From a virus: a DNA stretch of 64,000 nucleotides. Both the position numbers and the translations under genes were made by a program. Shown one piece after another: positions 1 through 64,000 of the stretch. How positions within the stretch are numbered: position 1 is the first letter of the stretch; each line of letters opens with the position of its first letter. The notes beneath the pieces were generated by a model. That model worked only from the letters and a program-made list of their open reading frames with translations, was not told where the DNA came from and searched no databases. The stretch spans positions 9,524 through 73,523 of IMG/VR virus record IMGVR_UViG_3300027758_000008. One strand, given 5' to 3'.

Positions 1-357
1 CAACTCGTAAATCGAACAGCCGTTGCCGTCAGCATCTTCTTCAAGGTAATCAAGCGGAATGTCTGTTGCCGTATCATCTATGCGCATCTTGCCAAGCAGT
101 GAGCGTAGTGTCTTGGCTGGGTAATCATCAAATTCAGCGCCAGCGATAAATTCACGATAGCGGATAATCGCGTCATCTGTATCAGTGTCAACCTGTGACG
201 GGTGCGGTAGGTAGGTGTAAGTCATGGACTTAACCCTGTCCTCACCTTGCAAACAATCCTCAGCAACTGACATTTGGAGCGCTGCGAATGGATAGTCTGG
301 GTGAGATTCAATGCTCACCACTACCTTTGTTCTAATGCCATTGCTGATAATGTACAT
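1..357 (-). CDS. Portal protein, 5' part (runs off the left edge)
   Basis: ATG at 357; near-identical to the 5' end of 38332..39876. Confidence 0.85.
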   Translation of the reverse strand, partial: MYIISNGIRTKVVVSIESHPDYPFAALQMSVAEDCLQGEDRVKSMTYTYLPHPSQVDTDTDDAIIRYREFIAGAEFDDYPAKTLRSLLGKMRIDDTATDIPLDYLEEDADGNGCSIYEL

Positions 358-383
358 AATTAACCTTTACCTGTTTTGCTCCA

Positions 384-412
384 ATTTTAGCCACTGGTCT
401 AACCACTTACAA
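384..412 (-). promoter_or_regulatory. Sigma70-like portal promoter TTGTAA-17-TAAAAT with a FadR-like box (395..405) in the spacer
   Basis: Read directly from the minus strand; identical copy at 39903..39931. Confidence 0.7.
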
Positions 413-1507
413 GCCCAATCGCTTAAATACTGTCGATTCCTCTTGCTCAAGCTCGTTTAATGTGATTGTGCGGCCTGTCATATCGGTGAATTTGGATAGC
501 GATAATTTGCCATCGAGAAACAGTTTGGCCCTTGTGGTACCAAGCGATGATTCAACAAACCATCTAGGCTGTCTGCGTAACCATGCCTCGTGACTGGTGT
601 CACTTCTAACCGTTGTCGGGTCGAATGCGTCTTTGTCACGCTTGCCTCTGTACTTTGGCTTACCATCCGTGCTGGCTTCTTTCTTCTCGAATGCTTCTTT
701 TGCTGCCGGTCCTGATTTGCCGCCTATGGCAACCTGTTGGCCGGTTAACTCGAATCCTTCTGGACCGTAGATTAGTGTTGAGCGGCAGTTTGGGTGCAAC
801 GGAGGAATCGGTAACTTCGGGTCGTCAGCCTTAAATCGTTTCTTTGAGTTAGTCCGACAAATTAAACTAGTCCTGTTATCCCACACGGCGACAAATATCG
901 CCTCCTGATAGTATTTAGGATGCGCAGATACGTTAGCCCGCCTTGCCTGCTGTACGTAATGCGTGAAAGCTGTTCTGGCCAATGACTCAGCGCGGGTTTT
1001 CAGTGTACCGTCAAACTCAGCACGTATATTCTTTAGCACCTGGTTGACTGTCTCGGCGCGTGAATAGCCCTGTCGAACCATTGACATAATGCGTTGATTT
1101 CTTCCAGCGTTATTGCCAGTAATGAATTCATCCCAGAAACCAGCCTGCTTTGACTGCTCCATGACAATCATTTGCTCACCGATGAACGATAGAATCTCAT
1201 TCTTTGCCGGTGGCGTTAGCTCAGTGTTGCGCAGCATGTAACGCACCTCATACAATGCCGCCTCTTGCATATCCTTGGTGTAATCTGCCCAGCCTGAATT
1301 CAACTCGATAATGCGTTGTATGCGCTTCTCGATAGTCTCAAGCTGCTTTGGTGTGCGTGGCAAGCCGCCGTCGATGATGAGCAGCCTGATTAGCCGGTAC
1401 GTTTCCTCTAACCCTGGATAAACAGACGCGTTGATATACCCTGAATTTAACCTATCAAGGTATACCTCGTGCATTAATTGTGCGTCTAGGTTTATTGTGA
1501 TTGTCAT
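407..1507 (-). CDS. Head morphogenesis / minor capsid protein (SPP1 gp7 / Mu gpF family)
   Basis: Motifs DNRTSLIC and PPLHPNCRS; next to the portal. Confidence 0.85.
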   Translation of the reverse strand: MTITINLDAQLMHEVYLDRLNSGYINASVYPGLEETYRLIRLLIIDGGLPRTPKQLETIEKRIQRIIELNSGWADYTKDMQEAALYEVRYMLRNTELTPPAKNEILSFIGEQMIVMEQSKQAGFWDEFITGNNAGRNQRIMSMVRQGYSRAETVNQVLKNIRAEFDGTLKTRAESLARTAFTHYVQQARRANVSAHPKYYQEAIFVAVWDNRTSLICRTNSKKRFKADDPKLPIPPLHPNCRSTLIYGPEGFELTGQQVAIGGKSGPAAKEAFEKKEASTDGKPKYRGKRDKDAFDPTTVRSDTSHEAWLRRQPRWFVESSLGTTRAKLFLDGKLSLSKFTDMTGRTITLNELEQEESTVFKRLGL

Positions 1508-2967
1508 TAAAGCCCGTAATGAGTCAGGTTGAACATCTGCGCCTGAGCGATATTAATATCTACATCAAATGTGCCAGCGTCAGCGCTGATTGCAAATCGC
1601 AAGCTTGAGACACCTTCAGGAACTTCAAGCTCAACACTAAGTGTTGTTGCGTCTACGCTTACCGCTGCCTGTCTCATCATGTATACGCGGTCAACTGAAT
1701 TGACGGTAACATCGTATTGCACAAAAACACTAAGCTCACACGAGCCGCTGTTTATGGTATTACTAAACCGCATCACACACAGGTATGTGTCGCCCTCGGT
1801 AACGTTCCAACGGCTAGAGTTAATAAATAACTGGCTATTAACCCAGTTAACTTGCCATGTGTTACCTATTCCAAGCGACGTTTCTGCCAGTGACTGAGTA
1901 TTTTGATTTCCGTTAGTGGCCCAATTATTCGGCAGCCCTGCGCCGTATGTTCCAGTTGTAAAGCACCCATTCGGATTCAATATAACACTGTCAATTGTGT
2001 AATCGTCTATCCTTGGTAGTGGCGTATAGTACCTATTATTTAGGTAGTCATCTGCCAATTTGTAACCGGCTGTTTGTTCTGCTGCTGGGTCTGGATGGGT
2101 TCCATCCGATGATGCGCCACTAACCCATGCGCCGGTCGATGGGTCGGTTAACTCGTCCCATATGCCGAAGCACTTAATTCCTTTCTTCCTAGCTGTTACA
2201 TAGTCGTATAAGTTAGCCTCAAAAACATACTCGCTACGTGCAGCTGTATCATGCGGAGGAGCCATAATCATAAGAGGCTCTGAACCTATACCGGAAACAT
2301 AATCCAAACATGTAGCAATGTTATCCCTATGCTCTATAAGCGTAACGCCTGCCGCATAATCATTGGTCGCCTCCATAACAGTTACGAGCGTGCCGTCTAT
2401 ATCGGACAGCCTTGCAATCATCTGGTTTGTGTTATTACCTCCAACGCCAGCATTAGTTTTAAAAACCACTGCGCCGCCACTGTTTCTAGCGAACCATGTG
2501 CCAAAATTATTGATAGCCTCACTGATTGAGTTGCCAAACACGCATAGCTGTTCCTGCCCACTGTTCAGTTTTGTTCTGACCAAACTAGCAACCCCGCCAC
2601 TCGACTTAACTTCGTATTCGCCGTCTGCGGCCTGAACCTTGATAGAATCAATTGACGTAAATGAAACGCCTTTGCCCGAGAAATAACCAGAAGCCGTTAC
2701 AGTTGCGATTGAATCAGGCGTTGAGTAATTCCAGATTCTAGGCGTTGCGTTATCGCACTTAGCCATTGCGGTAAGGATATCGCCGTCAGTGGTGATATAT
2801 GCCAAGACGCTGCCGTTAGAGCAAACGCAATTGACAGTCGATAATTCTGAACTGAAAGTGTAGCCGGTGAAATAGGTGTGTTGTGATACTTCTTCGACAG
2901 TGTCGTCTGTTACGTATCTAAATTTAACCGCCGAGATTCTGTCAACGTTCAATGCCTGGAATGCCAT
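1507..2967 (-). CDS. Putative virion appendage: N-terminal anchor, SGNH/GDSL esterase and beta-rich C-terminal domain
   Basis: SGNH blocks VFGNSIS, NAGVGG, EATND, DGTHP; N-terminal ~125 aa similar to 33282..34802. Confidence 0.65.
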   Translation of the reverse strand: MAFQALNVDRISAVKFRYVTDDTVEEVSQHTYFTGYTFSSELSTVNCVCSNGSVLAYITTDGDILTAMAKCDNATPRIWNYSTPDSIATVTASGYFSGKGVSFTSIDSIKVQAADGEYEVKSSGGVASLVRTKLNSGQEQLCVFGNSISEAINNFGTWFARNSGGAVVFKTNAGVGGNNTNQMIARLSDIDGTLVTVMEATNDYAAGVTLIEHRDNIATCLDYVSGIGSEPLMIMAPPHDTAARSEYVFEANLYDYVTARKKGIKCFGIWDELTDPSTGAWVSGASSDGTHPDPAAEQTAGYKLADDYLNNRYYTPLPRIDDYTIDSVILNPNGCFTTGTYGAGLPNNWATNGNQNTQSLAETSLGIGNTWQVNWVNSQLFINSSRWNVTEGDTYLCVMRFSNTINSGSCELSVFVQYDVTVNSVDRVYMMRQAAVSVDATTLSVELEVPEGVSSLRFAISADAGTFDVDINIAQAQMFNLTHYGL

Positions 2968-3024
2968 GGTAAAATTCCTCTTATGCTATTGGTTAAGTTT
3001 AAAGCAATTGTCATGGCAAGTAAA

Positions 3025-4263
3025 TTAACCAAACCTCGGTGCGGCTGCTGGTTTTCTGTGCGTCATCAAATGCTCGCAAGCGTAACGCAGTGAATCAATA
3101 AAATGGTTAAACTCATCTACCGGCTTGTTAATCACTTTGCCGTCCTTATCGACCTGCCAGCAGTAGTTATTAAACTCTACCATAAATTCAACCAAATGCG
3201 CATTGACGATTATTTCAAACTCACTGAGGAAGTCTATGCCAGCGTTAATGGAGTCTTTTCCTTTCATTGCGCCACGAATGCGGATGCCTTTAGCATCAAG
3301 GTAATCGATTGACTTAGGCTCTGAGCTATCAGCCGTCGTCATGTGGCGGTGACAGTTCATTTCCTTCATCTTGCTGGCAATGGCCGAATTCTGCATACCT
3401 TTCTCGTAGAAACCGTCGTACACGTAAATTTTCTTACCCTTGACATCAATGTAAGTCTGGTTAAATGCTGACGGGTCGTTAGTGTAACCAAAGTCAAGGC
3501 CTTGGACACAGTCAAGCCCTTTAACCTCAGATTCTTTAATCAGGCGAGCCGTGGCGTTATTAAACACAAGCCCTTCTGCTGTACCCCAATTGCCAAGCGC
3601 ATATATGTTGTAATAGCGCGGATTGGTCTTTTTCTTGTTCTCCATAACCATCTTGTATTCATCGTCAATGAATGCGTTATCAAGATATGTCGTGTGAAGT
3701 GTGAAAACGCCATCTATTGGGTCATCGAAGAATACGCGCTTAATCCAGTGCTGCTCGCTGATAGGATTAAACGTCAGAATAATTTGCTTGATGTATTTAG
3801 TTTCGCCACGCAAACGCAAGTCAAGCTGCTCGAAGTCCTCTTGCGTTAGCTCCGTGGCCTCTTCGCACCATATGCCGGTAACGCCTTCGATTGACTTTAG
3901 TTTTTCAACGTCGTCTAGGCCGCTGAACATTATCTGCGAGCCGTTCTTTTTGTAGGTAATGGTTTTATCAGTCAGGTTTACGTCAAACTCTTCTGACAAA
4001 CCCCATCGGCTTATGATGTTGCGTATGAGCGTAAACACAGACCGTTTTATGGTTCGGTCAACTTTACGTATTACGAGAAAGTTATGCTTGCAGTCTGATT
4101 CTTTGAGAAGGCGATAAACGATTTTGCGTGCGACGATATGTGATTTGCCTGACCCTGCGCCACCCCATAGGATTTGGTAGCGCGACTGGTCAGTGAATGC
4201 CGGTACAAACTTAGGTGACTTCTCCTTTACGTGCTTCCTGAATTTGGCTAGGTCTATTACCAC
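3025..4263 (-). CDS. terL: Terminase large subunit, PBSX/SPP1-like (Terminase_3)
   Basis: GGAGSGKS Walker A, WCEEATE Walker B, TFNP, GLDFGYTNDP, NHFIDSLRYA. Confidence 0.95.
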   Translation of the reverse strand: MVIDLAKFRKHVKEKSPKFVPAFTDQSRYQILWGGAGSGKSHIVARKIVYRLLKESDCKHNFLVIRKVDRTIKRSVFTLIRNIISRWGLSEEFDVNLTDKTITYKKNGSQIMFSGLDDVEKLKSIEGVTGIWCEEATELTQEDFEQLDLRLRGETKYIKQIILTFNPISEQHWIKRVFFDDPIDGVFTLHTTYLDNAFIDDEYKMVMENKKKTNPRYYNIYALGNWGTAEGLVFNNATARLIKESEVKGLDCVQGLDFGYTNDPSAFNQTYIDVKGKKIYVYDGFYEKGMQNSAIASKMKEMNCHRHMTTADSSEPKSIDYLDAKGIRIRGAMKGKDSINAGIDFLSEFEIIVNAHLVEFMVEFNNYCWQVDKDGKVINKPVDEFNHFIDSLRYACEHLMTHRKPAAAPRFG

Positions 4264-4694
4264 TCATTTTCACCACTATCTATCACGCGTTCGGTTACTT
4301 CTTTCTTGTCCGCTAACCCTAAATCACGTGCAATAATATTCGGATTAAGCAGGTCTGCCGATGCGCCCTCAAACTTCTGAGCGCGGATAATTGACTCTAC
4401 ACGCGTTACGACGTCAGAAAAATCTTCGTCCTTACGCCATGAAAACCACGTCTGTTCGGTTATATCAAGAAATATACAAAGCCCCCCAATGGTCATTGCT
4501 CGCATCTTTGCCATTGGCTCATGTGAAGCTACACCTTGGAAGAATGAAACCTTATCCTCGTATAACGGGTTTTCTTCTACCCACTGGAAATATTCTTGGC
4601 AAGCTTCCCATAAAGCTTCATGACTAGCGAACAGCTTGTCTCTACCGTGCTTTGTACGTGCTTTCCAGAATTGGTTTCCTTTCGGGGCTGGCAT
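4257..4694 (-). CDS. terS: Terminase small subunit, P22 gp3-like
   Basis: PAPKGNQFW, EYFQWVEENPL, AKMRAMTIGGL and ADLLNPNIIARDLGL match P22 gp3 as I recall it; upstream of terL. Confidence 0.9.
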   Translation of the reverse strand: MPAPKGNQFWKARTKHGRDKLFASHEALWEACQEYFQWVEENPLYEDKVSFFQGVASHEPMAKMRAMTIGGLCIFLDITEQTWFSWRKDEDFSDVVTRVESIIRAQKFEGASADLLNPNIIARDLGLADKKEVTERVIDSGENEW

Positions 4695-4742
4695 ATCAAT
4701 CACCGTTAATTAATCAGTCTTAAATATACCACATGATAGGAT

Positions 4743-4769
4743 AAAAAAAAGCCCTGCGGATAACAGGGC
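4743..4769 (-). terminator. Intrinsic terminator upstream of terS
   Basis: GCCCTG/CAGGGC stem then T8 on the minus strand; conserved at 43671..43697; followed by extended -10 TGTGGTATATT. Confidence 0.8.
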
Positions 4770-4832
4770 AACTGGAGGGGAAGAAACAAAATGATTTAAT
4801 CACTCACACCATAGCGGGTTAGTTGTGTGGTG

Positions 4833-5012
4833 TCAATCATTAACCACTAGCGGCTGATAACTAACACCTACCGGTAACTGCATAAAATCCAGCTCGTATT
4901 CGCTATACATCCATTGTTGAAATGCGTATTCGGCTTCCTGGAGGTTTCGTGCGTCGAATATGTCTACCGAATACTCCTTACCGCTGATTGTTGTGGATGC
5001 GCGGTAGTTCAT
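4833..5012 (-). CDS. Hypothetical protein, 59 aa (MNYRASTTISGKEYS...)
   Basis: Hand-translated; homolog at 43761..43940. Confidence 0.75.
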   Translation of the reverse strand: MNYRASTTISGKEYSVDIFDARNLQEAEYAFQQWMYSEYELDFMQLPVGVSYQPLVVND

Positions 5013-5857
5013 AACAGGCCGCTCTTGAATATGTGAGAAACTACATTAACCGTCCACCCGTTTCCAGAGAGAATTTCAGCTTGACGCTGGCTTACGCAGT
5101 CAAAATAATCGCCTGGAGCGCCAACTATGAGAGCCAATGACCTTTTACCCGGCTTAAAATACCTCCCATTTGCATGGATAAAATTCCCATTCCAGCTAGC
5201 GTACTGCCTTGCTGTCATAGTTATCCCTTTTGAGCCTCCCTTTGCGATTTTTGAATATTTCTTGGCCTCCTGGAATTCGCTATTCTTATTCCACCACTCC
5301 ACCCACCCTTCAGACATTTCAACATAATCAACAATATAGCTTAGAAATGATGATTTATCTTTGTAGAACTTCCCGCCGTAATCCCAATTGAACCAGTAAT
5401 ACCTAGGTCTTTCACATGGGCTGTAGTCTGACGAATTAATAAAAACAGGCTCAACACCTAATTTATCACTTATAACCGCAAGGTATTCTTTTTTCATCTT
5501 CACGTTTTCAAGCATGAATTTAATGTCAGGATTAACGCTTTTGATGTGATTCAGAATATCAACGTAAACGAAAAACAACTTACTGCGTGGGTCGTCAAAG
5601 GCCAGCTGCTTGCCTGCAAAGCTAAACCCCTGGCACGGTGAGCCACCAATTAACAAATCAATCGAGGCCCAATCAATATCCCATTCGCGCCACTTGGTAA
5701 CATCGCCCAGCTGAACCGTGTCAGGATAATTCGCCTGAGTTACTTTAATCGCGTATTTATCCACCTCTGCCGCATAATAAACATCTGGCTTAATTCCAAT
5801 TCTATTCAGCGCAATCTGGCCGCATGATAAGCCGTCAAACAAACTTAATACCTTCAC
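5009..5857 (-). CDS. DNA cytosine-C5 methyltransferase
   Basis: VLSLFDG, GGSPCQGFS, LENV, RPRYYW, GNGW; GTG start at 5857 overlaps the upstream stop. Confidence 0.92.
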   Translation of the reverse strand: MKVLSLFDGLSCGQIALNRIGIKPDVYYAAEVDKYAIKVTQANYPDTVQLGDVTKWREWDIDWASIDLLIGGSPCQGFSFAGKQLAFDDPRSKLFFVYVDILNHIKSVNPDIKFMLENVKMKKEYLAVISDKLGVEPVFINSSDYSPCERPRYYWFNWDYGGKFYKDKSSFLSYIVDYVEMSEGWVEWWNKNSEFQEAKKYSKIAKGGSKGITMTARQYASWNGNFIHANGRYFKPGKRSLALIVGAPGDYFDCVSQRQAEILSGNGWTVNVVSHIFKSGLL

Positions 5858-6024
5858 GACAACAACCCCCATCCAAGCATAAATAGCCACACAGCCCACC
5901 CGAATCCCATCGCAACAACATTACCTTTCGTCTGCTCGATATATTCACCCCATGCAAGTTCAAGCGATGCCCATGCTATACCGGCGAATGTGACTACCAT
6001 GTATGTGTAATAGAATTCGTTCAT
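5854..6024 (-). CDS. Small two-TM membrane protein
   Basis: Two hydrophobic segments; disrupted homolog at 43937..44108. Confidence 0.7.
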   Translation of the reverse strand: MNEFYYTYMVVTFAGIAWASLELAWGEYIEQTKGNVVAMGFGWAVWLFMLGWGLLS

Positions 6025-6386
6025 TCTGCCTCCTGCATCATTAGGTAGCAAATCATGGCGGCGCGTAACTTATTGCCACCATGAATATGCGTCATCCCTT
6101 CCCATCTTGAGCATTCAGATGCACCAAGCCCGACGTTAAAATCGTAAAGACAAACCTGCATTAGTGTTGGCCAAATTTCCTCAATAATAGACCAAGCGTC
6201 CTCTGGATGATTGCAATAATCAACACCGTGAGAAATAAGATTTCCATATTTGAACGTCTTATACTCAATGCTTACAGCACTATCACTAACCGCCGGGCAG
6301 CTGCCATCGCCAACAATCCACGTATACGGGCGCAACTCAGCAACCCGCTTATTAATCTCAAAATCTGACATTTGTTCGTAGTTCAT
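6021..6386 (-). CDS. NinX-like protein
   Basis: MSDFEINKRVA, DYCNHPEDAW, LRAAMICYLMMQ. Confidence 0.7.
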   Translation of the reverse strand: MNYEQMSDFEINKRVAELRPYTWIVGDGSCPAVSDSAVSIEYKTFKYGNLISHGVDYCNHPEDAWSIIEEIWPTLMQVCLYDFNVGLGASECSRWEGMTHIHGGNKLRAAMICYLMMQEAE

Positions 6387-6664
6387 ACCTCACCCCGCGC
6401 TTTTGCTAGCAGTTGCTCAACCTCGTCATGGCTAAAATCCTCCATGCCGTAAGGTTGCGTTAACTTTTCAAGCATCGCATACATATCCGGTGCCGCTGCT
6501 ATTAGGTGGGCGTTACAGTGAGACTCTTCGCTTATGTTGCATCCTGTATGGTCTGGGTCAAATCCCCACACTGTCCCAACAGTACCCGACATTGAATTAA
6601 TTTCAATTAAGCCTCCTTCGTCATTTACCGTCCACTCGCCTTTCGTAAATTTAGCCTCACTCAT
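6383..6664 (-). CDS. Conserved phage hypothetical protein
   Basis: FTKGEW...NAHLIAAAPDM motif common in phage accessory genes. Confidence 0.7.
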   Translation of the reverse strand: MSEAKFTKGEWTVNDEGGLIEINSMSGTVGTVWGFDPDHTGCNISEESHCNAHLIAAAPDMYAMLEKLTQPYGMEDFSHDEVEQLLAKARGEV

Positions 6665-6849
6665 TTCCTCGCACTCCAACTCTTCTTAGCCTTATGTATC
6701 GCCGTAAATGCTTCGATATTATCGTTAACCACGCGATACGCGTATTGCGGGTGACAACCTACCGCATTGGATAGTGACAGCACCGTGCGATGTTTACCCG
6801 TTTTAGCCTCTGCGATGATTGCAGGTGCTATTGTGCCGTATCGTTTCAT
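6661..6849 (-). CDS. Small putative HTH protein
   Basis: LSNAVGCHPQYAYRV; near-identical at 44105..44293. Confidence 0.65.
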   Translation of the reverse strand: MKRYGTIAPAIIAEAKTGKHRTVLSLSNAVGCHPQYAYRVVNDNIEAFTAIHKAKKSWSARK

Positions 6850-7004
6850 TACTCTTCCTCACAGTCCAGTATCTCGGCGCCGTACCAATAACTGTCAACG
6901 TACTGTGCTTTCGCATGTGCCATTGCTTTGGCGTCATCCGCATTATCAGCCTCAACCCACAATTCATCTTCCATCATCATTTGTGTTTTTACTAAATATT
7001 TCAT
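6849..7004 (-). CDS. Hypothetical acidic protein, 51 aa
   Basis: Hand-translated MKYLVKTQMMMEDELWVEADNADDA...; conserved at ~44293..44448. Confidence 0.65.
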   Translation of the reverse strand: MKYLVKTQMMMEDELWVEADNADDAKAMAHAKAQYVDSYWYGAEILDCEEE

Positions 7005-7165
7005 ACCCTACCCCCATTCTCTGCGTATTTGCGCATAAGTTCTGGATGATTGAAAATCTCAAATGCTACCTTGTGCGTTTTCAACCCAGTTACCTGCGCG
7101 ATTTTAATGTAACTCCGTGCGCCGTCTTGTAGTGCGGCGCTCACTTTACGGTAGTGTTTGTTCAT
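7001..7165 (-). CDS. Small putative HTH protein, 54 aa
   Basis: Hand-translated MNKHYRKVSAALQDGARSYIKIAQVTGLKT...; conserved in B with synonymous changes. Confidence 0.65.
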   Translation of the reverse strand: MNKHYRKVSAALQDGARSYIKIAQVTGLKTHKVAFEIFNHPELMRKYAENGGRV

Positions 7166-7566
7166 ATGAAGTCAGACCAATCATAACCAACCGGCATTTC
7201 TTCCGACATGACGATATGGCTATAAATTTCATCCATGGCGACTTGGTTAAACTTACGCTCCACCATCCCTGATGTTGACTCATCCGCGAACGACTTTTCT
7301 ACCAACTGACGCGCAAATGTATCATCTTCAATCATCGAGCCGATGACAGTGTAATCAGACACAATATGCGTATTCCCGCAGTAACGCCAGGTCAGCGTTT
7401 TCTGGTCTGCAACGCGCTCTGCCAGCTTCTCGGCGATATACCATAGATTTTCATTGCTGATGCTGTCATAAGTCATTGGCGTTGATTCTGGCTTGTCTGG
7501 TAGCTGTCTGTCGTATGCGGTTTGGTGTTGCTCGAAATTCATCTTCATTTCCTCCATTAGTTTCAC
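7162..7566 (-). CDS. Hypothetical protein (true start probably ~7548)
   Basis: ORF; homolog at 44606..44992. Confidence 0.7.
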   Translation of the reverse strand: MKLMEEMKMNFEQHQTAYDRQLPDKPESTPMTYDSISNENLWYIAEKLAERVADQKTLTWRYCGNTHIVSDYTVIGSMIEDDTFARQLVEKSFADESTSGMVERKFNQVAMDEIYSHIVMSEEMPVGYDWSDFI

Positions 7567-7568
7567 CC

Positions 7569-7604
7569 ATTATAACGGGTTAATTTTGTTTTGTGGTTTG
7601 ACCA
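7569..7604 (-). promoter_or_regulatory. FadR-like box (7594..7604) - 19 nt - TATAAT promoter
   Basis: AACTGGTCAAACCAC on the minus strand; identical at 45357..45392; followed by a GGAGG RBS. Confidence 0.75.
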
Positions 7605-7605
7605 G

Positions 7606-7809
7606 TTAGTCTAAGTCTGGAATAACTACAAATCGAACAATATAGCCGTCGCTGCGACTAAACCATTCACCTTCTACAACTTCAAAATTTCCATTTGTGA
7701 CGGTACTTCCTGTCAGTATAAAGTTATCACCGTGGGCATGATGAAAAATATCACCATGCTTTACATCGTCGTCAGGACCTAAAACTCTAGCTTTAACTTC
7801 CGGCATCAC
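7606..7809 (-). CDS. Hypothetical protein
   Basis: ORF coupled to the upstream gene. Confidence 0.6.
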   Translation of the reverse strand: MMPEVKARVLGPDDDVKHGDIFHHAHGDNFILTGSTVTNGNFEVVEGEWFSRSDGYIVRFVVIPDLD

Positions 7810-8335
7810 TTCACCTCAAACTGTTCTAGATATTCATCTGGGTCAACAACAAACCGACCTTTCATCCATGCGTGATAAGCCTTAATTGCATCGACCTCAG
7901 CCTTGCTGATGGTTGGTTTGCGTTTTCTTAAATCCTCTTTCTTGACAACAAAAATATCGTTATCCTCATTGGCAACACACACAATACCACCCCGACCTTC
8001 GTAAACAACTTTGACTAAATCTGAACTTCCGACAAGACCAAACACTTCTTCACCCTTCCTACGCTCCACCTCTGCTTCGAATTCTTCGCGGGTGCAGACT
8101 TGGTAAAAGTTGAAGCATGATTCCCAATCGGCAAGCCAACTCACCCACCCTCTGCCATAATCAAAACAGATTACGTCGCCACCCTCATCAGGCCAAACCC
8201 CATCAAAATAATCAACCGCATCACTAACCGTTTTGCGTGGCGACTCCAAACTAACCGCATACTCAGCCAGTACGCGAATTGGTCTGTTGATTTAAAGCCC
8301 TTTGCTTTCTCGATTAACTCAGTTGGTCGTTTCAT
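7806..8335 (-). pseudogene. Frameshifted hypothetical gene (homolog of 45582..46133)
   Basis: The MKRPTELIE start at 8335 is out of frame with the PRKTVSDAV...VCTREEFEAEVERRKGE body; span is 530 nt; continuous in B. Confidence 0.6.
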
Positions 8336-8520
8336 TTCTCAAGCTCCTTTAAAAGTGCGTCTGCTTTTACAACCGCTGCGCTTTCAACCCCTTCATAGTC
8401 GCCGTTAGCTAGTAAACCCTGCATAGCCAATCCTGCAAAATACTCGCGCTTGGTTAGACCGTAATGCTGGCCATATCCACCATCGTCCATTACTGGAATC
8501 GCCGGTTCATCTGCTTTCAT
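8332..8520 (-). CDS. Conserved phage hypothetical protein
   Basis: GLTKREYFAGLAMQGLLAN motif. Confidence 0.75.
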   Translation of the reverse strand: MKADEPAIPVMDDGGYGQHYGLTKREYFAGLAMQGLLANGDYEGVESAAVVKADALLKELEK

Positions 8521-8660
8521 TTCCCTTCCTCCATTTTCTCTAGCCGAACAGATAGAACCTGCTCGCCGTTTTTGTTTACGTATGGCCCGTCTAGCTCAAA
8601 CGACTTTATGCGTCGCTTGGCTAGGTTGGGGTGTTTTTTGATTAGTTGTGAGAGGGTCAT
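8517..8660 (-). CDS. Hypothetical protein, 47 aa
   Basis: Hand-translated; ends NGEQVLSVRLEKMEEGK, shared with the C-terminus of 46130..46486. Confidence 0.6.
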   Translation of the reverse strand: MTLSQLIKKHPNLAKRRIKSFELDGPYVNKNGEQVLSVRLEKMEEGK

Positions 8661-9005
8661 TTAACACCCCATCGCTTTCATTGCTTTGTAAGTAATGACC
8701 GCCCTATCTCCATTGCTCCAATTCTTACCAACCTCATTGATGAAACAACTTTCAAGAAAATCCCAATCCTCCAGCAATGCATCCCATTGCTTTGACTTTC
8801 CTTTTAGCTTGCCCATACCTGCTTTCAACTCTGGGATCTCATCAAGCAAAAGTAAGCACCGGTTAAAATCGGCAGGGTCGTGCGGGTGCGCGTAGCAGCA
8901 TTCAATATTAATTATTGCGCAGGCCATAAATTTGCTACTCATCCCTACGCGACCATTCACAAGCCAATGTAAAACTTTTTCTCTAATTTTATTTGTTACT
9001 CTCAT
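8661..9005 (-). CDS. Conserved phage hypothetical protein
   Basis: WLVNGRVGMSS and PHDPADFNRC motifs; GAGG RBS. Confidence 0.75.
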   Translation of the reverse strand: MRVTNKIREKVLHWLVNGRVGMSSKFMACAIINIECCYAHPHDPADFNRCLLLLDEIPELKAGMGKLKGKSKQWDALLEDWDFLESCFINEVGKNWSNGDRAVITYKAMKAMGC

Positions 9006-9043
9006 TTCATCTCTTCCTCCTCAGTTAATAATTAAATTATACG

Positions 9044-9259
9044 TCACCGTTTTGTGGTGTCGATGTCGTCTACCGCACCAGCATGCAGTTCATCGACAGG
9101 TAACCGCCCTTTTGACTTAATCCATACTTGACCGTCTTTGTCGATACAGTCGCCGCGCTTAATCCAGTTGTGCAACTGCGTTTCCGTTCGACCTGTCGCC
9201 TTAGCTGCTGCGTATACGCTGCCGTAAGCTTGTTTGATGTGTTGTGATAGTGGTTTCAT
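9044..9259 (-). CDS. Small HTH-like protein
   Basis: YGSVYAAAKATGRTETQLHNWIKRG. Confidence 0.65.
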   Translation of the reverse strand: MKPLSQHIKQAYGSVYAAAKATGRTETQLHNWIKRGDCIDKDGQVWIKSKGRLPVDELHAGAVDDIDTTKR

Positions 9260-10257
9260 AATTCATACCCATTGCAACTTTCAGAGCAGCCATCATAAGC
9301 AGGCTCCGCCCCTATCATCTTTCTTAAAGACCAAGCATCAAACATTTTTGAATCCCCGATTAACATATCAACTGTTCTATTTCCTCTGAAAAATCTTCTC
9401 TCACCTCCTGGGGCTTTCGTTGTTTTATACTCCTCTTCAAACCACTTGAAAGCCTCAAATCTATCTTCATTCTCTTTTGCTAATAGGAATAATTTTTTAT
9501 CCGATTTCTTCCAGCATGTAGCGCAATTCCCTTCGTGCTCCTCAAGCTCCAAAGTAAAAGGCTGAGACTCCCAGAAAAAATTAACATCCTCTTTCGTCAT
9601 GGGAAACCAGTCGCACATAGGGAAAACAAGGTTGTATTTATTTAATTTTTCGCTGTACTTATTCAACTTTTTTAGTTGATTCTCTGTAAGTATTTCAATC
9701 TTTGGATTGTCGAACAGATGCCTCATTCTTTCTACACCTGAGTTTCTAAAATGCATATCATCAACACCAACCAAAGAAAGAATTGACGCAACCTCATTGC
9801 TACATGCTCTTTTCTTCTCATCAACCCTGAAGCCAAGCGCTTGTTTTGCATTCGTTAAACCTGAACTCTTCCTATAGCTCTCTATGACATGTTCTTTTAG
9901 TCTGTCTGAGCATTGAGGGTAAGATCTGTTTGGGATTCCATTTTTTCTAACATGGGCATGAAATGGATGATTTGGGTCTTTGTACTGATTAATCCTGTAA
10001 GCATTTTCAAAGTTCGTAACTCTATGCGTATTCCCCTTTCCTTTTGGGTTAACTACAGCCTCAAGCCACACTACATTCAATCCAAAATGCTTATCGCACC
10101 TATCAATAAAACTAAGTGTCTCTTCGTTCTCCATTCCTGTGTTAGCAAAAACGCAAATTTGCTCATCATATTCCGACCATTTTGGATCTGTTTTAATTAT
10201 TATCGCTTGGGCCATGGATGATTTTCCGCTGCTGGTGTTCGTTATTATTACTGACAT
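9256..10257 (-). CDS. PAPS-reductase-like (adenine nucleotide alpha hydrolase) protein
   Basis: SSGKSS PP-loop, FANTGMENEET, CSDRLK, GNCATCWKK, C-terminal CSESC. Confidence 0.8.
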   Translation of the reverse strand: MSVIITNTSSGKSSMAQAIIIKTDPKWSEYDEQICVFANTGMENEETLSFIDRCDKHFGLNVVWLEAVVNPKGKGNTHRVTNFENAYRINQYKDPNHPFHAHVRKNGIPNRSYPQCSDRLKEHVIESYRKSSGLTNAKQALGFRVDEKKRACSNEVASILSLVGVDDMHFRNSGVERMRHLFDNPKIEILTENQLKKLNKYSEKLNKYNLVFPMCDWFPMTKEDVNFFWESQPFTLELEEHEGNCATCWKKSDKKLFLLAKENEDRFEAFKWFEEEYKTTKAPGGERRFFRGNRTVDMLIGDSKMFDAWSLRKMIGAEPAYDGCSESCNGYEL

Positions 10258-10283
10258 ATCTTTTCCTACTCAGCGCTAGCGAC

Positions 10284-10454
10284 CTAAGCCGCACCACCAA
10301 AAATATCAACCATATTCTTCATTGCCTCTTTCATTGCGAACTTACTGCATGGCCATGGGGCCGTTGAGCCGTTGCATGTTACAACCCAGTAAGCACCAGA
10401 ATCTTTATATGCAGTAACCTTTACGCCGTTGATTTGTTTTGTGTAAGTTTTCAT
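10284..10454 (-). CDS. Hypothetical protein
   Basis: Start MKTYTK after a GAGGAG RBS; leader shared with 46709..46924. Confidence 0.65.
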   Translation of the reverse strand: MKTYTKQINGVKVTAYKDSGAYWVVTCNGSTAPWPCSKFAMKEAMKNMVDIFGGAA

Positions 10455-10480
10455 TTTGCTTATCTCCTCTAGTTGATGAT

Positions 10481-10666
10481 TCAAGTATGCCCTAATGAAT
10501 TTCGTTTGCAAGTACTTTTCGTTATTATTTTATCTGGTCGTACCACTTCACACTCACACCCTGGAAACCGTTCCCGCAAACTCTGCTCGATGTCGTCGGC
10601 ATCGGATAGCATGGCGAATTGGTATTTTTTGCCTTTGTAGGTCAGTTTTATTTGGTAGGGTTTCAT
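10481..10666 (-). CDS. Hypothetical protein
   Basis: Homolog at 46963..47133; marks the left edge of the replication module. Confidence 0.65.
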   Translation of the reverse strand: MKPYQIKLTYKGKKYQFAMLSDADDIEQSLRERFPGCECEVVRPDKIITKSTCKRNSLGHT

Positions 10667-10674
10667 TTTTAGCC

Positions 10675-11070
10675 TCGTGTAACAGTTTTATTTGTTTAAT
10701 ATCAATAGTTTACGTCATAAAAACGCCGATTGTAACAGTGTGTAACACCTTCTGTTACAGCTACAAGCCGCGCCACATAAGGGATATGGCGTAATCCGTA
10801 ACAATGTAACAATATATAGATAAAGAGTAACTTTTATTATATATGGCATAATATATAGAAATGGGCTATTTATTATATATAGTGTCTATATTTTTGAAAA
10901 ACTGTTACATCGTTACAAAATGACATAAATAATTGATTTATAAAGTAACAGCAAGCGTAACAAAGCGTAACAAAAAACAAAAAGTGTTACGGTATATAAG
11001 AAAGCCCGCATATAAGCGGGCCCTTTAAGTGTTACATCGTAACGGTTACTCAGTAAAAGCGTAACAAGGT
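10675..11070. repeat. Putative replication origin A: many GTAAC(A)/(T)GTTAC repeats around an AT-rich core
   Basis: More than a dozen GTAAC/GTTAC in both orientations, downstream of the primase gene. Confidence 0.65.
10998..11021 (-). terminator. Probable intrinsic terminator after the primase gene
   Basis: GCCCGC-6-GCGGGC then TTTCTT on the minus strand. Confidence 0.6.
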
Positions 11071-13697
11071 AGAACGGTAAATCTCGTCGGGCTTCCTGCA
11101 AATCTAACGACACCTTGGCCTTTTTTTGCGCCATCGATACGCTGCAGAATTCGAGACCAGTTACCTTGCCATGGCGTGTTATAAAGGCTGTGCTCAATCT
11201 CGTTGTGACTGTTACTTATAAGCACGGTGTCTCGCTCAACCTTAACGCCAAACCTTGGCAGTACATCCTTGGCCATACCGCTAGTAATCGATGTCGTGTC
11301 ACTACCAAGCGCAGTGTTAATTAACTCACCAATCGACCTTGTAATAGGACCATTAATTCCATCAATGCGAACTTGGCGCTGCATGATACGACTTAGGCAA
11401 TTCTCCTCGTCACTTACCTGCTCAGCCTCTTGCGCCTCATCAAGGTTTAATTGGTCCACTATTGCTCGAGCCTCATCGATTGAGAATATCTCATCATCTA
11501 TCAGGGCCCAATAACCAGCCAGAAGCGTTCCAACCTGGTCACCGATACGCTGCGAGCCCATTTTCATAGCTACTGCAGTGCTGAACGTTTTAGCGTTCTC
11601 GCGTATAACTGGAATCATGTGATAGGCTCGGGCCCTGATAGACTTGCAGAAGTCATCGCTTAGCGTGTCCATTACCTTTGCTTCAAATGCTCTAAACTTC
11701 TCTATAGATTCACTTGTCTTTTCTGGTTTATTCAATGATACAACCGTGAACCGAGACTCGTCGGCGGCTTGTTTTAAACCCACGTTAATCGAGCCCATCA
11801 GAAACATTGACCGCATTCTAAAAGACATGCCGGCTCCATTAGCTGTGCCTTTCATTATCTCAGCGCCACCATCGAAGCTTGATTGTCTGGCCAGCTCAAT
11901 AACAGACTGAATGCGCCCCATGGCTTGCTGGTTTTCGCTCTCCGCCTCATCAAACATTACTGGTCTTGCGTCGAATTGAACCTTTTGCCTTATACCTGCC
12001 TCAGTGGTGCCGCCCTGGCAGTAAATCATCATCCGGCCTACTAACTTGTCTATAATGTTTTCTTGCGCCCATGACTTACCCGCCCCACGCTGCGCAGTAA
12101 TCCACAGGTGCGGACGCCACGACAGCGCACCACAGATAGGTGCTAATGCTACCCAGCCCATGGTGAACATGGCGTGCTCAGGTCTAACCCAGTTAAGCCC
12201 TTCGAATATGCCTGCTAACTCTTTCCCGTCGTCACTACTAGCCGGCACCGCGTCGAAACCGTTTTCAAAAGCAGATTGCCGTGCGTAGATGTAACGCCCT
12301 CTGTACTCAGTTAGACCGGTGCGCTGGTTGTCTATCATGAGTCTGTCACCCAAATGCAACACGCTCCTTCCGTCGTCGTACCAAGCCCCGCGCCCTCTCT
12401 GGTTGCTAGGGTCGTACACGCCGGCTTGCTCGCACCACCGGTTTACGGCGTCATAGCATGCGTCCCAGTCTATGCCGTTCTTGGTGGGGAACATTGACTC
12501 CCACCACGTAAGCGGGCTCAACTGTAGCAGATGCTGTTTGCGTAGCGAGCCCAGCGACAGCCTGGTTACCTGTTCGGTACGCTTTGGCAGGAAGTAGCCA
12601 TTACCGTCGTTAAACCCTAGCGTGATGAAGTCGAACGTCGCCTCTTCTGGCTCGGGCGCTGCGGTGGCCGGAGCTTTTTCACGCTCTTGCTTCGGCTTGG
12701 TCTCTGCTGGTGGGGTCTCTTGTCGTTGCTGCTTGAGCTCTATCCCCAACTCAGCGGCAGCGGCCTTGAACGCAGCTGATCGATCGTTTCCATGTTCGTA
12801 GTAGCAGAACAGGTCGTAGCTGTTGACGGGGTGCCCGCTTTCGCCGCTGTCTAATGGGTCGCTTGCGTGGTGAATCCAGCAGGTGTCGTTGTCTAGGATG
12901 TGGACGCCAGGTAGTCCTGTCCCGCTATGCGGGCTAAGGTAGCGCCTGCCCTTCTTAGTGTAACCGTATCGCTCTAGTTGCTGCAGTAACGGGTTAGCAC
13001 GCTTGTACGCCTCGACCACCTCGTTAGCCTTGTCTCCTCCATTGGAAGCCTTAGTTTTAGCAGGTTTTGGCCTCTGCTCAGGTTGAGCCCAAGGGCACGC
13101 GTCACGTAGCTGAGGCTTGAACGAGTCCCATGCAGTCCAGATAGATATTAGCCACGCCGGCGGTGTTGGCCAATCTCCCTGTTTTGGTGGCTGCACTATC
13201 CATTTGTACGGCTCTTGGGTCTCAGGGTGAATGCTTGGCGGTAGTACGTCGAAACGCTGCTTGCCTTCGCTGCTGGCTCTTAGCTCGAACACGGTGTAGT
13301 GCTTTTTGGGGTTGTCCTCTAGTGGCCAATTCACTTTACAGTAATTAAGCGCCTGGTCGTCTGGCACACGAAACAACAGACGCAAACCTTTGCTTGCGCC
13401 TTGTATGGTCGGGTATTTATTCAGTTCTTCAAGCGGTATCCCAAACTCGTCCAATATGACCTTGAACGACTCCATGCAATCTATATCTAGACTGCACATA
13501 CGAGACTGTCCTAGTTCCAAACCTATGTTATGGTTTGGGTGGCTGGCAAAGTAGTCTGGCGCGTTTCCGTTCAGTGTGTTGTTGCCCCAGTCCTTTTCGA
13601 TTGGGAGCTTGCTTCGCTCTTGTAGTGGTATTAGAGCGAATTTGTACTTGTTTGCGTAACGTTCAGCGTACCAACTTATCGGTTTAGATGCTGCCAT
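11046..13697 (-). CDS. Bifunctional primase-polymerase fused to a P-loop helicase
   Basis: NIGL...SLDID, VLPPSIHP, Walker A AQRGAGKS, VMFDEAE. Confidence 0.85.
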   Translation of the reverse strand: MAASKPISWYAERYANKYKFALIPLQERSKLPIEKDWGNNTLNGNAPDYFASHPNHNIGLELGQSRMCSLDIDCMESFKVILDEFGIPLEELNKYPTIQGASKGLRLLFRVPDDQALNYCKVNWPLEDNPKKHYTVFELRASSEGKQRFDVLPPSIHPETQEPYKWIVQPPKQGDWPTPPAWLISIWTAWDSFKPQLRDACPWAQPEQRPKPAKTKASNGGDKANEVVEAYKRANPLLQQLERYGYTKKGRRYLSPHSGTGLPGVHILDNDTCWIHHASDPLDSGESGHPVNSYDLFCYYEHGNDRSAAFKAAAAELGIELKQQRQETPPAETKPKQEREKAPATAAPEPEEATFDFITLGFNDGNGYFLPKRTEQVTRLSLGSLRKQHLLQLSPLTWWESMFPTKNGIDWDACYDAVNRWCEQAGVYDPSNQRGRGAWYDDGRSVLHLGDRLMIDNQRTGLTEYRGRYIYARQSAFENGFDAVPASSDDGKELAGIFEGLNWVRPEHAMFTMGWVALAPICGALSWRPHLWITAQRGAGKSWAQENIIDKLVGRMMIYCQGGTTEAGIRQKVQFDARPVMFDEAESENQQAMGRIQSVIELARQSSFDGGAEIMKGTANGAGMSFRMRSMFLMGSINVGLKQAADESRFTVVSLNKPEKTSESIEKFRAFEAKVMDTLSDDFCKSIRARAYHMIPVIRENAKTFSTAVAMKMGSQRIGDQVGTLLAGYWALIDDEIFSIDEARAIVDQLNLDEAQEAEQVSDEENCLSRIMQRQVRIDGINGPITRSIGELINTALGSDTTSITSGMAKDVLPRFGVKVERDTVLISNSHNEIEHSLYNTPWQGNWSRILQRIDGAKKGQGVVRFAGSPTRFTVLPCYAFTE

Positions 13698-13914
13698 CGA
13701 ACAGACCTCCCTGCCATGAATCATCAGTCGTGTCTTGAAATTCGTGGATCTGGTATCCGGTTGGTATTTCGCTATGCTTGATGAATGGTCGATAGCCGTG
13801 CCGCTTGTGTTTTACTACATCGCCACACAACTTGCACTGAATGCAGTAATGCTGCGTGCCGTTTTCGAATGTTCGGCGGGCATATCTCATGCCGCCAATG
13901 TGGTTGCATTTCAT
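13684..13914 (-). CDS. Small Zn-finger-like protein
   Basis: CNH...CKLC. Confidence 0.6.
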   Translation of the reverse strand: MKCNHIGGMRYARRTFENGTQHYCIQCKLCGDVVKHKRHGYRPFIKHSEIPTGYQIHEFQDTTDDSWQGGLFDGSI

Positions 13915-13957
13915 GGTTTACCTCGTAAGGTTGTGGGACGCATCCCGTTGTTAGCGC

Positions 13958-14311
13958 TTATGCGCGGGTTAATAAATCTACAGCATCTTGAGGGCTTCGC
14001 GCAATACCTGCTATCCCTCCATGTTTGTTTACGTGCTCTATAAATTGAATCTGTTCCTTGCTGGCCCTGCCTTTAGGGGCCTTTACTTCTATAGCAAAAA
14101 ACTTCCCTTTATTGGTTATTCCAATCAAATCAGCGGAACCATTGCATAGCCCGCAAGGTATCATTTGTGCGTTTGCTAGCGTCACTGTTCGGTTGTCCTT
14201 GTGTATTACTTGGCCGGTCCAGAATGAGCCTGTTTCATTGCGCCATACGGTGTGACCCAGTTGGCTAATTGCGATCATGATGTTGCGCTGTATCTTGGTC
14301 TCTAAGTTCAT
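13958..14311 (-). CDS. VRR-NUC domain nuclease
   Basis: GSADLIG, FFAIEVK, EQIQF. Confidence 0.85.
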   Translation of the reverse strand: MNLETKIQRNIMIAISQLGHTVWRNETGSFWTGQVIHKDNRTVTLANAQMIPCGLCNGSADLIGITNKGKFFAIEVKAPKGRASKEQIQFIEHVNKHGGIAGIARSPQDAVDLLTRA

Positions 14312-15780
14312 AAACTAGCCTCTATTCTCTTAGCTTCTGCGTAGTCTTTTGGTCCAGGCTTCTTGCCTCCTCTGGCCATATAAACGTTGACTGCCCACCC
14401 ACTGGCATTCTTCATGCCGCGCCGCTTGCCAAGCGCTATCAAGTCACGCAATCCGTTTGCCTGCCCCTGCTCCTGTCGGGCTCGTTTTCGCTCTGCCTGT
14501 ACCGCTGCCATATCTACTTGCTCTAGCTCGCCCTCAACCTCGTTTAACTTGCGCTCTTTCTTCTCTACCGGAGCTCCGCACATTGGGCATGCGTCAACAC
14601 CAGACTTGAACACCGCGTAACACTGCCCGCACTGAGACACATTTACGTCTGGCTCGTCGTCTTTCTTTTTGCGTCTTTTTGGTTCATCTCCTGATAAAGA
14701 CCATTCACGTTTTTCACACGGCAAACCATGTTTAACTATACATCCTGCATGGTCAAGTATGACAGCCGGGTTAGGCTTCTTACGCATAGCCCTGAACACC
14801 ATCTGCAGGTATCGCGCAACAGACTGTGTAGGCCTAAGCAGTATGCAGCATTCAAGTGTACAGTCTCTGCCCACCTGCGCGGACAAATCGAAACCCTCTA
14901 TAACTAGTTCGCAATTACATAAGACCTTGTAGCGACCGTCAGCCAGCCCCATACAGGCATCTTTTATTTCGCCCTCCGTGCTTGTTCCGTCCACGTGTAT
15001 AGCCGGCACGCCTGAATCATTGAAAGCTTGTGCAGTTTGCTTGCTGTGCTTAACGTTTACGCAATAACAGACTGTGCGCAGACCGTTAGCCAATTTTTTC
15101 CAGTGACTAACCGCGTCGCCTACAATTGATGGTTTAGACATAGCGCCGGCTAACTGGTCTTTGTTGTAGTCACCGCCGGCGTTTTTAACGTCTGACAGGT
15201 CAGGGCTAACTGGGGTTGTGTAGGCGACGTAATTGGAAAGCCTACGTTGCTTTATAAGCCATGCAGTTGACTTAGCCTCTATCATTTCGTCAAATAAGTC
15301 ACCTAGCGCTTTACCGTCAAGACGCTTAGGCGTTCCGGTTAGCCCTATAACCAAAGCGCCATTGTCGCGAGCCCAATTAATGACGGTCTCGAACATGTTG
15401 CCTTTAGCCAGATGCGCCTCGTCTATAAACATGATTCGAGGCGGTGCCAGTCTCTCAAGCCTGCTGTAAACAGTACCGATGGTGCCAATCTGGACGGGTA
15501 GCTTTGATTGACGACGTCCACTAGTGATTAGGCCGTGTTCAATCTTGGCAGACCAGAAAGACTTATCGGTCTGACGTAGCAGGTTCTTTCTGTGAACCAA
15601 AAACCAAACGCTTGTATGCGGGTTTTTAGCTTGTGCCTCTTGCGTGATGTAGCCTGCAACCACGGTTTTCCCGAATGCTGGGCTGGCCACGCCCAAAACA
15701 GATTTACACCCTTTGGCCACTGCCGCGCGTAAGTTGTGCACGAATTCAGCCTGGTCCTCATATAGCTGGAATTGGCTCAT
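14308..15780 (-). CDS. Superfamily 2 DEAH helicase with C-terminal Zn finger
   Basis: SPAFGKT, IDEAH, GLTGTP, EGFD, QMVFRAMR, CxxC...CxxC. Confidence 0.9.
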   Translation of the reverse strand: MSQFQLYEDQAEFVHNLRAAVAKGCKSVLGVASPAFGKTVVAGYITQEAQAKNPHTSVWFLVHRKNLLRQTDKSFWSAKIEHGLITSGRRQSKLPVQIGTIGTVYSRLERLAPPRIMFIDEAHLAKGNMFETVINWARDNGALVIGLTGTPKRLDGKALGDLFDEMIEAKSTAWLIKQRRLSNYVAYTTPVSPDLSDVKNAGGDYNKDQLAGAMSKPSIVGDAVSHWKKLANGLRTVCYCVNVKHSKQTAQAFNDSGVPAIHVDGTSTEGEIKDACMGLADGRYKVLCNCELVIEGFDLSAQVGRDCTLECCILLRPTQSVARYLQMVFRAMRKKPNPAVILDHAGCIVKHGLPCEKREWSLSGDEPKRRKKKDDEPDVNVSQCGQCYAVFKSGVDACPMCGAPVEKKERKLNEVEGELEQVDMAAVQAERKRARQEQGQANGLRDLIALGKRRGMKNASGWAVNVYMARGGKKPGPKDYAEAKRIEASL

Positions 15781-15950
15781 TGGTTGGCCTCCAGGTAGTC
15801 AGACAGCTTTTTTACTGTGACGTAACTAGGGTTAGGCGCCTTGCCTGTTTTCACTGCAGATATAAACTGCCGCGTCATTCCTACAGACTTGGCAACAGCG
15901 CTTATATTGCGGTCACTTAGTCTCTGTTTTATTTCATCTAGTGTAAGCAT
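15777..15950 (-). CDS. Cro/XRE-like HTH protein, 57 aa (below the ORF-track cutoff)
   Basis: Hand-translated MLTLDEIKQRLSDRNISAVAKSVGMTRQFISAVKTGKAPNPSYVTVKKLSDYL; ATGA-coupled to the helicase. Confidence 0.8.
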   Translation of the reverse strand: MLTLDEIKQRLSDRNISAVAKSVGMTRQFISAVKTGKAPNPSYVTVKKLSDYLEANQ

Positions 15951-15975
15951 TGTTTAACCTTTTTGTTATTAGGTG

Positions 15976-16004
15976 TTGACACAATAAACCATAAAGCATA
16001 GGAT
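15976..16004 (+). promoter_or_regulatory. Sigma70 promoter TTGACA-17-TAGGAT
   Basis: In the divergent intergenic region; counterpart at 50256..50285. Confidence 0.75.
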
Positions 16005-16053
16005 TACAACCACTGGCTGACTTAGCCAGCAACAACCAAACGGGCTACAGAAC

Positions 16054-16911
16054 ATGATAGACGTTATTGATTACACCCAGCATGAGGGTGAACTGCCAGC
16101 AACATGCGCAGTTATTAACATGCCAAACAGTGCTTATCACACTCACCCGTCAATAAGCAAAAGCGGGTTAGATTTGATAAACCGCAGTATCGCCCACTAT
16201 GAGTACCGCACGCCGTTTGAACTTACGCGGCACATGGAGATAGGCACCGCAATACACGCCGCGCTTTTCGAGCACGAGCGATACAAGTCTGAGTATATTC
16301 TTTTGCCTAACGTGAAAGACCGACGAGCTAGCGAGTACAAGCAGGCTGTGAAAGCCGCAGGCACTAGCGAGTTGGTTTTAGTTGGTCATGAGTCAGACAA
16401 GGTAAACGGCATGTACCAAAGCGTTAGCCTAAACAAAGAAGCTATGAAGCTTCTAAGCGAAGGATACCCTGAGCTGTCAGTGTTTGCCGTATGTCAAGCA
16501 ACCGGATTGCATCTTCGCTGCCGTTTCGACTTCCTAACGCGCGGCGGAGTCGCTGTTGACCTAAAGAAAACGCAAGACGTTCGCTATGACAAGTTCCAGC
16601 GCTCTATAGGGTCTTACCGTTATCACGTACAGGATGCGTTTTACATGTATGTAGCGGCACTTGCCGGAATCAACGTGAAAGAGTTCAAGTTTTTGGCAGT
16701 AGAAGAGCAACCGCCGCACTCCAACAAACTATACACGCTTGATGATGAAGCTAAAGCAGTGGGTCGCCGTGAATTTAACAGGGACTTAACCGCATACGCT
16801 GAATTCAAGAAAGCCGGCGGAATTCCTGCAGGTCTTGTTCAGGAATCAGAGTTAATGAGCCTGCCAGTATGGGCGTTAGACGACGAAGCAGACGCGGAGT
16901 ATCAACTATGA
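16054..16911 (+). CDS. PD-(D/E)xK exonuclease, RecE/ExoVIII-like
   Basis: ISKSGLD, IGTAIH, RCRFD, VDLKKT, YHVQDAFY. Confidence 0.85.
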   Translation: MIDVIDYTQHEGELPATCAVINMPNSAYHTHPSISKSGLDLINRSIAHYEYRTPFELTRHMEIGTAIHAALFEHERYKSEYILLPNVKDRRASEYKQAVKAAGTSELVLVGHESDKVNGMYQSVSLNKEAMKLLSEGYPELSVFAVCQATGLHLRCRFDFLTRGGVAVDLKKTQDVRYDKFQRSIGSYRYHVQDAFYMYVAALAGINVKEFKFLAVEEQPPHSNKLYTLDDEAKAVGRREFNRDLTAYAEFKKAGGIPAGLVQESELMSLPVWALDDEADAEYQL

Positions 16912-17486
16912 ATGATTTAAGTTTCACTATTAAACCAAAGTCTGACCAGTTAAACGCAGATGACCTTATAGCTGGACCTATCACGGTTACCGTTCAGGAT
17001 GTTGTTGTTTATGAGTCCCCAGACCAGCCTGTTAGTGTTGTTATAGGTAACGGCTATCATCCTTACAAGCCTTGTAAATCTATGCGGCGATTGATGATAG
17101 CAGTGTGGGGTAAGCACGACAGCGACTGGATTGGTCAGAGTATGACGCTGTTTAACGATCCGTCTGTTACCTGGGCGGGCGCTGCAGTGGGCGGAATTCG
17201 CATCAGCCACATGACTGGCTTAACCAAGCCTTTCAGCGTTGCGCTGACTGCTACGCGAGGCAAACGCAAGCCTTACACTGTGGAGCCGTTACAGTTGCCG
17301 GCGTACCCTGCTGAGTCGTTCAACAAGAACAAATCGCAATGGGCGCAATTGATTGGTGAAGGCAAGTACACACCACAGCAAATCATTCAAGGTTGCCAGC
17401 AGAAGGGTTTGTTAACCGAAGAAATGAAAACAGAAATTTTAAACATGGCTCAACCGGAGCCGCAAACAGATGATGAGGATATGTAA
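16908..17486 (+). CDS. Conserved phage protein, probable recombination partner of the exonuclease
   Basis: KSDQLNADDL and PCKSMRR motifs; lies between exonuclease and SSB (function inferred from position). Confidence 0.6.
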   Translation: MNDLSFTIKPKSDQLNADDLIAGPITVTVQDVVVYESPDQPVSVVIGNGYHPYKPCKSMRRLMIAVWGKHDSDWIGQSMTLFNDPSVTWAGAAVGGIRISHMTGLTKPFSVALTATRGKRKPYTVEPLQLPAYPAESFNKNKSQWAQLIGEGKYTPQQIIQGCQQKGLLTEEMKTEILNMAQPEPQTDDEDM

Positions 17487-17488
17487 TC

Positions 17489-17797
17489 ATGGCTAAACGA
17501 TTAGTAGTTAAAACAGGCGAGTACACAAACCAGCAAGGTGAGACAAAGGGCGAATACACTAAAATTGGTGTAATTTTAAATAACCAAAACGGCGACTTTA
17601 TTTTGATGGACCCGACCATCAATTTAGCTGGCGTGCTACTTAAACAGAATGCTCTAGCCGCCAAGCAAGGTAAGCAGCAAAGCGACTCTGTTATGGTCAG
17701 CGTATTCGAGGACCAACCTCAACAAAACGCACCGCAGCAACAGCCGCAAGGTGGATACCAGCAACAACCCAGCCCTAGCGGTGGCGCTCCGTTCTAA
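17489..17797 (+). CDS. Putative single-stranded DNA-binding protein
   Basis: Beta-rich N-terminus and Q/G-rich tail ending PF. Confidence 0.6.
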   Translation: MAKRLVVKTGEYTNQQGETKGEYTKIGVILNNQNGDFILMDPTINLAGVLLKQNALAAKQGKQQSDSVMVSVFEDQPQQNAPQQQPQGGYQQQPSPSGGAPF

Positions 17798-17830
17798 TAA
17801 GGCAAGCCGGCTCAACAGGGCCGGCTCCAC

Positions 17831-17866
17831 TGGTCAAACCACCTTGGCGCGTAGAGATGGTATATT
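17831..17866 (+). promoter_or_regulatory. FadR-like box (17831..17841) - 19 nt - extended -10 TGGTATATT
   Basis: Identical at 54886..54921; followed by GGAGG. Confidence 0.75.
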
Positions 17867-17888
17867 GTAGGAAATGGAGGGGGATAAA

Positions 17889-18596
17889 ATGATTGAAATA
17901 AAAAACAGATTTACAGGGGGAATTATCCACAGTGGTGATTTCCAAAGCGTTAAAGAATGTTTGCTTGATGCTATTAAAAATGACGCAAACCTACGGGGCG
18001 CAAACCTACGGGGCGCAGACCTACGGTACGCAAACCTAGAGGACGCAAACCTACGGGGCGCAGACCTACGGTACGCAAACCTAGAGGACGCAAACCTACT
18101 GGGCGCAAACCTACTGGACGCAGACCTAGGGGACGCAGACCTACGGTACGCAGACCTACTGGGCGCAAACCTACGGTACGCAGACCTAGGGGACGCAGAC
18201 CTAGGGGGCGCAAACCTAGGGGGCGCAAACCTAGGGGACGCAGACCTAGGGGGCGCAAACCTAGGGGGCGCAAACCTACGGTACGCAAACCTACGGGGCG
18301 CAGACCTACGGTACGCAAACCTAGGGGACGCAGACCTACGTTGGTGTGCTGGCAATAAATGCGAAATCAAATCACTATGGTTTAGTGATGTATACCCAAT
18401 AACCTATACATCGGAATATATGCAAATTGGCTGTGAGCGTCACAAAATTGCCGATTGGTGGGAATTTGACGACAAGCGCATTTTAAAAATGGATGGTAAA
18501 ACTGCATTGAAGTTTTGGCGGGAAAATAAAGATTTGATTAAGCAGATTGTTGACGCCAATCCAGCCAAGCCTACAGGCAAGGAGTCTGACAAATGA
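17889..18596 (+). CDS. Pentapeptide repeat protein
   Basis: About 24 A(N/D)Lxx repeats; C-terminal QIGCERH domain. Confidence 0.9.
   Translation: MIEIKNRFTGGIIHSGDFQSVKECLLDAIKNDANLRGANLRGADLRYANLEDANLRGADLRYANLEDANLLGANLLDADLGDADLRYADLLGANLRYADLGDADLGGANLGGANLGDADLGGANLGGANLRYANLRGADLRYANLGDADLRWCAGNKCEIKSLWFSDVYPITYTSEYMQIGCERHKIADWWEFDDKRILKMDGKTALKFWRENKDLIKQIVDANPAKPTGKESDK
17982..18340 (+). repeat. 15-bp tandem coding repeat, GCA(A/G)ACCTA core
   Basis: Directly visible near-perfect 15-mers. Confidence 0.95.
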
Positions 18597-18913
18597 CAAA
18601 ACAACAACTACTAGCGCTGTTGCGTGAGGCGCTATCTGACTGTATTTGCAAGGGTATAAGCATTAACGAGTATATCAAAGAGGTAGAGCGCACAAACCAC
18701 GTAGGTGATTTGGAGTTGCCGGCGCTTTCATCTGACACCCAATGCGAACATGAATATGTCGTTAGATATGACCACGGCACATGCAAAAAGTGCGGGTGGA
18801 TATTTACTGACGGCGGCTGGGGAACTGCTAAACGCATGTGGTTTAAAAGCCTTGATGATGCAAAGTTCTATAAGCAGCATGGTCGACTACCACAACCACC
18901 GGAGGGAGTATGA
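18593..18913 (+). CDS. Hypothetical Zn-binding protein
   Basis: CEH...CKKCG; homolog at 55128..55481. Confidence 0.7.
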   Translation: MTKQQLLALLREALSDCICKGISINEYIKEVERTNHVGDLELPALSSDTQCEHEYVVRYDHGTCKKCGWIFTDGGWGTAKRMWFKSLDDAKFYKQHGRLPQPPEGV

Positions 18914-19200
18914 GTGAGTTAAAGCAAATGTTAAGTCTTCAATTAAGACTGGCGAGAAAGTCGGGGGCGAATGCTATGGCTGATTTACTTGGCAACTCGA
19001 AAAGAGAAATCGAGCGGCTAGAATCACAGGTTAGGCAAATGTCAGAGTTATGCTTGACGGTTGAGGAAGTAAATTCAATCAAAGCCGATGCTGTGCGTGA
19101 GGCTGCTAAAGAAATTAACTGGACTGCACTTACAAAGCCGCAGCAGGCAAAGGACGCGCTTGTTTATCTGGCGAACAAATTGGAGAAGGGCGAGTTATGA
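18910..19200 (+). CDS. Hypothetical coiled-coil protein
   Basis: ATGA-coupled ORF; shares KADAVREA and KLExGEL with 55478..55771. Confidence 0.65.
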   Translation: MSELKQMLSLQLRLARKSGANAMADLLGNSKREIERLESQVRQMSELCLTVEEVNSIKADAVREAAKEINWTALTKPQQAKDALVYLANKLEKGEL

Positions 19201-19493
19201 AAACCTGCGAATACCTGCGAAAGCGGATGCTGAATGAGTTGGTAACAATTCATGGCCCTAATTGCTGCGAGTACGCTGACATTGATGATGTAATCGAATT
19301 CATCCTCAGCCGCGACAAAGACCTTGCTGTATCTGTTTCTGAGTTCGTAAGCGCAACAGGAAGTAAAATCAAGGCCGCCGAGAAGTTAGGATGCAGCCGA
19401 AACACGATTTTGCGCTATGAAGATGACACAGATTGCAAATACCACCACGTTTACAATGGCCGATTGTTTACGGCTAAGGGTAGCGCGCAGTGA
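19197..19493 (+). CDS. NinH-like HTH protein
   Basis: AAEKLGCSRNTILRYEDD...HHVYNG resembles lambda NinH. Confidence 0.65.
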   Translation: MKTCEYLRKRMLNELVTIHGPNCCEYADIDDVIEFILSRDKDLAVSVSEFVSATGSKIKAAEKLGCSRNTILRYEDDTDCKYHHVYNGRLFTAKGSAQ

Positions 19494-19669
19494 GTCAGGG
19501 TGTCTTATTCGGATACAGTGAAACATATTACGAGATACACGCGTATCTAATTGATGTCTGCTCGTATTCTAACGAGGCTGCACATGATTACATTTTAGAG
19601 GCTTGCCCGCATGTGCTGGCGCATGATTTTGTGCCAGCGCCCGTTACAAGTTTGGAGTATGAAGAATGA
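19490..19669 (+). CDS. Hypothetical protein, 59 aa
   Basis: Hand-translated; overlaps its neighbours by GTGA/ATGA. Confidence 0.55.
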   Translation: MSQGVLFGYSETYYEIHAYLIDVCSYSNEAAHDYILEACPHVLAHDFVPAPVTSLEYEE

Positions 19670-19851
19670 CCAAAAACACAGGCAAAGCATCGTCGCCAGG
19701 ATACCGAAAAGTCGCGACAATATACTGCCCAATCTACGGCTACGAGATAGAGCGCACTATTTGCGAGCACGACGATGTTTGGCTTGTTGACGTTTGGGGC
19801 GTTCCGTATCGGTGGGAGTGGGTGAAATCAGTGAAGGTGTATTGGCGATGA
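19666..19851 (+). CDS. Hypothetical protein
   Basis: First 12 aa identical to 56162..56365. Confidence 0.6.
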   Translation: MTKNTGKASSPGYRKVATIYCPIYGYEIERTICEHDDVWLVDVWGVPYRWEWVKSVKVYWR

Positions 19852-20117
19852 ATATGGAGCCGTTTAATTTTTGCATACAATGGATGGTGTACGATTATTT
19901 GCCAACCCTGAAAACCGGAGACTTCCTACCTGGTCAACTTTGCATGCCCGATAGGATAGGCGTTGAGCGAAAGACGTATCGAGAAGTGTTACGCGTTCTG
20001 GATTTCCATGGAGTTATAAGTGTCAAGCATGGCAAACCCACAAAGTTCATAAGCCTTAACAAGCCTGGACTGCTGTACGTCATGGAGCGTAAAGGCTTAA
20101 CTGGTCAAACCACATAA
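19848..20117 (+). CDS. FadR-like (GntR family) winged-helix DNA-binding domain only, 89 aa
   Basis: GDFLP...IGVERKTYREVLRVLDFHGVISVKHGKPTK aligns by eye with FadR GTILP...[30 protein letters not shown]; no effector domain. Confidence 0.8.
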   Translation: MNMEPFNFCIQWMVYDYLPTLKTGDFLPGQLCMPDRIGVERKTYREVLRVLDFHGVISVKHGKPTKFISLNKPGLLYVMERKGLTGQTT

Positions 20118-20137
20118 TCGAAAAATGGTGGTATATT
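20102..20137 (+). promoter_or_regulatory. FadR-like box (20102..20112) - 19 nt - extended -10 TGGTATATT
   Basis: Counterpart at 56690..56725. Confidence 0.75.
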
Positions 20138-20185
20138 AACCACACTAACAACACCGCAGCAGTATCGCGGATAACGGAGATACTC

Positions 20186-20362
20186 ATGCGTAGAAGAAAT
20201 ATAGAGGCACCTTTTGTACAAATTAGCAAGAATGCTAAGATTTTTGAGTGCGGCATTTTGGTCGCTATTGTTCTTACTGTTTTTGCCTTTGCTGTTTGCT
20301 CTGTCGGGCCAATGATTATTGGTGATTCACTACCGGAAGCAACCAAGGCAATCACAGAATAG
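20186..20362 (+). CDS. Small single-TM protein, 58 aa
   Basis: Hand-translated MRRRNIEAPFVQ...; GGAG RBS; homolog at 57362..57496. Confidence 0.65.
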   Translation: MRRRNIEAPFVQISKNAKIFECGILVAIVLTVFAFAVCSVGPMIIGDSLPEATKAITE

Positions 20363-20369
20363 TTTCAAC

Positions 20370-20450
20370 GCCACCGGCAGTCACGCATAATTTAACTGTT
20401 AGCGCAGTCGCGATGTGTGGCTACCTCAAACCGGTGGCTCCATTTTTGGA
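20370..20450 (+). ncRNA. Candidate structured intergenic RNA element
   Basis: Nested stems GCCACCGG/CCGGTGGC, AGTCACGCAT/ATGTGTGGCT, ACTG/CAGT; conserved at 57940..58020. Confidence 0.5.
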
Positions 20451-20456
20451 GGGAAT

Positions 20457-21080
20457 ATGATTCACAGCGTAGAAGACAAAACACAAAAAGAACTTGTCGA
20501 GATTGTCAAGATTCAGATGGAGGAATACGAGAAGTTATTAAAGACTGAAAAGCAAACCGGAGCAATGCTGAACGAAGCGCTGGAGGCTCTCAAAGCAGCA
20601 GAGCGTGAGCGGGATGATTTGGAGAAACGACTATCAATTTACGAAAGTAAGGATAATCAATATGCGAATAAATTAAAAAGAATGCTGAAACTGCAAGCGC
20701 AGCTACACAAAAAGCAAGGGGCCGAGTCTCTTGGAGTGTTATTTGATAGCGCATTGTCAGAGATTGAAGCGTTAGAAAAGCGCGAAAAAGCAGTAGATAT
20801 AGAACGGTATGTATTATCTTACTGCCTAAATTTCATTAAAGATTTCGCAACCCATGATTCTGAGAGCAAAGACGCTGCTTTTTTACGACTGAAAAACACT
20901 ATTAATGACAGCCATGTCAGAGCTAATGAGCTCTTAAACAAATTCGCCATTGAGCAGCAGATTAAAGGAGCAAAAGCAGCAGGAAGCAAGTTAATTCAAA
21001 GTCATGAAGGACAAAAGAAGCAATGGTTTGATGAAGTCTTTATTGGTCAACTACGCCAACAACTAAACGGGGGTGAGTGA
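20457..21080 (+). CDS. Hypothetical coiled-coil protein
   Basis: Start MIHSVEDK after GGAGG; both ends shared with 58027..58440. Confidence 0.7.
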   Translation: MIHSVEDKTQKELVEIVKIQMEEYEKLLKTEKQTGAMLNEALEALKAAERERDDLEKRLSIYESKDNQYANKLKRMLKLQAQLHKKQGAESLGVLFDSALSEIEALEKREKAVDIERYVLSYCLNFIKDFATHDSESKDAAFLRLKNTINDSHVRANELLNKFAIEQQIKGAKAAGSKLIQSHEGQKKQWFDEVFIGQLRQQLNGGE

Positions 21081-21202
21081 TGATTCTAACACGCTGGCTA
21101 AACGGCTGGACAATCGAAAACATAGCAGCAAAGCACGGCATACGCGTTGAAACTGTTGTGGCTTATTTGCGGGTTCGTAGTGGGGAGTGGGTGAGCCGGT
21201 AA
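21080..21202 (+). CDS. Tiny HTH-like protein, 40 aa
   Basis: Hand-translated MILTRWLNGWTIENIAAKHGIRVETV...; conserved from 58440. Confidence 0.6.
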   Translation: MILTRWLNGWTIENIAAKHGIRVETVVAYLRVRSGEWVSR

Positions 21203-21203
21203 T

Positions 21204-21644
21204 TTAACCGGCTTTACCACCAAACTTACCCATAGCCTTTTCAACGATAGCGCCCATGTACGGGGCTGAGAAGTAAAACGCCAATATCAGCATCATGGCC
21301 CCGTTCATCTGTTCAGCATAACCACCAATGACAGTTGCGCTTGCTCGCCATTGCTCAGGCTGTGAAGCCCATACAGCAACCAAATTCATTACCATGCTAA
21401 ATACATACATAAACAGCCACACAAACGTAATCATGACCGCAAGAAGCCGCCTTGCTAGGTTTTGTCCGCTAGTGTTAGCCATCCAGTCTATTATCATCTT
21501 TCTGGCTTCTGCGCGCTCTGTGGCTGCGTCTGCCGCCTTCTCTTCGTCAGTATAGAATAGCGCGTCGCCTGCATCTCGAATCATCGAGACGCCTTCTTTT
21601 ACGACATCAGATGAACCAAACAATCTACCCCAGAAACTAGCCAT
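21204..21644 (-). CDS. Putative holin
   Basis: TM segments; last gene of the lysis cassette. Confidence 0.6.
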   Translation of the reverse strand: MASFWGRLFGSSDVVKEGVSMIRDAGDALFYTDEEKAADAATERAEARKMIIDWMANTSGQNLARRLLAVMITFVWLFMYVFSMVMNLVAVWASQPEQWRASATVIGGYAEQMNGAMMLILAFYFSAPYMGAIVEKAMGKFGGKAG

Positions 21645-22036
21645 TAGCTTGCAATCTCCAAAACAAAACTATCTTCACCATACCACTGTAAAAGTAATTC
21701 GCAAGCTTTCAGTGAATCCACCGCGACAGGTTCGCTGGTCATTGGTCCGCCTTTAATGTCTAGGCATGGGGCGACGCAGCCCAGCAGGTGCTTGAGTAGT
21801 GACGCGGGGTGAATCTCAATATTGGTACGAGGGTCAGTTTCTTCGTTGCGGAATTTGTACCAGTGATGCTTGCCGGTGTGGTCACGGTCAACGATGTACT
21901 GACCTTCTGGGATGCAGGATTTGCCGATTTGGTTATTACGCCAGGGTAGCTCCAATGTGTAGATTAGCTGGCCGTCTGGTAGATACCATTCGCCAGCCGT
22001 ATAGTGTTTGTGGTAGTTACGTTTAATTGCTGCCAT
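21644..22036 (-). CDS. DUF5675-like protein, candidate endolysin
   Basis: TLELPW...SCIPEGQY...IEIHPA...GC; flanked by membrane genes. Confidence 0.65.
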   Translation of the reverse strand: MAAIKRNYHKHYTAGEWYLPDGQLIYTLELPWRNNQIGKSCIPEGQYIVDRDHTGKHHWYKFRNEETDPRTNIEIHPASLLKHLLGCVAPCLDIKGGPMTSEPVAVDSLKACELLLQWYGEDSFVLEIAS

Positions 22037-22364
22037 AGTTCAACAAGGCGACTATAACAGCCGCCACCCCAGTACCACCAAGCAATGCAGCGGTTACAAC
22101 CTTCCATATCAGCCCGCGCACACCGTCAACAACAGGCTTCATTGCTGCGATAGTTTCACTATGCACATCTAGCTTGTTTTTAACAGATGATAACTCAGCG
22201 CTAACCGTGTCGTGTTTCGACGCGTATACAGCAAATTGCGTTGCCTGATTATTCATAGCATCAGTGAGCCTATCTAAAGAAGTGAGCACTTTCGTAGTGC
22301 CTTCCTCTAGTGAAGATATGCGGTATTGGTGGTCGTTAACGGTCTTTTGTAATTCTTCGCTCAT
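22023..22364 (-). CDS. Coiled-coil protein with C-terminal TM (lysis cassette)
   Basis: Heptad pattern followed by a hydrophobic tail. Confidence 0.6.
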   Translation of the reverse strand: MSEELQKTVNDHQYRISSLEEGTTKVLTSLDRLTDAMNNQATQFAVYASKHDTVSAELSSVKNKLDVHSETIAAMKPVVDGVRGLIWKVVTAALLGGTGVAAVIVALLNYGSN

Positions 22365-22387
22365 GGGATTTCAACTGTTTAAGCAAT

Positions 22388-22762
22388 TTAATTAATAAAA
22401 GGCCGGAAACTGCTACCAGTGCGCAACCGATGCACAATATTACTGACAGCACTTAGACCTCCGTTGACTATTATAGTTAATTCAAAGGATAACAGAATTA
22501 AACTAAAGTTTAACGGCCAGTCATATAACACGGGGAAAACATCATAACCGGCTAGTAAAAATAGATAAAATGCGCCCAAAATAAACTGCATTGACGCATA
22601 TATGGTCGTGATTTTACTAGGTATTTCGGAGCAAATAAAGATAGTCAGCGTTGTTGTTAGTAACAACGCTGTATAGTAAGCGGAAAATGAAGCATCATAA
22701 AAAATAAATTGTACTGCATAAACCAAAATATAAGATGCAAGTATTACCTTGCAATCGTTCAT
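22388..22762 (-). CDS. Multi-TM membrane protein (lysis cassette)
   Basis: About four hydrophobic segments. Confidence 0.6.
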   Translation of the reverse strand: MNDCKVILASYILVYAVQFIFYDASFSAYYTALLLTTTLTIFICSEIPSKITTIYASMQFILGAFYLFLLAGYDVFPVLYDWPLNFSLILLSFELTIIVNGGLSAVSNIVHRLRTGSSFRPFIN

Positions 22763-22854
22763 TTCTTAGGTGGCTTCCGGTTTGTCTTGCTTGTGTCGCG
22801 AGGTTTCTTCCTGCCTACTGGCATCGCGCTGCGACCTTCTGTTTTGGTGCTCAT
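22759..22854 (-). CDS. Basic micropeptide, 31 aa
   Basis: MSTKTEGRSAMPVGRKKPRDTSKTNRKPPKK; GAGGA RBS; ATGA overlap with the next gene. Confidence 0.55.
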   Translation of the reverse strand: MSTKTEGRSAMPVGRKKPRDTSKTNRKPPKK

Positions 22855-22864
22855 AACTCAATCC

Positions 22865-24697
22865 TCAACTTTGGCTAAAATACCAACCGCTCAACGCGAT
22901 TCGAATATTGCTAGTAGATGCTGGTATGTTCGACGTACCAACCTCTAATCCGTTTGTGCTAGGGTCATTTTGTCTAAACTCTATATAGCTGGAGCCAGGA
23001 ATAACCGAAGCGCTCAAAAACATAGTATCATCAAACGTTACATTTTGTACAACACCAAGACTACAGGCGAAATCATAAAATGATATTCCTGCTGCACCGG
23101 CTGTTTTCGACGTAAACGGAAGTGATGCTATTCTGAAATTGCCTGACGCTGTGGTAAACGCATTGGTGTCAAATCTTACTGTCATAGCAAAATACACCAT
23201 GTCGCCTATTTTTCTATACGTACCTTCCTGAATGAGATAGGTGGGCGAGAAGTCGCCAGGTGTCGCAAATGTTACAGTTGGTGTAAACGTCCCGCTGGTT
23301 GGCGTGAAATTTCCGGCACGGATAGTTTGCTCAACGCCCTTTGATGAAACAGACAGCCCCATGTTTTTCGCAATTGTCTGAGCCATGTTTTTATGACCGG
23401 CAGGTGTGGGGTGTGCGCCATCAGATAAAAACCCGTACGTATCGCGAAGCTCAGATATGCTTAACAATGAGCCGTCACTGCTTAATAGGTCCGGCAATGG
23501 GATATAAACAGCGCCAGCGACCTCGCTTGCCATCTGCCTTAATTCCTGTCTAATCCATGTTGACGAGTCGTAACCCCAGTTTGTATCAATAACATAAAGC
23601 TTTGTTTTGTTGCTCTTGACCTGTGTGACAAGGTAGTCAAGCTTGCTTGCTACTGTCACTTTCTCACCGGCGCTAGAATCCCTGTCGTTGTACCCTAATG
23701 CAAAAATAAGCGTCTCAGATGTACAGGCATCGTCAAAAACACTGTTATCCGTATGAAGAATTTTGCGGCCAGGGTCAGAAAAATTGTTAACGACGAAATC
23801 ATCAAACGCATTCAGATATTGGATACCTGTGATTTCAACGGTTCCCGACACCACCTCAATTCGAATGTCAGAAGTACCGTCACCACTGTCCACCATTGCG
23901 ACCAGTGGAGATATGGCCGAACCATCCTCTGTGGCATTACTGTCTACTGTTTGTTGTACAGTGCCGCCACCATTGTTCGAGATAGTAAACGTACCGCCGC
24001 CGCTAAATGCGCGATAAAAAACCCTGAATTGAGTTGTTTCAAATGGAACATTGAAATCAAGATAATCTCCAGGTGTAGAGCTATACCGAGAAAACCCATT
24101 GATAACAGTCGTAGCGTCACCAAGGTTTTTAAAATTCCATGAACCGCTAGTTGTCACTGAGTGGTAGTCGTTGTATGTACCCTCGGCATTGGTGGCAACA
24201 CCCCTGGAACTGATAAATCCTATGCTTTCTGAGCCGTTTTCCAGCAAAAGCAACTTGCGCAGCACTGCCGCATAACTGTCCGAATATACGTCTGGACAGT
24301 TCGAACCCCAACTTATGGAGTCACCCAAAATACTAACAGATCGTCCAGACCATTTATCAGTAATAGTGGATTTAACGCCGCTCAACATGTCGCCCTGCGG
24401 CTCACGCGTGTCCACGTACTTGAATTTTTCAGTAATTGATATATAGCTATCAATGCTATTCACACTAAGCCGGTACTCTCCAGGCTCAACGTAAACGACC
24501 ACCTGACCATTCGAGTTGGTCGTTTTTGATGTAGCGCCGTTGGTGTAGAATTCATCGTCATACATTATGGCAACTACACCCGATTCTCTGTGGTACATCG
24601 AGCAAACCGCACCGGTTACAACCTGTTTTCCGCTAGACTGAGCCGATGCTGTGTCTCGCTCTAGCGCTGTTATCGTATGGGGTACAAGTGCCATCAT
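22865..24697 (-). CDS. Tail spike / receptor-binding protein with SGNH esterase domain
   Basis: Last tail gene; ILGDSIS, LGYND, DGAHP; N-terminal ~85 aa shared with 60506..62491. Confidence 0.75.
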   Translation of the reverse strand: MMALVPHTITALERDTASAQSSGKQVVTGAVCSMYHRESGVVAIMYDDEFYTNGATSKTTNSNGQVVVYVEPGEYRLSVNSIDSYISITEKFKYVDTREPQGDMLSGVKSTITDKWSGRSVSILGDSISWGSNCPDVYSDSYAAVLRKLLLLENGSESIGFISSRGVATNAEGTYNDYHSVTTSGSWNFKNLGDATTVINGFSRYSSTPGDYLDFNVPFETTQFRVFYRAFSGGGTFTISNNGGGTVQQTVDSNATEDGSAISPLVAMVDSGDGTSDIRIEVVSGTVEITGIQYLNAFDDFVVNNFSDPGRKILHTDNSVFDDACTSETLIFALGYNDRDSSAGEKVTVASKLDYLVTQVKSNKTKLYVIDTNWGYDSSTWIRQELRQMASEVAGAVYIPLPDLLSSDGSLLSISELRDTYGFLSDGAHPTPAGHKNMAQTIAKNMGLSVSSKGVEQTIRAGNFTPTSGTFTPTVTFATPGDFSPTYLIQEGTYRKIGDMVYFAMTVRFDTNAFTTASGNFRIASLPFTSKTAGAAGISFYDFACSLGVVQNVTFDDTMFLSASVIPGSSYIEFRQNDPSTNGLEVGTSNIPASTSNIRIALSGWYFSQS

Positions 24698-24702
24698 TTC
24701 AC

Positions 24703-26913
24703 CTATGGGTTGTCAGCACCAAGTACAGTGCCTGTGTTGATCCAAGTAATAGTATATCCGTTTCTCTCGATGGCCGCACCTGCCGCACCACCTGAGCCGC
24801 CACCAGTCTGACCAAGGTCGCCGCCTGCAAACCCTGTAGCGGTAAATATGCCGCCAGCGCCATCATCGGCAGTCGCTATACCTCCAGCGCCGCCAGTCGT
24901 GTTGTCGCCATTCTGTGCAGGGGTAATGTCGATGGCATTAACAGGCGGCGATACAAAGCTGCCTGTAGCGCCTAGGCCGTTAGTATATCCCGCACCGCCG
25001 CCACCAGCGCCAAATGCCGATACACCGCCACTCGATGCGCTTTGACCATTAGCGCCCCCGCCGCCCCCGCCAATAGTGCCTGAGTTGTCAATCTGCACAT
25101 TGGTTTCAAGGTATAAGGCTATACCGCCAGCTTCCGGCGTGCCGCCAAGGTTCGCGCCATTACCGCCTTTACCAACAATAAGCCCCCTGACATCAAGTAT
25201 TGGGTCATTATTGAAGTAGCTAAAATCACCCGTTGACACGGCGGGCTGTGTGTTATCACTGCTACCAGCGACGCAGAAGCCATCAAAAATAATCCTAACC
25301 TGTGTGTCTGCATCATAGCTTGACGGCGGGTATTGGTCGTCAAATACATCGCGAAGCGTCCGCGCAGTACCACCCGCATCTTTCAACTGGTCAATCTCAC
25401 TGGATAGTTGAACTACAAGCACGCCCTCGTCAACGCCTTCGTCCTGTGATAGCTCTTGGCCGTATGAGTGCTCAAGACAAGTGTAACTGAAATTATCCGA
25501 CTCCTGCGCCGACATAACCTCAACAGGTAAGTCAATACGGGCGTTTGTGTTATCCACAATCGTCCTAGTGTTAACGTAAGCATTACCAGCGGTCCATACG
25601 TCGGTGTCTTTCGAATCCAACTGGAACGATATTTCGATGGGTGCTTTCGAGTATCTGCGGCCCCATCGCGCGGCCAGCAGGATAGCAGCCGCTTTGTTAT
25701 CATTGTTAATCCAGCGACAGTTAATCGTTTTGATTTTCTGTGAGCCATAATTCGATACGCTATCAGGGTCGATGCGTACATATCCCTGTTGATAGTTGGT
25801 TATCTCGTCAAGGTCTTTGGCGTAGTCATATATGCCAAAATTCACAATGACAGTACTAACCCGCATATCAAGCTTATCCTGCCACGACACGGTATCAGCA
25901 AGCAGCTCACCCTCGTCTGTCCATGTAGGCACGGATGATGAGAAATCTTTAATCGCGACAAATGATATTTCTGCCAGCCGCTCATCCCAATACAGGCGAT
26001 GCGGCGCTTCCATGCCTAATTCTTTCAGTAGGGTTTTAATACCTACCGGCTCAGTTAGCAGCGTGTAGTAGTTGCCAGGAAGGTACGCGCTACGCTCTGC
26101 CGCCCACTTCGACGTTGGAATGTAGGAAGAATCAAGACCCGCACCGGTAACAAGTAGCAGGTATAAGATATTGTCAACAGTATCTTGAATCTCGACGCAT
26201 TCCTGCACGGTGTCATCTGCGCTATGCGCGTCGGCCACGGTGTTATATTGCGCTCTAACTACCGTCAGTGTGTCACTGCCACTGGTGCGCGTGTAGGTCA
26301 TTATCTCGTCATTAATGCGGATGATGCCACTAGTGCCGTGATTAGCATCGCCTGCGCCCGTAGGTGACAAGGTAATGCTGGTTGCAGCATCAGTAATATC
26401 AGCGCTTAGATAGCCGGTTGATTTTGGTGGATACTGCGCACGGTCATTGTCAGCGAATTTAAGCGGGTCGCGGCCTGTGATAGACACGCCTGAAGCGGTT
26501 TTCTTGAACGAGTCCAGCAGGTAATGGCGAGCCTGAAATGCGTTAGTGTCAAAAGTGAATTTATCGTCTAGGTATCCAGAGTATACCCGCATAGGAAAAC
26601 CCTGATAATACGGATATGTAGCCCTCCATAGAGGCCAAAAATCTACAGGGTTTCCAGGTGTTGAAAGCTCGGTCTCGTCATTGTGGTCGCGAATGTTTAC
26701 CGTTACTCGGCCACGGATGCCGATGCCGCCTTCTGGGTCAATCGATGTTGCACCGAACGACGGAGTACCCGCAACAAATGGCGCAGCATCAAGACCAGGA
26801 GGAACAGGCGAGCGGTCAAGGCAAAAGCGAAATGTCGTGCCGTCACAGTCAATCTCCACATAGTAAAATGGGCGCTTTACTGCTTCTTTTTTCGCGTTGT
26901 TATACAGAGCCAT
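24703..26913 (-). CDS. Tail tip / baseplate hub protein with Gly-rich C-terminus
   Basis: Position after TMP and distal-tail gene; Gly-rich tail; homolog at 62500..64000. Confidence 0.7.
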   Translation of the reverse strand: MALYNNAKKEAVKRPFYYVEIDCDGTTFRFCLDRSPVPPGLDAAPFVAGTPSFGATSIDPEGGIGIRGRVTVNIRDHNDETELSTPGNPVDFWPLWRATYPYYQGFPMRVYSGYLDDKFTFDTNAFQARHYLLDSFKKTASGVSITGRDPLKFADNDRAQYPPKSTGYLSADITDAATSITLSPTGAGDANHGTSGIIRINDEIMTYTRTSGSDTLTVVRAQYNTVADAHSADDTVQECVEIQDTVDNILYLLLVTGAGLDSSYIPTSKWAAERSAYLPGNYYTLLTEPVGIKTLLKELGMEAPHRLYWDERLAEISFVAIKDFSSSVPTWTDEGELLADTVSWQDKLDMRVSTVIVNFGIYDYAKDLDEITNYQQGYVRIDPDSVSNYGSQKIKTINCRWINNDNKAAAILLAARWGRRYSKAPIEISFQLDSKDTDVWTAGNAYVNTRTIVDNTNARIDLPVEVMSAQESDNFSYTCLEHSYGQELSQDEGVDEGVLVVQLSSEIDQLKDAGGTARTLRDVFDDQYPPSSYDADTQVRIIFDGFCVAGSSDNTQPAVSTGDFSYFNNDPILDVRGLIVGKGGNGANLGGTPEAGGIALYLETNVQIDNSGTIGGGGGGANGQSASSGGVSAFGAGGGGAGYTNGLGATGSFVSPPVNAIDITPAQNGDNTTGGAGGIATADDGAGGIFTATGFAGGDLGQTGGGSGGAAGAAIERNGYTITWINTGTVLGADNP

Positions 26914-28249
26914 GACCGGTCTGACTCCAGTTAATTGACATTAAGTTGCGGGTTCCGCTGAACTGTAACGATATGTCACCGCCAGTCATGCACAATCCGA
27001 CCTCGTTAGGGTATTCCAGCAAGTTCCACGCAATGAAATAAAGATATTCTTTCGAAACCTCTTTAAAGTCTAAGAAATAATTCTGTATCCAAGTTCTATC
27101 TACGTTATCCAGTGACACGCTATTGCTAAACCCCTTACGGATAATGCTGCGAGACGTGAACTCGCCGCCGTCAGTCATGTTGTTACGGTATACCGTATTG
27201 TCAGCCATGGTAATAGGCGTATGCCCGCTAAAGAATGGGCGCTGCAATTGCAGAGCGATGCCTGCTGAGATATAACCTATACCTACCGAACCTGTGCCGC
27301 TGCACACGATTTTTATCCTGCGAGCCGACACCGTGCCGCCAGTGTAGTGAAACATGAGCGGTGTGTTGTCAGTCGGGTTTTTACCTGTGGTTAATGGCGT
27401 GAATGAACCTGTCGTTCCAGCTGACCACTCAGCGCCAACAGAAAACAGTGACGTTCCCAGTGTATGAGCGCCTACGCATATTGTGTCAATATCAACGTTA
27501 GCGGGTAATGTAATGGTAATCTCTGCGCCGCCTGTGAATGTCCATTTTTTGTATGTGTTTGGCACTAACGCATAAGCACCATTGGTGCCGGTTGTCACTG
27601 ACACGCTATCGTAATTTAGCAGCAGGTTGTCATACAATATCCGCGCATGGTTAAGCGGGAAAGGTGGCGTTGTGGCTGTGCCGCTCGTAGCTGTTATCGC
27701 TGTCGGAGAAGTTATTGCCGCTGCTGACTGTGGCGTTTTTGCTGTCGGGGCAGAAATGGATGCGCCTGAAACAGATGACAAAGCAGAAGGCGACGAAATG
27801 CCCGCTAGTGCCTCGGCGCTCCACGCCACAGGGGATGATATAGAGGCGGCAGAAGCTGCGCTATAAGATGTTGGCGATGTAATACCAGCAGCCGATACAG
27901 ACGAATAGTAAGCAGGACCGCTAATGGACGCAGTAGAGACTGGAGAATGAGCGCTTGGTAGTCCAATCGACGCATCAGCAATTCCGCTAAATAGCAATGG
28001 TGCAGATATAGACGCAATTGACACAGCAGTGCTTGCCGACGGCGCAGTTACGGATGATTCGCTGACAGCCGAATATGACACAGGCGTAGATATGCTACCG
28101 GCAGACACAGCGGATAGCGCATCAGGGTCGGTTATGCTCGCCCCGCTAACAGCAGTTACAGCAAAGGGTGAGTCAATAGGCCAAGCCGGTGACGGCGTTA
28201 GCGCTCCCTTGTTTGATGTAACGCTAAAGTCTGTAGGTAGCGCAGTCAT
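26900..28249 (-). CDS. Minor tail protein with an N-terminal 14-aa Ser/Ala/Pro repeat region
   Basis: About 12 repeats such as ASISAPLLFSGIAD, then a globular domain starting ARILYDN. Confidence 0.65.
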   Translation of the reverse strand: MTALPTDFSVTSNKGALTPSPAWPIDSPFAVTAVSGASITDPDALSAVSAGSISTPVSYSAVSESSVTAPSASTAVSIASISAPLLFSGIADASIGLPSAHSPVSTASISGPAYYSSVSAAGITSPTSYSAASAASISSPVAWSAEALAGISSPSALSSVSGASISAPTAKTPQSAAAITSPTAITATSGTATTPPFPLNHARILYDNLLLNYDSVSVTTGTNGAYALVPNTYKKWTFTGGAEITITLPANVDIDTICVGAHTLGTSLFSVGAEWSAGTTGSFTPLTTGKNPTDNTPLMFHYTGGTVSARRIKIVCSGTGSVGIGYISAGIALQLQRPFFSGHTPITMADNTVYRNNMTDGGEFTSRSIIRKGFSNSVSLDNVDRTWIQNYFLDFKEVSKEYLYFIAWNLLEYPNEVGLCMTGGDISLQFSGTRNLMSINWSQTGHGSV

Positions 28250-28258
28250 TACGGCTCC

Positions 28259-28381
28259 TTATGGCGCGTCGATTGGTGCTGGCGTTACTGGTGTTGCGGC
28301 GCTAGGCGGTGATACTGTGCCTTCACTAACCGGAGTGTTTGCGCTAGGCGCTGGAATTGTTGCCTCGTTTTCAGGTGTCAT
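28259..28381 (-). CDS. 40-aa Pro/Ala/Thr-rich peptide
   Basis: MTPENEATIPAPSANTPVSEGTVSPPSAATPVTPAPIDAP fills the gap after the TMP gene. Confidence 0.5.
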   Translation of the reverse strand: MTPENEATIPAPSANTPVSEGTVSPPSAATPVTPAPIDAP

Positions 28382-28382
28382 G

Positions 28383-30506
28383 TTAACCCCCTATAAAGTT
28401 AAAGTCATACCCATCACCCGCAAGGGCTTTGAGCAGGTCATACACTTGCTGCCCTGATACCATATCAGAAGGGTTTAAGCCGCGAATATCAAATGTGCGG
28501 TTTGGTGCTTGAGCGCCAGCAGATGTCGTAGTCGTATTTGTTGCAACCTGTCCGCCTGAGTATGATTGCCCAGTGCCTGCGCTTCCGTAACTGGTGGACA
28601 TAATACCCTTAACCTGAGCGAAACTTGCAACAGACTGTGCAGCAGCAAGCGGTATATTCCATGGGTATGGTGTTGCGGCCATGGTTTTAGACACGGCGGC
28701 ATAGCCATCAACAACGGCTTGAGATACAGCAGCAGCCTTGCCAATCTCAAACATCTTACGGCTTTCGGTGTTCATCAGGCTTGATAGGTTGCCGAACATG
28801 CTAGAAAGCATAGATAGTTTTGCTTGCTTTTCCTGTTCAGCCAGTAGTAACCTTGCCCTTTTACCTTTCTCCTCGAGGCTTGTTTTCTGTCCCTCGAAAT
28901 TATTTATCGCGTTAAGCTCTGCAAGTCTAAGGTTATCAAGAAGTGCCGCTTTTTCCTCGCCACTCAATACTTCAGACTCTTTTATCCTTGCTGCCTCATC
29001 TTGAATTTGCAAAACTCTCGCATCCGCTTGAGTTTTTAGTGAGGCGATCCTTTTTGCCTCAGAGTTTCGTTGAGCTTCTTCAAGCTCAGTCATTGCGCCA
29101 GTTTCAACGGCTACCCTGTTGCGCGTGGCGGCGTTAAGTAGCTCTGACTCTACAGCTACGCTTGATGTTAATATCTGAACTCTGCGTCTTGCGGACTCTC
29201 TAGCAGCATCTATTCTATCTTGCTGTTCGTCTGTAACTCCGCCCGTCTTTCCTTGAGCCGTATCAAGCTCAGCGCGAAGCTGCACAAGCTCCCTGCGCAA
29301 TTCGGCTACAGATGCTTGGTACTCTTTGTTTTTGACTGCGCGACGGCCTGTTTGATTTGAGCCTACCGATGTCGCTCTTGCAAGCGCCTCTTCGGTGGCT
29401 ATTTGCGCCTCCTTCTCTGCAATTAGCTCTTTTATCTTAGCTATGCTTTTATCTTTCTCCCTTCCTTCTTCTGCCTCTACTTGCGCCAAAAATTCAAGTT
29501 GATTGGATGTAAGCTTTGCGTTTTCTTGAAGCTCTTTAAGCTTGTCAACTAAGTCTTTTGTTGAGTCAGACGAGTCCATCATGCTAGGCACAAAAGCCAT
29601 AGCTAAAGACGCACCGATACCCACAATCGCACCCACCAATGGGGCGCCCAACACGATACCCAAGTCAGCGGCTTGTTGTGAGAATGCGAGAAGCGGTGAA
29701 GTGCCTGCCTGAACTTGTCCGACGAATTGCTGTATTTGAATGCCGGCTTGGCCTGAGTTTTTGCTTAACTTAACAAATCTGCCAGACATAACATCGGCGC
29801 TATCAGACATCCTTGCCATTGCTGTATTTACAGCGGTAACATTCGCTCTCGCCGAATTGGCTTGTTCAGCGTAGCGCTTTAATGCCGCTGTCGCCTCCAC
29901 AAGCTCATTGCCATTCTTATCAATGACGCGGTTGTTGTCATCAACAGTATTTCCTAGGCTTATTTGTCTTGATATAGCATTAGCTAGAGTGCTATTTGCT
30001 TGCGATAGCTTGTCGTTTAACTGGTCAGCGCCCTCTCCTAAAAGTGAGTAGCCGCCAGCCGCCTCGCTTAGTGAGTCGGCTAGATTTGTTGCGACCGTGG
30101 TTTGCGTAGCAATGACAGTAGATGCCTTCTGAGACCTTCCGGTCAAAGAGTCCATCATTGCAGCCATTTTTTCAGATCTATCTGAGGCGTTATTAAAAGC
30201 AAGCTTTAATGATGCCAGCTCATTGGTAAGGCCTTTTGCCTTAACTCCGTAAGCGGTTAAAACGTTCCCGTTTTCATCAATTGACCTGCCAGCCAAAACC
30301 TGTTCGGCAGCAAACTCAGCCAAAGCATAACTTGCAGCATTGTATGACTCGCGTATTTTGTAAAAAGCAAGCGAGCTTTGTTTTGCAGATTTGTCTATCT
30401 GTTCAAACGAACGGCTGGCTGATTCATTTGCCTGCTTGACTCTTTGAGCGGCTGATACGGCACCGGTATCGTCAACCTTTACATCAAAAGCGATATCGTT
30501 AGCCAT
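28383..30506 (-). CDS. Tail tape measure protein
   Basis: 707 aa, helical and Ala-rich; QIQQFVGQVQAG...FSQQAADL motif; follows the chaperones. Confidence 0.85.
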   Translation of the reverse strand: MANDIAFDVKVDDTGAVSAAQRVKQANESASRSFEQIDKSAKQSSLAFYKIRESYNAASYALAEFAAEQVLAGRSIDENGNVLTAYGVKAKGLTNELASLKLAFNNASDRSEKMAAMMDSLTGRSQKASTVIATQTTVATNLADSLSEAAGGYSLLGEGADQLNDKLSQANSTLANAISRQISLGNTVDDNNRVIDKNGNELVEATAALKRYAEQANSARANVTAVNTAMARMSDSADVMSGRFVKLSKNSGQAGIQIQQFVGQVQAGTSPLLAFSQQAADLGIVLGAPLVGAIVGIGASLAMAFVPSMMDSSDSTKDLVDKLKELQENAKLTSNQLEFLAQVEAEEGREKDKSIAKIKELIAEKEAQIATEEALARATSVGSNQTGRRAVKNKEYQASVAELRRELVQLRAELDTAQGKTGGVTDEQQDRIDAARESARRRVQILTSSVAVESELLNAATRNRVAVETGAMTELEEAQRNSEAKRIASLKTQADARVLQIQDEAARIKESEVLSGEEKAALLDNLRLAELNAINNFEGQKTSLEEKGKRARLLLAEQEKQAKLSMLSSMFGNLSSLMNTESRKMFEIGKAAAVSQAVVDGYAAVSKTMAATPYPWNIPLAAAQSVASFAQVKGIMSTSYGSAGTGQSYSGGQVATNTTTTSAGAQAPNRTFDIRGLNPSDMVSGQQVYDLLKALAGDGYDFNFIGG

Positions 30507-30729
30507 TATCTAAACCCTTTTCAAACTTTTCTAACTGTTCAGCCATTCTGCCGAGCTGTTTTTTCTCGAACATACCGGCCATTTCTGGCGGCCTATTCAT
30601 GGCAATGTAAGTAAAAATATCTTTAGGCGAACACTGCCAGTACTCGTTAGGTTTCATGCCGTAGGCGACGCACTCACGCAGCAGATTAGGCCATAAGTCG
30701 CTAAGGTCTACTGCGCTTGTGTCTTTCCC
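30499..30729 (-). CDS. gpT-like extension of the tail assembly chaperone via -1 frameshift
   Basis: Slippery G-GGA-AAG at 30723..30729 (as in lambda G/T); the -1 frame is open to TAA at 30499 and contains GMKPNEYWQCSPKD. Confidence 0.8.
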   Translation of the reverse strand, partial: GKDTSAVDLSDLWPNLLRECVAYGMKPNEYWQCSPKDIFTYIAMNRPPEMAGMFEKKQLGRMAEQLEKFEKGLDNG

Positions 30730-31049
30730 TCGTCTGACTGCTCACCTTCCCATGTTGGACAAAGTGCTGTCAGAATGTCGCTGAATGCGCTTGTCACCTT
30801 GGCTGTATTATCCAGGCTGTTGAGCGTATCCCAAATATCCATAGGGTCAACATCAACACCGCCTCTAGATAAGATGAGACTAATCAGCTTTGAGCCTTTG
30901 GCATAATCAGGAATTTCACCCTTGAAGATATCGCGAGCCAATAAGAAGGGGCTGCCCATTTCGTCGGTGATGTCCTGTGCTAAATCAATAGTCACAGGAA
31001 CCTCGACTTTATTTTCACCCCAAGTCAGCTTGATTTTGCGATAGCTCAT
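30708..31049 (-). CDS. Tail assembly chaperone (gpG-like)
   Basis: Between tail tube and TMP; slippery site at its 3' end. Confidence 0.8.
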   Translation of the reverse strand: MSYRKIKLTWGENKVEVPVTIDLAQDITDEMGSPFLLARDIFKGEIPDYAKGSKLISLILSRGGVDVDPMDIWDTLNSLDNTAKVTSAFSDILTALCPTWEGEQSDEGKTQAQ

Positions 31050-31050
31050 A

Positions 31051-31467
31051 TTAAGCCACCGGATCGGTAAATGTGGCCGCGCCAGTAGATGACATTGAAA
31101 GACTAAACTGCATCAATTCACCAACTGAGCCTGAATCCTCAAAGCTATCTAAGAAGAAATCGCCACTAATCACTGAGCCGCTTGTGCCTGCGTCATCGGC
31201 AGTACAAGTAAGCACTACAGCGTAAGCCTGTGAGCCTGTTTGCATGGCAGATTTCAACAGTGAGTTGTTGCGTGTTACACCGCTACCGGTGAAAGAAATT
31301 GATTTCTGAGTTGGCGTTGCATGGGCGTCTGCCCATTCACCGGAAGTGTCGCCGGAAGTGTCGCCGCGTGAATTTGAGATTGAAAGCGATTGCTCCACTA
31401 AAACAACGGCAGTACCGCCAATTGTTCCGGTCCACTCGCGTTTGTGAATACCTGCACCTACTGACAT
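31051..31467 (-). CDS. Major tail tube protein
   Basis: 138 aa beta-rich; KSISFTGSG, SGDFFLDSFE, FSLSMSSTG; position. Confidence 0.75.
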   Translation of the reverse strand: MSVGAGIHKREWTGTIGGTAVVLVEQSLSISNSRGDTSGDTSGEWADAHATPTQKSISFTGSGVTRNNSLLKSAMQTGSQAYAVVLTCTADDAGTSGSVISGDFFLDSFEDSGSVGELMQFSLSMSSTGAATFTDPVA

Positions 31468-31496
31468 GGTTTAATCCTCATGGTTGATTTATAGTC

Positions 31497-31540
31497 ATTC
31501 TAACTGGTCAAACCACTAGACGCAATATTTATGGTATTGT
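31497..31540. promoter_or_regulatory. Dual element: minus-strand TTGCGT-17-TAGAAT with the box (31505..31515) in the spacer; plus-strand box-19-TATTGT
   Basis: Both geometries read directly from the sequence. Confidence 0.65.
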
Positions 31541-31549
31541 GGGGCCGGG

Positions 31550-31948
31550 TCAACACTCAACATTCACAGAAAACCTAACCATCCAACGGCCTGAGCCTGT
31601 GCGCATGGGTCGGCCAACTGATTCGGCGGTGTTGACTACTTTCATGGTGCCGCTATCATACGACAGGTTGTTAAATAGGTACGTTTGGCAACTTGTCGCA
31701 TCGTTTACCAAGGTCAGCCAGTCATCGGGTAATTCTGACACATCACTAAATAGTGTTACTTGAATCAGGTATCGAGCGGTATCGGTGTTTGATTCTCTGC
31801 CGGTAGCGTTAACCAGACAGATTGACACGCTATCATTAGTAAACGGCAGTGCTGAGTCATCCCAGAAAACAGCATGGTGATAGCCAGTGAGCACATTGTC
31901 GATTAGTGTAGTACGAATAACTTCCGCTGGTAACGTGCTTGCGCTCAT
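31550..31948 (-). CDS. Putative tail terminator
   Basis: Size and position before the tail tube. Confidence 0.55.
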   Translation of the reverse strand: MSASTLPAEVIRTTLIDNVLTGYHHAVFWDDSALPFTNDSVSICLVNATGRESNTDTARYLIQVTLFSDVSELPDDWLTLVNDATSCQTYLFNNLSYDSGTMKVVNTAESVGRPMRTGSGRWMVRFSVNVEC

Positions 31949-32355
31949 TTGCTCATTTCCTCTCTAAATACTTCGCTTAGGTTTATGCTCTGCAATCCAT
32001 GTTCAATCCAGCGTGATTTTGCGTTAGGGTTTGTTAGTGCTCCACGCTTACCGGATGCGTCAGGGCCACGCGGAGACCAGTTGTCATTGTAGTACAACCA
32101 ACCGGCATAGGCTGTCGTATGGTCGCCGCCATAGCTTAATGTGACAGACCATGTGCCACCCTCTCGAACAGGCGTGGTCACTTCCTTCGACTGTAGCAAG
32201 TCGCCCGTATCCATCGGCACAAAGTAATCAGAAGCCGTGCCAAGTCGCCATGCGGTCATGTAACAGGCATCTTTTGCCTTAACCTGTAGATCTTTGGTCC
32301 ATGCGTCCAGCTTGTTGTTTGCGTCCGTGTATGACTTTCCTGGTTTAAATGGCAT
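31945..32355 (-). CDS. Putative neck / tail-completion protein (HK97 gp10-like)
   Basis: VPMDTGDLLQS and YA motifs. Confidence 0.65.
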   Translation of the reverse strand: MPFKPGKSYTDANNKLDAWTKDLQVKAKDACYMTAWRLGTASDYFVPMDTGDLLQSKEVTTPVREGGTWSVTLSYGGDHTTAYAGWLYYNDNWSPRGPDASGKRGALTNPNAKSRWIEHGLQSINLSEVFREEMSK

Positions 32356-32696
32356 TAGCCGGTCAACAACACATAATCTTTACCGCCAACTAAAGGCGAG
32401 GCGGTTTCCACCTTGACGATTTTCTCAGCGCCTGACACTGGCGTTAAATCGGCATGTTCGCCCACCGCAATCATATCACCCTTCTGCGCGCTGGCGTATT
32501 TTGTCACATAGGTTGTATTGGGCTGGAATTCTTCCTGCTCGTCATCACGGCGAATAGCGCCACCATTCTTGAACCTAGCGTCAAACGTAACAGGCGCATC
32601 CCAGCCGCCACCGTATGGTGACGATGATGTATCAACAGTGGACTTGCGCCATATAGTCACAGTCTCTTGTGGGAATTGGCCGATAATGGTGCTCAT
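32355..32696 (-). CDS. Putative head closure protein
   Basis: Size, position, beta-rich. Confidence 0.55.
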   Translation of the reverse strand: MSTIIGQFPQETVTIWRKSTVDTSSSPYGGGWDAPVTFDARFKNGGAIRRDDEQEEFQPNTTYVTKYASAQKGDMIAVGEHADLTPVSGAEKIVKVETASPLVGGKDYVLLTG

Positions 32697-33052
32697 CCGC
32701 GCTGCACCTGTAAAGGATACGTGCCACCCTGACCAATAGCGGTCAGCACACAGGCTCCCGCGTCCATACCTTGAAGCAAATCAAGATATTGATTGCCGGA
32801 GCCTTTGCTTGTGTCGAATGATACCGAATCGCCGGTAAAGCTAGACTGGCTTGAAAGCTGCCCGCCTGACTGCTGCACAATCATCGCCGCAACGCCGTAC
32901 ATCTTAGCCAATTTAGCCTGAGCGTCACTGTAGCCGCCTGTGGTAATACATGCGTCTGCTTCGTCAACCACATCAATAATCATTTGAATTGATGCGTCTG
33001 ACAGGCTGTTAGGTACAAAATCCCGCACCTCTGAAACTGTTATCGTAGCCAT
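32693..33052 (-). CDS. Putative head-tail adaptor
   Basis: ITVSEVR start and SQSSFTGDSVSF motif; position. Confidence 0.6.
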   Translation of the reverse strand: MATITVSEVRDFVPNSLSDASIQMIIDVVDEADACITTGGYSDAQAKLAKMYGVAAMIVQQSGGQLSSQSSFTGDSVSFDTSKGSGNQYLDLLQGMDAGACVLTAIGQGGTYPLQVQRG

Positions 33053-33282
33053 TGTATTTTCACTCTACCGTTACGCACGTAGCGTATTGTTGTTATGCCC
33101 TGGTCACGCAGATATTTGCGCAACGCTTTAGCCTACTCCAGTGTAACCTGTTTATCCAGCCCGTGAATAGTCACCTCATTCATGGGCCAGAAATACGAAA
33201 GCACCGTAAAACATTCGTATGTCATTTCGTCCGGCGTACTGCCTATCTCACCGAACCGGTATGGTTCGATAAGGGACTGCAT
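33040..33282 (-). pseudogene. 80-codon gene interrupted by an in-frame TAG at 33133..33135
   Basis: MQSLIEPYRFG...HGLDKQVTLE*AKALRKYLRDQGITTIRYVRNGRVKIQWLR; the frame spans the gap between its neighbours. Confidence 0.55.
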
Positions 33283-34802
33283 TATTTAAAGATAATCCCT
33301 TCTGGGTCAGGCGTATTGGCTGTTAAGTTGAACCCACCAGTTGAGCCTGTTGCAACAATCACTGAACCATCGAAACACCTGATAGGCTGACCACCTGTTG
33401 AGCTTGCAGTGCCGTTCTTGAAGTTAAGTCTAGATGCCGTACAAGACACAGCAACAGTGTTGCCTGTAGTAGTAGCATTGACACTCTGAGCATTAACATC
33501 TGAGCCTCTATTTACAACGATAGGTGTAGCACCAGACGCTGAGTAACCAGTGCAGTCTGCCGTTTCCATCTCGACACACGACGAAGTAATATCAACAGCC
33601 CTTACCGTAGAAGCGCCTGCTGAGAAGTCAGCAGCATAAGCGTTAACCTTAGAGCTAAACTTAACATCCATACAGTTTACGGTTGCACCTGAGCAGTTCA
33701 TCCCGTCGGCGTTCAGTGTTGATGCGTTATCAACCAGCACGTTAGTACCTAGACCGCCTGAGAAGTCAGCGCTTGTCGCTGTGACCGTTGAGCCGCCACC
33801 TATAGCAAGGTTGTACTCCCCGCATCCTGTAGCGCTGCAATCTCTCACGTTAGCAACAGATCCGTTACCAGCCCTTATTCCGCGAGTTCCAGCTCCATCC
33901 CAGATGCTTCCCCTTGCATAAGCAAAGCCGTTGACTAAGTAAAGCCCCCGGCCAGTTGCGTTTTTGACTCCTGCTCCTTGCAGTACTACAACCTTTCCGC
34001 CCCAAGCGGCCATTACGCCGTGCTGCTTGGCACTATCAGCAGAGCCTGACGTGTCCATATTGAACAATACGCCAATATTCGGCAGTTGTCCGCCATTGAC
34101 CGCCAAGAATGCCGGAGTTGAGTTGTAATCCAGATTGGTGATATTCGTCGCTGCTAGTGCGCTGCGCTGAATAGTCACCTCCGCGTCATCAGACGTAATG
34201 GTGCACCCTGACAGGTTGATACCATCTACAATAACCTGCTCTGCCATAACAAAACCAGAAAGCAAGTTTATTGTTACTTTTGGATTAGACGGGGTTAGCC
34301 CTTTTCCTAGTGACAGGTAGAACGCTTGCGCCTCGTTAATGGTTGAGAAGTTCCCGCCAGTGCCAACCGTCCATGTAACATCTGAAGTTATTCCGGCTGC
34401 TGGTGATGAAACAACACTTGCCACACCCCCAACCAACTGCACCTCATAGGGGCCGTCGGAGGCTTGGACTTTGATTGACTCGTCAGCGTCGAATGAATAA
34501 TTCTTACCAGCGAAATAGCCCGATGCAGTAACATCTGCGATAGTGTCAGCGGTAAAATACTGATAGGTTCTGTCTGCCAACTTAACCAAGCAATCACCAT
34601 CTGAGCTAACGATAGCCACAAAGCTATTATTAGGACATAGGCAGTTAATTGTCGCGTTACCAGGATTGTTAAGCGTTACCGATGACAGGTCAAAATAACC
34701 AGCCTGTGACACGGTATAGCGGTCATCGTCGGTTACATACTTAAAGTTATTGCCGGTCTTGGAGCGCGGCATTTGCTCTAGGTTTTTCAGATTAAAGGCC
34801 AT
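33282..34802 (-). CDS. Putative head fibre/appendage: anchor domain plus parallel beta-helix
   Basis: TVGTGGNFSTINEA and repeated beta-helix rungs; N-terminus similar to 1507..2967. Confidence 0.6.
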   Translation of the reverse strand: MAFNLKNLEQMPRSKTGNNFKYVTDDDRYTVSQAGYFDLSSVTLNNPGNATINCLCPNNSFVAIVSSDGDCLVKLADRTYQYFTADTIADVTASGYFAGKNYSFDADESIKVQASDGPYEVQLVGGVASVVSSPAAGITSDVTWTVGTGGNFSTINEAQAFYLSLGKGLTPSNPKVTINLLSGFVMAEQVIVDGINLSGCTITSDDAEVTIQRSALAATNITNLDYNSTPAFLAVNGGQLPNIGVLFNMDTSGSADSAKQHGVMAAWGGKVVVLQGAGVKNATGRGLYLVNGFAYARGSIWDGAGTRGIRAGNGSVANVRDCSATGCGEYNLAIGGGSTVTATSADFSGGLGTNVLVDNASTLNADGMNCSGATVNCMDVKFSSKVNAYAADFSAGASTVRAVDITSSCVEMETADCTGYSASGATPIVVNRGSDVNAQSVNATTTGNTVAVSCTASRLNFKNGTASSTGGQPIRCFDGSVIVATGSTGGFNLTANTPDPEGIIFK

Positions 34803-35425
34803 TACTGCCGCTCCTCCCATTCGAGTTGATAAAGAAATTCGCTATCTGTTGTGCCGTTGATATTCGTAAATACCAACAGGAAAGTATTACCAGCGGCTAC
34901 ACCGGACGCGTTACCACTTGCTGTATAGCTTGATGATGCCCGACTACCGCCACCCGATGTTGGAACAAGGTAAGATGTACCTGTGCGCTTGGGTGCAGTT
35001 GTGCTGAATGATGTTGCAATGCGCTTTTCAATCGTCACGCCGCTTGTGGGATGCGAAGCCAAACCGCTAACAGACAGGTCGTTGTTAATTGGTGAAAGCT
35101 TGGTGCTTGTCACGTCTGCCCACGAGCCGCCGCTAATAGTCTCACTGCCGGTGAACGGGTAAACAATGTATTTGCGACCACCAGCCCACCCGTTAATTAG
35201 GCGCAACTGTAGTTTTAGCGGGTAAACAGTTGTAAACCGATAGATGAGAATATCAGTATCAGCAATCGCATCAGCGCCGCTGCAGTCGTCAAAGAATTTG
35301 AACTGCAAGTTAGCTTCAAAGCTTGATTGCTGATTATCTACAGCAAAGCGCGCAGTGTTTTTGTTTTGCGTGGTCAGCAGAAAGTCTGCCCACGCATTGG
35401 GAATCAATCTATTCAGAATCGCCAT
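34802..35425 (-). CDS. Hypothetical structural protein
   Basis: Likely start MAILNRL at 35425. Confidence 0.6.
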   Translation of the reverse strand: MAILNRLIPNAWADFLLTTQNKNTARFAVDNQQSSFEANLQFKFFDDCSGADAIADTDILIYRFTTVYPLKLQLRLINGWAGGRKYIVYPFTGSETISGGSWADVTSTKLSPINNDLSVSGLASHPTSGVTIEKRIATSFSTTAPKRTGTSYLVPTSGGGSRASSSYTASGNASGVAAGNTFLLVFTNINGTTDSEFLYQLEWEERQ

Positions 35426-35570
35426 TGCTCGCCACCTTCTTACGTCTCGTGCGTTTAGGCTTTGGCGCTTCTTCTGGCTTGAATTTAGCGTCGATGATTT
35501 TGTAACCCTGAGCACGCAATTCTTTTTTGCGTTCAGTCGTTACAGGGTGAGGCTCGTAAATGACTTTCAT
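35409..35570 (-). CDS. Small head-region protein, 53 aa
   Basis: Hand-translated MKVIYEPHPVTTERKKELRAQGYKIIDAKF... Confidence 0.65.
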   Translation of the reverse strand: MKVIYEPHPVTTERKKELRAQGYKIIDAKFKPEEAPKPKRTRRKKVASNGDSE

Positions 35571-35581
35571 AGCTGTCTCAC

Positions 35582-35617
35582 TGGTTAGACCACTTGTTAC
35601 GTACAGTTTACTATAAT
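35582..35617 (+). promoter_or_regulatory. FadR-like box (TGGTTAGACCA, 35582..35592) - 19 nt - TATAAT
   Basis: Upstream of the antisense cassette. Confidence 0.75.
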
Positions 35618-35649
35618 GGCTAGAGTTTAGGCAAATTTGGAGAAGGGGA

Positions 35650-35799
35650 ATGATTGAATCAATAGAGCATGCAAGGCTATTGTACAGAAATGAATACCGC
35701 CTTTGCGCTGAAGTTCTCAGGCTGCCAATTAAGCGTTGCGAGAAAAGAGCACAGGCGGCTTACTTCAAGGCGCTAGGCTACAAAGTGAGGGTTAAGTGA
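35650..35799 (+). CDS. Hypothetical protein, 49 aa (antisense cassette gene 1)
   Basis: Hand-translated; purine-rich RBS. Confidence 0.55.
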   Translation: MIESIEHARLLYRNEYRLCAEVLRLPIKRCEKRAQAAYFKALGYKVRVK

Positions 35800-36161
35800 T
35801 GAATACGCTAACATTAAGGTCATACGAGTGTACTTTAGATATTCAACGCGAGCAGGGCGTGACGCTGGATGCATTTTCCCACTCTAGTGTGCTAATCGAC
35901 CCTCATCGCTACCACCTTGAATTTGAAACAGAGGATACAGAAAGATTTGAACTTGGGGAGAAGTGGGATGTTGCCATTATTGAATATCGCGACCTTAAAG
36001 CATCAAACCCGGCGCTAGCTATTAACGAAGCGCAGAGGTTTGTTTATTCTGGAGCAACATACCACGGAACATTTATCGTTCAACATAAGTGGGAGCACGG
36101 AGTTGAAATGGTTTGCGAAGGTGAGCTTATAGGTGTGATGGAGGGCATTGGTGATGAGTGA
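35799..36161 (+). CDS. Hypothetical protein (antisense cassette gene 2)
   Basis: Coupled ORF. Confidence 0.6.
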   Translation: MNTLTLRSYECTLDIQREQGVTLDAFSHSSVLIDPHRYHLEFETEDTERFELGEKWDVAIIEYRDLKASNPALAINEAQRFVYSGATYHGTFIVQHKWEHGVEMVCEGELIGVMEGIGDE

Positions 36162-36315
36162 AGAAGATTACGAATACATATTCCGTGATAGGCACGAATC
36201 AAGCATTCCGTATATTGACGCGGGGGATTTGGATGATATACGCATTGACGGTAGTTTTTCACTTGGTGAGCTTGAGCGGCTTGTGTGGGCATTAAAGGAT
36301 AGGGAGGGCAAGTGA
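36154..36315 (+). CDS. Hypothetical acidic protein, 53 aa (antisense cassette gene 3)
   Basis: Hand-translated; GGAGG RBS. Confidence 0.55.
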   Translation: MSEEDYEYIFRDRHESSIPYIDAGDLDDIRIDGSFSLGELERLVWALKDREGK

Positions 36316-36617
36316 TGATTAAAGAAACAGCAGTAAACGGCCCGTCATTTGTAAGTCGCTGCGGTGGCGGTCATGGCGGTGCGTGGATAAGCACAAGCGG
36401 CGGGAGCGCTGGATCATCTAGCTTTGGCATCAAAAGCCTTGAAGTTGACACGCGGAAGGGGGTAAGCGTTCCGTACTGGGAAAAGCGCGTCAAGCAGATT
36501 GGAAAAGGTAAGCGGCATTATTTTTATATTGACAAAATGTGGCACTACATTGAGCTTGATGAAGTCTTGCCGCCACTTATTCATTACAATGTCAGAATAA
36601 CAAAAAGCCCCGCGTAA
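36312..36617 (+). CDS. Hypothetical protein (antisense cassette gene 4)
   Basis: Coupled ORF with GGAGG RBS. Confidence 0.6.
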   Translation: MMIKETAVNGPSFVSRCGGGHGGAWISTSGGSAGSSSFGIKSLEVDTRKGVSVPYWEKRVKQIGKGKRHYFYIDKMWHYIELDEVLPPLIHYNVRITKSPA

Positions 36618-36630
36618 GCAGGGCTTCTTT
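36602..36630. terminator. Bidirectional terminator between the capsid gene and the antisense cassette
   Basis: AAAAAGCCC...GGGCTTCTTT. Confidence 0.7.
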
Positions 36631-36643
36631 ATCTTAGCTAACC

Positions 36644-37603
36644 TTATGACTGGTCGCCAACAGTAAGCACACCAGCAGTATGCTTGATGTCTGTTGCGAC
36701 TTTATCCCAGTTAGTGCCGGTTGCAATTTCCGCATCAGTCGGAGACTTACCTCCGTTGGTTTCATCCCAAGCGTAACCTTTCAAGCCAAGACCAAACGTG
36801 TAATCAACCTGCATTGTAGTTTCAATGCGTTGGTTGCCGTTAGTGGTCTCGATGTTGCTGATTACGTCGCCTGCATCGTGAACTACTGCCGCACCTTCAA
36901 CCAGTGAAAGCACTTTGTAGTCAGTGGTCGATACAGTCAGCGCTGGCGCATCGGTAACAACAACCATCTTGCCTAAAATGTCCACAACGCGCACGTTTTG
37001 CGCTTGGAACAGCTGAGGCGTGTTAGTCAGGTTCTGACCAACTAGGTTGTGGTAAGTCGCACCGTTCATAATCTGGCAAACCAGATTGCCTGAGTGGTCG
37101 CCGAACTTAGCATGAGCAGCGTTCATTGCTGAGTAGCTAATGCCATCAGTAGCTGAAACGTCATTGGTAGCCGATGCCTGATTCTCGATAGCTGCAACCA
37201 GTGCCGCAATAGCGGTGTTTAACTGGTCCTGCATCATAGCTTCAGCAAAGTTACGGCTGGCAACTTCGATACCGCGTGCGGTAGGTTGGCGCAACCATGT
37301 AAGTTGTGAAGGCTCATATCGAATCGGGCCAAAGCCACCAGCGATTTTAACGCTTGAGTGCTTCAGTTGGGTCAGGTCGGTCGCAGACGCAGAAGAGTTA
37401 GACGCGTAACGGTCAACACGACGCTGCGCAGAGTGAATAGCCGCAAAGAATGATTCTTGCAGGAAGTCACCGTCAAAGCCTTCTGTAGTCAAACGGATTG
37501 CACCGGCAGACGCTTGGTTAAACTTGTCAACCATTTGTGCCAGAGTTTCAATTGTGGCAGGCATGATGTATTCATTAAATACCTGCATATCTGATAAAGC
37601 CAT
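36644..37603 (-). CDS. Major capsid protein
   Basis: 319 aa; FNQASAGAIRL and GLKGYAWD...GGKSPT; follows the scaffold gene. Confidence 0.85.
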   Translation of the reverse strand: MALSDMQVFNEYIMPATIETLAQMVDKFNQASAGAIRLTTEGFDGDFLQESFFAAIHSAQRRVDRYASNSSASATDLTQLKHSSVKIAGGFGPIRYEPSQLTWLRQPTARGIEVASRNFAEAMMQDQLNTAIAALVAAIENQASATNDVSATDGISYSAMNAAHAKFGDHSGNLVCQIMNGATYHNLVGQNLTNTPQLFQAQNVRVVDILGKMVVVTDAPALTVSTTDYKVLSLVEGAAVVHDAGDVISNIETTNGNQRIETTMQVDYTFGLGLKGYAWDETNGGKSPTDAEIATGTNWDKVATDIKHTAGVLTVGDQS

Positions 37604-37611
37604 AAATCACC

Positions 37612-38328
37612 TCAATTTGGTAAGTTAAATTTACTTGCAAAATAGGCAGCACGACTATTCTTGTCGCCGCCAATGTCGGCCTTTGAGGTGGCACGGCCCC
37701 CGTTACCTGGCCCATTTAAAAGCCCGCCGCCGGTTGTAACGACAGTGGTTTTCAGCAATGGTGCAAAGCTGGCATCCTGTTTGATTTCCGCTTTGAACTC
37801 GTCCAAACTCAATGATGTGGCACGGCCCTCATCATCAAGAAAAACTACCTTTCCGGTTTCCGCGTTAACGTCAATCCGGTCGGAGATAAGGCGCTTAAAC
37901 GCTCTACCACCTGTATCTGTTGCTAATTCTGCCGCAAGGTCAGAAACTAACTCATTTCGTTTACCGGCTTTAATTTGGCCGGTCAATTCGTCGAGCTTTC
38001 CTGTTAACTCATTAATCCGCGATTCGCTGCGGGATTTAAGGTCATCAATCTGCTCCTGATACTGCTTTTCAATTTCGGCAGCATCGCCTTTTGTTCTCGC
38101 CTTCTCCATAGCTTCTGCTTTAGCCTTTTCGATGGCTTCAAGTTTCTGCGCTTCAAACTCACTTAACTGGGTTTGCGCTTGCTTCCACTTGCTGTCTAAA
38201 TCGTTCGCGGTTTGCTTAACTTTAAGCATCCCCTTATGGCTAAAACCTTCACCGTCTTCCACATATTGCTCTTTTGCGAAATCCGGTAATTCCTCGTATT
38301 GCTCTTTGGTTAGTTCTGACATTGGCAC
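37612..38328 (-). CDS. Capsid scaffolding protein
   Basis: Charged coiled coil with Gly-rich tail, between portal and MCP. Confidence 0.75.
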   Translation of the reverse strand: MPMSELTKEQYEELPDFAKEQYVEDGEGFSHKGMLKVKQTANDLDSKWKQAQTQLSEFEAQKLEAIEKAKAEAMEKARTKGDAAEIEKQYQEQIDDLKSRSESRINELTGKLDELTGQIKAGKRNELVSDLAAELATDTGGRAFKRLISDRIDVNAETGKVVFLDDEGRATSLSLDEFKAEIKQDASFAPLLKTTVVTTGGGLLNGPGNGGRATSKADIGGDKNSRAAYFASKFNLPN

Positions 38329-38331
38329 GGC

Positions 38332-39876
38332 CTATGTTTCTTGAGGCTCCACGGGAGTCTCTTCTTCTTGGATATTTTGTACCGATTGGTTTACGTTGTC
38401 AACTGGTCGGGCCACCGGTGCATCTGCCACCTCCATTTCCAGCTCTTCGACAATTACGTCAATCTCTTCACTAGTCCAGCCGCCTTTCTCAAGTTGGCGC
38501 ATGAATTCTTTCTGGCTGATTTCGCGGTCAATACGCAATTCACGCAGCACCCGAACCTCATCAACAGTTAATCGTGGTGTTGCAAAGTCGCGAGGCAGGT
38601 CAATGGATACCTCACCGCTCTTACCCTCAAACACCATGCAATATTCAATAACGCGAATAAACGCACTTTCGATGCTGGTCGATAATGATTCAAGCATGGC
38701 ATTCTGGTCGCTGGCATTAATGTCTGCCTCAGTCGCCGTCATGGTGCCAACGTCTGACTTAACAGCCCCACCCATCTCTGATATTTCTTTTTTGTTGTGC
38801 TCGAAATACCACTGGAAATCTGACATTTCAGCCGACGCGCTTTTAACGTCTACTGTTACACCTTCAGGCAGGTTATTTACTGAGCCTGGACCTGTGGCTA
38901 CGTATGCGCGACCGTTGTTAGCCTCTTTGAATATCTTGCCGTCACCCTCTTTCCACCCTTCAGTGTAGGTGGTAGGTGCTAAGTTGCGTTGAGTCTCTTT
39001 GTACGCAGCAGACACACGATAACGGTGCAATGTTTTTAGGCAGACAGGGTAAATATAACCCATGCCGCACGGTAGCTTGTGGTCTTTGATTTTCTCAAGT
39101 GATACGAATTCAGCAGGTATGTACTTTAGCGGAGCGCCGCCAACCATCACATAGGAGCGCTCACCTTTCTGCTGCTTCTTATTGCTGTTGTAAATGATTT
39201 TCTGCTGGTAGTAATTGCCTTCGTCATCGAGCGCCAGGATCAAGTAAGATTCAATGTCGTCATGACTCATTGTCTCTTCGTCGAATTCTGTGCCGCGCTC
39301 AAGTAATGCAAGAAACGTTAACTGCGACACGCCGTTGCGTTTACCAAATGCCCAGTTAACCACATTTTTTCGAGAGTAAACTTTAATCTTTGCGCGCGGG
39401 TTCGCTGCGTCTGATTGCTCTTTGCTAACGTCGGTCAAGTCAACATCACCTAAGCCGTTATAGTCAGCAGCCACGACGCACCAGTTATCAACCAGTGAAT
39501 CAGAAGCCGCTACTTCCATTAACTCGTAAATAGAACAGCCGTTGCCGTCAGCATCTTCTTCAAGGTAGTCAAGCGGTATTTTTGTCGCAGTATCATCTAT
39601 ACGCATCTTGCCAAGTAGTGAGCGCAACGTTTTGGCTGGGTAATCATCAAACTCAGCACCAGCGATGAATTCACGATAGCGGATAATCGCGTCATCTGTT
39701 TCGGTGTCAACCTGTGACGGGTGCGGCAGGTAAGTGTAGGTCATCGACTTAACCCTATCCTCACCTTGCAAACAATCCTCAGCAACTGACATTTGGAGCG
39801 CTGCGAATGGATAGTCTGGATGAGACTCAATACTCACCACTACCTTTGTTCTAATGCCATTGCTGATAATGTACAT
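38332..39876 (-). CDS. Portal protein (DUF4055-like)
   Basis: 514 aa; HPDY, YLPHP, NVVNW, TATEA motifs; acidic tail. Confidence 0.85.
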   Translation of the reverse strand: MYIISNGIRTKVVVSIESHPDYPFAALQMSVAEDCLQGEDRVKSMTYTYLPHPSQVDTETDDAIIRYREFIAGAEFDDYPAKTLRSLLGKMRIDDTATKIPLDYLEEDADGNGCSIYELMEVAASDSLVDNWCVVAADYNGLGDVDLTDVSKEQSDAANPRAKIKVYSRKNVVNWAFGKRNGVSQLTFLALLERGTEFDEETMSHDDIESYLILALDDEGNYYQQKIIYNSNKKQQKGERSYVMVGGAPLKYIPAEFVSLEKIKDHKLPCGMGYIYPVCLKTLHRYRVSAAYKETQRNLAPTTYTEGWKEGDGKIFKEANNGRAYVATGPGSVNNLPEGVTVDVKSASAEMSDFQWYFEHNKKEISEMGGAVKSDVGTMTATEADINASDQNAMLESLSTSIESAFIRVIEYCMVFEGKSGEVSIDLPRDFATPRLTVDEVRVLRELRIDREISQKEFMRQLEKGGWTSEEIDVIVEELEMEVADAPVARPVDNVNQSVQNIQEEETPVEPQET

Positions 39877-39902
39877 AATTAACCTTTACTCGTTTTGCTC
39901 CA

Positions 39903-39931
39903 ATTTTAGCCACTGGTCTAACCACTTACAA
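39903..39931 (-). promoter_or_regulatory. Portal promoter TTGTAA-17-TAAAAT with the box (39914..39924) in the spacer
   Basis: Identical to 384..412. Confidence 0.7.
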
Positions 39932-41026
39932 GCCCAATCGCTTAAATACTGTCGATTCCTCTTGCTCAAGCTCGTTTAATGTGATTGTGCGTCCTGTCAT
40001 ATCCGTGAATTTGGATAGCGATAATTTACCGTCAAGAAACAATTTAGCCCTTGTGGTGCCAAGCGATGATTCAACAAACCATCTAGGCTGTCTGCGCAAC
40101 CATGCCTCGTGGCTGGTATCGCTTCTAACTGTTGTCGGGTCGAATGCGTCTTTGTCGCGCTTGCCTCGATACTTGGGTTTGCCATCTGTGCGGGCTTCTT
40201 TCTTCTCAAACGCCTCTTTTGCTGCCGGTCCTGATTTACCGCCTATGGCAACCTGCTGACCTGTTAGCTCGAATCCTTCGGGCCCATAGATTAGTGTGCT
40301 ACGACAAAAATAGTGGAGAGGAGGAACCGGTAACTTCGGGTCATCAGCCTTAAACCGTTTTTTAGAATTGTTGCGACATATCAAACTAGTCCGATTATCC
40401 CACACAGCAACGAATATCGCTTCCTGATAGTACTTAGGGTGCGCAGATACATTGGCTCGTCTCGCCTGTTGTACGTAATGCGTGAAGGCTGTTCTGGCTA
40501 ATGACTCAGCGCGGGTTTTCAGTGTGCCGTCAAACTCAGCGCGGATATTCTTTATCACCTGATTAACTGTCTCGGCGCGTGAATAGCCCTGTCGAACCAT
40601 TGACATAATGCGCTGATTGCGTCCGGCGTTATTACCAGTGATGAATTCATCCCAGAAGCCAGCCTGCTTTGACTGCTCCATGACAATCATTTGCTCGCCG
40701 ATAAACGATAGGATTTCATTTCTCGCCGGTGGCGTTAGCTCAGTATTGCGAAGCATGTAACGCACTTCATACAATGCCGCCTCTTGCATATCCTTGGTGT
40801 AATCGGCCCAGCCTGAGTTCAATTCGATGATGCGTTGTATGCGCTTCTCGATAGTCTCAAGCTGTTTTGGCGTGCGTGGTAAGCCGCCGTCAAGAATAAG
40901 CAGCCTGATTAACCGGTACGTTTCCTCTAACCCTGGATACACAGACGCGTTGATATACCCTGAATTTAACCTATCAAGGTATACCTCGTGCATTAATTGT
41001 GCGTCTAGGTTTATTGTGATTGTCAT
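39926..41026 (-). CDS. Head morphogenesis protein (gp7/gpF family), second copy
   Basis: Same length as 407..1507 with a handful of amino-acid changes. Confidence 0.85.
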   Translation of the reverse strand: MTITINLDAQLMHEVYLDRLNSGYINASVYPGLEETYRLIRLLILDGGLPRTPKQLETIEKRIQRIIELNSGWADYTKDMQEAALYEVRYMLRNTELTPPARNEILSFIGEQMIVMEQSKQAGFWDEFITGNNAGRNQRIMSMVRQGYSRAETVNQVIKNIRAEFDGTLKTRAESLARTAFTHYVQQARRANVSAHPKYYQEAIFVAVWDNRTSLICRNNSKKRFKADDPKLPVPPLHYFCRSTLIYGPEGFELTGQQVAIGGKSGPAAKEAFEKKEARTDGKPKYRGKRDKDAFDPTTVRSDTSHEAWLRRQPRWFVESSLGTTRAKLFLDGKLSLSKFTDMTGRTITLNELEQEESTVFKRLGL

Positions 41027-42405
41027 CCAAACCTCGGTGCGGCTGCTGGTTTATTATAGTTTATTATCATATCTTGGACAGCATCCATCATAGGGTCTAT
41101 TTGGTCATCATGCTTGCCGTTAGGGAATAGTGAATGCTCACGGATAAACTCAGGTAAGAATTGCGAATCTCTAGGAAGAAATACGCGCCCAGACTCTATT
41201 ACCGGAGCAGCGTCATACGCTCTAGTAATTTTATCTCTGTTCCTTTGTATATCGCCAACTAGCATTCTTTTTTGCCTCATCTGCTGGATAAGCCCTGTTC
41301 CGCTTGCTTTGTCCTCTATCTTCATTCTTCTTAGGTTACCATTTTTATTAGATGAATGCTTCATCCAAAACATTTCTGCCATCTGCAATAATTGCGGTGC
41401 TTCCCATTTACCTCTAAGTTGGTCTATAAGATAAATGCCGCCTTCCGATTTACCCCAGCACTGAAAAACAGAATAGTCGTTTTCTTCGCCTGTCTTTTGG
41501 GCGGTATCCGCATAAATCATTCTATATTCAAACTCAGGCTCTTTGTCGTAAAACCTCCACCAATCATCCTTAAATATGCCGCCTCCAATAGGGCTAGGCT
41601 CCTGCATCATCTGCCCTGAAAACATGTAAGTGTTGGATGCTCTAAGCCTGTGCAAATCTTCAGTGACAAATTGTCCATCCCAAAACGTTTTGTCGCTTTC
41701 GTCAAGCGCAGGTATCTTAATATGTTCCCAATCTTCGCCGTTTCCGCCATTTAGCAAGAAGCCGCTCAAGTCGTCCTCATGCAACCTTTGCATGATAACA
41801 ATGATTGGTGTGTCTGGTGAGTTCTTACGGCTCTCCATGGTGGTGCTAAACCAATCGATGACATTCTGCCTCATAGTATCACTGTTAGCTTCACCAGCCT
41901 TGTGTGGGTCATCTATGATTATTGCTCCGCCAAAGTAATCGCGCATCTTCCCAGCGCCATACCCCGTAATTGTGCCTTCTGCGCCAGTAGCGTAGACAAT
42001 GCCGCCATCTGACGTTCTGAATTCATCCTTGGCTCTTGAGTCGTTCTGCATCATCACATGCGGGAATATCTCGGCGTATTTCTCGTGCTGCATTATTGCG
42101 CGTGTTGCATACGCGTTTGCTGTAGCAAGTCGCTTTGAGTACGACGCGTGAATAAACTCAGAATCAGGGAAGTTACCCATGCACCATGCCATAAAATTAA
42201 TCACAGCTAACTCTGTTTTACCTGAGCGTGGCGGCACGTTTATTATAAGTCTCTTTATTTGCCCAGTAACGATACGCTCAAGTGCATTGCATATTATGTC
42301 TTGGTGCCAATTATGCTTTAGGTCAGCGCCTTTTCTTGCGCTGAATAGCGTGCGGGTAAACATGAGTAAATCTGTGCGGTTATCAGCTATCTCATTCGGC
42401 GTCAT
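41023..42405 (-). CDS. terL: Terminase large subunit, Terminase_6-type
   Basis: INVPPRSGKT, IIIDDPHK, IMQRLH, YADTA, IEDKASG, HDDQIDPM. Confidence 0.95.
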   Translation of the reverse strand: MTPNEIADNRTDLLMFTRTLFSARKGADLKHNWHQDIICNALERIVTGQIKRLIINVPPRSGKTELAVINFMAWCMGNFPDSEFIHASYSKRLATANAYATRAIMQHEKYAEIFPHVMMQNDSRAKDEFRTSDGGIVYATGAEGTITGYGAGKMRDYFGGAIIIDDPHKAGEANSDTMRQNVIDWFSTTMESRKNSPDTPIIVIMQRLHEDDLSGFLLNGGNGEDWEHIKIPALDESDKTFWDGQFVTEDLHRLRASNTYMFSGQMMQEPSPIGGGIFKDDWWRFYDKEPEFEYRMIYADTAQKTGEENDYSVFQCWGKSEGGIYLIDQLRGKWEAPQLLQMAEMFWMKHSSNKNGNLRRMKIEDKASGTGLIQQMRQKRMLVGDIQRNRDKITRAYDAAPVIESGRVFLPRDSQFLPEFIREHSLFPNGKHDDQIDPMMDAVQDMIINYNKPAAAPRFG

Positions 42406-43102
42406 ACTTTGCGCCCTTACTTAAGTTGTCTTTAGCCCATAATGGCTGTAGATTATCTAAAGCGTTTATAACTTTTGGATCTGTTTCACCCTCTGAAATA
42501 AAGACAGATACGGGCTTTATATGGTCAATATGCCATTCTCCGTGATTTTTCCAGCTCATCCCCTCAGTGAACTTTGATTCCATGTTTGCTCTCAACTCAT
42601 CTTTTGAGTATCCAAGCTCTAATTCTGTTTTGGTTTTCTTCTTTCTGCCAGTTATTAGAATTATTCTTGCAAGAAGTTTTCTGCACAATATGTAAGGCTT
42701 GTTGTCTGGGTTTGCATTGAATTTTCTAGAGTATCTTCTAGATATAGACCTCCTTTTCTCAGGATTGTCACTAGCCCATTTAGCCGCGTACTCTATCTTT
42801 TTTTGTTTCGCATTTTGATATTCTTTTTGTCTGCAACCTGGATTGTCCCTTCTCCATTTTGCCGCCCTTTCTATTGCTGCCTGTTTGTTTTCTTGGTAGT
42901 ACTTCTTTGACTTCTCTCTGTATTCAGGGTCTCTTTCCAGCGCCCTTTTGTATAAAACATCATAACCTATCTCTGCCGCCTTTTTGTTGTTATACGAGTT
43001 CCTGCAAGACTTGCAGTGCGACATTTTGCCTGATTTTTTTGATTTGCAATTATGGAAGTCATCGAGTGACTTGATGGTTTTACATTTTGTGCATTGTTTC
43101 AT
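42392..43102 (-). CDS. HNH endonuclease (free-standing, homing-type)
   Basis: WHIDHIKP...NLQPLWAKDNLSKG; N-terminal CxxC pairs. Confidence 0.85.
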   Translation of the reverse strand: MKQCTKCKTIKSLDDFHNCKSKKSGKMSHCKSCRNSYNNKKAAEIGYDVLYKRALERDPEYREKSKKYYQENKQAAIERAAKWRRDNPGCRQKEYQNAKQKKIEYAAKWASDNPEKRRSISRRYSRKFNANPDNKPYILCRKLLARIILITGRKKKTKTELELGYSKDELRANMESKFTEGMSWKNHGEWHIDHIKPVSVFISEGETDPKVINALDNLQPLWAKDNLSKGAKYDAE

Positions 43103-43197
43103 GTGACACCTCTGCTAAAGGTTAGCTTGAAGGGATTGCGGCAACCACTAGCAAGGTGGATTTCGTCTGGCCGGACTAGCCGCAACTTTGATTATAC

Positions 43198-43620
43198 TTA
43201 CTTGTGTTTATTTCTCAATGCTTCAAGCACAGCTTGGCTGTTGTCTTTTGGTGACATAGTACCATCGGATGATTTGTGGTCGATTTCCTGCTTGGCTGAA
43301 TGGTGCTTGCTTGCCATGCGCTCAGCAGCCCACTTGTAAGCATCCATCATCACTTTTGCAGCTTGCGGCTCAATCATGCCGCCTTCAATCATTTCAGCGA
43401 TATCAATCATACGGTCAGCGTGAGCAAAACCAGCAGCTTCTCTCGCACTTGCGTATTGTGCCCAAAACTCAGGCTTTCCAACTATCCAGCGGCACACAGT
43501 AGACGTAGACGGCTTTGATTCTATACGGCAGTACTCGCGCAATGATTTACCGCCAGCGATATGCTCACATATCTCTTTCGCTATTTCATCTGAGTAAATT
43601 GTAGGTCTGCCACCGGCCAT
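43198..43620 (-). CDS. terS: Terminase small subunit, Sf6 gp1-like
   Basis: GRPTIYS...ICEHIAGGKSL...STVCRWI...KWAAERM. Confidence 0.88.
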   Translation of the reverse strand: MAGGRPTIYSDEIAKEICEHIAGGKSLREYCRIESKPSTSTVCRWIVGKPEFWAQYASAREAAGFAHADRMIDIAEMIEGGMIEPQAAKVMMDAYKWAAERMASKHHSAKQEIDHKSSDGTMSPKDNSQAVLEALRNKHK

Positions 43621-43670
43621 ATAATCAACACCGTTAATTAGTCAGCCTTAAATATACCACATGATAGGAT

Positions 43671-43697
43671 AAAAAAAAGCCCTGCGGATAACAGGGC
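43671..43697 (-). terminator. Intrinsic terminator upstream of terS (copy B)
   Basis: Same as 4743..4769. Confidence 0.8.
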
Positions 43698-43760
43698 AAC
43701 TGGAGGGGAAGAAACAAAATGATTTACTCACTAACACCATAGCGGGTTAGTTGTGTGGTG

Positions 43761-43940
43761 TCAATCATTAACCACTAACGGCTGATAACTAACACCTACC
43801 GGCAACTGCATAAAGTCCAGTTCATATTCGCTATACATCCATTGTTGAAATGCGTGCTCGGCTTCTTGGAGATTGCGTGCGTCGTATATGTCGCACGAGT
43901 ACTCCTTGCCGCTGATTGTTGTAGATGCGCGGTAGTTCAC
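43761..43940 (-). CDS. Hypothetical protein (homolog of 4833..5012)
   Basis: GTG start at 43940. Confidence 0.7.
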   Translation of the reverse strand: MNYRASTTISGKEYSCDIYDARNLQEAEHAFQQWMYSEYELDFMQLPVGVSYQPLVVND

Positions 43941-44108
43941 GACAACAACCCCCCAACCCAGCATAAACAGCCACACAGCCCACCCGAAACACGTCGCCGC
44001 AACATTACCTTTCGTCTGCTCGATATACTCACCCTATGCAAGCTCAAGCGATGCCCAGGCTATACCGGCGAATGTGACTACCATGTATGTGTAATAGAAT
44101 TCGTTCAT
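43937..44108 (-). pseudogene. Disrupted homolog of 5854..6024
   Basis: TAG in place of TGG at 44034..44036, and G6 versus G5 at ~43949..43954. Confidence 0.75.
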
Positions 44109-44293
44109 TTCCTCGCCCTCCAACTCTTCTTAGCTTTATGTATCGCTGTAAACGCTTCGATATTGTCGTTTACCACACGATACGCGTATTGTGGGTGACA
44201 GCCTACCGCATTCGATAATGACAGCACCGTGCGATGTTTACCCGTTTTCGCCTCTGCGATGATTGCAGGGGCTATTGTGCCGTATCGTTTCAT
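44105..44293 (-). CDS. Small putative HTH protein (homolog of 6661..6849)
   Basis: One amino-acid difference. Confidence 0.65.
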   Translation of the reverse strand: MKRYGTIAPAIIAEAKTGKHRTVLSLSNAVGCHPQYAYRVVNDNIEAFTAIHKAKKSWRARK

Positions 44294-44605
44294 TCCTCTT
44301 CCTCACAGTCCAGTATCTCTGCGTCGTACCAATAACTGTCAACGTACTGTGCTTCCGCATGTGCCATTGCTTTTGCGTCATCCGCATTATCAGCCTCAAC
44401 CCACAATTCATCTTCCATCATCATTTGTGTTTTTACTAAATATTTCACACCCTACCCCCATTCTCTGCGTATTTGCGCATAAGTTCCGGATGATTGAAAA
44501 TCTCAAATGCTACCTTGTGCGTTTTCAATCCCGTTACCTGCGCGATTTTAATGTAGCTACGTGCGCCGTCTTGTAGTGCGGCGCTCACTTTGCGGTAGTG
44601 TTTGT

Positions 44606-44992
44606 TCATAGAAAGTCTGACCAATCATAACCAACCGGCATTTCTTCAGACGTAACGATATGATTATAAATCTCGTCTTTCGCCAACTTGTCGAATAGCT
44701 CTTGATTCAACTGCCCGATATCAGTGCCAGCCATTGATATTGCAATCAGCCTGCGCATTTCTTCCGACTCGCACATAGAGCCAATAACGGTTCCTCGTGA
44801 CACGATGTGAGTGTTATTGCAGTATCTCCACTCCATCGATTTACCATCTGCAACGCGCTCTGCCAGCCTCTCGGCGATATACCATAGGTTATCATTGCTG
44901 ATACTGTCATAAGTCAGTAGCGTTGCTTCTGGCTCGTCTGGTAACTGTCTGTCGTATGCGGTTTGCAAGTTTGTGAATTTTAAGCCGGTCAT
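44606..44992 (-). CDS. Hypothetical protein (homolog of 7162..7566)
   Basis: Shared QTAYDRQLPD and EEMPVGYDWSDF. Confidence 0.7.
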   Translation of the reverse strand: MTGLKFTNLQTAYDRQLPDEPEATLLTYDSISNDNLWYIAERLAERVADGKSMEWRYCNNTHIVSRGTVIGSMCESEEMRRLIAISMAGTDIGQLNQELFDKLAKDEIYNHIVTSEEMPVGYDWSDFL

Positions 44993-44994
44993 AA

Positions 44995-45330
44995 TTAAAG
45001 CCACCTCTTTTCGCCGTTGGTGAAGTGAATGCAAACTTCCTTCCCTTCCTTCATCCAGCGCATAAAATTAAATTCATCTTCCAGCAAATCTGTGCCGGAG
45101 TACATTGGCGACTCTGTAGCATCGCTATCATCGCATTCGTACCACCTTTCGCCACAGCATGGACAATAGCCACTTTTTCCGCCTTCAAAATCCCCAACAA
45201 GGAATAGCAACTTTTCATTAGCTTCATGCGACGAGTTAGCCTCAATAATAACGTGACGAGTAATGCCGTCATCCTCGTCAAAATCAAAGTGACCGCCGCT
45301 GTTGTTTTGCGTAAAAGTATAAAACGCCAT
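44995..45330 (-). CDS. Conserved phage hypothetical protein
   Basis: FTQNNSGG...CPCCGERW motif. Confidence 0.75.
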   Translation of the reverse strand: MAFYTFTQNNSGGHFDFDEDDGITRHVIIEANSSHEANEKLLFLVGDFEGGKSGYCPCCGERWYECDDSDATESPMYSGTDLLEDEFNFMRWMKEGKEVCIHFTNGEKRWL

Positions 45331-45356
45331 TTTCATCCCCTCCATTAGTTTCACCC

Positions 45357-45392
45357 ATTATAACGGGTTAATTTTGTTTTGTGGTTTGACCA
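45357..45392 (-). promoter_or_regulatory. FadR-like box (45382..45392) - 19 nt - TATAAT
   Basis: Identical to 7569..7604. Confidence 0.75.
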
Positions 45393-45393
45393 G

Positions 45394-45585
45394 TTAGTCG
45401 TCGCACCAAGCCTCGACATCTTCCCATTCGCCGTCTTGAATATCCCCTTTACTCATTATGTTGCCAACAATATCTGTACCAAAGTCTTCTAGGTCATTTT
45501 GAAACTCGTCGAATTCCTCCTCTGTCATATCTACCACTTTTGAGTACCTGATTATTTCTGTCGCCGTAATTCTTACTTTCATCAC
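45394..45585 (-). CDS. Small very acidic protein
   Basis: D/E-rich ORF. Confidence 0.6.
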   Translation of the reverse strand: MMKVRITATEIIRYSKVVDMTEEEFDEFQNDLEDFGTDIVGNIMSKGDIQDGEWEDVEAWCDD

Positions 45586-46133
45586 TTCACCTCGTAGTTT
45601 TCAAGAATGTAAAATGGCGATGCATCTTCGCTAACAGCCTTATTCCAAGCCTCAGCCTTGCTGATGGATGGTTTGCGTTTCTTCCATGTTGCGCTTGAGC
45701 CAGACTTGCTTACACGCTCCCACTCAAAACCGTTGGCATCGGTTATAATGTACGGCAAACCCTCGCTGACATCTTCGTGCGGGTCTTTTTCACCCTTCCT
45801 CCGCTCTACCTCTGCTTCGAATTCTTCGCGGGTGCAGACCGTATCACTTACTTTAACTCTGGTTAGCGCAAAATTATAACCAGTCCAAGATACGTATTTA
45901 CAATCTTCTGCTCGACTTGGCCATTCGAATTTAAAAGCTTCAACCGCATCGCTCACCGTTTTGCGTGGTTGTGTGGCAGCGTTATAGCCAGTCGATTTTT
46001 CGTTAACCGATACTGGCTGAATTCTGGATTCTATGTAATTAATCCAGTCATAAATTTTTTCTGCATCACCGTGATTCAATTTAATTTCTGGAAAAGTATC
46101 TAGCATTTCGATTAACTCAGTTGGTCTTTTCAT
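45582..46133 (-). CDS. Hypothetical mosaic protein
   Basis: Shares several blocks with 7806..8335. Confidence 0.7.
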   Translation of the reverse strand: MKRPTELIEMLDTFPEIKLNHGDAEKIYDWINYIESRIQPVSVNEKSTGYNAATQPRKTVSDAVEAFKFEWPSRAEDCKYVSWTGYNFALTRVKVSDTVCTREEFEAEVERRKGEKDPHEDVSEGLPYIITDANGFEWERVSKSGSSATWKKRKPSISKAEAWNKAVSEDASPFYILENYEVK

Positions 46134-46486
46134 TTCCCTTCCTCCAATTTCTCTAACCGAACAGCTAAAACCTGCTCGCCGTTTACAGGCAACCGCCCTT
46201 TTGACTTAATCCATACCTGGCCGTCTTTGTCGATTAATGCGCCTGCTTTAATCCAGCGGCGTAGTTGCGTGTCAGCTATACCAGTTTCTTTTACTGCGCG
46301 GTATACGCTGCCGTAGGTTTGTTTGATGTGTTGTGATAGTGGTGCAAGTGAGCAACCTCTAACTCTTGTCAACTCATAGTCAACCTCCACTATCACCTCA
46401 TCTTCAATTAACGGGCAAGGTCCATTTAACGCAGCCTCAGCGCAGGCAACCATTAATGCCCAATCTTTTAAACATTGATCATTCAT
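46130..46486 (-). CDS. Chimeric HTH-like protein
   Basis: Middle matches 9044..9259; end matches 8517..8660. Confidence 0.65.
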   Translation of the reverse strand: MNDQCLKDWALMVACAEAALNGPCPLIEDEVIVEVDYELTRVRGCSLAPLSQHIKQTYGSVYRAVKETGIADTQLRRWIKAGALIDKDGQVWIKSKGRLPVNGEQVLAVRLEKLEEGK

Positions 46487-46692
46487 GCTTCATCCACCAC
46501 AAATTGAATATTTGCCCACTGCAATACATATGTGTCTATTTCTTCACCATGGCTGCTGCAGCTAAATCCGCTGCCATCATAAGTGACAACTTCATACCCG
46601 TGTTCAGACCATAGCGGACAATAAGCAAGTATTGTCGAGTACTTCGGGATAGGGTGAACCCCATCGTTTTTGTGCCATTGTATTTTGTACAT
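46483..46692 (-). CDS. Hypothetical protein
   Basis: ORF; DUF551-like pattern (weak). Confidence 0.55.
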   Translation of the reverse strand: MYKIQWHKNDGVHPIPKYSTILAYCPLWSEHGYEVVTYDGSGFSCSSHGEEIDTYVLQWANIQFVVDEA

Positions 46693-46708
46693 AAAATAAA
46701 ACTGCAGC

Positions 46709-46924
46709 TTATTGGGCTGCAGCCATCCAATCCTGGGTTAGGTTTAAATTTTCAACTGAAACATCGTTAAAGGTTCTAAAACATTTTCCAGCAACGTACC
46801 AGCGTAACTGAGGGTTGCACTTACGGCCTTTTGCTTTATAGCCAGTCTTTACCACTTTAAAAGCGCGCTTACCTTTAGGCGTTAAATCTGCAGTTGTGTT
46901 GATTACGATAGCTGGCATCTTCAT
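46709..46924 (-). CDS. Hypothetical protein
   Basis: GAGGAG RBS; upstream TATAAT. Confidence 0.65.
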   Translation of the reverse strand: MKMPAIVINTTADLTPKGKRAFKVVKTGYKAKGRKCNPQLRWYVAGKCFRTFNDVSVENLNLTQDWMAAAQ

Positions 46925-46962
46925 TTATTATCTCCTCTAGTTGATGATTCAATTATACCTAC

Positions 46963-47133
46963 TCATTTTTGTTTGTCTACACTTTTTTGTGTTTTATTCT
47001 CTGGCCGTACCACTTCACACTCACACCCCGGAAACCGCTCCTGCAAACTCTGCTCGATGTCGTCGGCATCGGATAGCATGGCGAATTGGTATTGCTTGCC
47101 TTTGTAGGTGAGTTTTATTTGGTAGGGTTTCAC
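46963..47133 (-). CDS. Hypothetical protein (homolog of 10481..10666)
   Basis: Hand-translated from GTG at 47133. Confidence 0.6.
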   Translation of the reverse strand: MKPYQIKLTYKGKQYQFAMLSDADDIEQSLQERFPGCECEVVRPENKTQKSVDKQK

Positions 47134-47381
47134 TCAATACGACCCACATACAGCTTCCCGTCAACAACTTTTGTTTTGAATTTATAGCCAATATCGCTGG
47201 CTATTTTGCTTAGATTCATTCTAAATCTTGATACTGGCCTATCGCCAATATTTACAATTTTTAAATCATCAACTTTCATATCTTCAACTTGCGACTTAAC
47301 AAAGTTTCTGTAATTCATGCTTTCCATTTTTCCAAAAAAATCTGTGGCTTTCATATATAAATCTCTAGTTGTTAAATTCAT
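47130..47381 (-). CDS. Hypothetical protein, possibly DNA-binding
   Basis: Basic ORF next to the putative origin. Confidence 0.55.
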   Translation of the reverse strand: MNLTTRDLYMKATDFFGKMESMNYRNFVKSQVEDMKVDDLKIVNIGDRPVSRFRMNLSKIASDIGYKFKTKVVDGKLYVGRIE

Positions 47382-47384
47382 ATT

Positions 47385-47710
47385 TATTATTTCAAATAAT
47401 ACCTAATCCATCAACAATATTATGAAATAGTAAGAGTTAGTTTTTTAACCACTATCTCTTAACTATAATAAACTCTTTATAATACATATACTTATAACTA
47501 CTATAATAAGACATAGTGACATAGTAGAGATAGTTATAGATATATTTTAGTAGTAGTAAAAGTAGTGTATAAGTGATTTTCTATCTCTTTTAGTAGTGTT
47601 ATTTTTATATGTATCTTAGGAAAATCCACTATCTCTACTATCTCTTCTAAGTCTATGATTTCATTAAACTTTAAGACATAGTGGCTTTCACTATCTCACT
47701 ATCTCTTAAA
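47385..47710. repeat. Putative replication origin B: AT-rich with (A)CTATCTC, GAGATAGT and GACATAGT repeats
   Basis: About ten related 7-8-mers in both orientations downstream of the primase gene. Confidence 0.65.
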
Positions 47711-47722
47711 TGAAAAAAGGCG

Positions 47723-49975
47723 CTAATGCGCCTTAATTCGATATTTCACAGTTTTTCGCCGGTTCCTGTTTTCTGATTCATACTCATAATTTTCTACCAG
47801 TCCTTTTTCGGTTAATGCCTCCAGAACGCTTCTGACCTCCTCTTTTTTGTGCGGCCTGCAGCGGTTAAATATAACACCCTGAGTTTCACCGTCAGCGCTG
47901 TTTTGTAGTATGTCTTGAATTTTTACGGCGATAGAATCGTTTGGCGACTCGTCTTTAGTAATGTTAGAAAGCGCCAGTCGCATTTTACGCTCGCAATCAG
48001 ACTTAGCTAATGCGTAAGCCCATTCTACGTGTTCAAGCGTTCTAACGCCTTCGCTGATAGATAAAACGAAGCTGACCTTTGCGCATAGCTCATAGCCACG
48101 TCTAGGGATAGCTTCCAATCCGCTGTCTTTCGCATCCTCTGCCATTTGCCAGAACTCGTCTATTATTTCATCAAGCCTGTCTGCAGCATCATCCATTGTG
48201 CTAATTGGCTTTTTGTCTGCGTAGTTTTCTATGCGCGTTCCACCCAACACGTCAAACTCGCCTAATGCGAACAGCTGGCTTAATTGCGCTGCCAAGTGCG
48301 CTGGTAGTTCTTTTTGCGTGCGTTTTCGGTTTGGTTTCGGATTGGTCTCAGGTTCGTCAAATATCATTGCGCGTGATAAAAACCCGTTAGTGGCTGTCTC
48401 AAAGTCAATCAGGCTATTAAAGGTGACGGGCGTTGTGTAGCCTATAACAGAAAGAAACGGAGCCTCGATGCCGCTTGAAATATTATTAAGTGCGCGTTGT
48501 ATCTGTGGAACCCTCCTGGCGCATACGCCGCTTGAATCCTCATTTTCTTCTATGCGCTTTTCACATGATGACAATTCATTTTGTAGCTCTACGCGTAACG
48601 CCTCCTTTACGTCTCCACTAACGGGAAGGAATGAATCTGCTTTGCTGTAGCCACTCATAATTAAGCCGATAACACCCTCAAGGTATGACGCGTTGCGGCT
48701 GTTCATTATCTTACGCAGTACCAGTCCCATCTCGTCGATGCTATAGAAAGCGGCCTGGTGTCGAGTAAGGTTTCTTACTATTTCTTGTTCCGACTTAATG
48801 GCGCCATGCATCGCATCAATTAAACCTGCTGCGCGTAAACAGTCAGCGAAGCATTGCTGTATATGCTCTTTGCCAGTGGAGGAGCCAGCAACGCAGAAGC
48901 TAATAAGATTTGCGGTCATACCGTCGCGCTCGTCGATGTATTTTAGGCCAGCTATATTGCCAACCGCCTGAAGCGCTGCAGCAACTGCCAGGTTTTCGCG
49001 CTTGTAACGTGAGCTATCGTTTATCCATTTTGCAATCTCTCCCACAAGACCAGGCGGGCGCTTCAAGTCAACCATTGGATTAGAACCGGTTGGCTGCTCG
49101 TCGTATTCAAAGGTCACTGGCTGTTTGTATCCGCCCTCTTCTGCGTAATGAATAAGCGTGCCCATTTGAACTGGGTTACTGCATTTACCAAAGCTGTGCC
49201 AGTGGCGCTGTATGACATCAAAGCCAGGGTACTTTTCGCCTCGACTGCTCCATGTATCGAATATGTCGATACCATCACCGTTAAATGTGTGATGGATAGC
49301 CATGCCGCATCGTATCCAGGTATCGTAGTCAGTGTCTGGTGAAATGTAAGACAGGATATCCGAACACTGTTGCTGTGTCATATCAATAACGCCACGGGGG
49401 GTGTGGGCGCGATATGTGTCTGGTTTCTTTAGTAGCTGCAGCAAACCGGCAGGAGGATCTGAAATGTCTGACGCGCTACCATGCAGGACTTCATACTCCA
49501 TGCCGCTTTTATGTAACGAAGATGGACCAACTACATACCCGCTACTTTTAAAATCAATACCTCTGTATTTCTCATGATGCTGCTTTAGTGCGGCGCCACT
49601 GCCATTTTTAAAGTAAAGGTGCATGGAGCCATTCCCGCTACCTGTAGCAACTACTAGTCCGGATTCACTTAACAAGTCGCAGTCAAGGTCGTGACAAAGC
49701 TTCACAAACGAGTCCACACCGCCATTCCTTGCATCAACATCTATTACTAGTAAACCAGATACCAGAACACCGTAACCGGTAGAAAAGTGGCCCATTTCCT
49801 CCATGGTTTCTAATTGCTCGTCTGACCAATCTGGGGTGTGCTGCCAATTGCTATTGCATGGGTGCTTTCCTATAGCCTCACATTCTTGGTCTCCACAAGC
49901 GCACTTGCCATTAATAATTTGGTGCAAGCCAAATACCTTGTAGCCTTCTTCCACGAAGTCGTAATGATTAGCCAT
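47723..49975 (-). CDS. Primase-polymerase with PriCT_2 and helicase-like domains
   Basis: CACG...GKHP, LVIDVDARNGG, GMAIH...WS...GEKY, GSSTGKE, SIDEMG. Confidence 0.85.
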   Translation of the reverse strand: MANHYDFVEEGYKVFGLHQIINGKCACGDQECEAIGKHPCNSNWQHTPDWSDEQLETMEEMGHFSTGYGVLVSGLLVIDVDARNGGVDSFVKLCHDLDCDLLSESGLVVATGSGNGSMHLYFKNGSGAALKQHHEKYRGIDFKSSGYVVGPSSLHKSGMEYEVLHGSASDISDPPAGLLQLLKKPDTYRAHTPRGVIDMTQQQCSDILSYISPDTDYDTWIRCGMAIHHTFNGDGIDIFDTWSSRGEKYPGFDVIQRHWHSFGKCSNPVQMGTLIHYAEEGGYKQPVTFEYDEQPTGSNPMVDLKRPPGLVGEIAKWINDSSRYKRENLAVAAALQAVGNIAGLKYIDERDGMTANLISFCVAGSSTGKEHIQQCFADCLRAAGLIDAMHGAIKSEQEIVRNLTRHQAAFYSIDEMGLVLRKIMNSRNASYLEGVIGLIMSGYSKADSFLPVSGDVKEALRVELQNELSSCEKRIEENEDSSGVCARRVPQIQRALNNISSGIEAPFLSVIGYTTPVTFNSLIDFETATNGFLSRAMIFDEPETNPKPNRKRTQKELPAHLAAQLSQLFALGEFDVLGGTRIENYADKKPISTMDDAADRLDEIIDEFWQMAEDAKDSGLEAIPRRGYELCAKVSFVLSISEGVRTLEHVEWAYALAKSDCERKMRLALSNITKDESPNDSIAVKIQDILQNSADGETQGVIFNRCRPHKKEEVRSVLEALTEKGLVENYEYESENRNRRKTVKYRIKAH

Positions 49976-49976
49976 G

Positions 49977-50216
49977 TTATTGCTCCACCCAAGTTAACAC
50001 GTCTGGCCGCAACTCCTCTTTTTTGAAGTAGCCTTTTGTCAGCCTTTCAACTTCTATAGCCATGGTCGCTGGTATCCTCCCTCTTTTTTCCCAATACTGC
50101 ACAGCTTGTCTTGTTACGTTAAGCTGCTCAGCAAGCCTGGCCTTACTTCCTACCCATTCTATGAGCCGGTTAAGCTCAACCCTTTGCTGTATCTCTATAT
50201 GTTTAGCTGATTTCAT
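49977..50216 (-). CDS. Cro/YdaS-like HTH regulator
   Basis: GSKARLAEQLNVTRQAVQYW...ELRPD. Confidence 0.8.
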   Translation of the reverse strand: MKSAKHIEIQQRVELNRLIEWVGSKARLAEQLNVTRQAVQYWEKRGRIPATMAIEVERLTKGYFKKEELRPDVLTWVEQ

Positions 50217-50255
50217 ATTTTTACCTGATGTTTTACATTTTATTTTACAAAGTGT

Positions 50256-50285
50256 TTGACAAGCATAATTCAATAGTTCTATGAT
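50256..50285 (+). promoter_or_regulatory. Sigma70 promoter TTGACA-18-TATGAT
   Basis: Followed by TACAACC, as at 15976..16011. Confidence 0.7.
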
Positions 50286-50318
50286 TACAACCGTTGAAGA
50301 GAGAAAGAGGAGGATATT

Positions 50319-51083
50319 ATGTCTTTACTATCAACAGTGTCTAAACCAAAAAACCGGCCTGTCATAGCCACTTTTCTAGGTGACTCGGGCCTTGGCAAAA
50401 CATCAACCGCCGCAACATTCCCAAAGCCAATTGTTATTCGTGCTGAGGATGGACTGCAGGCAATCCCAGAAGCGCATCGCCCTGATGCATTCCCAACATT
50501 AACCAAAGTCGACGACTTATGGGAGCAATTGACAGCGCTAGTTAAAGAGGAGCACAACTATAAAACATTGGTTGTTGATTCTGTTACTGCGTTAGAGCGT
50601 TTATTTATTCAGCATGTCATTGAAAGTGACCCAAAACAGCCTCGATCAATCAACCAGGCATTAGGCGGATACGGTGCGGGGCTTGCAGCAGTGGCAGCCA
50701 TGCATCAGCGTGTGCGAAAAGCGTGTGGTGTCCTAAATGAGCGCAAAGGTATGCATGTTGTATTTATCGGCCATGCCGACACAGAAACGATTGAGCTGCC
50801 AGACCAGGACGCTTACACGCGGTATAGCTTGCGCCTTGGTAAGAAGTCAGTAGCGCCTTATGTTGATGATTCTGACATTGTAGGCTTCATTAAGCTAACC
50901 ACATTCACTACAGGCGATGGTGAGCGCAAAAAGGCAATTTCTGACGGAAGCCGTCAGCTTGTTTGTTATGCGACTGCCGCAAACGTATCAAAAAACCGCT
51001 TTGGCATTACGGATGATATTCCTGTTGAGCTAGGCAAAAACCCATTAGTTAACTTTGTTCCATCATTAAAAGAAGGTAAATAA
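50319..51083 (+). CDS. Sak4-like AAA ATPase recombinase
   Basis: GDSGLGKT, TLVVDSVT, FIGH, KNRF. Confidence 0.8.
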   Translation: MSLLSTVSKPKNRPVIATFLGDSGLGKTSTAATFPKPIVIRAEDGLQAIPEAHRPDAFPTLTKVDDLWEQLTALVKEEHNYKTLVVDSVTALERLFIQHVIESDPKQPRSINQALGGYGAGLAAVAAMHQRVRKACGVLNERKGMHVVFIGHADTETIELPDQDAYTRYSLRLGKKSVAPYVDDSDIVGFIKLTTFTTGDGERKKAISDGSRQLVCYATAANVSKNRFGITDDIPVELGKNPLVNFVPSLKEGK

Positions 51084-51085
51084 TT

Positions 51086-51607
51086 ATGTCATTTTGGAAT
51101 CTATCAGATAACAGCGAAAACCTGCAAAACAACAACGGAACATTCGACGCTGGCGGCGGCGAAATGGAGCCAATCCCAAAAGACACGCAAGTAAAGGCGG
51201 CGTGTGAAGAAGCTAAGTGGGATTCATACGAAGGTGATGAATACATCAATCTTAAATGGACGGTCCTGGCGCCAGCGGAATATAAAAACCGCAAAATCTT
51301 TCAGAAAGTGCGCGTTATGGATTCTGACACCAAAAAAGCGGACAAGGCAAAGCGTATGCTTGCTGCGATTGCCGCCAATGCTGGTGGCGGGTTATTGAAA
51401 GTTGAAGGCAAGCCGACCGATATGGACCTGCAAAAGAACCTAGCAATGAAGCCCATGGCGCTAACACTGCAGGTGTGGGAGATTGAAAAATCAGACGGCA
51501 CGGGCAAGGCAAGTGGAAATTGGGTGCAGCAAGTGGCGCCATTAAAAACGCAAGCGCCAGTTGAAGAGGCGCAGAAAGGTAGCGTAGACCCAGATTTGGG
51601 CTGGTAA
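51086..51607 (+). CDS. DUF669-like ssDNA-binding protein
   Basis: EPIP...YINLKW...YKNRKIF; acidic tail; follows Sak4. Confidence 0.7.
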   Translation: MSFWNLSDNSENLQNNNGTFDAGGGEMEPIPKDTQVKAACEEAKWDSYEGDEYINLKWTVLAPAEYKNRKIFQKVRVMDSDTKKADKAKRMLAAIAANAGGGLLKVEGKPTDMDLQKNLAMKPMALTLQVWEIEKSDGTGKASGNWVQQVAPLKTQAPVEEAQKGSVDPDLGW

Positions 51608-51645
51608 TTTTAATGGGCGGTTCGCCGCCCTATATAGGAGGATTT

Positions 51646-52485
51646 ATGGAGCAACGTACAAACGAATGGTTTCAGGCTCGTAAAGGCCGCATTACTGGAA
51701 GCGTAGTAGGTGCTATTTTAGGGTTGGCGCCTTATATGACGCGTGATGATGTTATGCGTCAAATGGTGCGTGAATACCACAATCAGGAGCGTGAGTTTAA
51801 AGGCAATGCCGCGACGCAGTGGGGCACGGCAATGGAGGAAACGGCAAAGGCTGATTTTGAAATAACGTGCGGGCACGATGTAGAAGATGCGCCGTTTGTC
51901 CAGTGGGATGAAGATTGGCTTGGCGCATCACCGGATGGCTACGTTGGTGACAATGAGTTGCTAGAAATAAAATGCCCGTATGGTTTACGCAATCAATATC
52001 CGACCATCTTTAAGAGCATTGATGAGCAGCCGCATTACTATGCTCAAATTCAAATTCAACTGCTTGTTACGGATCGCATAGGGTGTTATTTCTGGCAATG
52101 GTCACCGCACGGAAATCAATCTGAATACGTTCCGTTTGATCCGCTATGGATTGATGAAAACCTTCCAAGGTTGCGCGAGTTTTACGCGGAATACTTAAAC
52201 GAGCGCGAGCACAACGCGTGGAAATACATTACAGGCGGCGAAGTAGCAAAGCGCTACCAATTGGCAAAGGCTGCGCTTGAAGTGGCTAAAGTCGAAATGG
52301 AAGAAGCAAAAGAAGCACTGATAGCTGCCACCAATAACGAAGGTGGGAAGATTGGCGACTTAACTATTACGCGAGTAAAGAAGAAAGGTGCCGTATCTTA
52401 TCAGAAGGCACTTAAAGAGTTGGCGCCAGATGCTGACCTAGAAGTTTATCGTGGTAAAGATAGCGAGTATTGGAGGATTAGTTAA
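51646..52485 (+). CDS. YqaJ / lambda-exonuclease family protein
   Basis: QRTNEW...R.GRITGS, GASPDG, EIKCP, YYAQIQ. Confidence 0.9.
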   Translation: MEQRTNEWFQARKGRITGSVVGAILGLAPYMTRDDVMRQMVREYHNQEREFKGNAATQWGTAMEETAKADFEITCGHDVEDAPFVQWDEDWLGASPDGYVGDNELLEIKCPYGLRNQYPTIFKSIDEQPHYYAQIQIQLLVTDRIGCYFWQWSPHGNQSEYVPFDPLWIDENLPRLREFYAEYLNEREHNAWKYITGGEVAKRYQLAKAALEVAKVEMEEAKEALIAATNNEGGKIGDLTITRVKKKGAVSYQKALKELAPDADLEVYRGKDSEYWRIS

Positions 52486-52486
52486 T

Positions 52487-54316
52487 ATGCCATTGCGCGA
52501 CTACCAACAGGAATCTCTAGATAAAGCGATCGATTGGCTAAAAACGTCTTTTGAGCCTGGAGTTCTAGACCTAGCAACTGGAGCAGGGAAAAGCCATATA
52601 GTCGCGGCATTGGCAGAATGGGCAAGCAAAGCAAGCGGTAAAAAGGTGCTTTGCTTGGCCCCTTCCAAAGAGCTAATAGAGCAGAACAGAGAGAAGTTTT
52701 TAGCAACTGGAAATCCTGCCAGTATATTTAGTGGCAGTGCTGGTAGAAAATGTCTAAAACATAATGTTGTGTTTGCGACTGAAAAAACCGTGCTGAACGA
52801 AATAAACAAATTCTGTGGAAAGTTTGGGTTGATAATTATTGATGAATGCCACCGGATAACGCCGACAATTAAACAGATAATTTCACACATAAAAAAACAG
52901 AATAACAAGGTGCGCGTTTTAGGGTTAACAGCCACGCCTTACAGGTTAGGCACTGGCTACATTTACCAATACGGGGAGGACGGGGCGCCAGTTGCTGAAA
53001 GCGAAACGCGGGAGCCATATTTTAACAAGTTAATATTCCGAGTTCCTGCGCAACTTTTAATTGACAGAGGCTACCTGACGCAGCCGCACGCCGACCCTGA
53101 CGTTATTGACCATTACGATACGACGGCGTTAGAGCGAAATTCCACCGGAGCATTCACTGCAGCAAGCCAGGAAAAAGCATACGAAGGTAAGGGTCGGTTA
53201 ACATCTAAAATAGTTGCCGATATAGTTGAGAAATCTCGCTATAGAATGGGCGTGATTGTTTTCGTGTCGAGCGAAGCGCACGGGAAAGAAGTAATGGAGT
53301 CACTTCCAAAAGAAAACAGCCGCATGCTAACTGGAAAGGTTAGCAAAAAAGAGCGTGAGAGACATATTGCAGATTTCAAGGCGCAAAAGTTCAAATACTT
53401 CGTCAATATCCAGGTATTAACAACCGGATTTGACGCGCCGCATATCGACGTAGTGGCCTTACTAAGACGCACCGAGTCCGTAAGTCTACTGCAGCAAATG
53501 ATTGGCCGTGGATTGCGATTGCACGACCATAAAAAAGATTGCTTGGTTTTGGATTATGCAGAGAATATTGAAAATCATTGCCCAGATGGTGATTTGTTTA
53601 ACCCAGATATAAAAGTTTCCGGAGGAACAGGCGATGGCGAGCCTGCAGAGATAATCTGCCCAAGCTGCGGAACTGCAAATTTATTTAAGTTGCGCCCAAA
53701 TGATGAAGGGTTTGAATTTGACGAAAACGGGTATCTGATAGATCTTGAAGGTAATCGTATAATGACAGATGAAGACCAGCCTATGCCAGCACACTGGGGA
53801 CGCCGGTGCTTTGGTCAATCAATAATTAGAGGAATAAGCGACAGGTGCGAATACAGATGGTCGCACAAGTTGTGCGAAGATTGCGGCCATGAGAATGACA
53901 TAGCCGCTAGGGTTTGTGAGCAATGCAAAGGTGAATTGGTGGACCCAAATGAGAAGCTAAAAATTGAGTTCGCCAGGATAAAAAAAGACCCATACACCCC
54001 AACTATTGACCGTGTTTTGTCATGGAATGTTAGGCTAACAAAGAGCATGAAAGGCAATGAAGTTATACGAGTGACTTATGTCACTGAATGCCGTACGTTT
54101 GAAATGTTCTACAGCCTGAATATGCGTTATGAATGGGTTCCATTTTGCAGGGCCACACTGGGAAGAATTGTTGAATCTGAGCAAGATTACATCGAAGCGC
54201 ATTGGGCTGGTGAAGCGGTAATGCCAGAAAACATAAAAGCATATCGTGAAAATAAAAAATCACGATTTTACAGAATAGAGGGATATAACTATGAAGATAC
54301 CGAAGTGGCTGCCTAG
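52487..54316 (+). CDS. Superfamily 2 helicase (RadD/YejH-like) with Zn fingers
   Basis: LRDYQ, ATGAGKS, DECH, TATP, LTTGFD, QMIGRGLR. Confidence 0.9.
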   Translation: MPLRDYQQESLDKAIDWLKTSFEPGVLDLATGAGKSHIVAALAEWASKASGKKVLCLAPSKELIEQNREKFLATGNPASIFSGSAGRKCLKHNVVFATEKTVLNEINKFCGKFGLIIIDECHRITPTIKQIISHIKKQNNKVRVLGLTATPYRLGTGYIYQYGEDGAPVAESETREPYFNKLIFRVPAQLLIDRGYLTQPHADPDVIDHYDTTALERNSTGAFTAASQEKAYEGKGRLTSKIVADIVEKSRYRMGVIVFVSSEAHGKEVMESLPKENSRMLTGKVSKKERERHIADFKAQKFKYFVNIQVLTTGFDAPHIDVVALLRRTESVSLLQQMIGRGLRLHDHKKDCLVLDYAENIENHCPDGDLFNPDIKVSGGTGDGEPAEIICPSCGTANLFKLRPNDEGFEFDENGYLIDLEGNRIMTDEDQPMPAHWGRRCFGQSIIRGISDRCEYRWSHKLCEDCGHENDIAARVCEQCKGELVDPNEKLKIEFARIKKDPYTPTIDRVLSWNVRLTKSMKGNEVIRVTYVTECRTFEMFYSLNMRYEWVPFCRATLGRIVESEQDYIEAHWAGEAVMPENIKAYRENKKSRFYRIEGYNYEDTEVAA

Positions 54317-54716
54317 TTACGGCGACATGGAATTTAGGGGCAAATGCCCATTAGAAAGCGCTGAGCAGATAACGCTATTTAATATTATCAGAAAGCGTTA
54401 CCCACAAGCTATCCATCCGAGAAATGAAGGAAAGAGAACGCACAACCAAGTTAAGCGTCAAAAAGCGGAAGGTATGACGCCAGGCGCGAGCGATTTAATT
54501 ATACCTGCAGCGGTATGTTTCGTTGGTGAATTAAAGCGACAGGATCACACGCAAAGCGTTTGGCAAGATGGGCAAATAGAGTATTTAGAAAATGCAAAAA
54601 ATGACGGCGCATTCGTATGCGTGGCGTTTGGATATAAAGCAATGTTAGAGGCCATAAGAGAATGGGAAGAATTGAACAATCAAATCAAATTGATGATATC
54701 TTCGAAGGAAAGTTAG
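54291..54716 (+). CDS. VRR-NUC domain nuclease
   Basis: HPRNEG, GASDL, ELK. Confidence 0.8.
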   Translation: MKIPKWLPSYGDMEFRGKCPLESAEQITLFNIIRKRYPQAIHPRNEGKRTHNQVKRQKAEGMTPGASDLIIPAAVCFVGELKRQDHTQSVWQDGQIEYLENAKNDGAFVCVAFGYKAMLEAIREWEELNNQIKLMISSKES

Positions 54717-54925
54717 CTGTGCCAGATGCTGACCAAGAAGTTCAAACATGGTTTGAACTTACCGTTTATAACCTGGCTATGCAGATAGTGAAGGCGCCCA
54801 CAGAGAAAAGAAAAGAACTAGCAGAAATGGTAGATCCGCAATGGCGAGATGATGTTTTGCCATTAGCTAGGAAGTTAGTCGCCACTGGTCAAACCACCTT
54901 GGCGCGTAGAGATGGTATATTGTAG
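54662..54925 (+). CDS. Hypothetical protein
   Basis: ORF overlapping the box promoter. Confidence 0.55.
   Translation: MGRIEQSNQIDDIFEGKLAVPDADQEVQTWFELTVYNLAMQIVKAPTEKRKELAEMVDPQWRDDVLPLARKLVATGQTTLARRDGIL
54886..54921 (+). promoter_or_regulatory. FadR-like box (54886..54896) - 19 nt - TATATT
   Basis: Identical to 17831..17866. Confidence 0.75.
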
Positions 54926-54942
54926 GAAATGGAGGGGAAATT

Positions 54943-55125
54943 ATGACACAAGACGAATTTTTAAAGATGGGATGGGGCGCAAGCTCAAAATGCAAAGTTA
55001 TTGATAGCGGCGAGATTCTCGATGTTGTTAGCGTTAACTTTGGAGAGAGGTTAATAGGACTTGATAGGTATGACGACATTGATGACCTTGCTTGGTTTAG
55101 ATGCGAATCGGTGGAGGTTGTTTGA
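54943..55125 (+). CDS. Hypothetical protein
   Basis: Occupies the slot of the pentapeptide gene of A. Confidence 0.65.
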   Translation: MTQDEFLKMGWGASSKCKVIDSGEILDVVSVNFGERLIGLDRYDDIDDLAWFRCESVEVV

Positions 55126-55127
55126 TT

Positions 55128-55481
55128 ATGACAAAACAACAACTACTAGCGCTGTTGCGTGAGGCGTTCAATATGGGCTATGAATCAAGCAGCCGATATC
55201 ATTGCGACATTGCAGGAGATTTAATGAACGACCATGGTTTTATTGACTTGGTAGAACACACAAACCGCGTAGGTGATTTGGAGTTGCCTGTGCTTTCATC
55301 TGACACCCAATGCGAGCATGAATATGTCACTGGATATGACCATGGCACATGCAAAAAATGCGGATGGATATTCACTGACGGCGGATGGGGAATTGCTAAA
55401 CGAATGTGGTTTAAAAGCCTTGATGATGCAAAGTTCTATAAGCAGCATGGTCGACTACCACAACCACCGGAGGGAGTATGA
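55128..55481 (+). CDS. Hypothetical Zn-binding protein (homolog of 18593..18913)
   Basis: Shared ends, different middle. Confidence 0.7.
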   Translation: MTKQQLLALLREAFNMGYESSSRYHCDIAGDLMNDHGFIDLVEHTNRVGDLELPVLSSDTQCEHEYVTGYDHGTCKKCGWIFTDGGWGIAKRMWFKSLDDAKFYKQHGRLPQPPEGV

Positions 55482-55771
55482 GTGAGTTAAAGCCGTGCCC
55501 GTTTTGTGAGGGGAAAGCAAGATTTGAAAGGATTGGAAATGCAAGGCGTTCGACGGTTGTGGTTTGCGAGGATTGCGGCTGTAGGCATGAATCAGGGTTT
55601 GTCGGACATATGACATACGCTGGATGGAACAACCGCCCACACGAAAACAAACTCAAAGCCGATGCTGTGCGTGAGGCCATAGGTAGTGTGTCATACAAGG
55701 GTGATACTCAGTATGACGTTTTGCGCCAGCTTGAGGAATACGCCGACAAGCTTGAAAGGGGTGAGTTATGA
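55478..55771 (+). CDS. Lar-like restriction alleviation protein
   Basis: ELKPCPFC...CEDCG...WNNR. Confidence 0.7.
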   Translation: MSELKPCPFCEGKARFERIGNARRSTVVVCEDCGCRHESGFVGHMTYAGWNNRPHENKLKADAVREAIGSVSYKGDTQYDVLRQLEEYADKLERGEL

Positions 55772-56705
55772 AAATCATATCATCAAAAGTAGATTACCCG
55801 AACATGACCTGTGAAGAGATAGTTGCAAGTGGGATTTCTCTATCAGGTGATGCGCTGGAGTTGTTTATGCATAATGCAAAAGAAAGCGATGCTGACGAAT
55901 TGACAGAGTTAAAGGAATCTGTGCACGAGGCGTTATCAACCATTATGCTTGCCGTATCAGAATTGGAGGGCGAGCTATGACACGCGACTGGGTTAAAAAC
56001 CAACTTATCGCCATCGCCAAGACCAACGGAGCTACTCAGAATCAAGCTGAGAGCATCGCCAACCCATTAGCGACTAAGTGGGAGCATAGCCAAATAAAAG
56101 GCACTGACAAGCTTTTTAAAGAGGCTATCAAGCAAGCCAAGAAACTAAGTAAGGCAAAGAAATGACCAAAAACACAGGCAAAGCATCGTCGCCAGGATTA
56201 ATCGCCTTGCTTGAGCGTAATGGTGTAAGGCCACTAAGCGGAAGCACTGAAAACATAGCAATCGTCAAGACAAGTGAATTAGCGCTTTCTAAATTTAGCG
56301 GGCTTTGCGGTGATGGTAAGTTAAGCCTTGTGAATATAGGATGGATTAAAAATGAAATTAACTGATTTAATTGGTCAGCACGTCGAATCGGTAAGTTGGA
56401 ATGACTTGGACCTGCTGAGAAGTCACGAGCCGTTGATTTTCACTGACAGGAATTCAATTGACCTGATAGCGGAATGGGCTGAGCACAACAAAAGGAAATT
56501 TAAAGCTGTTGTCGGAAAGTATGGCTTTAAAAGATATGCAGTTTTCCTTGTAAAGAAAACAAAAAGAAAACACCCATGGCACGAGCCACAAAGGGTTAGT
56601 TGTGACTTTTTGGAGAATCAGCTATTTTCATATCAGGGTAAGGGTATTCTTACGGCCAGTGAGTTTACCGATAAAATGAAAGGCTTAACTGGTCAAACCA
56701 CATAA
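55768..56705 (+). other. Four coupled hypothetical genes (55768..55980, 55977..56165, 56162..56365, 56352..56705)
   Basis: Overlapping ORFs; the last ends KGLTGQTT like 19848..20117. Confidence 0.6.
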
Positions 56706-56725
56706 TCGAAAAATGGTGGTATAGT
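56690..56725 (+). promoter_or_regulatory. FadR-like box (56690..56700) - 19 nt - TATAGT
   Basis: Counterpart of 20102..20137. Confidence 0.75.
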
Positions 56726-56755
56726 TAAATTATCAACTAACGGAGAAGTGAAGAA

Positions 56756-57160
56756 ATGAAAAAAATAACAGCTTTAACATTTGCATTGTCGGCAATATTG
56801 CTTGCTGCTTGTGACGATGCAACGGTAGCATCAAGAAACCTGTCAAAAGCAGCGGATAATTTTGAGATTGCCAGAAGGGTTGTTTTTTACAACGGAATAA
56901 CGGGTGACTATATACTATCAGTGCAAGGGTTGTGCTCTGTGAGCGACTCAGGCAGAAGTGTTTCATTTACCTGCAAAACAGACGACGGAAAATATGTCAA
57001 GCACATGCTTGGTCTTTCTGATAATGTCACTTACTTCTCTGAGCAGCTTTCTTCTCATGAAGTTAGCGTTTATCAGTACCGTGTAACATTCAAGCCTGAC
57101 GCGATTATTCCTGACTTTAATTTGCGTAGCTCTTTAGTGCAGGATGGCAGCAATTACTAG
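56756..57160 (+). CDS. Phage lipoprotein
   Basis: Signal peptide with LAAC lipobox; SKAADNFE...RRVVFYNGIT motif. Confidence 0.8.
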   Translation: MKKITALTFALSAILLAACDDATVASRNLSKAADNFEIARRVVFYNGITGDYILSVQGLCSVSDSGRSVSFTCKTDDGKYVKHMLGLSDNVTYFSEQLSSHEVSVYQYRVTFKPDAIIPDFNLRSSLVQDGSNY

Positions 57161-57320
57161 GGAGTGCGATTCACTCCCGTAAGGAGTGTGTTTTTGGTGT
57201 GGCTTTCAAGGATGTAACGCGAGAAGCGCCCGAAAGTTTTGGCAAGTAGATTACGAAAGCTTTGACAATTAAGGTAATGAGCTCGGTCAGTGTGGTATCG
57301 AGAGCCACACACAAAAACAT
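57160..57320 (+). ncRNA. Candidate structured non-coding element
   Basis: Long stem 57189..57207 pairing with 57300..57319, plus a GGGAGTG/CACTCCC hairpin. Confidence 0.35.
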
Positions 57321-57361
57321 TTAACAACACCGCAGCAGTATCGCGGATAACGGAGATACTC

Positions 57362-57496
57362 ATGCGTAGAATTAACATAGAGACACCACTTGTACAAAAT
57401 GAAACGCCAAGCGCGTGTATTATTAGCGCTCTTATTGTGGGCATCATGGCTTCTGCTGTGGCCTTTGTTGCTTACATGGTAGGGTGTTTGCTTTAA
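57362..57496 (+). CDS. Small single-TM protein (homolog of 20186..20362)
   Basis: Same leader and MRRxNIE start. Confidence 0.6.
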   Translation: MRRINIETPLVQNETPSACIISALIVGIMASAVAFVAYMVGCLL

Positions 57497-57512
57497 CCAA
57501 CGGAGAAACAAA

Positions 57513-57932
57513 ATGAACGAAGAATTACAAAAGGCTTTAGCTGACGTTATAAACAAAGCTGCATCGGGGATTGATACTGCATCGGACTTTATCATGGCTG
57601 AATTGCCAGAAGTGGTGCAGCAGGCCATGACTTGGTACATGGTGGAGTCTCTGATTTATTTTGTGATTGGCGTCATCATGATTGCATCTTCATACAAGAT
57701 CATAAAATATCAACATTCACTTTTTTATGATGATGAGGGAAATCTTGCTAATTGGTGCAGTAGCTACTCATATACAAATGGCATAGGAGATTTGGCGATA
57801 TTGGGTATTGCTATTTTAGACATTGTTGCGTCAGTAGTGGCAGTATGCTTTGTTTTTAATATTACATGGCTAAAAATCATGATTGCGCCGAAGCTATGGC
57901 TAATCGAATACGCGGCTAAATTAGCCGGATAA
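57513..57932 (+). CDS. Two-TM membrane protein
   Basis: ELPEVVQQ...WLKIMIAPKLWLIEY motif. Confidence 0.7.
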   Translation: MNEELQKALADVINKAASGIDTASDFIMAELPEVVQQAMTWYMVESLIYFVIGVIMIASSYKIIKYQHSLFYDDEGNLANWCSSYSYTNGIGDLAILGIAILDIVASVVAVCFVFNITWLKIMIAPKLWLIEYAAKLAG

Positions 57933-57939
57933 TTTCAAC

Positions 57940-58020
57940 GCCACCGGCAGTCACGCATAATTTAACTGTTAGCGCAGTCGCGATGTGTGACTACCTCAAA
58001 CCGGTGGCACCATTTTTGGA
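57940..58020 (+). ncRNA. Candidate structured intergenic RNA element, copy B
   Basis: Conserved with 20370..20450, including a U-G to U-A compatible change. Confidence 0.5.
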
Positions 58021-58026
58021 GTGGAT

Positions 58027-58440
58027 ATGATTCACAACGTAGAAGACAAAACGAAAAAAGAACTTGTCGAGATAGTCAAGATTCAAATGGAAGAATATAA
58101 AAAGCTTCTAGATGTCAATATAGAGCTTGGTAAACGCCTAGCAGCAGTTGAGCGGGAACGGGATGAGTTAAAAGGTGCTTACATTCTGTTAGACGGATTA
58201 AAGCGGAGAATAAGAAGTGCTTTCGAGTATTGGCCTGATTTAGCTATGCACAAAGACCTATCAGTATTGCTCAATACGCGTCCTAGTCAGCAAGTGATAA
58301 ACAAATTCGCCATCGAGCAGCAGATTGAAGGAGCTAGATGTTATGCAAGAAGGCTTCATGATGTTGGCTTGGTTGGGGTTTGGGATGTATTTGATTCAGT
58401 GTGCGAGCAACTACGCCAAAAGATAAACGGGGGTGAGTGA
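58027..58440 (+). CDS. Hypothetical coiled-coil protein (homolog of 20457..21080)
   Basis: Shared N- and C-terminal blocks. Confidence 0.7.
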   Translation: MIHNVEDKTKKELVEIVKIQMEEYKKLLDVNIELGKRLAAVERERDELKGAYILLDGLKRRIRSAFEYWPDLAMHKDLSVLLNTRPSQQVINKFAIEQQIEGARCYARRLHDVGLVGVWDVFDSVCEQLRQKINGGE

Positions 58441-58546
58441 TGATTCTAACACGCTGGCTAAAAAGATGGACGCTGGAAGAGATAGCGCTAAAACACGGCG
58501 TTAAAGTTGAAACTGTCGTGGATTATTTGCGGGTTCGTAGTGGGGA

Positions 58547-58759
58547 GTGGGTGAAGTGAAGATAGAAGTAAAAGGCGGTGACATTGTAATGATTATGCTG
58601 TGTATTTTTGCAGCGCCAGAGTTGAGAGGCATGTTCTTAGATTACGGGTTTTGGGTTTCATCCGTAGTGCTAGTCGCAATGTTTTTAATTATCGGGCTTG
58701 CGCTTCTGTTTATTGACTTGCTGTCTTACTTGGCGGCAGAATTTATTAAAAGTAAATAG
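58547..58759 (+). CDS. Small membrane protein
   Basis: Hydrophobic ORF. Confidence 0.55.
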   Translation: MGEVKIEVKGGDIVMIMLCIFAAPELRGMFLDYGFWVSSVVLVAMFLIIGLALLFIDLLSYLAAEFIKSK

Positions 58760-58783
58760 CCGCCTTCGGGCGGTTTATTTTTT
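58758..58783. terminator. Terminator between convergent operons
   Basis: AGCCGCC-TTCG-GGCGGTT then a T-run. Confidence 0.8.
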
Positions 58784-59248
58784 ACTATCAATACCATTCT
58801 TTTTGTCATAGCTGCGCATACTCGCAACTCCAAGCAAAGCCATGACCAGCCCGATAATGTCAGATACGCCCAAATCAGGAAATGCGGGCACAATAAGATT
58901 AGACGCACCATCCCAAGCATTAAGCATAGTAATCGCCTGTACGGTCCATATGTAGGTCATAACAAGCGCCTTGGGCACGTACATTAGGAATAGCGACACA
59001 GCGCCAACCCATCCTATTGCAGGTCGCCACCACGCTTGAAACTTGCTTTTACTATTAGCGTCAATCTTGTTTATGTCAATCTGACCAACCAAAAGCTTAA
59101 CTTCAGCCTGCAACCTTTCCATATCGCCACTGTGAGCGATTGTGGCAAGCTCTAGTTTGCGCTTGTCGGCTTCATCAGCATCAGGCCAAATCTTGTCTAT
59201 AATTGTGCTGCCTGCGTCTAACAGGGCTGTAATTGGGTCGGCTGCCAT
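58775..59248 (-). CDS. Holin, 3TM/GTA-holin-like
   Basis: IIDKIWPD, INKIDA, WRPAIGWV, LLG...RSYDK. Confidence 0.75.
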   Translation of the reverse strand: MAADPITALLDAGSTIIDKIWPDADEADKRKLELATIAHSGDMERLQAEVKLLVGQIDINKIDANSKSKFQAWWRPAIGWVGAVSLFLMYVPKALVMTYIWTVQAITMLNAWDGASNLIVPAFPDLGVSDIIGLVMALLGVASMRSYDKKNGIDSKK

Positions 59249-59640
59249 TAGCTTGCAATCTCCAAAACAAATGAATCCTCACCATACCACTGTAAGAGTA
59301 ATTCGCAAGCTTTCGTCGAATCCACCGCGACTGGCTCGCTTGTCATTGGGCCGCCTTTTATGTCGAGGCATGGCGCGATACATCCTTGCAAATGGCGTAG
59401 TAGTGATGCGGGGTGAATCTCAATATGTGTACGCGGGTCAGTTTCTTCGTTGCGGAATTTATACCAGCGATGTTTGCCGGTGTGGTCTCGGTCAACGATG
59501 TATTGACCTTCTGGAATGCATGATTTGCCGATTTCGTTATTTCGCCAGGGTAGCTCTAATGTGTAGATTAATTGGCCGTCTGGTAGATACCATTCGCCGG
59601 CCGTGTAGTGTTTGTGGTAGTTACGAGTTATTTTCGCCAT
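59248..59640 (-). CDS. DUF5675-like candidate endolysin, copy B
   Basis: Near-identical to 21644..22036. Confidence 0.65.
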   Translation of the reverse strand: MAKITRNYHKHYTAGEWYLPDGQLIYTLELPWRNNEIGKSCIPEGQYIVDRDHTGKHRWYKFRNEETDPRTHIEIHPASLLRHLQGCIAPCLDIKGGPMTSEPVAVDSTKACELLLQWYGEDSFVLEIAS

Positions 59641-59935
59641 TGCGCTTAGATTCCTGAGCTTTTAGCTTGTACTCTAAACGTCTATAGTACACATCGCAAG
59701 CATTCTTAACAGCAAGCGAAATAACACCGATTAGCGGTGCCCATGCTAACCAGTCTGGTGCGTATTTAGCGCACTGTTGCGCGACTTCACCACCAACAAC
59801 TTTAACCGCTGTATTAGCTGTGCCTATACCAATACCGCCAACGCCTGCATAGGTGATAGCTTTGCTTACAGTCGCATTACCATAGTCACTAATCGCCCTC
59901 GTTATCGTCCCTATAATCTCGCTTAAGTTGCTCAT
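59621..59935 (-). CDS. Membrane protein (holin-like)
   Basis: Two hydrophobic stretches and a basic tail. Confidence 0.55.
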   Translation of the reverse strand: MSNLSEIIGTITRAISDYGNATVSKAITYAGVGGIGIGTANTAVKVVGGEVAQQCAKYAPDWLAWAPLIGVISLAVKNACDVYYRRLEYKLKAQESKRNGENNS

Positions 59936-60396
59936 GGTTTTGCGCTCTCTTTCGTATGTGACTGATTGTGCCATAAATTGACCACCCTAACAGGATTAAA
60001 GACAGCATTTCGATAAGATCCCTTACTGTCATTATAACCCCTCTCAAGGCATGCAAGTATTAGCAAAAAGTTTAACGCATTATTGAGCAAAAAGTAAGAT
60101 GATGAAAGCATTGTGGCTTTTTCATACAGAAAATAATCAATACCAACAAAAAGATGAAATGCAGCGTAAATACATAGTGCCGTAGCAAGCGGTTTTCTCG
60201 CATAGAATGCAGGAAAAATAAACGCCATGCCTAGAATAAAATGGTTTATGACTGCTGTGTGTGAGTCGAATAGCGGTGAGCCGTATGAGTAGTAAAATGT
60301 GAAAGCAAAAGGAATTGAAAGACAGTAAAGGTTAGCGGTACGCAGAAAAACTGCAATACCGCATACAATCAACAACTGAATTAAATCAGTTATCAT
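59932..60396 (-). CDS. Multi-TM membrane protein
   Basis: Positional equivalent of 22388..22762. Confidence 0.6.
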   Translation of the reverse strand: MITDLIQLLIVCGIAVFLRTANLYCLSIPFAFTFYYSYGSPLFDSHTAVINHFILGMAFIFPAFYARKPLATALCIYAAFHLFVGIDYFLYEKATMLSSSYFLLNNALNFLLILACLERGYNDSKGSYRNAVFNPVRVVNLWHNQSHTKESAKP

Positions 60397-60449
60397 TTCT
60401 TTTTGGTGCCGCCGGTGCGGGTCTTGCCTTTAGTTTTATTGCCAGCCAT
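60393..60449 (-). CDS. Basic micropeptide, 18 aa
   Basis: MAGNKTKGKTRTGGTKKK; GAGGA RBS; ATGA overlap. Confidence 0.5.
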   Translation of the reverse strand: MAGNKTKGKTRTGGTKKK

Positions 60450-60505
60450 AACCTAATCCTCAAAATTAAACCAGCCTACATACTAGCAAGCGGGGTTTGG
60501 TTTGT

Positions 60506-62491
60506 CTATGTTACGACAACGGCGGGCGTTCCATCGTACCTGTAATTATCAACAGCCCTAACAAATGTTGGAGAGTTATTTATTAATATGTCGTTAACAG
60601 GAGCAGATGGTTCTAGCATGTTGTTATCAACCCATATAGCGCCAGTATCAGAAAAAACTCTAACTAAGTTTGAATCTGAAACAATGTTGCAATTTGTTAT
60701 ACGAAGCATACCCAGCTTTGTAGGACTGCTAACATTCTGCCTAACGCAAATTCCTCCAGCGGTTATGTTTTTAAACTTAGCGCTAATTAGAACGCTGTCC
60801 ATATTGGTTGATTGAAGGTCGAGCGCTGGATATGCGCTGGCAGCGTTCGCGCCCTCGTAATACCCGCCAACAACCTCAAATAGACCGTAGTGCATTTTTG
60901 GTACTAGTGCAGACCTGTCCACTTTCACCGTGTTACCCCTGTATACAACAACTGCTGGCAAGTCAGCATCACCGCCCAAGCTGTCGTAAATGCCGTTAGA
61001 GTCCCCCCAGCCCAGGCACTGTATATCGCAATTCTCTACCGTGTAGCTCCATCCTCTCCACTGTATACCACCTGCGCTACCGTAAGTATTGCAGTTTATG
61101 AATGTACCAAAAGCGCATCCGCTGTGAGATCCGTATGTTGGCCTGTGCGTTGCGTAACCGTAGCAATTAGATACAGTGAAATTAAAGGTACTGCCGCAAT
61201 CGTTTAGGTGCCGCACCCTATACCCTATTACCTCATCCATAATCCATCCGTTAACTCTGTTGGCAAATACGCCATAAAAAATAGCGTTAACGCCATCTAT
61301 AATGGTGGCGTTGTAATCCTCTGCGTGCCCCCTGATGGTCATATTTGACGTTACTGCATCCATACCGGAATCCACCCTAACAGCTACGTTTTCAAAGCCG
61401 TCAACATGCATCCCTGAAACTTCTGCATGCTTGAAATATTTAATGAAGGCCACGGCTATACCGACGCCGTTTGATACGCTCCGTCTGTAGTTGCCGCCGT
61501 AGAATTTCCCGCCCTTTATCTTTATTCCAGATATACAGTCCCAGCTAGTCACTGTCACCGTATAACTCGAAACAGAAAAGCCAAACGGCAGAGGCTCTGA
61601 AATCGTCACGTTGTTCCCGCTTACATTTTGAGCTAACGTTATAAAACGTCTAGCTCTGGAACTTCCCTCTGTGTACCAATGTTCGGTATCTGACTCTATG
61701 TATATTGGGTCTCCCTCTTTGATTTGAGAGCCGTTAGATACAACCAATAGTGTGTCACCCTCAGATGCACTACTAGTTAGTATTGTGCTGCCATATTGGG
61801 AACCCATAAACCTAAATATGGCGTCTGGGTCGCTAATATTGTCATTGCCGTACATATTAGAGCAGTCAAAATACGCACCAGTACAATCAATCGTAATATT
61901 ACTAATACCCGTCACAGTGCTTATTGTATCAACCGTAAAATTGCCACGGAATTTGTAAACATTCGACCTACCGCTGTTTAGAACAGTTTCAATCAGCGGT
62001 CCGCAATCAACTGAGTCGTCAACGTCGCCATAAGCGCGGAAGTTTTCTAAATCCTGCAACACCCAGACATTCCCATTAGCCGCCGTGATGTCTCCAGGTT
62101 GTGCTGTTGCTGTGGTGGAAGATATTAGCGGGGCGTTTGCTCTGTCTGTCGCATAAGCAATTTGACCGTCTCTAATCGGGCGTAAGGCTGCAATTTCTGC
62201 TGCCGTACCATAGAAAGCGCCGACATTGCCAACAACAACTTTTCGTCGCGTGCCGCCGTTTACAGACTTCCAGTATTCGCCAGGTGTTGCATATACGACA
62301 ACCTGCCCGTTTGCATCGGTTAACTTTGATGTTGCGCCGTTACTTCCGTTTTCGTCATCATACAGAATAATAGCGTTACCGCCTGTCTCTGCATCATGCA
62401 TGCTGCATACAGCACTAGCCACAATATTTTTGCCGCTTGTGCCGTTAGCGTCCTCGTCAGCTAAAGCTGTAATTAAATGTGGTACTAGCAT
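60506..62491 (-). CDS. Tail spike with parallel beta-helix (depolymerase-like)
   Basis: Anchor shared with 22865..24697; beta-helix rungs. Confidence 0.75.
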   Translation of the reverse strand: MLVPHLITALADEDANGTSGKNIVASAVCSMHDAETGGNAIILYDDENGSNGATSKLTDANGQVVVYATPGEYWKSVNGGTRRKVVVGNVGAFYGTAAEIAALRPIRDGQIAYATDRANAPLISSTTATAQPGDITAANGNVWVLQDLENFRAYGDVDDSVDCGPLIETVLNSGRSNVYKFRGNFTVDTISTVTGISNITIDCTGAYFDCSNMYGNDNISDPDAIFRFMGSQYGSTILTSSASEGDTLLVVSNGSQIKEGDPIYIESDTEHWYTEGSSRARRFITLAQNVSGNNVTISEPLPFGFSVSSYTVTVTSWDCISGIKIKGGKFYGGNYRRSVSNGVGIAVAFIKYFKHAEVSGMHVDGFENVAVRVDSGMDAVTSNMTIRGHAEDYNATIIDGVNAIFYGVFANRVNGWIMDEVIGYRVRHLNDCGSTFNFTVSNCYGYATHRPTYGSHSGCAFGTFINCNTYGSAGGIQWRGWSYTVENCDIQCLGWGDSNGIYDSLGGDADLPAVVVYRGNTVKVDRSALVPKMHYGLFEVVGGYYEGANAASAYPALDLQSTNMDSVLISAKFKNITAGGICVRQNVSSPTKLGMLRITNCNIVSDSNLVRVFSDTGAIWVDNNMLEPSAPVNDILINNSPTFVRAVDNYRYDGTPAVVVT

Positions 62492-62499
62492 TGTTTCAC

Positions 62500-64000
62500 C
62501 TACGGGTTGTCAGCACCAAGTACAGTGCCTGTGTTAATCCAGTTAATAGTATATCCGTTTCTTTCAATGGCCGCACCTGCCGCGCCACCTGAGCCGCCAC
62601 CAGCCTGACCAAGGTCACCACCTGCAAATCCTGTCGCAGTAAATATGCCGCCAGCGCCATCATCAGCAGTCGCTATACCGCCAGCGCCGCCAGTAGTATT
62701 GTCGCCATTCTGTGCGGGTGTAATGTCGATGGTATTGGCAGAAGGTGAAACGAAGCTGCCTGTAGCGCCTGCACCGTTAGTGTAGCCCGCACCGCCGCCG
62801 CCAGCCCCAAAGGCTGATACGCCGCCGCTTGATGCGCTTTGGCCATTAGCACCACCGCCGCCGCCGCCAATGATGCCTGAGTTATCAATCTGCACATTGG
62901 TTTCAAGGTAGAGCGCTAGACCGCCATCTTCTGGAGTGCCGCCAAGACTTGTTCCGTCACCACCTTTACCAACAATTAAGCCCCTGACATCAAGTATTGG
63001 GTCGTTGTTGAAATCACTGAAATCACCTGTTGATACAGCAGGCTGTGTATTATCGCTACTGCCTGCCACGCAATATGTGTCAAAGATAATTCTAACCTGC
63101 GTATCAGCGTCATAACTTGATGGCGGGTAAATATCATCGAACACGTCGCGCAATGTCCTAACTGTGCCGCCCGAGTCTTTCAACTGGTCAAGCTCAGTGG
63201 ATAACTGAACGACAAGCACACCTTCGTCTACACCTTCATCTTGCGACAATGCCTGACCGTATGAGTGTTCAAGGCAGGTGTAACTGAAGTTGTCAGATTC
63301 CTGCGCCGACATTACCTCAATAGGCAGGTTAACGCGGGTGTTTGTGTTATCCACAATCGTTCTAGTGTTAACGTAAGCATTACCGGCTGTCCAAACATCG
63401 GTGTCTTTCGAGTCTAGCTGGAATGATATTTCGATAGGTGCTTTTGAGTATCTGCGGCCCCATCGCGCAGCCAGCAGGATAGCAGCCGCCTTGTTATCGT
63501 TGTTAATCCAGCGACAGTTAATGGTTTTAATTTTCTGCGAGCCATAATTCGATACGCTATCAGGGTCAATGCGCACATAACCCTGCTGGTAGTTGGTTAT
63601 CTCGTCAAGGTCTTTGGCATAGTCATAAATGCCAAAATTAACAATGACAGTACTAACTCGCATATCAAGCTTATCCTGCCACGACACGGTATCAGCAAGC
63701 AGTTCACCCTCATCTGTCCATGTAGGTACGGATGATGAGAAGTCTTTAATAGCGACAAATGATATCTCTGCCAGGCGCTCATCCCAATACAGGCGATGCG
63801 GCGCTTCCATGCCTAATTCTTTCAGTAGGGTTTTAATACCTACCGGCTCAGTTAGTAGCGTGTAATAGTTACCTGGAAGGTACGCGCTACGCTCTGCCGC
63901 CCACTTCGACGTTGGAATGTAGGAAGAATCAAGACCCGCACCGGTAACAAGTAGCAGGTATAAGATATTGTCAACAGTATCTTGAATCTCGACGCATTCC
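62500..64000 (-). CDS. Tail tip / hub protein, 3' part (starts beyond the right edge)
   Basis: Homolog of 24703..26913 at offset 37797; the ORF-track start at 63810 is internal. Confidence 0.8.
   Translation of the reverse strand, partial: ECVEIQDTVDNILYLLLVTGAGLDSSYIPTSKWAAERSAYLPGNYYTLLTEPVGIKTLLKELGMEAPHRLYWDERLAEISFVAIKDFSSSVPTWTDEGELLADTVSWQDKLDMRVSTVIVNFGIYDYAKDLDEITNYQQGYVRIDPDSVSNYGSQKIKTINCRWINNDNKAAAILLAARWGRRYSKAPIEISFQLDSKDTDVWTAGNAYVNTRTIVDNTNTRVNLPIEVMSAQESDNFSYTCLEHSYGQALSQDEGVDEGVLVVQLSTELDQLKDSGGTVRTLRDVFDDIYPPSSYDADTQVRIIFDTYCVAGSSDNTQPAVSTGDFSDFNNDPILDVRGLIVGKGGDGTSLGGTPEDGGLALYLETNVQIDNSGIIGGGGGGANGQSASSGGVSAFGAGGGGAGYTNGAGATGSFVSPSANTIDITPAQNGDNTTGGAGGIATADDGAGGIFTATGFAGGDLGQAGGGSGGAAGAAIERNGYTINWINTGTVLGADNP

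Follow-up and report, generated by a model that had tools for sequence, protein, structure and literature searches.

What is the function of a short dyad that recurs throughout a phage genome, and which protein reads it? The window (the whole 64,000-nt stretch of DNA analysed here) contains 10 matches to MACTGGT-N3-ACCAC, while none was found in 100 dinucleotide shuffles. For the core TGGT-N3-ACCA the count is 11 (shuffle mean 0.80, maximum 3). We read these boxes as upstream activator sites that define a second promoter class of the phage, with host FadR as the most likely predicted binder, and give this reading a probability of roughly 0.6. It means that most non-early promoters of a marine phage have a FadR-type site where the -35 would be, so that late, lysis-region and accessory genes are probably tied to a lipid regulator of the host.

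Distribution of the boxes in a tandem phage record

The initial annotation had counted ten copies. All ten 15-mers were found in place, but they represent only six distinct promoter positions, because the source record (73.5 kb, with 12 sites in full) consists of two phage genomes of ~39.5 kb each, mosaically related and joined head to tail in tandem, named here genome a and genome b. Four positions are present twice in the window (392/39911, 7593/45381, 17828/54883 and 20099/56687) and two are present once (31502 and 35579). The ten listed sites are real, but an eleventh core site, ATCTGGTCGTACCAC at 10532..10546 on the plus strand, had been overlooked. It is without a -10 and is kept in G001, G002, G003 and G005; genome b has a degenerate form of it (around 47002). 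Compared with the lower strand of the operator probe for E. coli fadBA (PMC4259882, Table 2), 14 of the 15 nucleotides of this site agree.

On the minus strand of genome a, the box AACTGGTCAAACCAC at 7593..7607 with its -10 TATAAT at 7569-7574 forms the putative late/packaging promoter. The first gene behind it is 7162-7566, followed by the small terminase (4257-4703) and the large terminase (3025-4263) genes. The corresponding late promoter box of genome b (45381..45395, minus strand, TATAAT at 45357-45362) is situated in repeat D16, which is 96% identical. The box CACTGGTCAAACCAC of genome a (17828..17842, plus strand) is followed by a TGG-TATATT -10 at 17861-17866, and its predicted unit comprises 17874-18596, encoding a protein of 15-nt repeats, and then small genes up to a gene for a short FadR-like protein, named mini-FadR. 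Its counterpart in genome b lies at 54883..54897 (plus strand, TATATT at 54916-54921). A further plus-strand copy of AACTGGTCAAACCAC in genome a (20099..20113, TGG-TATATT at 20132-20137) has a predicted unit of 20186-20362 (58 aa) and 20415-21080 (221 aa), with a genome b counterpart at 56687..56701 (plus strand, TATAGT at 56720-56725). Both of these boxes double as the final codons of a gene, at 20099 those of the mini-FadR gene (LTGQTT-stop) and at 56687 those of a 117-aa ORF unrelated to mini-FadR.

The plus-strand box AACTGGTCAAACCAC at 31502..31516, with TGG-TATTGT at 31535-31540, is flanked by the minus-strand major tail gene (31051-31467) on one side and by 31550-31948 on the other. At this position in genome a, beyond the window, an ATG with a ribosome-binding-like stretch follows the box, and this is missing in genome b. 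The box CACTGGTTAGACCAC at 35579..35593 (plus strand, TATAAT at 35612-35617) has as its predicted unit a plus-strand cassette (35796-36161 and 36312-36617) within the minus-strand block of head genes. Only the plus-strand box CACTGGTCTAACCAC at 392..406, between a head-morphogenesis gene (407-1507) and the portal gene, and its genome b counterpart at 39911..39925 (plus strand) are without a -10 at the fixed spacing. The boxes had been assigned to accessory operons; the plus-strand cassettes are indeed headed by them, but the box at 7593/45381 heads the packaging/late operon with the terminases.

Promoter geometry and its likeness to fabA and fabB

In 8 of the 10 window copies, TATAAT, TATATT, TATAGT or TATTGT begins exactly 18 nt past the 15-mer, which equals 19 nt when counted from the ACCA core, and the 19-nt spacing without a -35 reported for eight copies was thereby confirmed. 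Counted by distinct position, a TAnnnT hexamer begins at this distance, without a -35, at five of six. A TGG extension is found on 5 of the 8 hexamers. The expected -35 position reads ACCACn and agrees with TTGACA at 2-3 of 6 nucleotides, ACCACA at 7593 scoring 3/6.

Conservation of the spacing had been proposed as a check, and relatives from IMG/VR retain the same geometry. Among 46 distinct box sequences drawn from G000-G005, G010 and seven IMG/VR loci, TAnnnT peaks at offsets 18 (21 cases), 19 (9) and 20 (3). It is present at offsets 17-20 in 31 of the 46 boxes compared with 7 of 46 on the opposite side of the box, the seven extra loci being biased because the search pattern for them demanded a -10. 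A sigma-70 scan of 15500-21300 did not call the box promoters. The same scan identified an ordinary early promoter, TTGACA-17-TAGGAT at 15976..16004 (plus strand), in the divergent early region of genome a; the box promoters therefore form a separate class.

The nearest known layout is that of fabA and fabB. In the E. coli fabA and fabB and Shewanella fabA probes, a 17-mer is followed after 18 nt by TAnnnT (PMC4537474, Table 2). With a strict pattern, a FadR-type 17-mer was found upstream of fabA in 9 of 21 regions from FadR-positive genomes, 8 of these 9 having TAnnnT after 18 nt, and further fabA upstream regions show by eye a degenerate form of the layout. Like the phage promoters, the fabA/fabB promoters of E. 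coli, Shewanella and Vibrio have a 17-bp site over the -35 region, no good -35 and a TAnnnT -10 at fixed distance; the window boxes likewise cover a -35 region without the consensus and are followed by a -10. The two differ in the distance from 17-mer to -10 (16 nt in the window, 16-17 in G010 and 17-18 in the Alteromonas phage XX1924, against 18 in fabA/fabB), in the more symmetric window box (TGGT/ACCA) with A at position 10, and in the number of sites, at least six boxes per phage genome. The FabR palindrome (AGCGTACA..TGTT.GCT), which fills the fabA/fabB spacer, has no relative in the phage spacers as judged by eye.

Promoters of the second class would thus have a -10 of sigma-70 type, in many cases with a TGn extension, and their -35 would be substituted by a FadR-type dyad of 15-17 bp centred near -37, where a dimer of host FadR would recruit or stabilise RNA polymerase. 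Early divergent promoters would be of the ordinary sigma-70 type, and it is from box promoters that the late/packaging operon would be transcribed, along with two rightward operons and small cassette insertions. The box and its -10 may form a portable promoter that moves with accessory cassettes.

FadR-type sites and the mini-FadR protein

TGGT-N3-ACCA is the consensus core of FadR sites in the available text of PMC2602784. This core or TGG-N5-CCA is common to other FadR-subfamily members, for example LldR, in the available portions of PMC12042122 and PMC2602784, and the core alone cannot therefore single out FadR. The window sites hold it inside a 17-bp pseudo-palindrome. The proposed FadR-subfamily GntR operator core was borne out, the box being a site of FadR-subfamily type which replaces the -35 as at fabA/fabB. 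With a scoring matrix made from 7 validated E. coli FadR sites, which themselves score 16.7-21.9 bits, the boxes of the window and G000 reach 8-12 bits. Matches of at least 12 bits were not enriched in G000 (3 against a shuffle mean of 2.3) or in G002 (1 against 1.35). The window variant has A at position 10, where 7 of 7 training sites have G, and ends in ACCAC. XX1924 gave 9 matches of at least 12 bits (shuffle mean 1.0, maximum 4), the best scoring 21.7, 17.8, 17.8 and 16.3 and placed within the training-site range, and G010 gave 12 (mean 1.35, maximum 6). The FadR-matrix scan suggested earlier thus divides, with enrichment in XX1924 and G010 but not for the window's own box variant.

A variant box also occurs in two cultured Alteromonas phages. 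One of them, XX1924, has the same gene layout as the window phage, and its boxes AACTGGTCnGAnnTGTT are found in corresponding places: heading the leftward block that bears the terminase genes, upstream of the tail tube gene and ahead of plus-strand cassettes. The left half-box AACTGGTC is identical in window and XX1924 boxes at equivalent positions. In bacterial genomes, a sequence fitting the window 15-mer pattern adjoins the canonical fabA FadR site in 2 of 21 FadR-positive genomes; genome-wide, the strict box is not commoner than its reversed control in the FadR-positive genomes G196 and G356 or in G420 and G449.

The mini-FadR gene (19848..20117, plus strand) is found only in genome a and encodes a winged-helix protein of 89 aa. 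In phmmer, FadR accounts for each of its six best PDB matches (E about 1e-5, FadR residues 25-83). The AlphaFold model (pLDDT 86) has winged-helix topology, and Foldseek gave Vibrio alginolyticus FadR as the best match, with FadR chains among the matches listed at 24-33% identity. The Pfam GntR score, 20.3 bits, is under the curated cut-off of 27. Aligned to FadR, the protein retains R45, T47, R49 and H65-G66-K67. Four of the seven DNA-contact residues R35, T44, R45, T46, T47, R49 and H65 (PMC4259882) are kept (R45, T47, R49 and H65), while R35 is changed to L, T44 to E and T46 to K. In the available text of PMC2602784, R35, which mini-FadR lacks, is indispensable for FadR binding. The C-terminal effector domain (FadR_C/FCD) is absent, as the 89-aa ORF ends at the box and the alignment stops at FadR residue 83; compared with FadR (PDB 1HW2, 1H9T, 4P9U and 5DV5), mini-FadR is without the acyl-CoA-binding/dimerisation domain. 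By alignment and model, genome a encodes a FadR-like DNA-binding head without a sensor domain. Encoded at the end of one box-driven operon, it might bind these boxes whether or not acyl-CoA is present.

Candidate readers of the box

The initial annotation had also placed some boxes in the 17-nt spacer of promoters for structural genes, one protein turning accessory operons on and structural promoters off. The hexamers are present as described: on the minus strand, TTGTAA(412-407)-17-TAAAAT(389-384) flanks the 392 box with a 9/12 match, likewise around 39911, and TTGCGT-17-TAGAAT flanks the 31502 box with 8/12. Sigma-70 sites of at least 9/12 numbered 5 in 5.8 kb of the window against 7.3 expected. 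Pairs of 8/12 and 9/12 are as frequent as in shuffles, so the spacer geometry is not above chance, and 392/39911 is one site seen twice. The position equivalent to 392 in XX1924 is an ordinary box promoter ahead of a plus-strand cassette, and the 392 box is therefore more simply explained as an empty or decayed cassette promoter. The activating half of the one-protein scheme agrees with the fabA/fabB layout but includes the late operon, and the repressing half is not supported by hexamers at chance level. That the boxes are mainly repressor operators on structural-gene promoters, or decoys pulling FadR off host genes, appears highly improbable. Besides the enclosing minus-strand hexamers, it could draw on the 35579 box, ~10 nt downstream of TTGCCT-18-TAAACT, and on the many FadR sites that would come with replicating phage DNA. 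However, the complete genome G002 is without sites 392/39911, 31502 and 35579, and a role in promoters is more in keeping than titration with the fixed -10 spacing of 31 of the 46 boxes.

Mor/C of Mu, Ogr of P2 and MotA of T4 are phage-encoded late activators at -35-less promoters, and Mor/C in Mu and MotA/AsiA in T4 switch on middle and late transcription. As here, a repeated box replaces the -35 upstream of a -10 at their non-early promoters. A non-GntR phage activator or sigma-appropriation factor might similarly read the present box and turn on middle/late transcription, the FadR likeness being convergent, which is possible though unlikely. The boxes head the late operon and follow the early genes in each array, the usual place of phage-timed promoters; ordinary sigma-70 promoters serve the early region, the window box fits the E. 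coli FadR matrix poorly and many small ORFs are without a family. A constitutive host factor acting on the late operon would also give no obvious early-to-late timing, which counts against the host-FadR reading. Unlike in Mu, P2 and T4, no shared phage factor was found here and the box is of host-regulator type. By phmmer, genomes a, b, G002, G010 and XX1924 have in common only a helicase and a set of small ORFs that are loosely linked, being joined by different ends. A six-frame search with Pfam GntR gave no match in G002, G010, G001, G004, XX1924 or PB15, and with an HMM built for the mini-FadR family, run without filters, the genome a gene was the only match. PHROG (50 window ORFs) and Pfam (20 of those) gave no regulator family except one Cro-type HTH and a NinH-like protein, and a family of 147-aa proteins whose gene lies directly upstream of the late promoter was not found in G010. 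As no conserved phage regulator was found, a host factor is favoured. A phage factor is also opposed by the early regions, which differ between genomes a and b while the boxes are identical, by the XX1924 boxes, which copy the asymmetric fabA 17-mer plus spacing and are hard to explain by convergence, and by the FadR head that one genome has acquired. The ACTGGT-N3-ACCAC variant could also be bound by a host protein other than FadR from the FadR subfamily (LldR-, PdhR- or similar FCD-type GntR), since the dyad core is common to the subfamily and the variant deviates from the E. coli matrix. We consider this improbable, as AACTGGTC is shared with XX1924 boxes that score as FadR sites, the phage-borne head is nearest to FadR and the window-type 15-mer adjoins some canonical fabA sites.

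The link of the boxes to host FadR is supported but indirect. FadR releases DNA upon binding long-chain acyl-CoA, and box-driven units would therefore weaken during fatty-acid uptake by the host. Searching the FadR literature, we found no description of FadR-type boxes at phage promoters. A parallel is found in marine cyanophages, where host NtcA sites, 1-16 per genome, are proposed to drive diverse phage genes (available text of PMC3037559). Here too, sites for a metabolic sensor of the host are spread across the phage genome, but NtcA is a CRP/FNR-type regulator, its signal is 2-oxoglutarate and the hosts are different. Unlike genome a, the cyanophages are not mentioned in the available text of PMC3037559 as having a phage copy of the regulator's DNA-binding head. 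Regarding the host of the window phage, close relatives of the capsid protein are spread over many proteobacterial genera, and the tail protein gives only a loose pointer to Alteromonadales phages. FadR was detected above the curated cut-off in 219 of 301 sampled genomes of the candidate host order.

Number and arrangement of the boxes

Ten copies of the 15-mer box MACTGGT-N3-ACCAC are present in the window, against none in 100 dinucleotide-preserving shuffles, and its core TGGT-N3-ACCA is found 11 times against a shuffle mean of 0.8. Variants in the window read AACTGGTCAAACCAC and CACTGGTTAGACCAC, and ATCTGGTCGTACCAC at an extra core site described below. The IMG/VR virus record is 73.5 kb long, of which the window is the final 64 kb; as a whole it contains 12 sites of the box and none of a reversed control pattern. 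Self-comparison revealed that the record is composed of two phage genomes of about 39.5 kb, here called a and b, arranged head to tail. Their shared blocks are 85-94% identical and whole modules are exchanged, including replication and terminase. Within the window, four box positions are present in both genome copies (392/39911, 7593/45381, 17828/54883 and 20099/56687) and two are present once (31502 and 35579). The ten copies listed in the initial annotation therefore stand as a count, but they represent only six promoter positions. The tandem may be genuine, as a concatemer, or may have arisen when two co-occurring strains were joined during assembly. No integrase gene was found in scans of 50 window ORFs.

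An extra core site, missing from the initial annotation, is situated at 10532-10546 in the early-left gene array. It reads ATCTGGTCGTACCAC, is not followed by a -10 and agrees with the operator probe for E. coli fadBA at 14 of its 15 positions. Four relatives keep this site, and in genome b it is mutated.

Promoter geometry and genes behind the boxes

The asymmetry of the box gives each promoter an orientation, and in that direction five of the six positions have a TAnnnT hexamer beginning exactly 18 nt past the 15-mer. The -10 hexamers at this fixed spacing are TATAAT, TATATT/TATAGT and TATTGT, and TGG directly precedes the -10 in five of eight window copies. The place of the -35 is occupied by the right box half, ACCACn, which by our own count matches TTGACA at 2-3 of six positions. 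By our own arithmetic the chance of TAnnnT at one given offset is about 0.02-0.03, so five of six at a single offset is far beyond chance. The fixed spacing in the absence of a -35, as claimed earlier, is upheld. A sigma-70 promoter scan of 15500-21300 called none of the box promoters there; it called a canonical early promoter, TTGACA-17-TAGGAT, at 15976.

The spacing was compared among 46 distinct boxes, taken from this record, from five close relatives and the more distant relative G010, and from seven further IMG/VR loci. TAnnnT piled up at offsets 18 (21 cases), 19 (nine) and 20 (three). A hexamer at offsets 17-20 was found for 31 of the 46 boxes, against 7 of 46 on the opposite side of the box; the seven further loci are biased because their search pattern demanded a -10, and the remaining sites, taken from whole records, are free of this bias. 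The initial annotation had proposed checking the spacing in relatives, and the relatives conserve it. A conserved short element is also present 3-8 nt past the -10 of many box promoters (17867-17880, 7555-7568 and 54922-54935 in the window, and in G010). Its sequence is GGAAAT or GTGAAAC in this record and GGAAATTAA in G010, a hint of a start region or leader signal common to these promoters. The -10 of the 20099 promoter is overlapped by an inverted repeat, GTGGT-N6-ACCAC (20128-20143), which consists of the box's own ACCAC/GTGGT half.

The box at 7593/45381 heads a leftward operon containing a methyltransferase gene, the small and large terminase and head genes, and its promoter is the late or packaging promoter. 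In every relative the first bases of this box are overlapped by the TAA stop of the preceding gene (7606-7608 in the window), and the gene concerned differs between genomes. Small genes make up the two rightward operons headed by the boxes at 17828/54883 and 20099/56687; the boxes at 31502 and 35579 head plus-strand inserts within the minus-strand structural block. Behind the 31502 box, genome a has an ATG with a ribosome-binding-like stretch before it, and this sequence is missing from genome b. In both genome copies an upstream ORF terminates inside the 20099/56687 box with ...GLTGQTT-stop; it encodes mini-FadR, an 89-aa FadR-like DNA-binding head (19848-20117, plus strand), in genome a and an unrelated 117-aa protein in genome b. 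Thus the unit of box plus -10 behaves as a conserved module junction. The close relative G002 (complete, 39.4 kb) has only three core promoters and one ATCTGGTC-type site. G010 (complete, 44.8 kb) has at least 12 boxes, among them four fully palindromic ACTGGT-N3-ACCAGT boxes, three of which have a -10 on one side, facing small ORFs on the opposite strand.

The first gene of the 17828 operon (17874-18596) contains 22 tandem copies of a 15-nt unit at 17923-18402. Its 240-aa product is a five-residue repeat protein with PHROG matches of unknown function only. At 17795-17827, genome a alone has a GC-rich hairpin, GCCGGC...GCCGGC, whose end lies 2 nt short of the 17828 box; it may be a terminator between the early-right genes and the box-driven operon.

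A second geometry had been proposed for repression, in which the box lies inside the spacer of a -35/-10 promoter of a structural gene. The sequences are as described. Before the portal gene, the minus-strand pair TTGTAA-17-TAAAAT has its spacer filled by the 392/39911 box, and before the major tail gene the 31502 box lies within TTGCGT-17-TAGAAT, also on the minus strand; the 35579 box is just downstream of TTGCCT-18-TAAACT. However, these hexamer pairs show only 8-9 of 12 matches, a level equally frequent in shuffled DNA (five look-alikes found in 5.8 kb scanned, 7.3 expected). The cultured Alteromonas phage XX1924 has an ordinary box promoter at the place corresponding to 392, and a plus-strand cassette is driven from it. 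The 392 box is therefore read as an empty or decayed cassette promoter, and a role as repressor site is still conceivable for it.

Relation to FadR sites and host distribution

Sites were scored with a matrix derived from seven E. coli FadR sites given in PMC4259882, and a hit required at least 12 bits. XX1924, which has a genome layout like that of the window and boxes AACTGGTCnGAnnTGTT at equivalent positions, gave nine sites of at least 12 bits against a shuffle mean of 1.0 and maximum of 4, and its top scores fall inside the range of the training sites. G010 gave 12 sites against a shuffle mean of 1.35. The window, the whole record and G002 were not enriched over shuffles with this matrix. 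The window boxes score 8-12 bits and have A at position 10, where all seven training sites have G. The matrix scan suggested in the initial annotation thus favors FadR-type sites in XX1924 and G010 but not in the window itself. PB15, another cultured Alteromonas phage, also carries left-half boxes.

Among known systems, the fabA and fabB promoters come closest to the phage boxes, in both site type and layout. The E. coli fabA and fabB and Shewanella fabA probes are composed of a 17-mer, 18 nt and TAnnnT (PMC4537474, Table 2). Under a strict pattern, a FadR-type 17-mer was found upstream of fabA in nine of 21 FadR-positive genomes, eight of them with TAnnnT after 18 nt, and by eye further fabA upstream regions showed this layout in degenerate form. 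The spacing differs, with 16 nt between 17-mer and -10 in the window and 18 at fabA/fabB. Two of the 21 fabA regions (L180 in genome G420 and L183 in G449) carry a sequence of the window 15-mer type, AACTGGTT(T/C)AACCAC, beside the canonical site, which it overlaps by 2 nt, making a tandem operator possible. The dyad core is common to other FadR-subfamily regulators; this and the 16-nt spacing speak against a link to FadR. In the distribution of a host metabolic sensor's sites over a phage genome, the boxes resemble the NtcA sites of marine cyanophages (PMC3037559), the other close known system.

Relatives of the tail protein belong to phages of Pseudoalteromonas, Alteromonas and Idiomarinaceae, and megablast of 20 kb returned terminase matches only, in four phages. 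The capsid protein was rejected as a host marker, as it matches prophage-like loci in many unrelated genera and is therefore uninformative. Left-half boxes occurred only at the reversed-control level in Pseudoalteromonas phage Pq0, Idiomarinaceae phage 1N2-2, Vibrio phage PGA and Aeromonas phage 62AhydR11PP. Genome-wide counts of the strict box in four FadR-positive bacterial genomes were likewise at control level. Of 400 genomes sampled from the class, 2 had FadR; in the order that includes the FadR-positive genome G196 it was common, with 219 of 301 sampled genomes positive.

Candidate regulators and proposed control

The six best PDB sequence matches of mini-FadR are all FadR (Vibrio cholerae, V. 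alginolyticus and E. coli), with E about 1e-5 and alignment to FadR residues 25-83. Its AlphaFold model is a winged helix (pLDDT 86) with V. alginolyticus FadR as best fold match and FadR chains giving the highest identities. Compared with the DNA-contact residues of FadR (PMC4259882), it keeps R45, T47, R49 and H65-G66-K67 and has lost R35, T44 and T46; the effector domain is absent. It was not found in genome b or any relative examined. An exhaustive search of 1.84 billion representatives gave 35 matches, among them six short clusters of 72-101 aa (P0003-P0006, P0010 and P0012), which place it in a small family of short proteins; a word-based search gave one close relative. No loci related to the short clusters P0004 and P0006 were found in viral contigs. 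A 92-aa GntR-only cluster in the ESM Atlas, with Uroviricota as commonest phylum, is a lead only.

Five lines of evidence bear on which protein binds the boxes: mini-FadR, the lack of a phage regulator common to the box-bearing genomes, the box scores of XX1924 and G010, the fabA/fabB-like layout, and the fadBA match at 10532. Six-frame search with Pfam GntR gave no match in G002, G010, the close relatives G001 and G004, XX1924 or PB15. Clustering of all ORFs by phmmer gave no regulator family universal among genomes a, b, G002, G010 and XX1924; a helicase and a group of small ORFs were the only universal families, and the small ORFs, mosaics joined by different ends, were rejected as a shared regulator. 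The early regions of genomes a and b differ, one having an HTH_3 protein and the other a Cro/YdaS-like protein, while their boxes are identical. A rival candidate, the 147-aa product of an ORF upstream of the late promoter, gave a poor fold (pLDDT 44.6). Against a host factor, its constant presence would not alone account for the timing from early to late.

The boldest reading, held somewhat less likely than not (probability about 0.4), is that a widespread group of marine siphoviruses, cultured Alteromonas phages among them, cannot activate nearly all of their non-early promoters, that of the late operon included, without host FadR; that long-chain acyl-CoA in the host lowers late and cassette expression; that a sensor-less mini-FadR overrides the signal in some; and that box plus -10 is the exchange currency of accessory genes. 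In the proposed mechanism, by analogy with fabA, a dimer of a FadR-type protein would bind the box centred near -37 and replace the -35 contact. Binding by FadR, the direction of regulation and the response to the effector are inferences. Binding would switch on the late operon, the two rightward operons and the inserted cassettes, and long-chain acyl-CoA would free host FadR, so that the box promoters go down. Mini-FadR, itself the product of a box-driven operon, would be blind to acyl-CoA and could hold or block the boxes at any lipid status. If true, the lytic programme would be tied to a host lipid sensor and not to a phage-made timer, and host fatty-acid supply would be linked, in a concretely testable way, to phage production in marine copiotrophs. 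The boxes would then constitute a compact, portable, host-dependent promoter module, and mini-FadR a natural case of a phage bearing only the DNA-binding head of a host regulator. Literature searches on FadR returned no account of FadR-dependent phage promoters or of a phage mini-FadR. XX1924 and PB15 are cultured and carry related boxes, so the idea is open to bench testing now.

Between the large terminase and head-morphogenesis genes, a 486-aa ORF (1507-2967) has esterase/lipase PHROG matches; a lipid-cleaving enzyme in the same phage may or may not be linked to the FadR-type boxes. The N-terminal part of this ORF is common to a 512-aa ORF at 33282-34820.

Follow-up and report, generated by a model that had tools for sequence, protein, structure and literature searches.

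The gene under study lies in a window of 64,000 nucleotides, by which we mean the whole stretch of DNA analysed; it corresponds to bases 9524–73523 of a 73.5-kb IMG/VR virus record (IMGVR_UViG_3300027758_000008). Comparison of the record with itself shows two mosaically related phage genomes lying head to tail. Copy A occupies window positions 1–39519, and copy B consists of the 9.5 kb preceding the window together with positions 39520–64000. Copy A encodes terminase, head-morphogenesis, capsid, primase, helicase, exonuclease and methylase proteins. No close cultured phage appears among 50,697 phage records, as judged by megablast with 18500–21500 and blastn with two promoter blocks, and tblastn with the primase and capsid leads only to distant phages of many different hosts. 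At least 93% of the words sampled from 17700–21200 are present in six marine sediment metagenome runs from a single year, one of which may itself be the source sample.

The gene (P0001) occupies 19848..20117 on the plus strand and encodes 89 amino acids followed by a stop. A same-strand run headed by a promoter at 17830..17866 ends with this gene, whose ATG overlaps, as ATGA, the stop codon of the frame before it (19666..19851). The protein, here called mini-FadR, is the sole GntR-type protein encoded in the record. As initially annotated, it includes IGVERKTYREVL and GVISVKHGKPTK and carries within its own last codons a TGGT-N3-ACCA palindrome, here called a box: the codons TTA ACT GGT CAA ACC ACA TAA read LTGQTT*, and the box CTGGTCAAACCAC lies inside them at 20101–20113.

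The gene sits in a variable cassette slot (19703..20097, plus strand) with conserved flanks. The left border is a conserved 38-nt ORF start at 19665–19702, and the right border is a promoter block that begins at 20098. Between copies A and B, the blastn blocks flanking the slot are 19665–19702 (100%) and 20091–20139 (98%). Copy B carries an unrelated 117-aa frame in the slot (56352..56705, plus strand), which matches no Pfam family and no PHROG family. It ends in the same KGLTGQTT*, with a box at 56689–56701, because the promoter block is common to both copies. Across 17700–21200 we also compared Logan contigs from four other marine runs; in all four, the bins at 19806–20039 are left uncovered. 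A 36,976-bp contig of X10 has 95 letters where copy A has 395 (19703–20097), a contig of X7 also skips the slot, and in total contigs from three of the four runs do so.

The 89-residue protein and its relatives

The initial annotation took this protein for a FadR-like DNA-binding domain that lacks the acyl-CoA sensor, and named best matches to generic GntR proteins as the result that would speak against this. FadR ranks first instead, among PDB sequences, NCBIfam models and PDB structures alike, although the margin is modest. Queried with the single protein, the PDB yields FadR sequences of E. coli, V. cholerae and V. alginolyticus in the top six places (E 8.6e-6 to 1.2e-5). With a profile of the family described below, FadR again takes the top six places, at 35.3–35.8 bits and spanning FadR 8–72; next, at 33.1 bits, is a FadR-subfamily protein of Corynebacterium. 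In the NCBIfam ranking both FadR equivalog models come out on top at 33.8 and 33.6 bits, with GlcC next at 21.9 bits, a margin of 12 bits. The FadR matches cover model positions 26–73 only and fall far short of the equivalog cut-offs of 249.2 (TIGR02812) and 189 bits (NF003444). The Pfam GntR model (PF00392) matches residues 21–66 at 20.8 bits (E 3.1e-4), short of its gathering score of 27, as for a divergent member.

An 18-row alignment gave an AlphaFold2 model with a pLDDT of 86.8, in which helices at 5–20, 33–37, 41–53 and 73–81 are seen together with a wing. The model has the winged helix-turn-helix fold of the GntR superfamily, with three helices and a two-strand wing. Foldseek finds 14 PDB matches at E ≤ 1e-3, GntR-family throughout among the matches listed, and the ten best are all FadR entries; the superposition on FadR in the V. 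cholerae FadR–DNA complex (4p9u_A) has an rmsd of 1.4 Å over 67 columns. Sequence and model together indicate that the protein is a stand-alone FadR-type DNA-binding head, consisting of helix 1, the helix-turn-helix, the wing and one short C-terminal helix.

FadR of the gamma-proteobacteria (TIGR02812/NF003444; PDB 1E2X, 1H9T, 1HW2, 4P9U) has the same N-terminal head with the HGKPTK wing, but it is about 239 aa long with an acyl-CoA-binding C-terminal domain that the 89-aa phage-encoded protein lacks. The phage protein ends at about FadR residue 93, where the linker begins, and therefore has no acyl-CoA domain; a second domain is likewise missing from the model, in agreement with the effector domain having been annotated as absent. 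FadR functions as a dimer, and long-chain acyl-CoA releases it from its operator.

BLASTP aligns the protein with E. coli K-12 FadR residues 28–84 without gaps, with 22 of 57 residues identical (39%) and query residue i corresponding to FadR i + 4. This alignment bears out the residue assignments made initially from the letters alone. The wing HGKPTK is the same as FadR residues 65–70. R45, T47, R49 and H65-G66-K67 are kept, as R41, T43, R45 and H61-G62-K63, while R35, T44 and T46 are changed to L31, E40 and K42. Seven residues are given as DNA contacts in a FadR study, namely R35, T44, R45, T46, T47, R49 and H65 (PMC4259882). Four of these (R45, T47, R49 and H65) are thus retained, along with G66 and K67. 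The same study reports W60, F74 and W75 as also necessary for binding (PMC4259882); in the phage protein they are V56, L70 and N71.

Small winged-helix proteins without a ligand-binding domain are also known among short GntR-only proteins, including the YtrA subfamily (PDB 4R1H, 2EK5, 3NEU). These structures give Foldseek TM-scores over the query of 0.66–0.72, with 15–21% identity for the YtrA-type and short GntR structures versus 26–33% for FadR. YtrA proteins have two C-terminal helices used for dimerisation, whereas the model of the 89-aa protein has a single nine-residue helix (73–81) after the wing. In the Atlas, short GntR-only proteins make up 22 of the best 30 clusters. Several of these clusters are of 90–109 aa, one of them mostly from phages, and Uroviricota is the commonest phylum in the top cluster.

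The closest relatives make up a small family whose members stand alone. Among 1.84 billion representative proteins, 35 match at E ≤ 1e-3, and the best of these are 85–101 aa long: P0002 (94% identity; called as 101 aa), P0003 (49%, 85 aa), P0004 (45%, 100 aa) and P0005 (49%, 89 aa). The five members have 23 invariant columns, which include the HGK of the wing and FadR R49/E50, and the wing and recognition helix are conserved across four diverged clusters at 45–49% identity. Near-identical copies (94–99%) occur on several contigs from different sources. The pattern indicates that the protein is under selection, since the diverged clusters keep the 23 columns and the near-identical copies recur on several contigs. 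FadR also ranks first among NCBIfam models for four of five other mini-proteins scanned; for P0003, GlcC is first.

After the family come two more mini-proteins of 72 and 76 aa. Scored per domain, the mini-proteins P0009 and P0011 reach 45.6 and 41.3 bits, a 232-aa FadR-like protein (P0012) 39.3 bits, generic FCD-type GntR proteins 35–37 bits, and true FadR 27.8 (E. coli) and 34.7 bits (P0033). Generic GntR proteins thus fall 2–4 bits below the best FadR-like protein. MocR-like proteins, which at 44–50 bits would seem to match better than FadR, owe that score to two stretches and have 22–27 bits per domain. Among 46 proteins examined, the HGKPT wing is confined to mini-proteins and FadR-like proteins.

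In a maximum-likelihood tree of 35 DNA-binding domains over 69 columns, from which 13 rows were dropped as near-duplicates or non-GntR repeat hits, a FadR clade of five rows (support 90/88) excludes the mini-proteins. They adjoin it behind a weak 59/71 split. The phylogeny proposed as a check on the FadR assignment thus places the mini-proteins beside the FadR clade and not nested inside it. By these comparisons the mini-proteins appear to form an old, independent lineage of the FadR type, as opposed to a host fadR that was recently truncated.

Scans with the protein and the family alignment reached little beyond this. Viral contigs yielded no relatives, genome contigs yielded two distant GntR loci (one from a Clostridia MAG, the other from an Actinophytocola MAG), and metagenome contigs yielded 72 loci, all covering only the generic recognition-helix region. 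None of the 72 extends to residues 1–9, the site of the N-terminal PF(D/N)F motif of the family. In the 50,697 phage records, the sole tblastn match is a 74-aa protein of Alteromonas phage P24 (AZU97337.1 in MK241539.2; 37.7% identity over 53 aa), likewise a phage-encoded stand-alone winged helix and annotated as hypothetical. Its best NCBIfam models are FadR, at 42.7 bits versus 25.2 for the next. Unlike mini-FadR, it retains ERE and TRTT, has QGKPT in the wing and lacks the C-terminal helix.

Box promoters in the record and in other phages

The record contains 13 TGGT-N3-ACCA sequences, seven in copy A and six in copy B, and all seven in copy A are CTGGT-N3-ACCAC. Allowing up to one mismatch, CTGGTCAAACC has nine matches versus 0.75 expected. 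The pattern TGGTNNNACCA followed by 19 nt and TANNNT has eight matches in the window versus 0.02 expected, a number reached by none of 100 shuffles. In five of the seven copy A boxes (starting at 7605 on the minus strand and at 17830, 20101, 31504 and 35581 on the plus strand), exactly 18 nt follow and then TATAAT, TGG-TATATT or TGG-TATTGT. There is no consensus −35, and a sigma-70 scan calls no −35/−10 promoter at the box sites. If transcription is assumed to start about 7 nt past the −10, the box is centred at about −37 and spans −43 to −31.

These promoters are distributed over the genome. The one heading the gene run that ends in mini-FadR (17830..17866, plus strand) has its −10, TATATT, at 17861–17866. 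The one in the 3′ end of the mini-FadR gene (20101..20137, plus strand) consists of CTGGTCAAACCAC, 18 nt, and TGG-TATATT with the −10 at 20132–20137. A leftward promoter (7569..7605, minus strand; box 7593–7605, −10 TATAAT at 7569–7574) points into small conserved frames and the packaging and head genes. Another (31504..31540, plus strand; −10 TGG-TATTGT) lies between minus-strand tail-region genes, and the last (35581..35617, plus strand; CTGGTTAGACCAC, −10 TATAAT) precedes a plus-strand island of small frames. The remaining two boxes have no −10 at promoter spacing. One, CTGGTCTAACCAC at 394..406 (plus strand), is between the head-morphogenesis and portal genes and has its copy B counterpart at 39913–39925; the other, CTGGTCGTACCAC at 10534..10546 (plus strand), is inside a conserved small frame on the minus strand (10481..10666). 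Within the window the copy B boxes, in the span 39913..56725, are at 39913–39925 (+), 45381–45393 (−), 54885–54897 (+) and 56689–56701 (+).

Two other readings of the sequence around the boxes were discarded. The TTGACC on the minus strand of the box could pass for a leftward −35, but no −10 follows at 16–18 nt. A GTGGT-N6-ACCAC at 20128–20143 was considered as an operator specific to mini-FadR, but the block 20098–20184 that contains it is kept, with one to three changes, in contigs of X9 and X10 that lack the gene at this position.

The boxes resemble known FadR sites. The core of the E. coli fadB operator, read from the genome, is the same TGGT-N3-ACCA. The right half of every box is ACCAC, versus ACCAG in the perfect FadR palindrome. 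The FadR-activated fabA and fabB promoters known from E. coli, Shewanella and Vibrio are arranged like the phage promoters, with a −10, a poor −35 and a FadR-type site over −35/−40; in fabA the activator site overlaps the −40 region (PMC3462791). The fabA site itself is the weaker AACTGATCGGACTTGTT (E. coli genome; probe sequences in PMC4537474), whereas in the phage boxes the TGGT/ACCA core is perfect, as it is in the fadB repressor site. The boxes also lie about 2 bp nearer the −10 than the fabA site does, by our own reading of the fabA −10.

A scan with a longer pattern found five further IMG/VR phage records (G006–G010) with box promoters; the bare 15-mer AACTGGTCAAACCAC was uninformative, with at least 109 single matches at chance level. 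Each of the five has three to six CTGGT-N3-ACCAC sequences, versus none for a reversed control pattern. The 7605 promoter is present in copy B and in all five, the 17830 promoter in copy B, G007, G008, G009, G010, X9 and X10, and the 20101 block in copy B, G007, G010 and the contigs of X9 and X10. The box at 10534 is kept in G006, G007, G009 and G010 and is degenerate in copy B (CTGGCC... at 47001). In the X9 and X10 contigs the blocks 17827–17886 and 20098–20184 have zero to three changes. G010, which is complete at 39.4 kb, has promoter blocks in common with copy A and almost no structural or replication genes.

None of these five phages carries a member of the mini-FadR family, in a search that recovered the record itself, as positive control, at E 1.9e-50, and G010 has no Pfam GntR match whatsoever. 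The mini-FadR gene is accessory, and the box promoters persist without it. The initial annotation had suggested, on the strength of copy B, that the boxes are read mainly by a host factor. The five IMG/VR phages, with boxes and no gene, support the view that the boxes do not depend on the gene, while a host factor is one candidate reader among others. Its statement that copy B has an unrelated gene in the slot stands, while its statement that copy B keeps every box needs correction, since six of the seven are exact and the counterpart of the box at 10534 is degenerate. The co-occurrence of gene and boxes across phages, also proposed as a check, gives a mixed picture. They are found together in copy A and are both missing from three relatives (G001–G003), which were found via the exonuclease, have 75–81% nucleotide identity in the replication module, and contain no exact box, no gene, and 0, 0 and 1 TGGT-N3-ACCA cores. 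They are separated in both directions elsewhere: copy B and G006–G010 have boxes without the gene, and Alteromonas phage P24 has the gene-like frame with no box enrichment (two TGGT-N3-ACCA sites versus one for the reversed control, and no AACTGRTCNNA).

Possible role of mini-FadR and readers of the boxes

The reading that we favor, at slightly better than even odds (about 55%), is that mini-FadR is an effector-blind FadR-type head acting on TGGT-N3-ACCA operators, that host FadR is the usual reader of those operators, and that mini-FadR is an optional stand-in or competitor. Mini-FadR would bind boxes placed where a −35 should be, at a position (about −37) matching that of FadR when it activates fabA. 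The operon of mini-FadR itself is headed by such a promoter, and a second one lies within the last six codons of its gene. Binding to the phage boxes and to host FadR operators is probably the most economical function for the protein, because it is the only GntR-type gene, its run is headed by a box, a box lies at its 3′ end, and FadR-type palindromes sit at the promoters. The boxes persist without the gene, and therefore their regular reader would be another factor. Host FadR is the simplest candidate, because it fits the sequence of the sites, their placement as for an activator, and the occurrence of the promoter blocks in unrelated phage backgrounds; a conserved phage protein is the alternative. 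Mini-FadR would then be an optional add-on at the same sites, and probably at host fad/fab operators too, regardless of the acyl-CoA level. It could replace FadR when fatty acids free FadR from DNA, or compete with it; as to the sign of its effect, it could be either a ligand-blind activator or a competitor.

There are precedents for promoters of this architecture. The Mor/C promoters of Mu and the MotA middle promoters of T4 have a normal −10 and, at a constant spacing from it, a conserved box in place of the −35; proteins that the phage encodes, with folds other than this one, read those boxes. The promoters here differ from those activator-dependent ones in having a palindrome of the GntR/FadR type as their box, for which the sole matching phage protein is optional. 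A conserved phage activator acting in the Mu or T4 manner might nevertheless read the boxes, with mini-FadR aimed only at host FadR operators and resetting fad/fab. Phages usually control late genes with a factor of their own, and here the late packaging and head operon is under a box promoter. Small HTH-like frames, which could serve as readers just as well, are present in all the box-bearing genomes that we examined. One of 62 aa (6661..6849) is 93–98% identical in copy B and G006–G010, and those at 7001..7165, 7162..7566 and 7806..8249 are also common to the box genomes; these frames adjoin the 7605 box promoter. The frame at 9044..9259 is conserved too. Phage P24, with a mini-FadR-like gene and no boxes, would suit this scheme as well. 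However, the conserved small frames match no family, the Atlas leads for the 62-aa frame are weak (0.81–0.87), and the core of the box is a palindrome of the FadR/GntR type. G010, which shares promoter blocks with copy A but almost no structural or replication genes, is also consistent with a host-supplied reader. We regard this scheme as a whole, with a phage-encoded reader and mini-FadR aimed only at the host, as quite unlikely.

A different doubt concerns how specifically the protein is tied to FadR. It could be a generic small GntR-domain phage regulator with its own operator, its likeness to FadR and that of the boxes to FadR sites being family-wide, with no specific tie to host FadR. Many FadR-subfamily regulators use GT-N-AC palindromes, the Pfam GntR score is only 20.8 bits, and per domain the FCD-type GntR proteins, at 35–37 bits, come near the best FadR-like protein (39) and above true FadR (28–35). 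The mini-proteins also lie outside the FadR clade without a firm position, and short GntR-only proteins are common, as the Atlas clusters and the Uroviricota in the top one attest. Against these points, FadR is first in three independent rankings, with the 12-bit NCBIfam margin among them, and the HGKPT wing is limited to the mini-proteins and FadR-like proteins in the set of 46. It would moreover be a coincidence for the one GntR-type gene to lie in a phage with CTGGT-N3-ACCA promoters. On this evidence we think a generic regulator unlikely. That the gene is a functionless passenger or a decaying cassette gene is very improbable; it does occupy a hypervariable slot whose content is swapped or nearly empty in relatives, but the frame is intact and its start is coupled to the stop before it, the fold is confidently predicted, homologs at 45–49% identity conserve the wing and recognition helix, and near-identical copies occur on contigs from different sources.

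No natural phage FadR head and no natural FadR-box phage promoters were found in the accessible parts of the open-access and bioRxiv literature. If mini-FadR does bind FadR operators, it would represent a naturally occurring, ligand-blind form of FadR, with a virus uncoupling a host metabolic regulator from its signal. A broader scheme can be offered tentatively and with some doubt: a group of mosaic marine phages might run most of their non-early operons via host FadR as activator, and some might add the sensor-less head, which would keep those promoters firing and freeze the host fad/fab regulon at any acyl-CoA level. That would amount to a viral override of a metabolic checkpoint through a ligand-blind copy of the host regulator. 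The wider promoter system is more striking than the accessory gene itself, and the gene, if its protein binds FadR operators, would offer a handle on whether the FadR-box promoters of marine phages depend on host FadR. At 89 aa, the protein could also serve as a minimal FadR-type module for studies of TGGT-N3-ACCA recognition without the dimerising sensor domain.

Architecture of the record

The IMG/VR record is made up of two mosaic phage genomes in a head-to-tail junction. Along its 73,523 bp, the order is the tail of copy B, all of copy A (39,519 bp) and then the head of copy B. Within their common blocks, the two copies are ~85–100% identical, whereas entire modules are exchanged between them, namely the terminase, the replication genes and the accessory cassettes. 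The joined record could be a genuine heteroconcatemer, or two strains that occur together could have been fused during assembly.

Promoter blocks and individual boxes

The blocks at 17827–17886 and 20098–20184 each consist of the FadR-type box, a spacer, a -10 element and a leader. Such blocks, ~50–90 bp long, are near-identical among phages with few other genes in common (the window and the five other box-bearing records, G006–G010), and they form the edges of exchanged gene cassettes, as if they acted as recombination linkers. The first gene after the box promoter at 17830 encodes a pentapeptide-repeat protein of 240 aa (17874–18596, plus strand), and its 15-nt DNA periodicity generates long spurious antisense ORFs. 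In contigs from the marine sequencing runs X7 and X9, five letters stand where this gene would be.

The box at 10534–10546 has no -10 at promoter spacing and lies within a conserved minus-strand ORF of 61 aa. It is retained in four relatives with a differing central triplet, and its counterpart in copy B (47001) is degenerate. A plus-strand box promoter (31504–31540) is antisense to minus-strand tail-region genes and is followed on its own strand by only one doubtful 74-aa ORF. This promoter may be a source of antisense RNA, or a vacant landing pad.

Small putative DNA-binding proteins

Three small minus-strand HTH-like ORFs without a family match (6661–6849, 7001–7165 and 9044–9259) are kept in all box-bearing genomes examined, and the 62-aa ORF (6661–6849) is 93–98% identical. 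These are candidate phage regulators, and possibly the readers of the boxes. A stand-alone FadR-like winged helix of 74 aa is encoded by Alteromonas phage P24 (MK241539.2, 11035–11259), where it is annotated as hypothetical; it retains ERE and TRTT, and its wing reads QGKPT.

Accessory genes

A 486-aa minus-strand ORF (1507–2967), flanked by terminase and head-morphogenesis genes, matches phage lipase/esterase PHROGs at E ~1e-15, a notable match given that this phage may be wired to a lipid regulator of its host. The window also encodes two lambdoid-type accessory proteins, a NinH-like small protein (19197–19493, plus strand; Pfam, 34.7 bits) and a NinX-like one (6021–6386, minus strand; 35.2 bits), in a marine phage that is otherwise unclassified.
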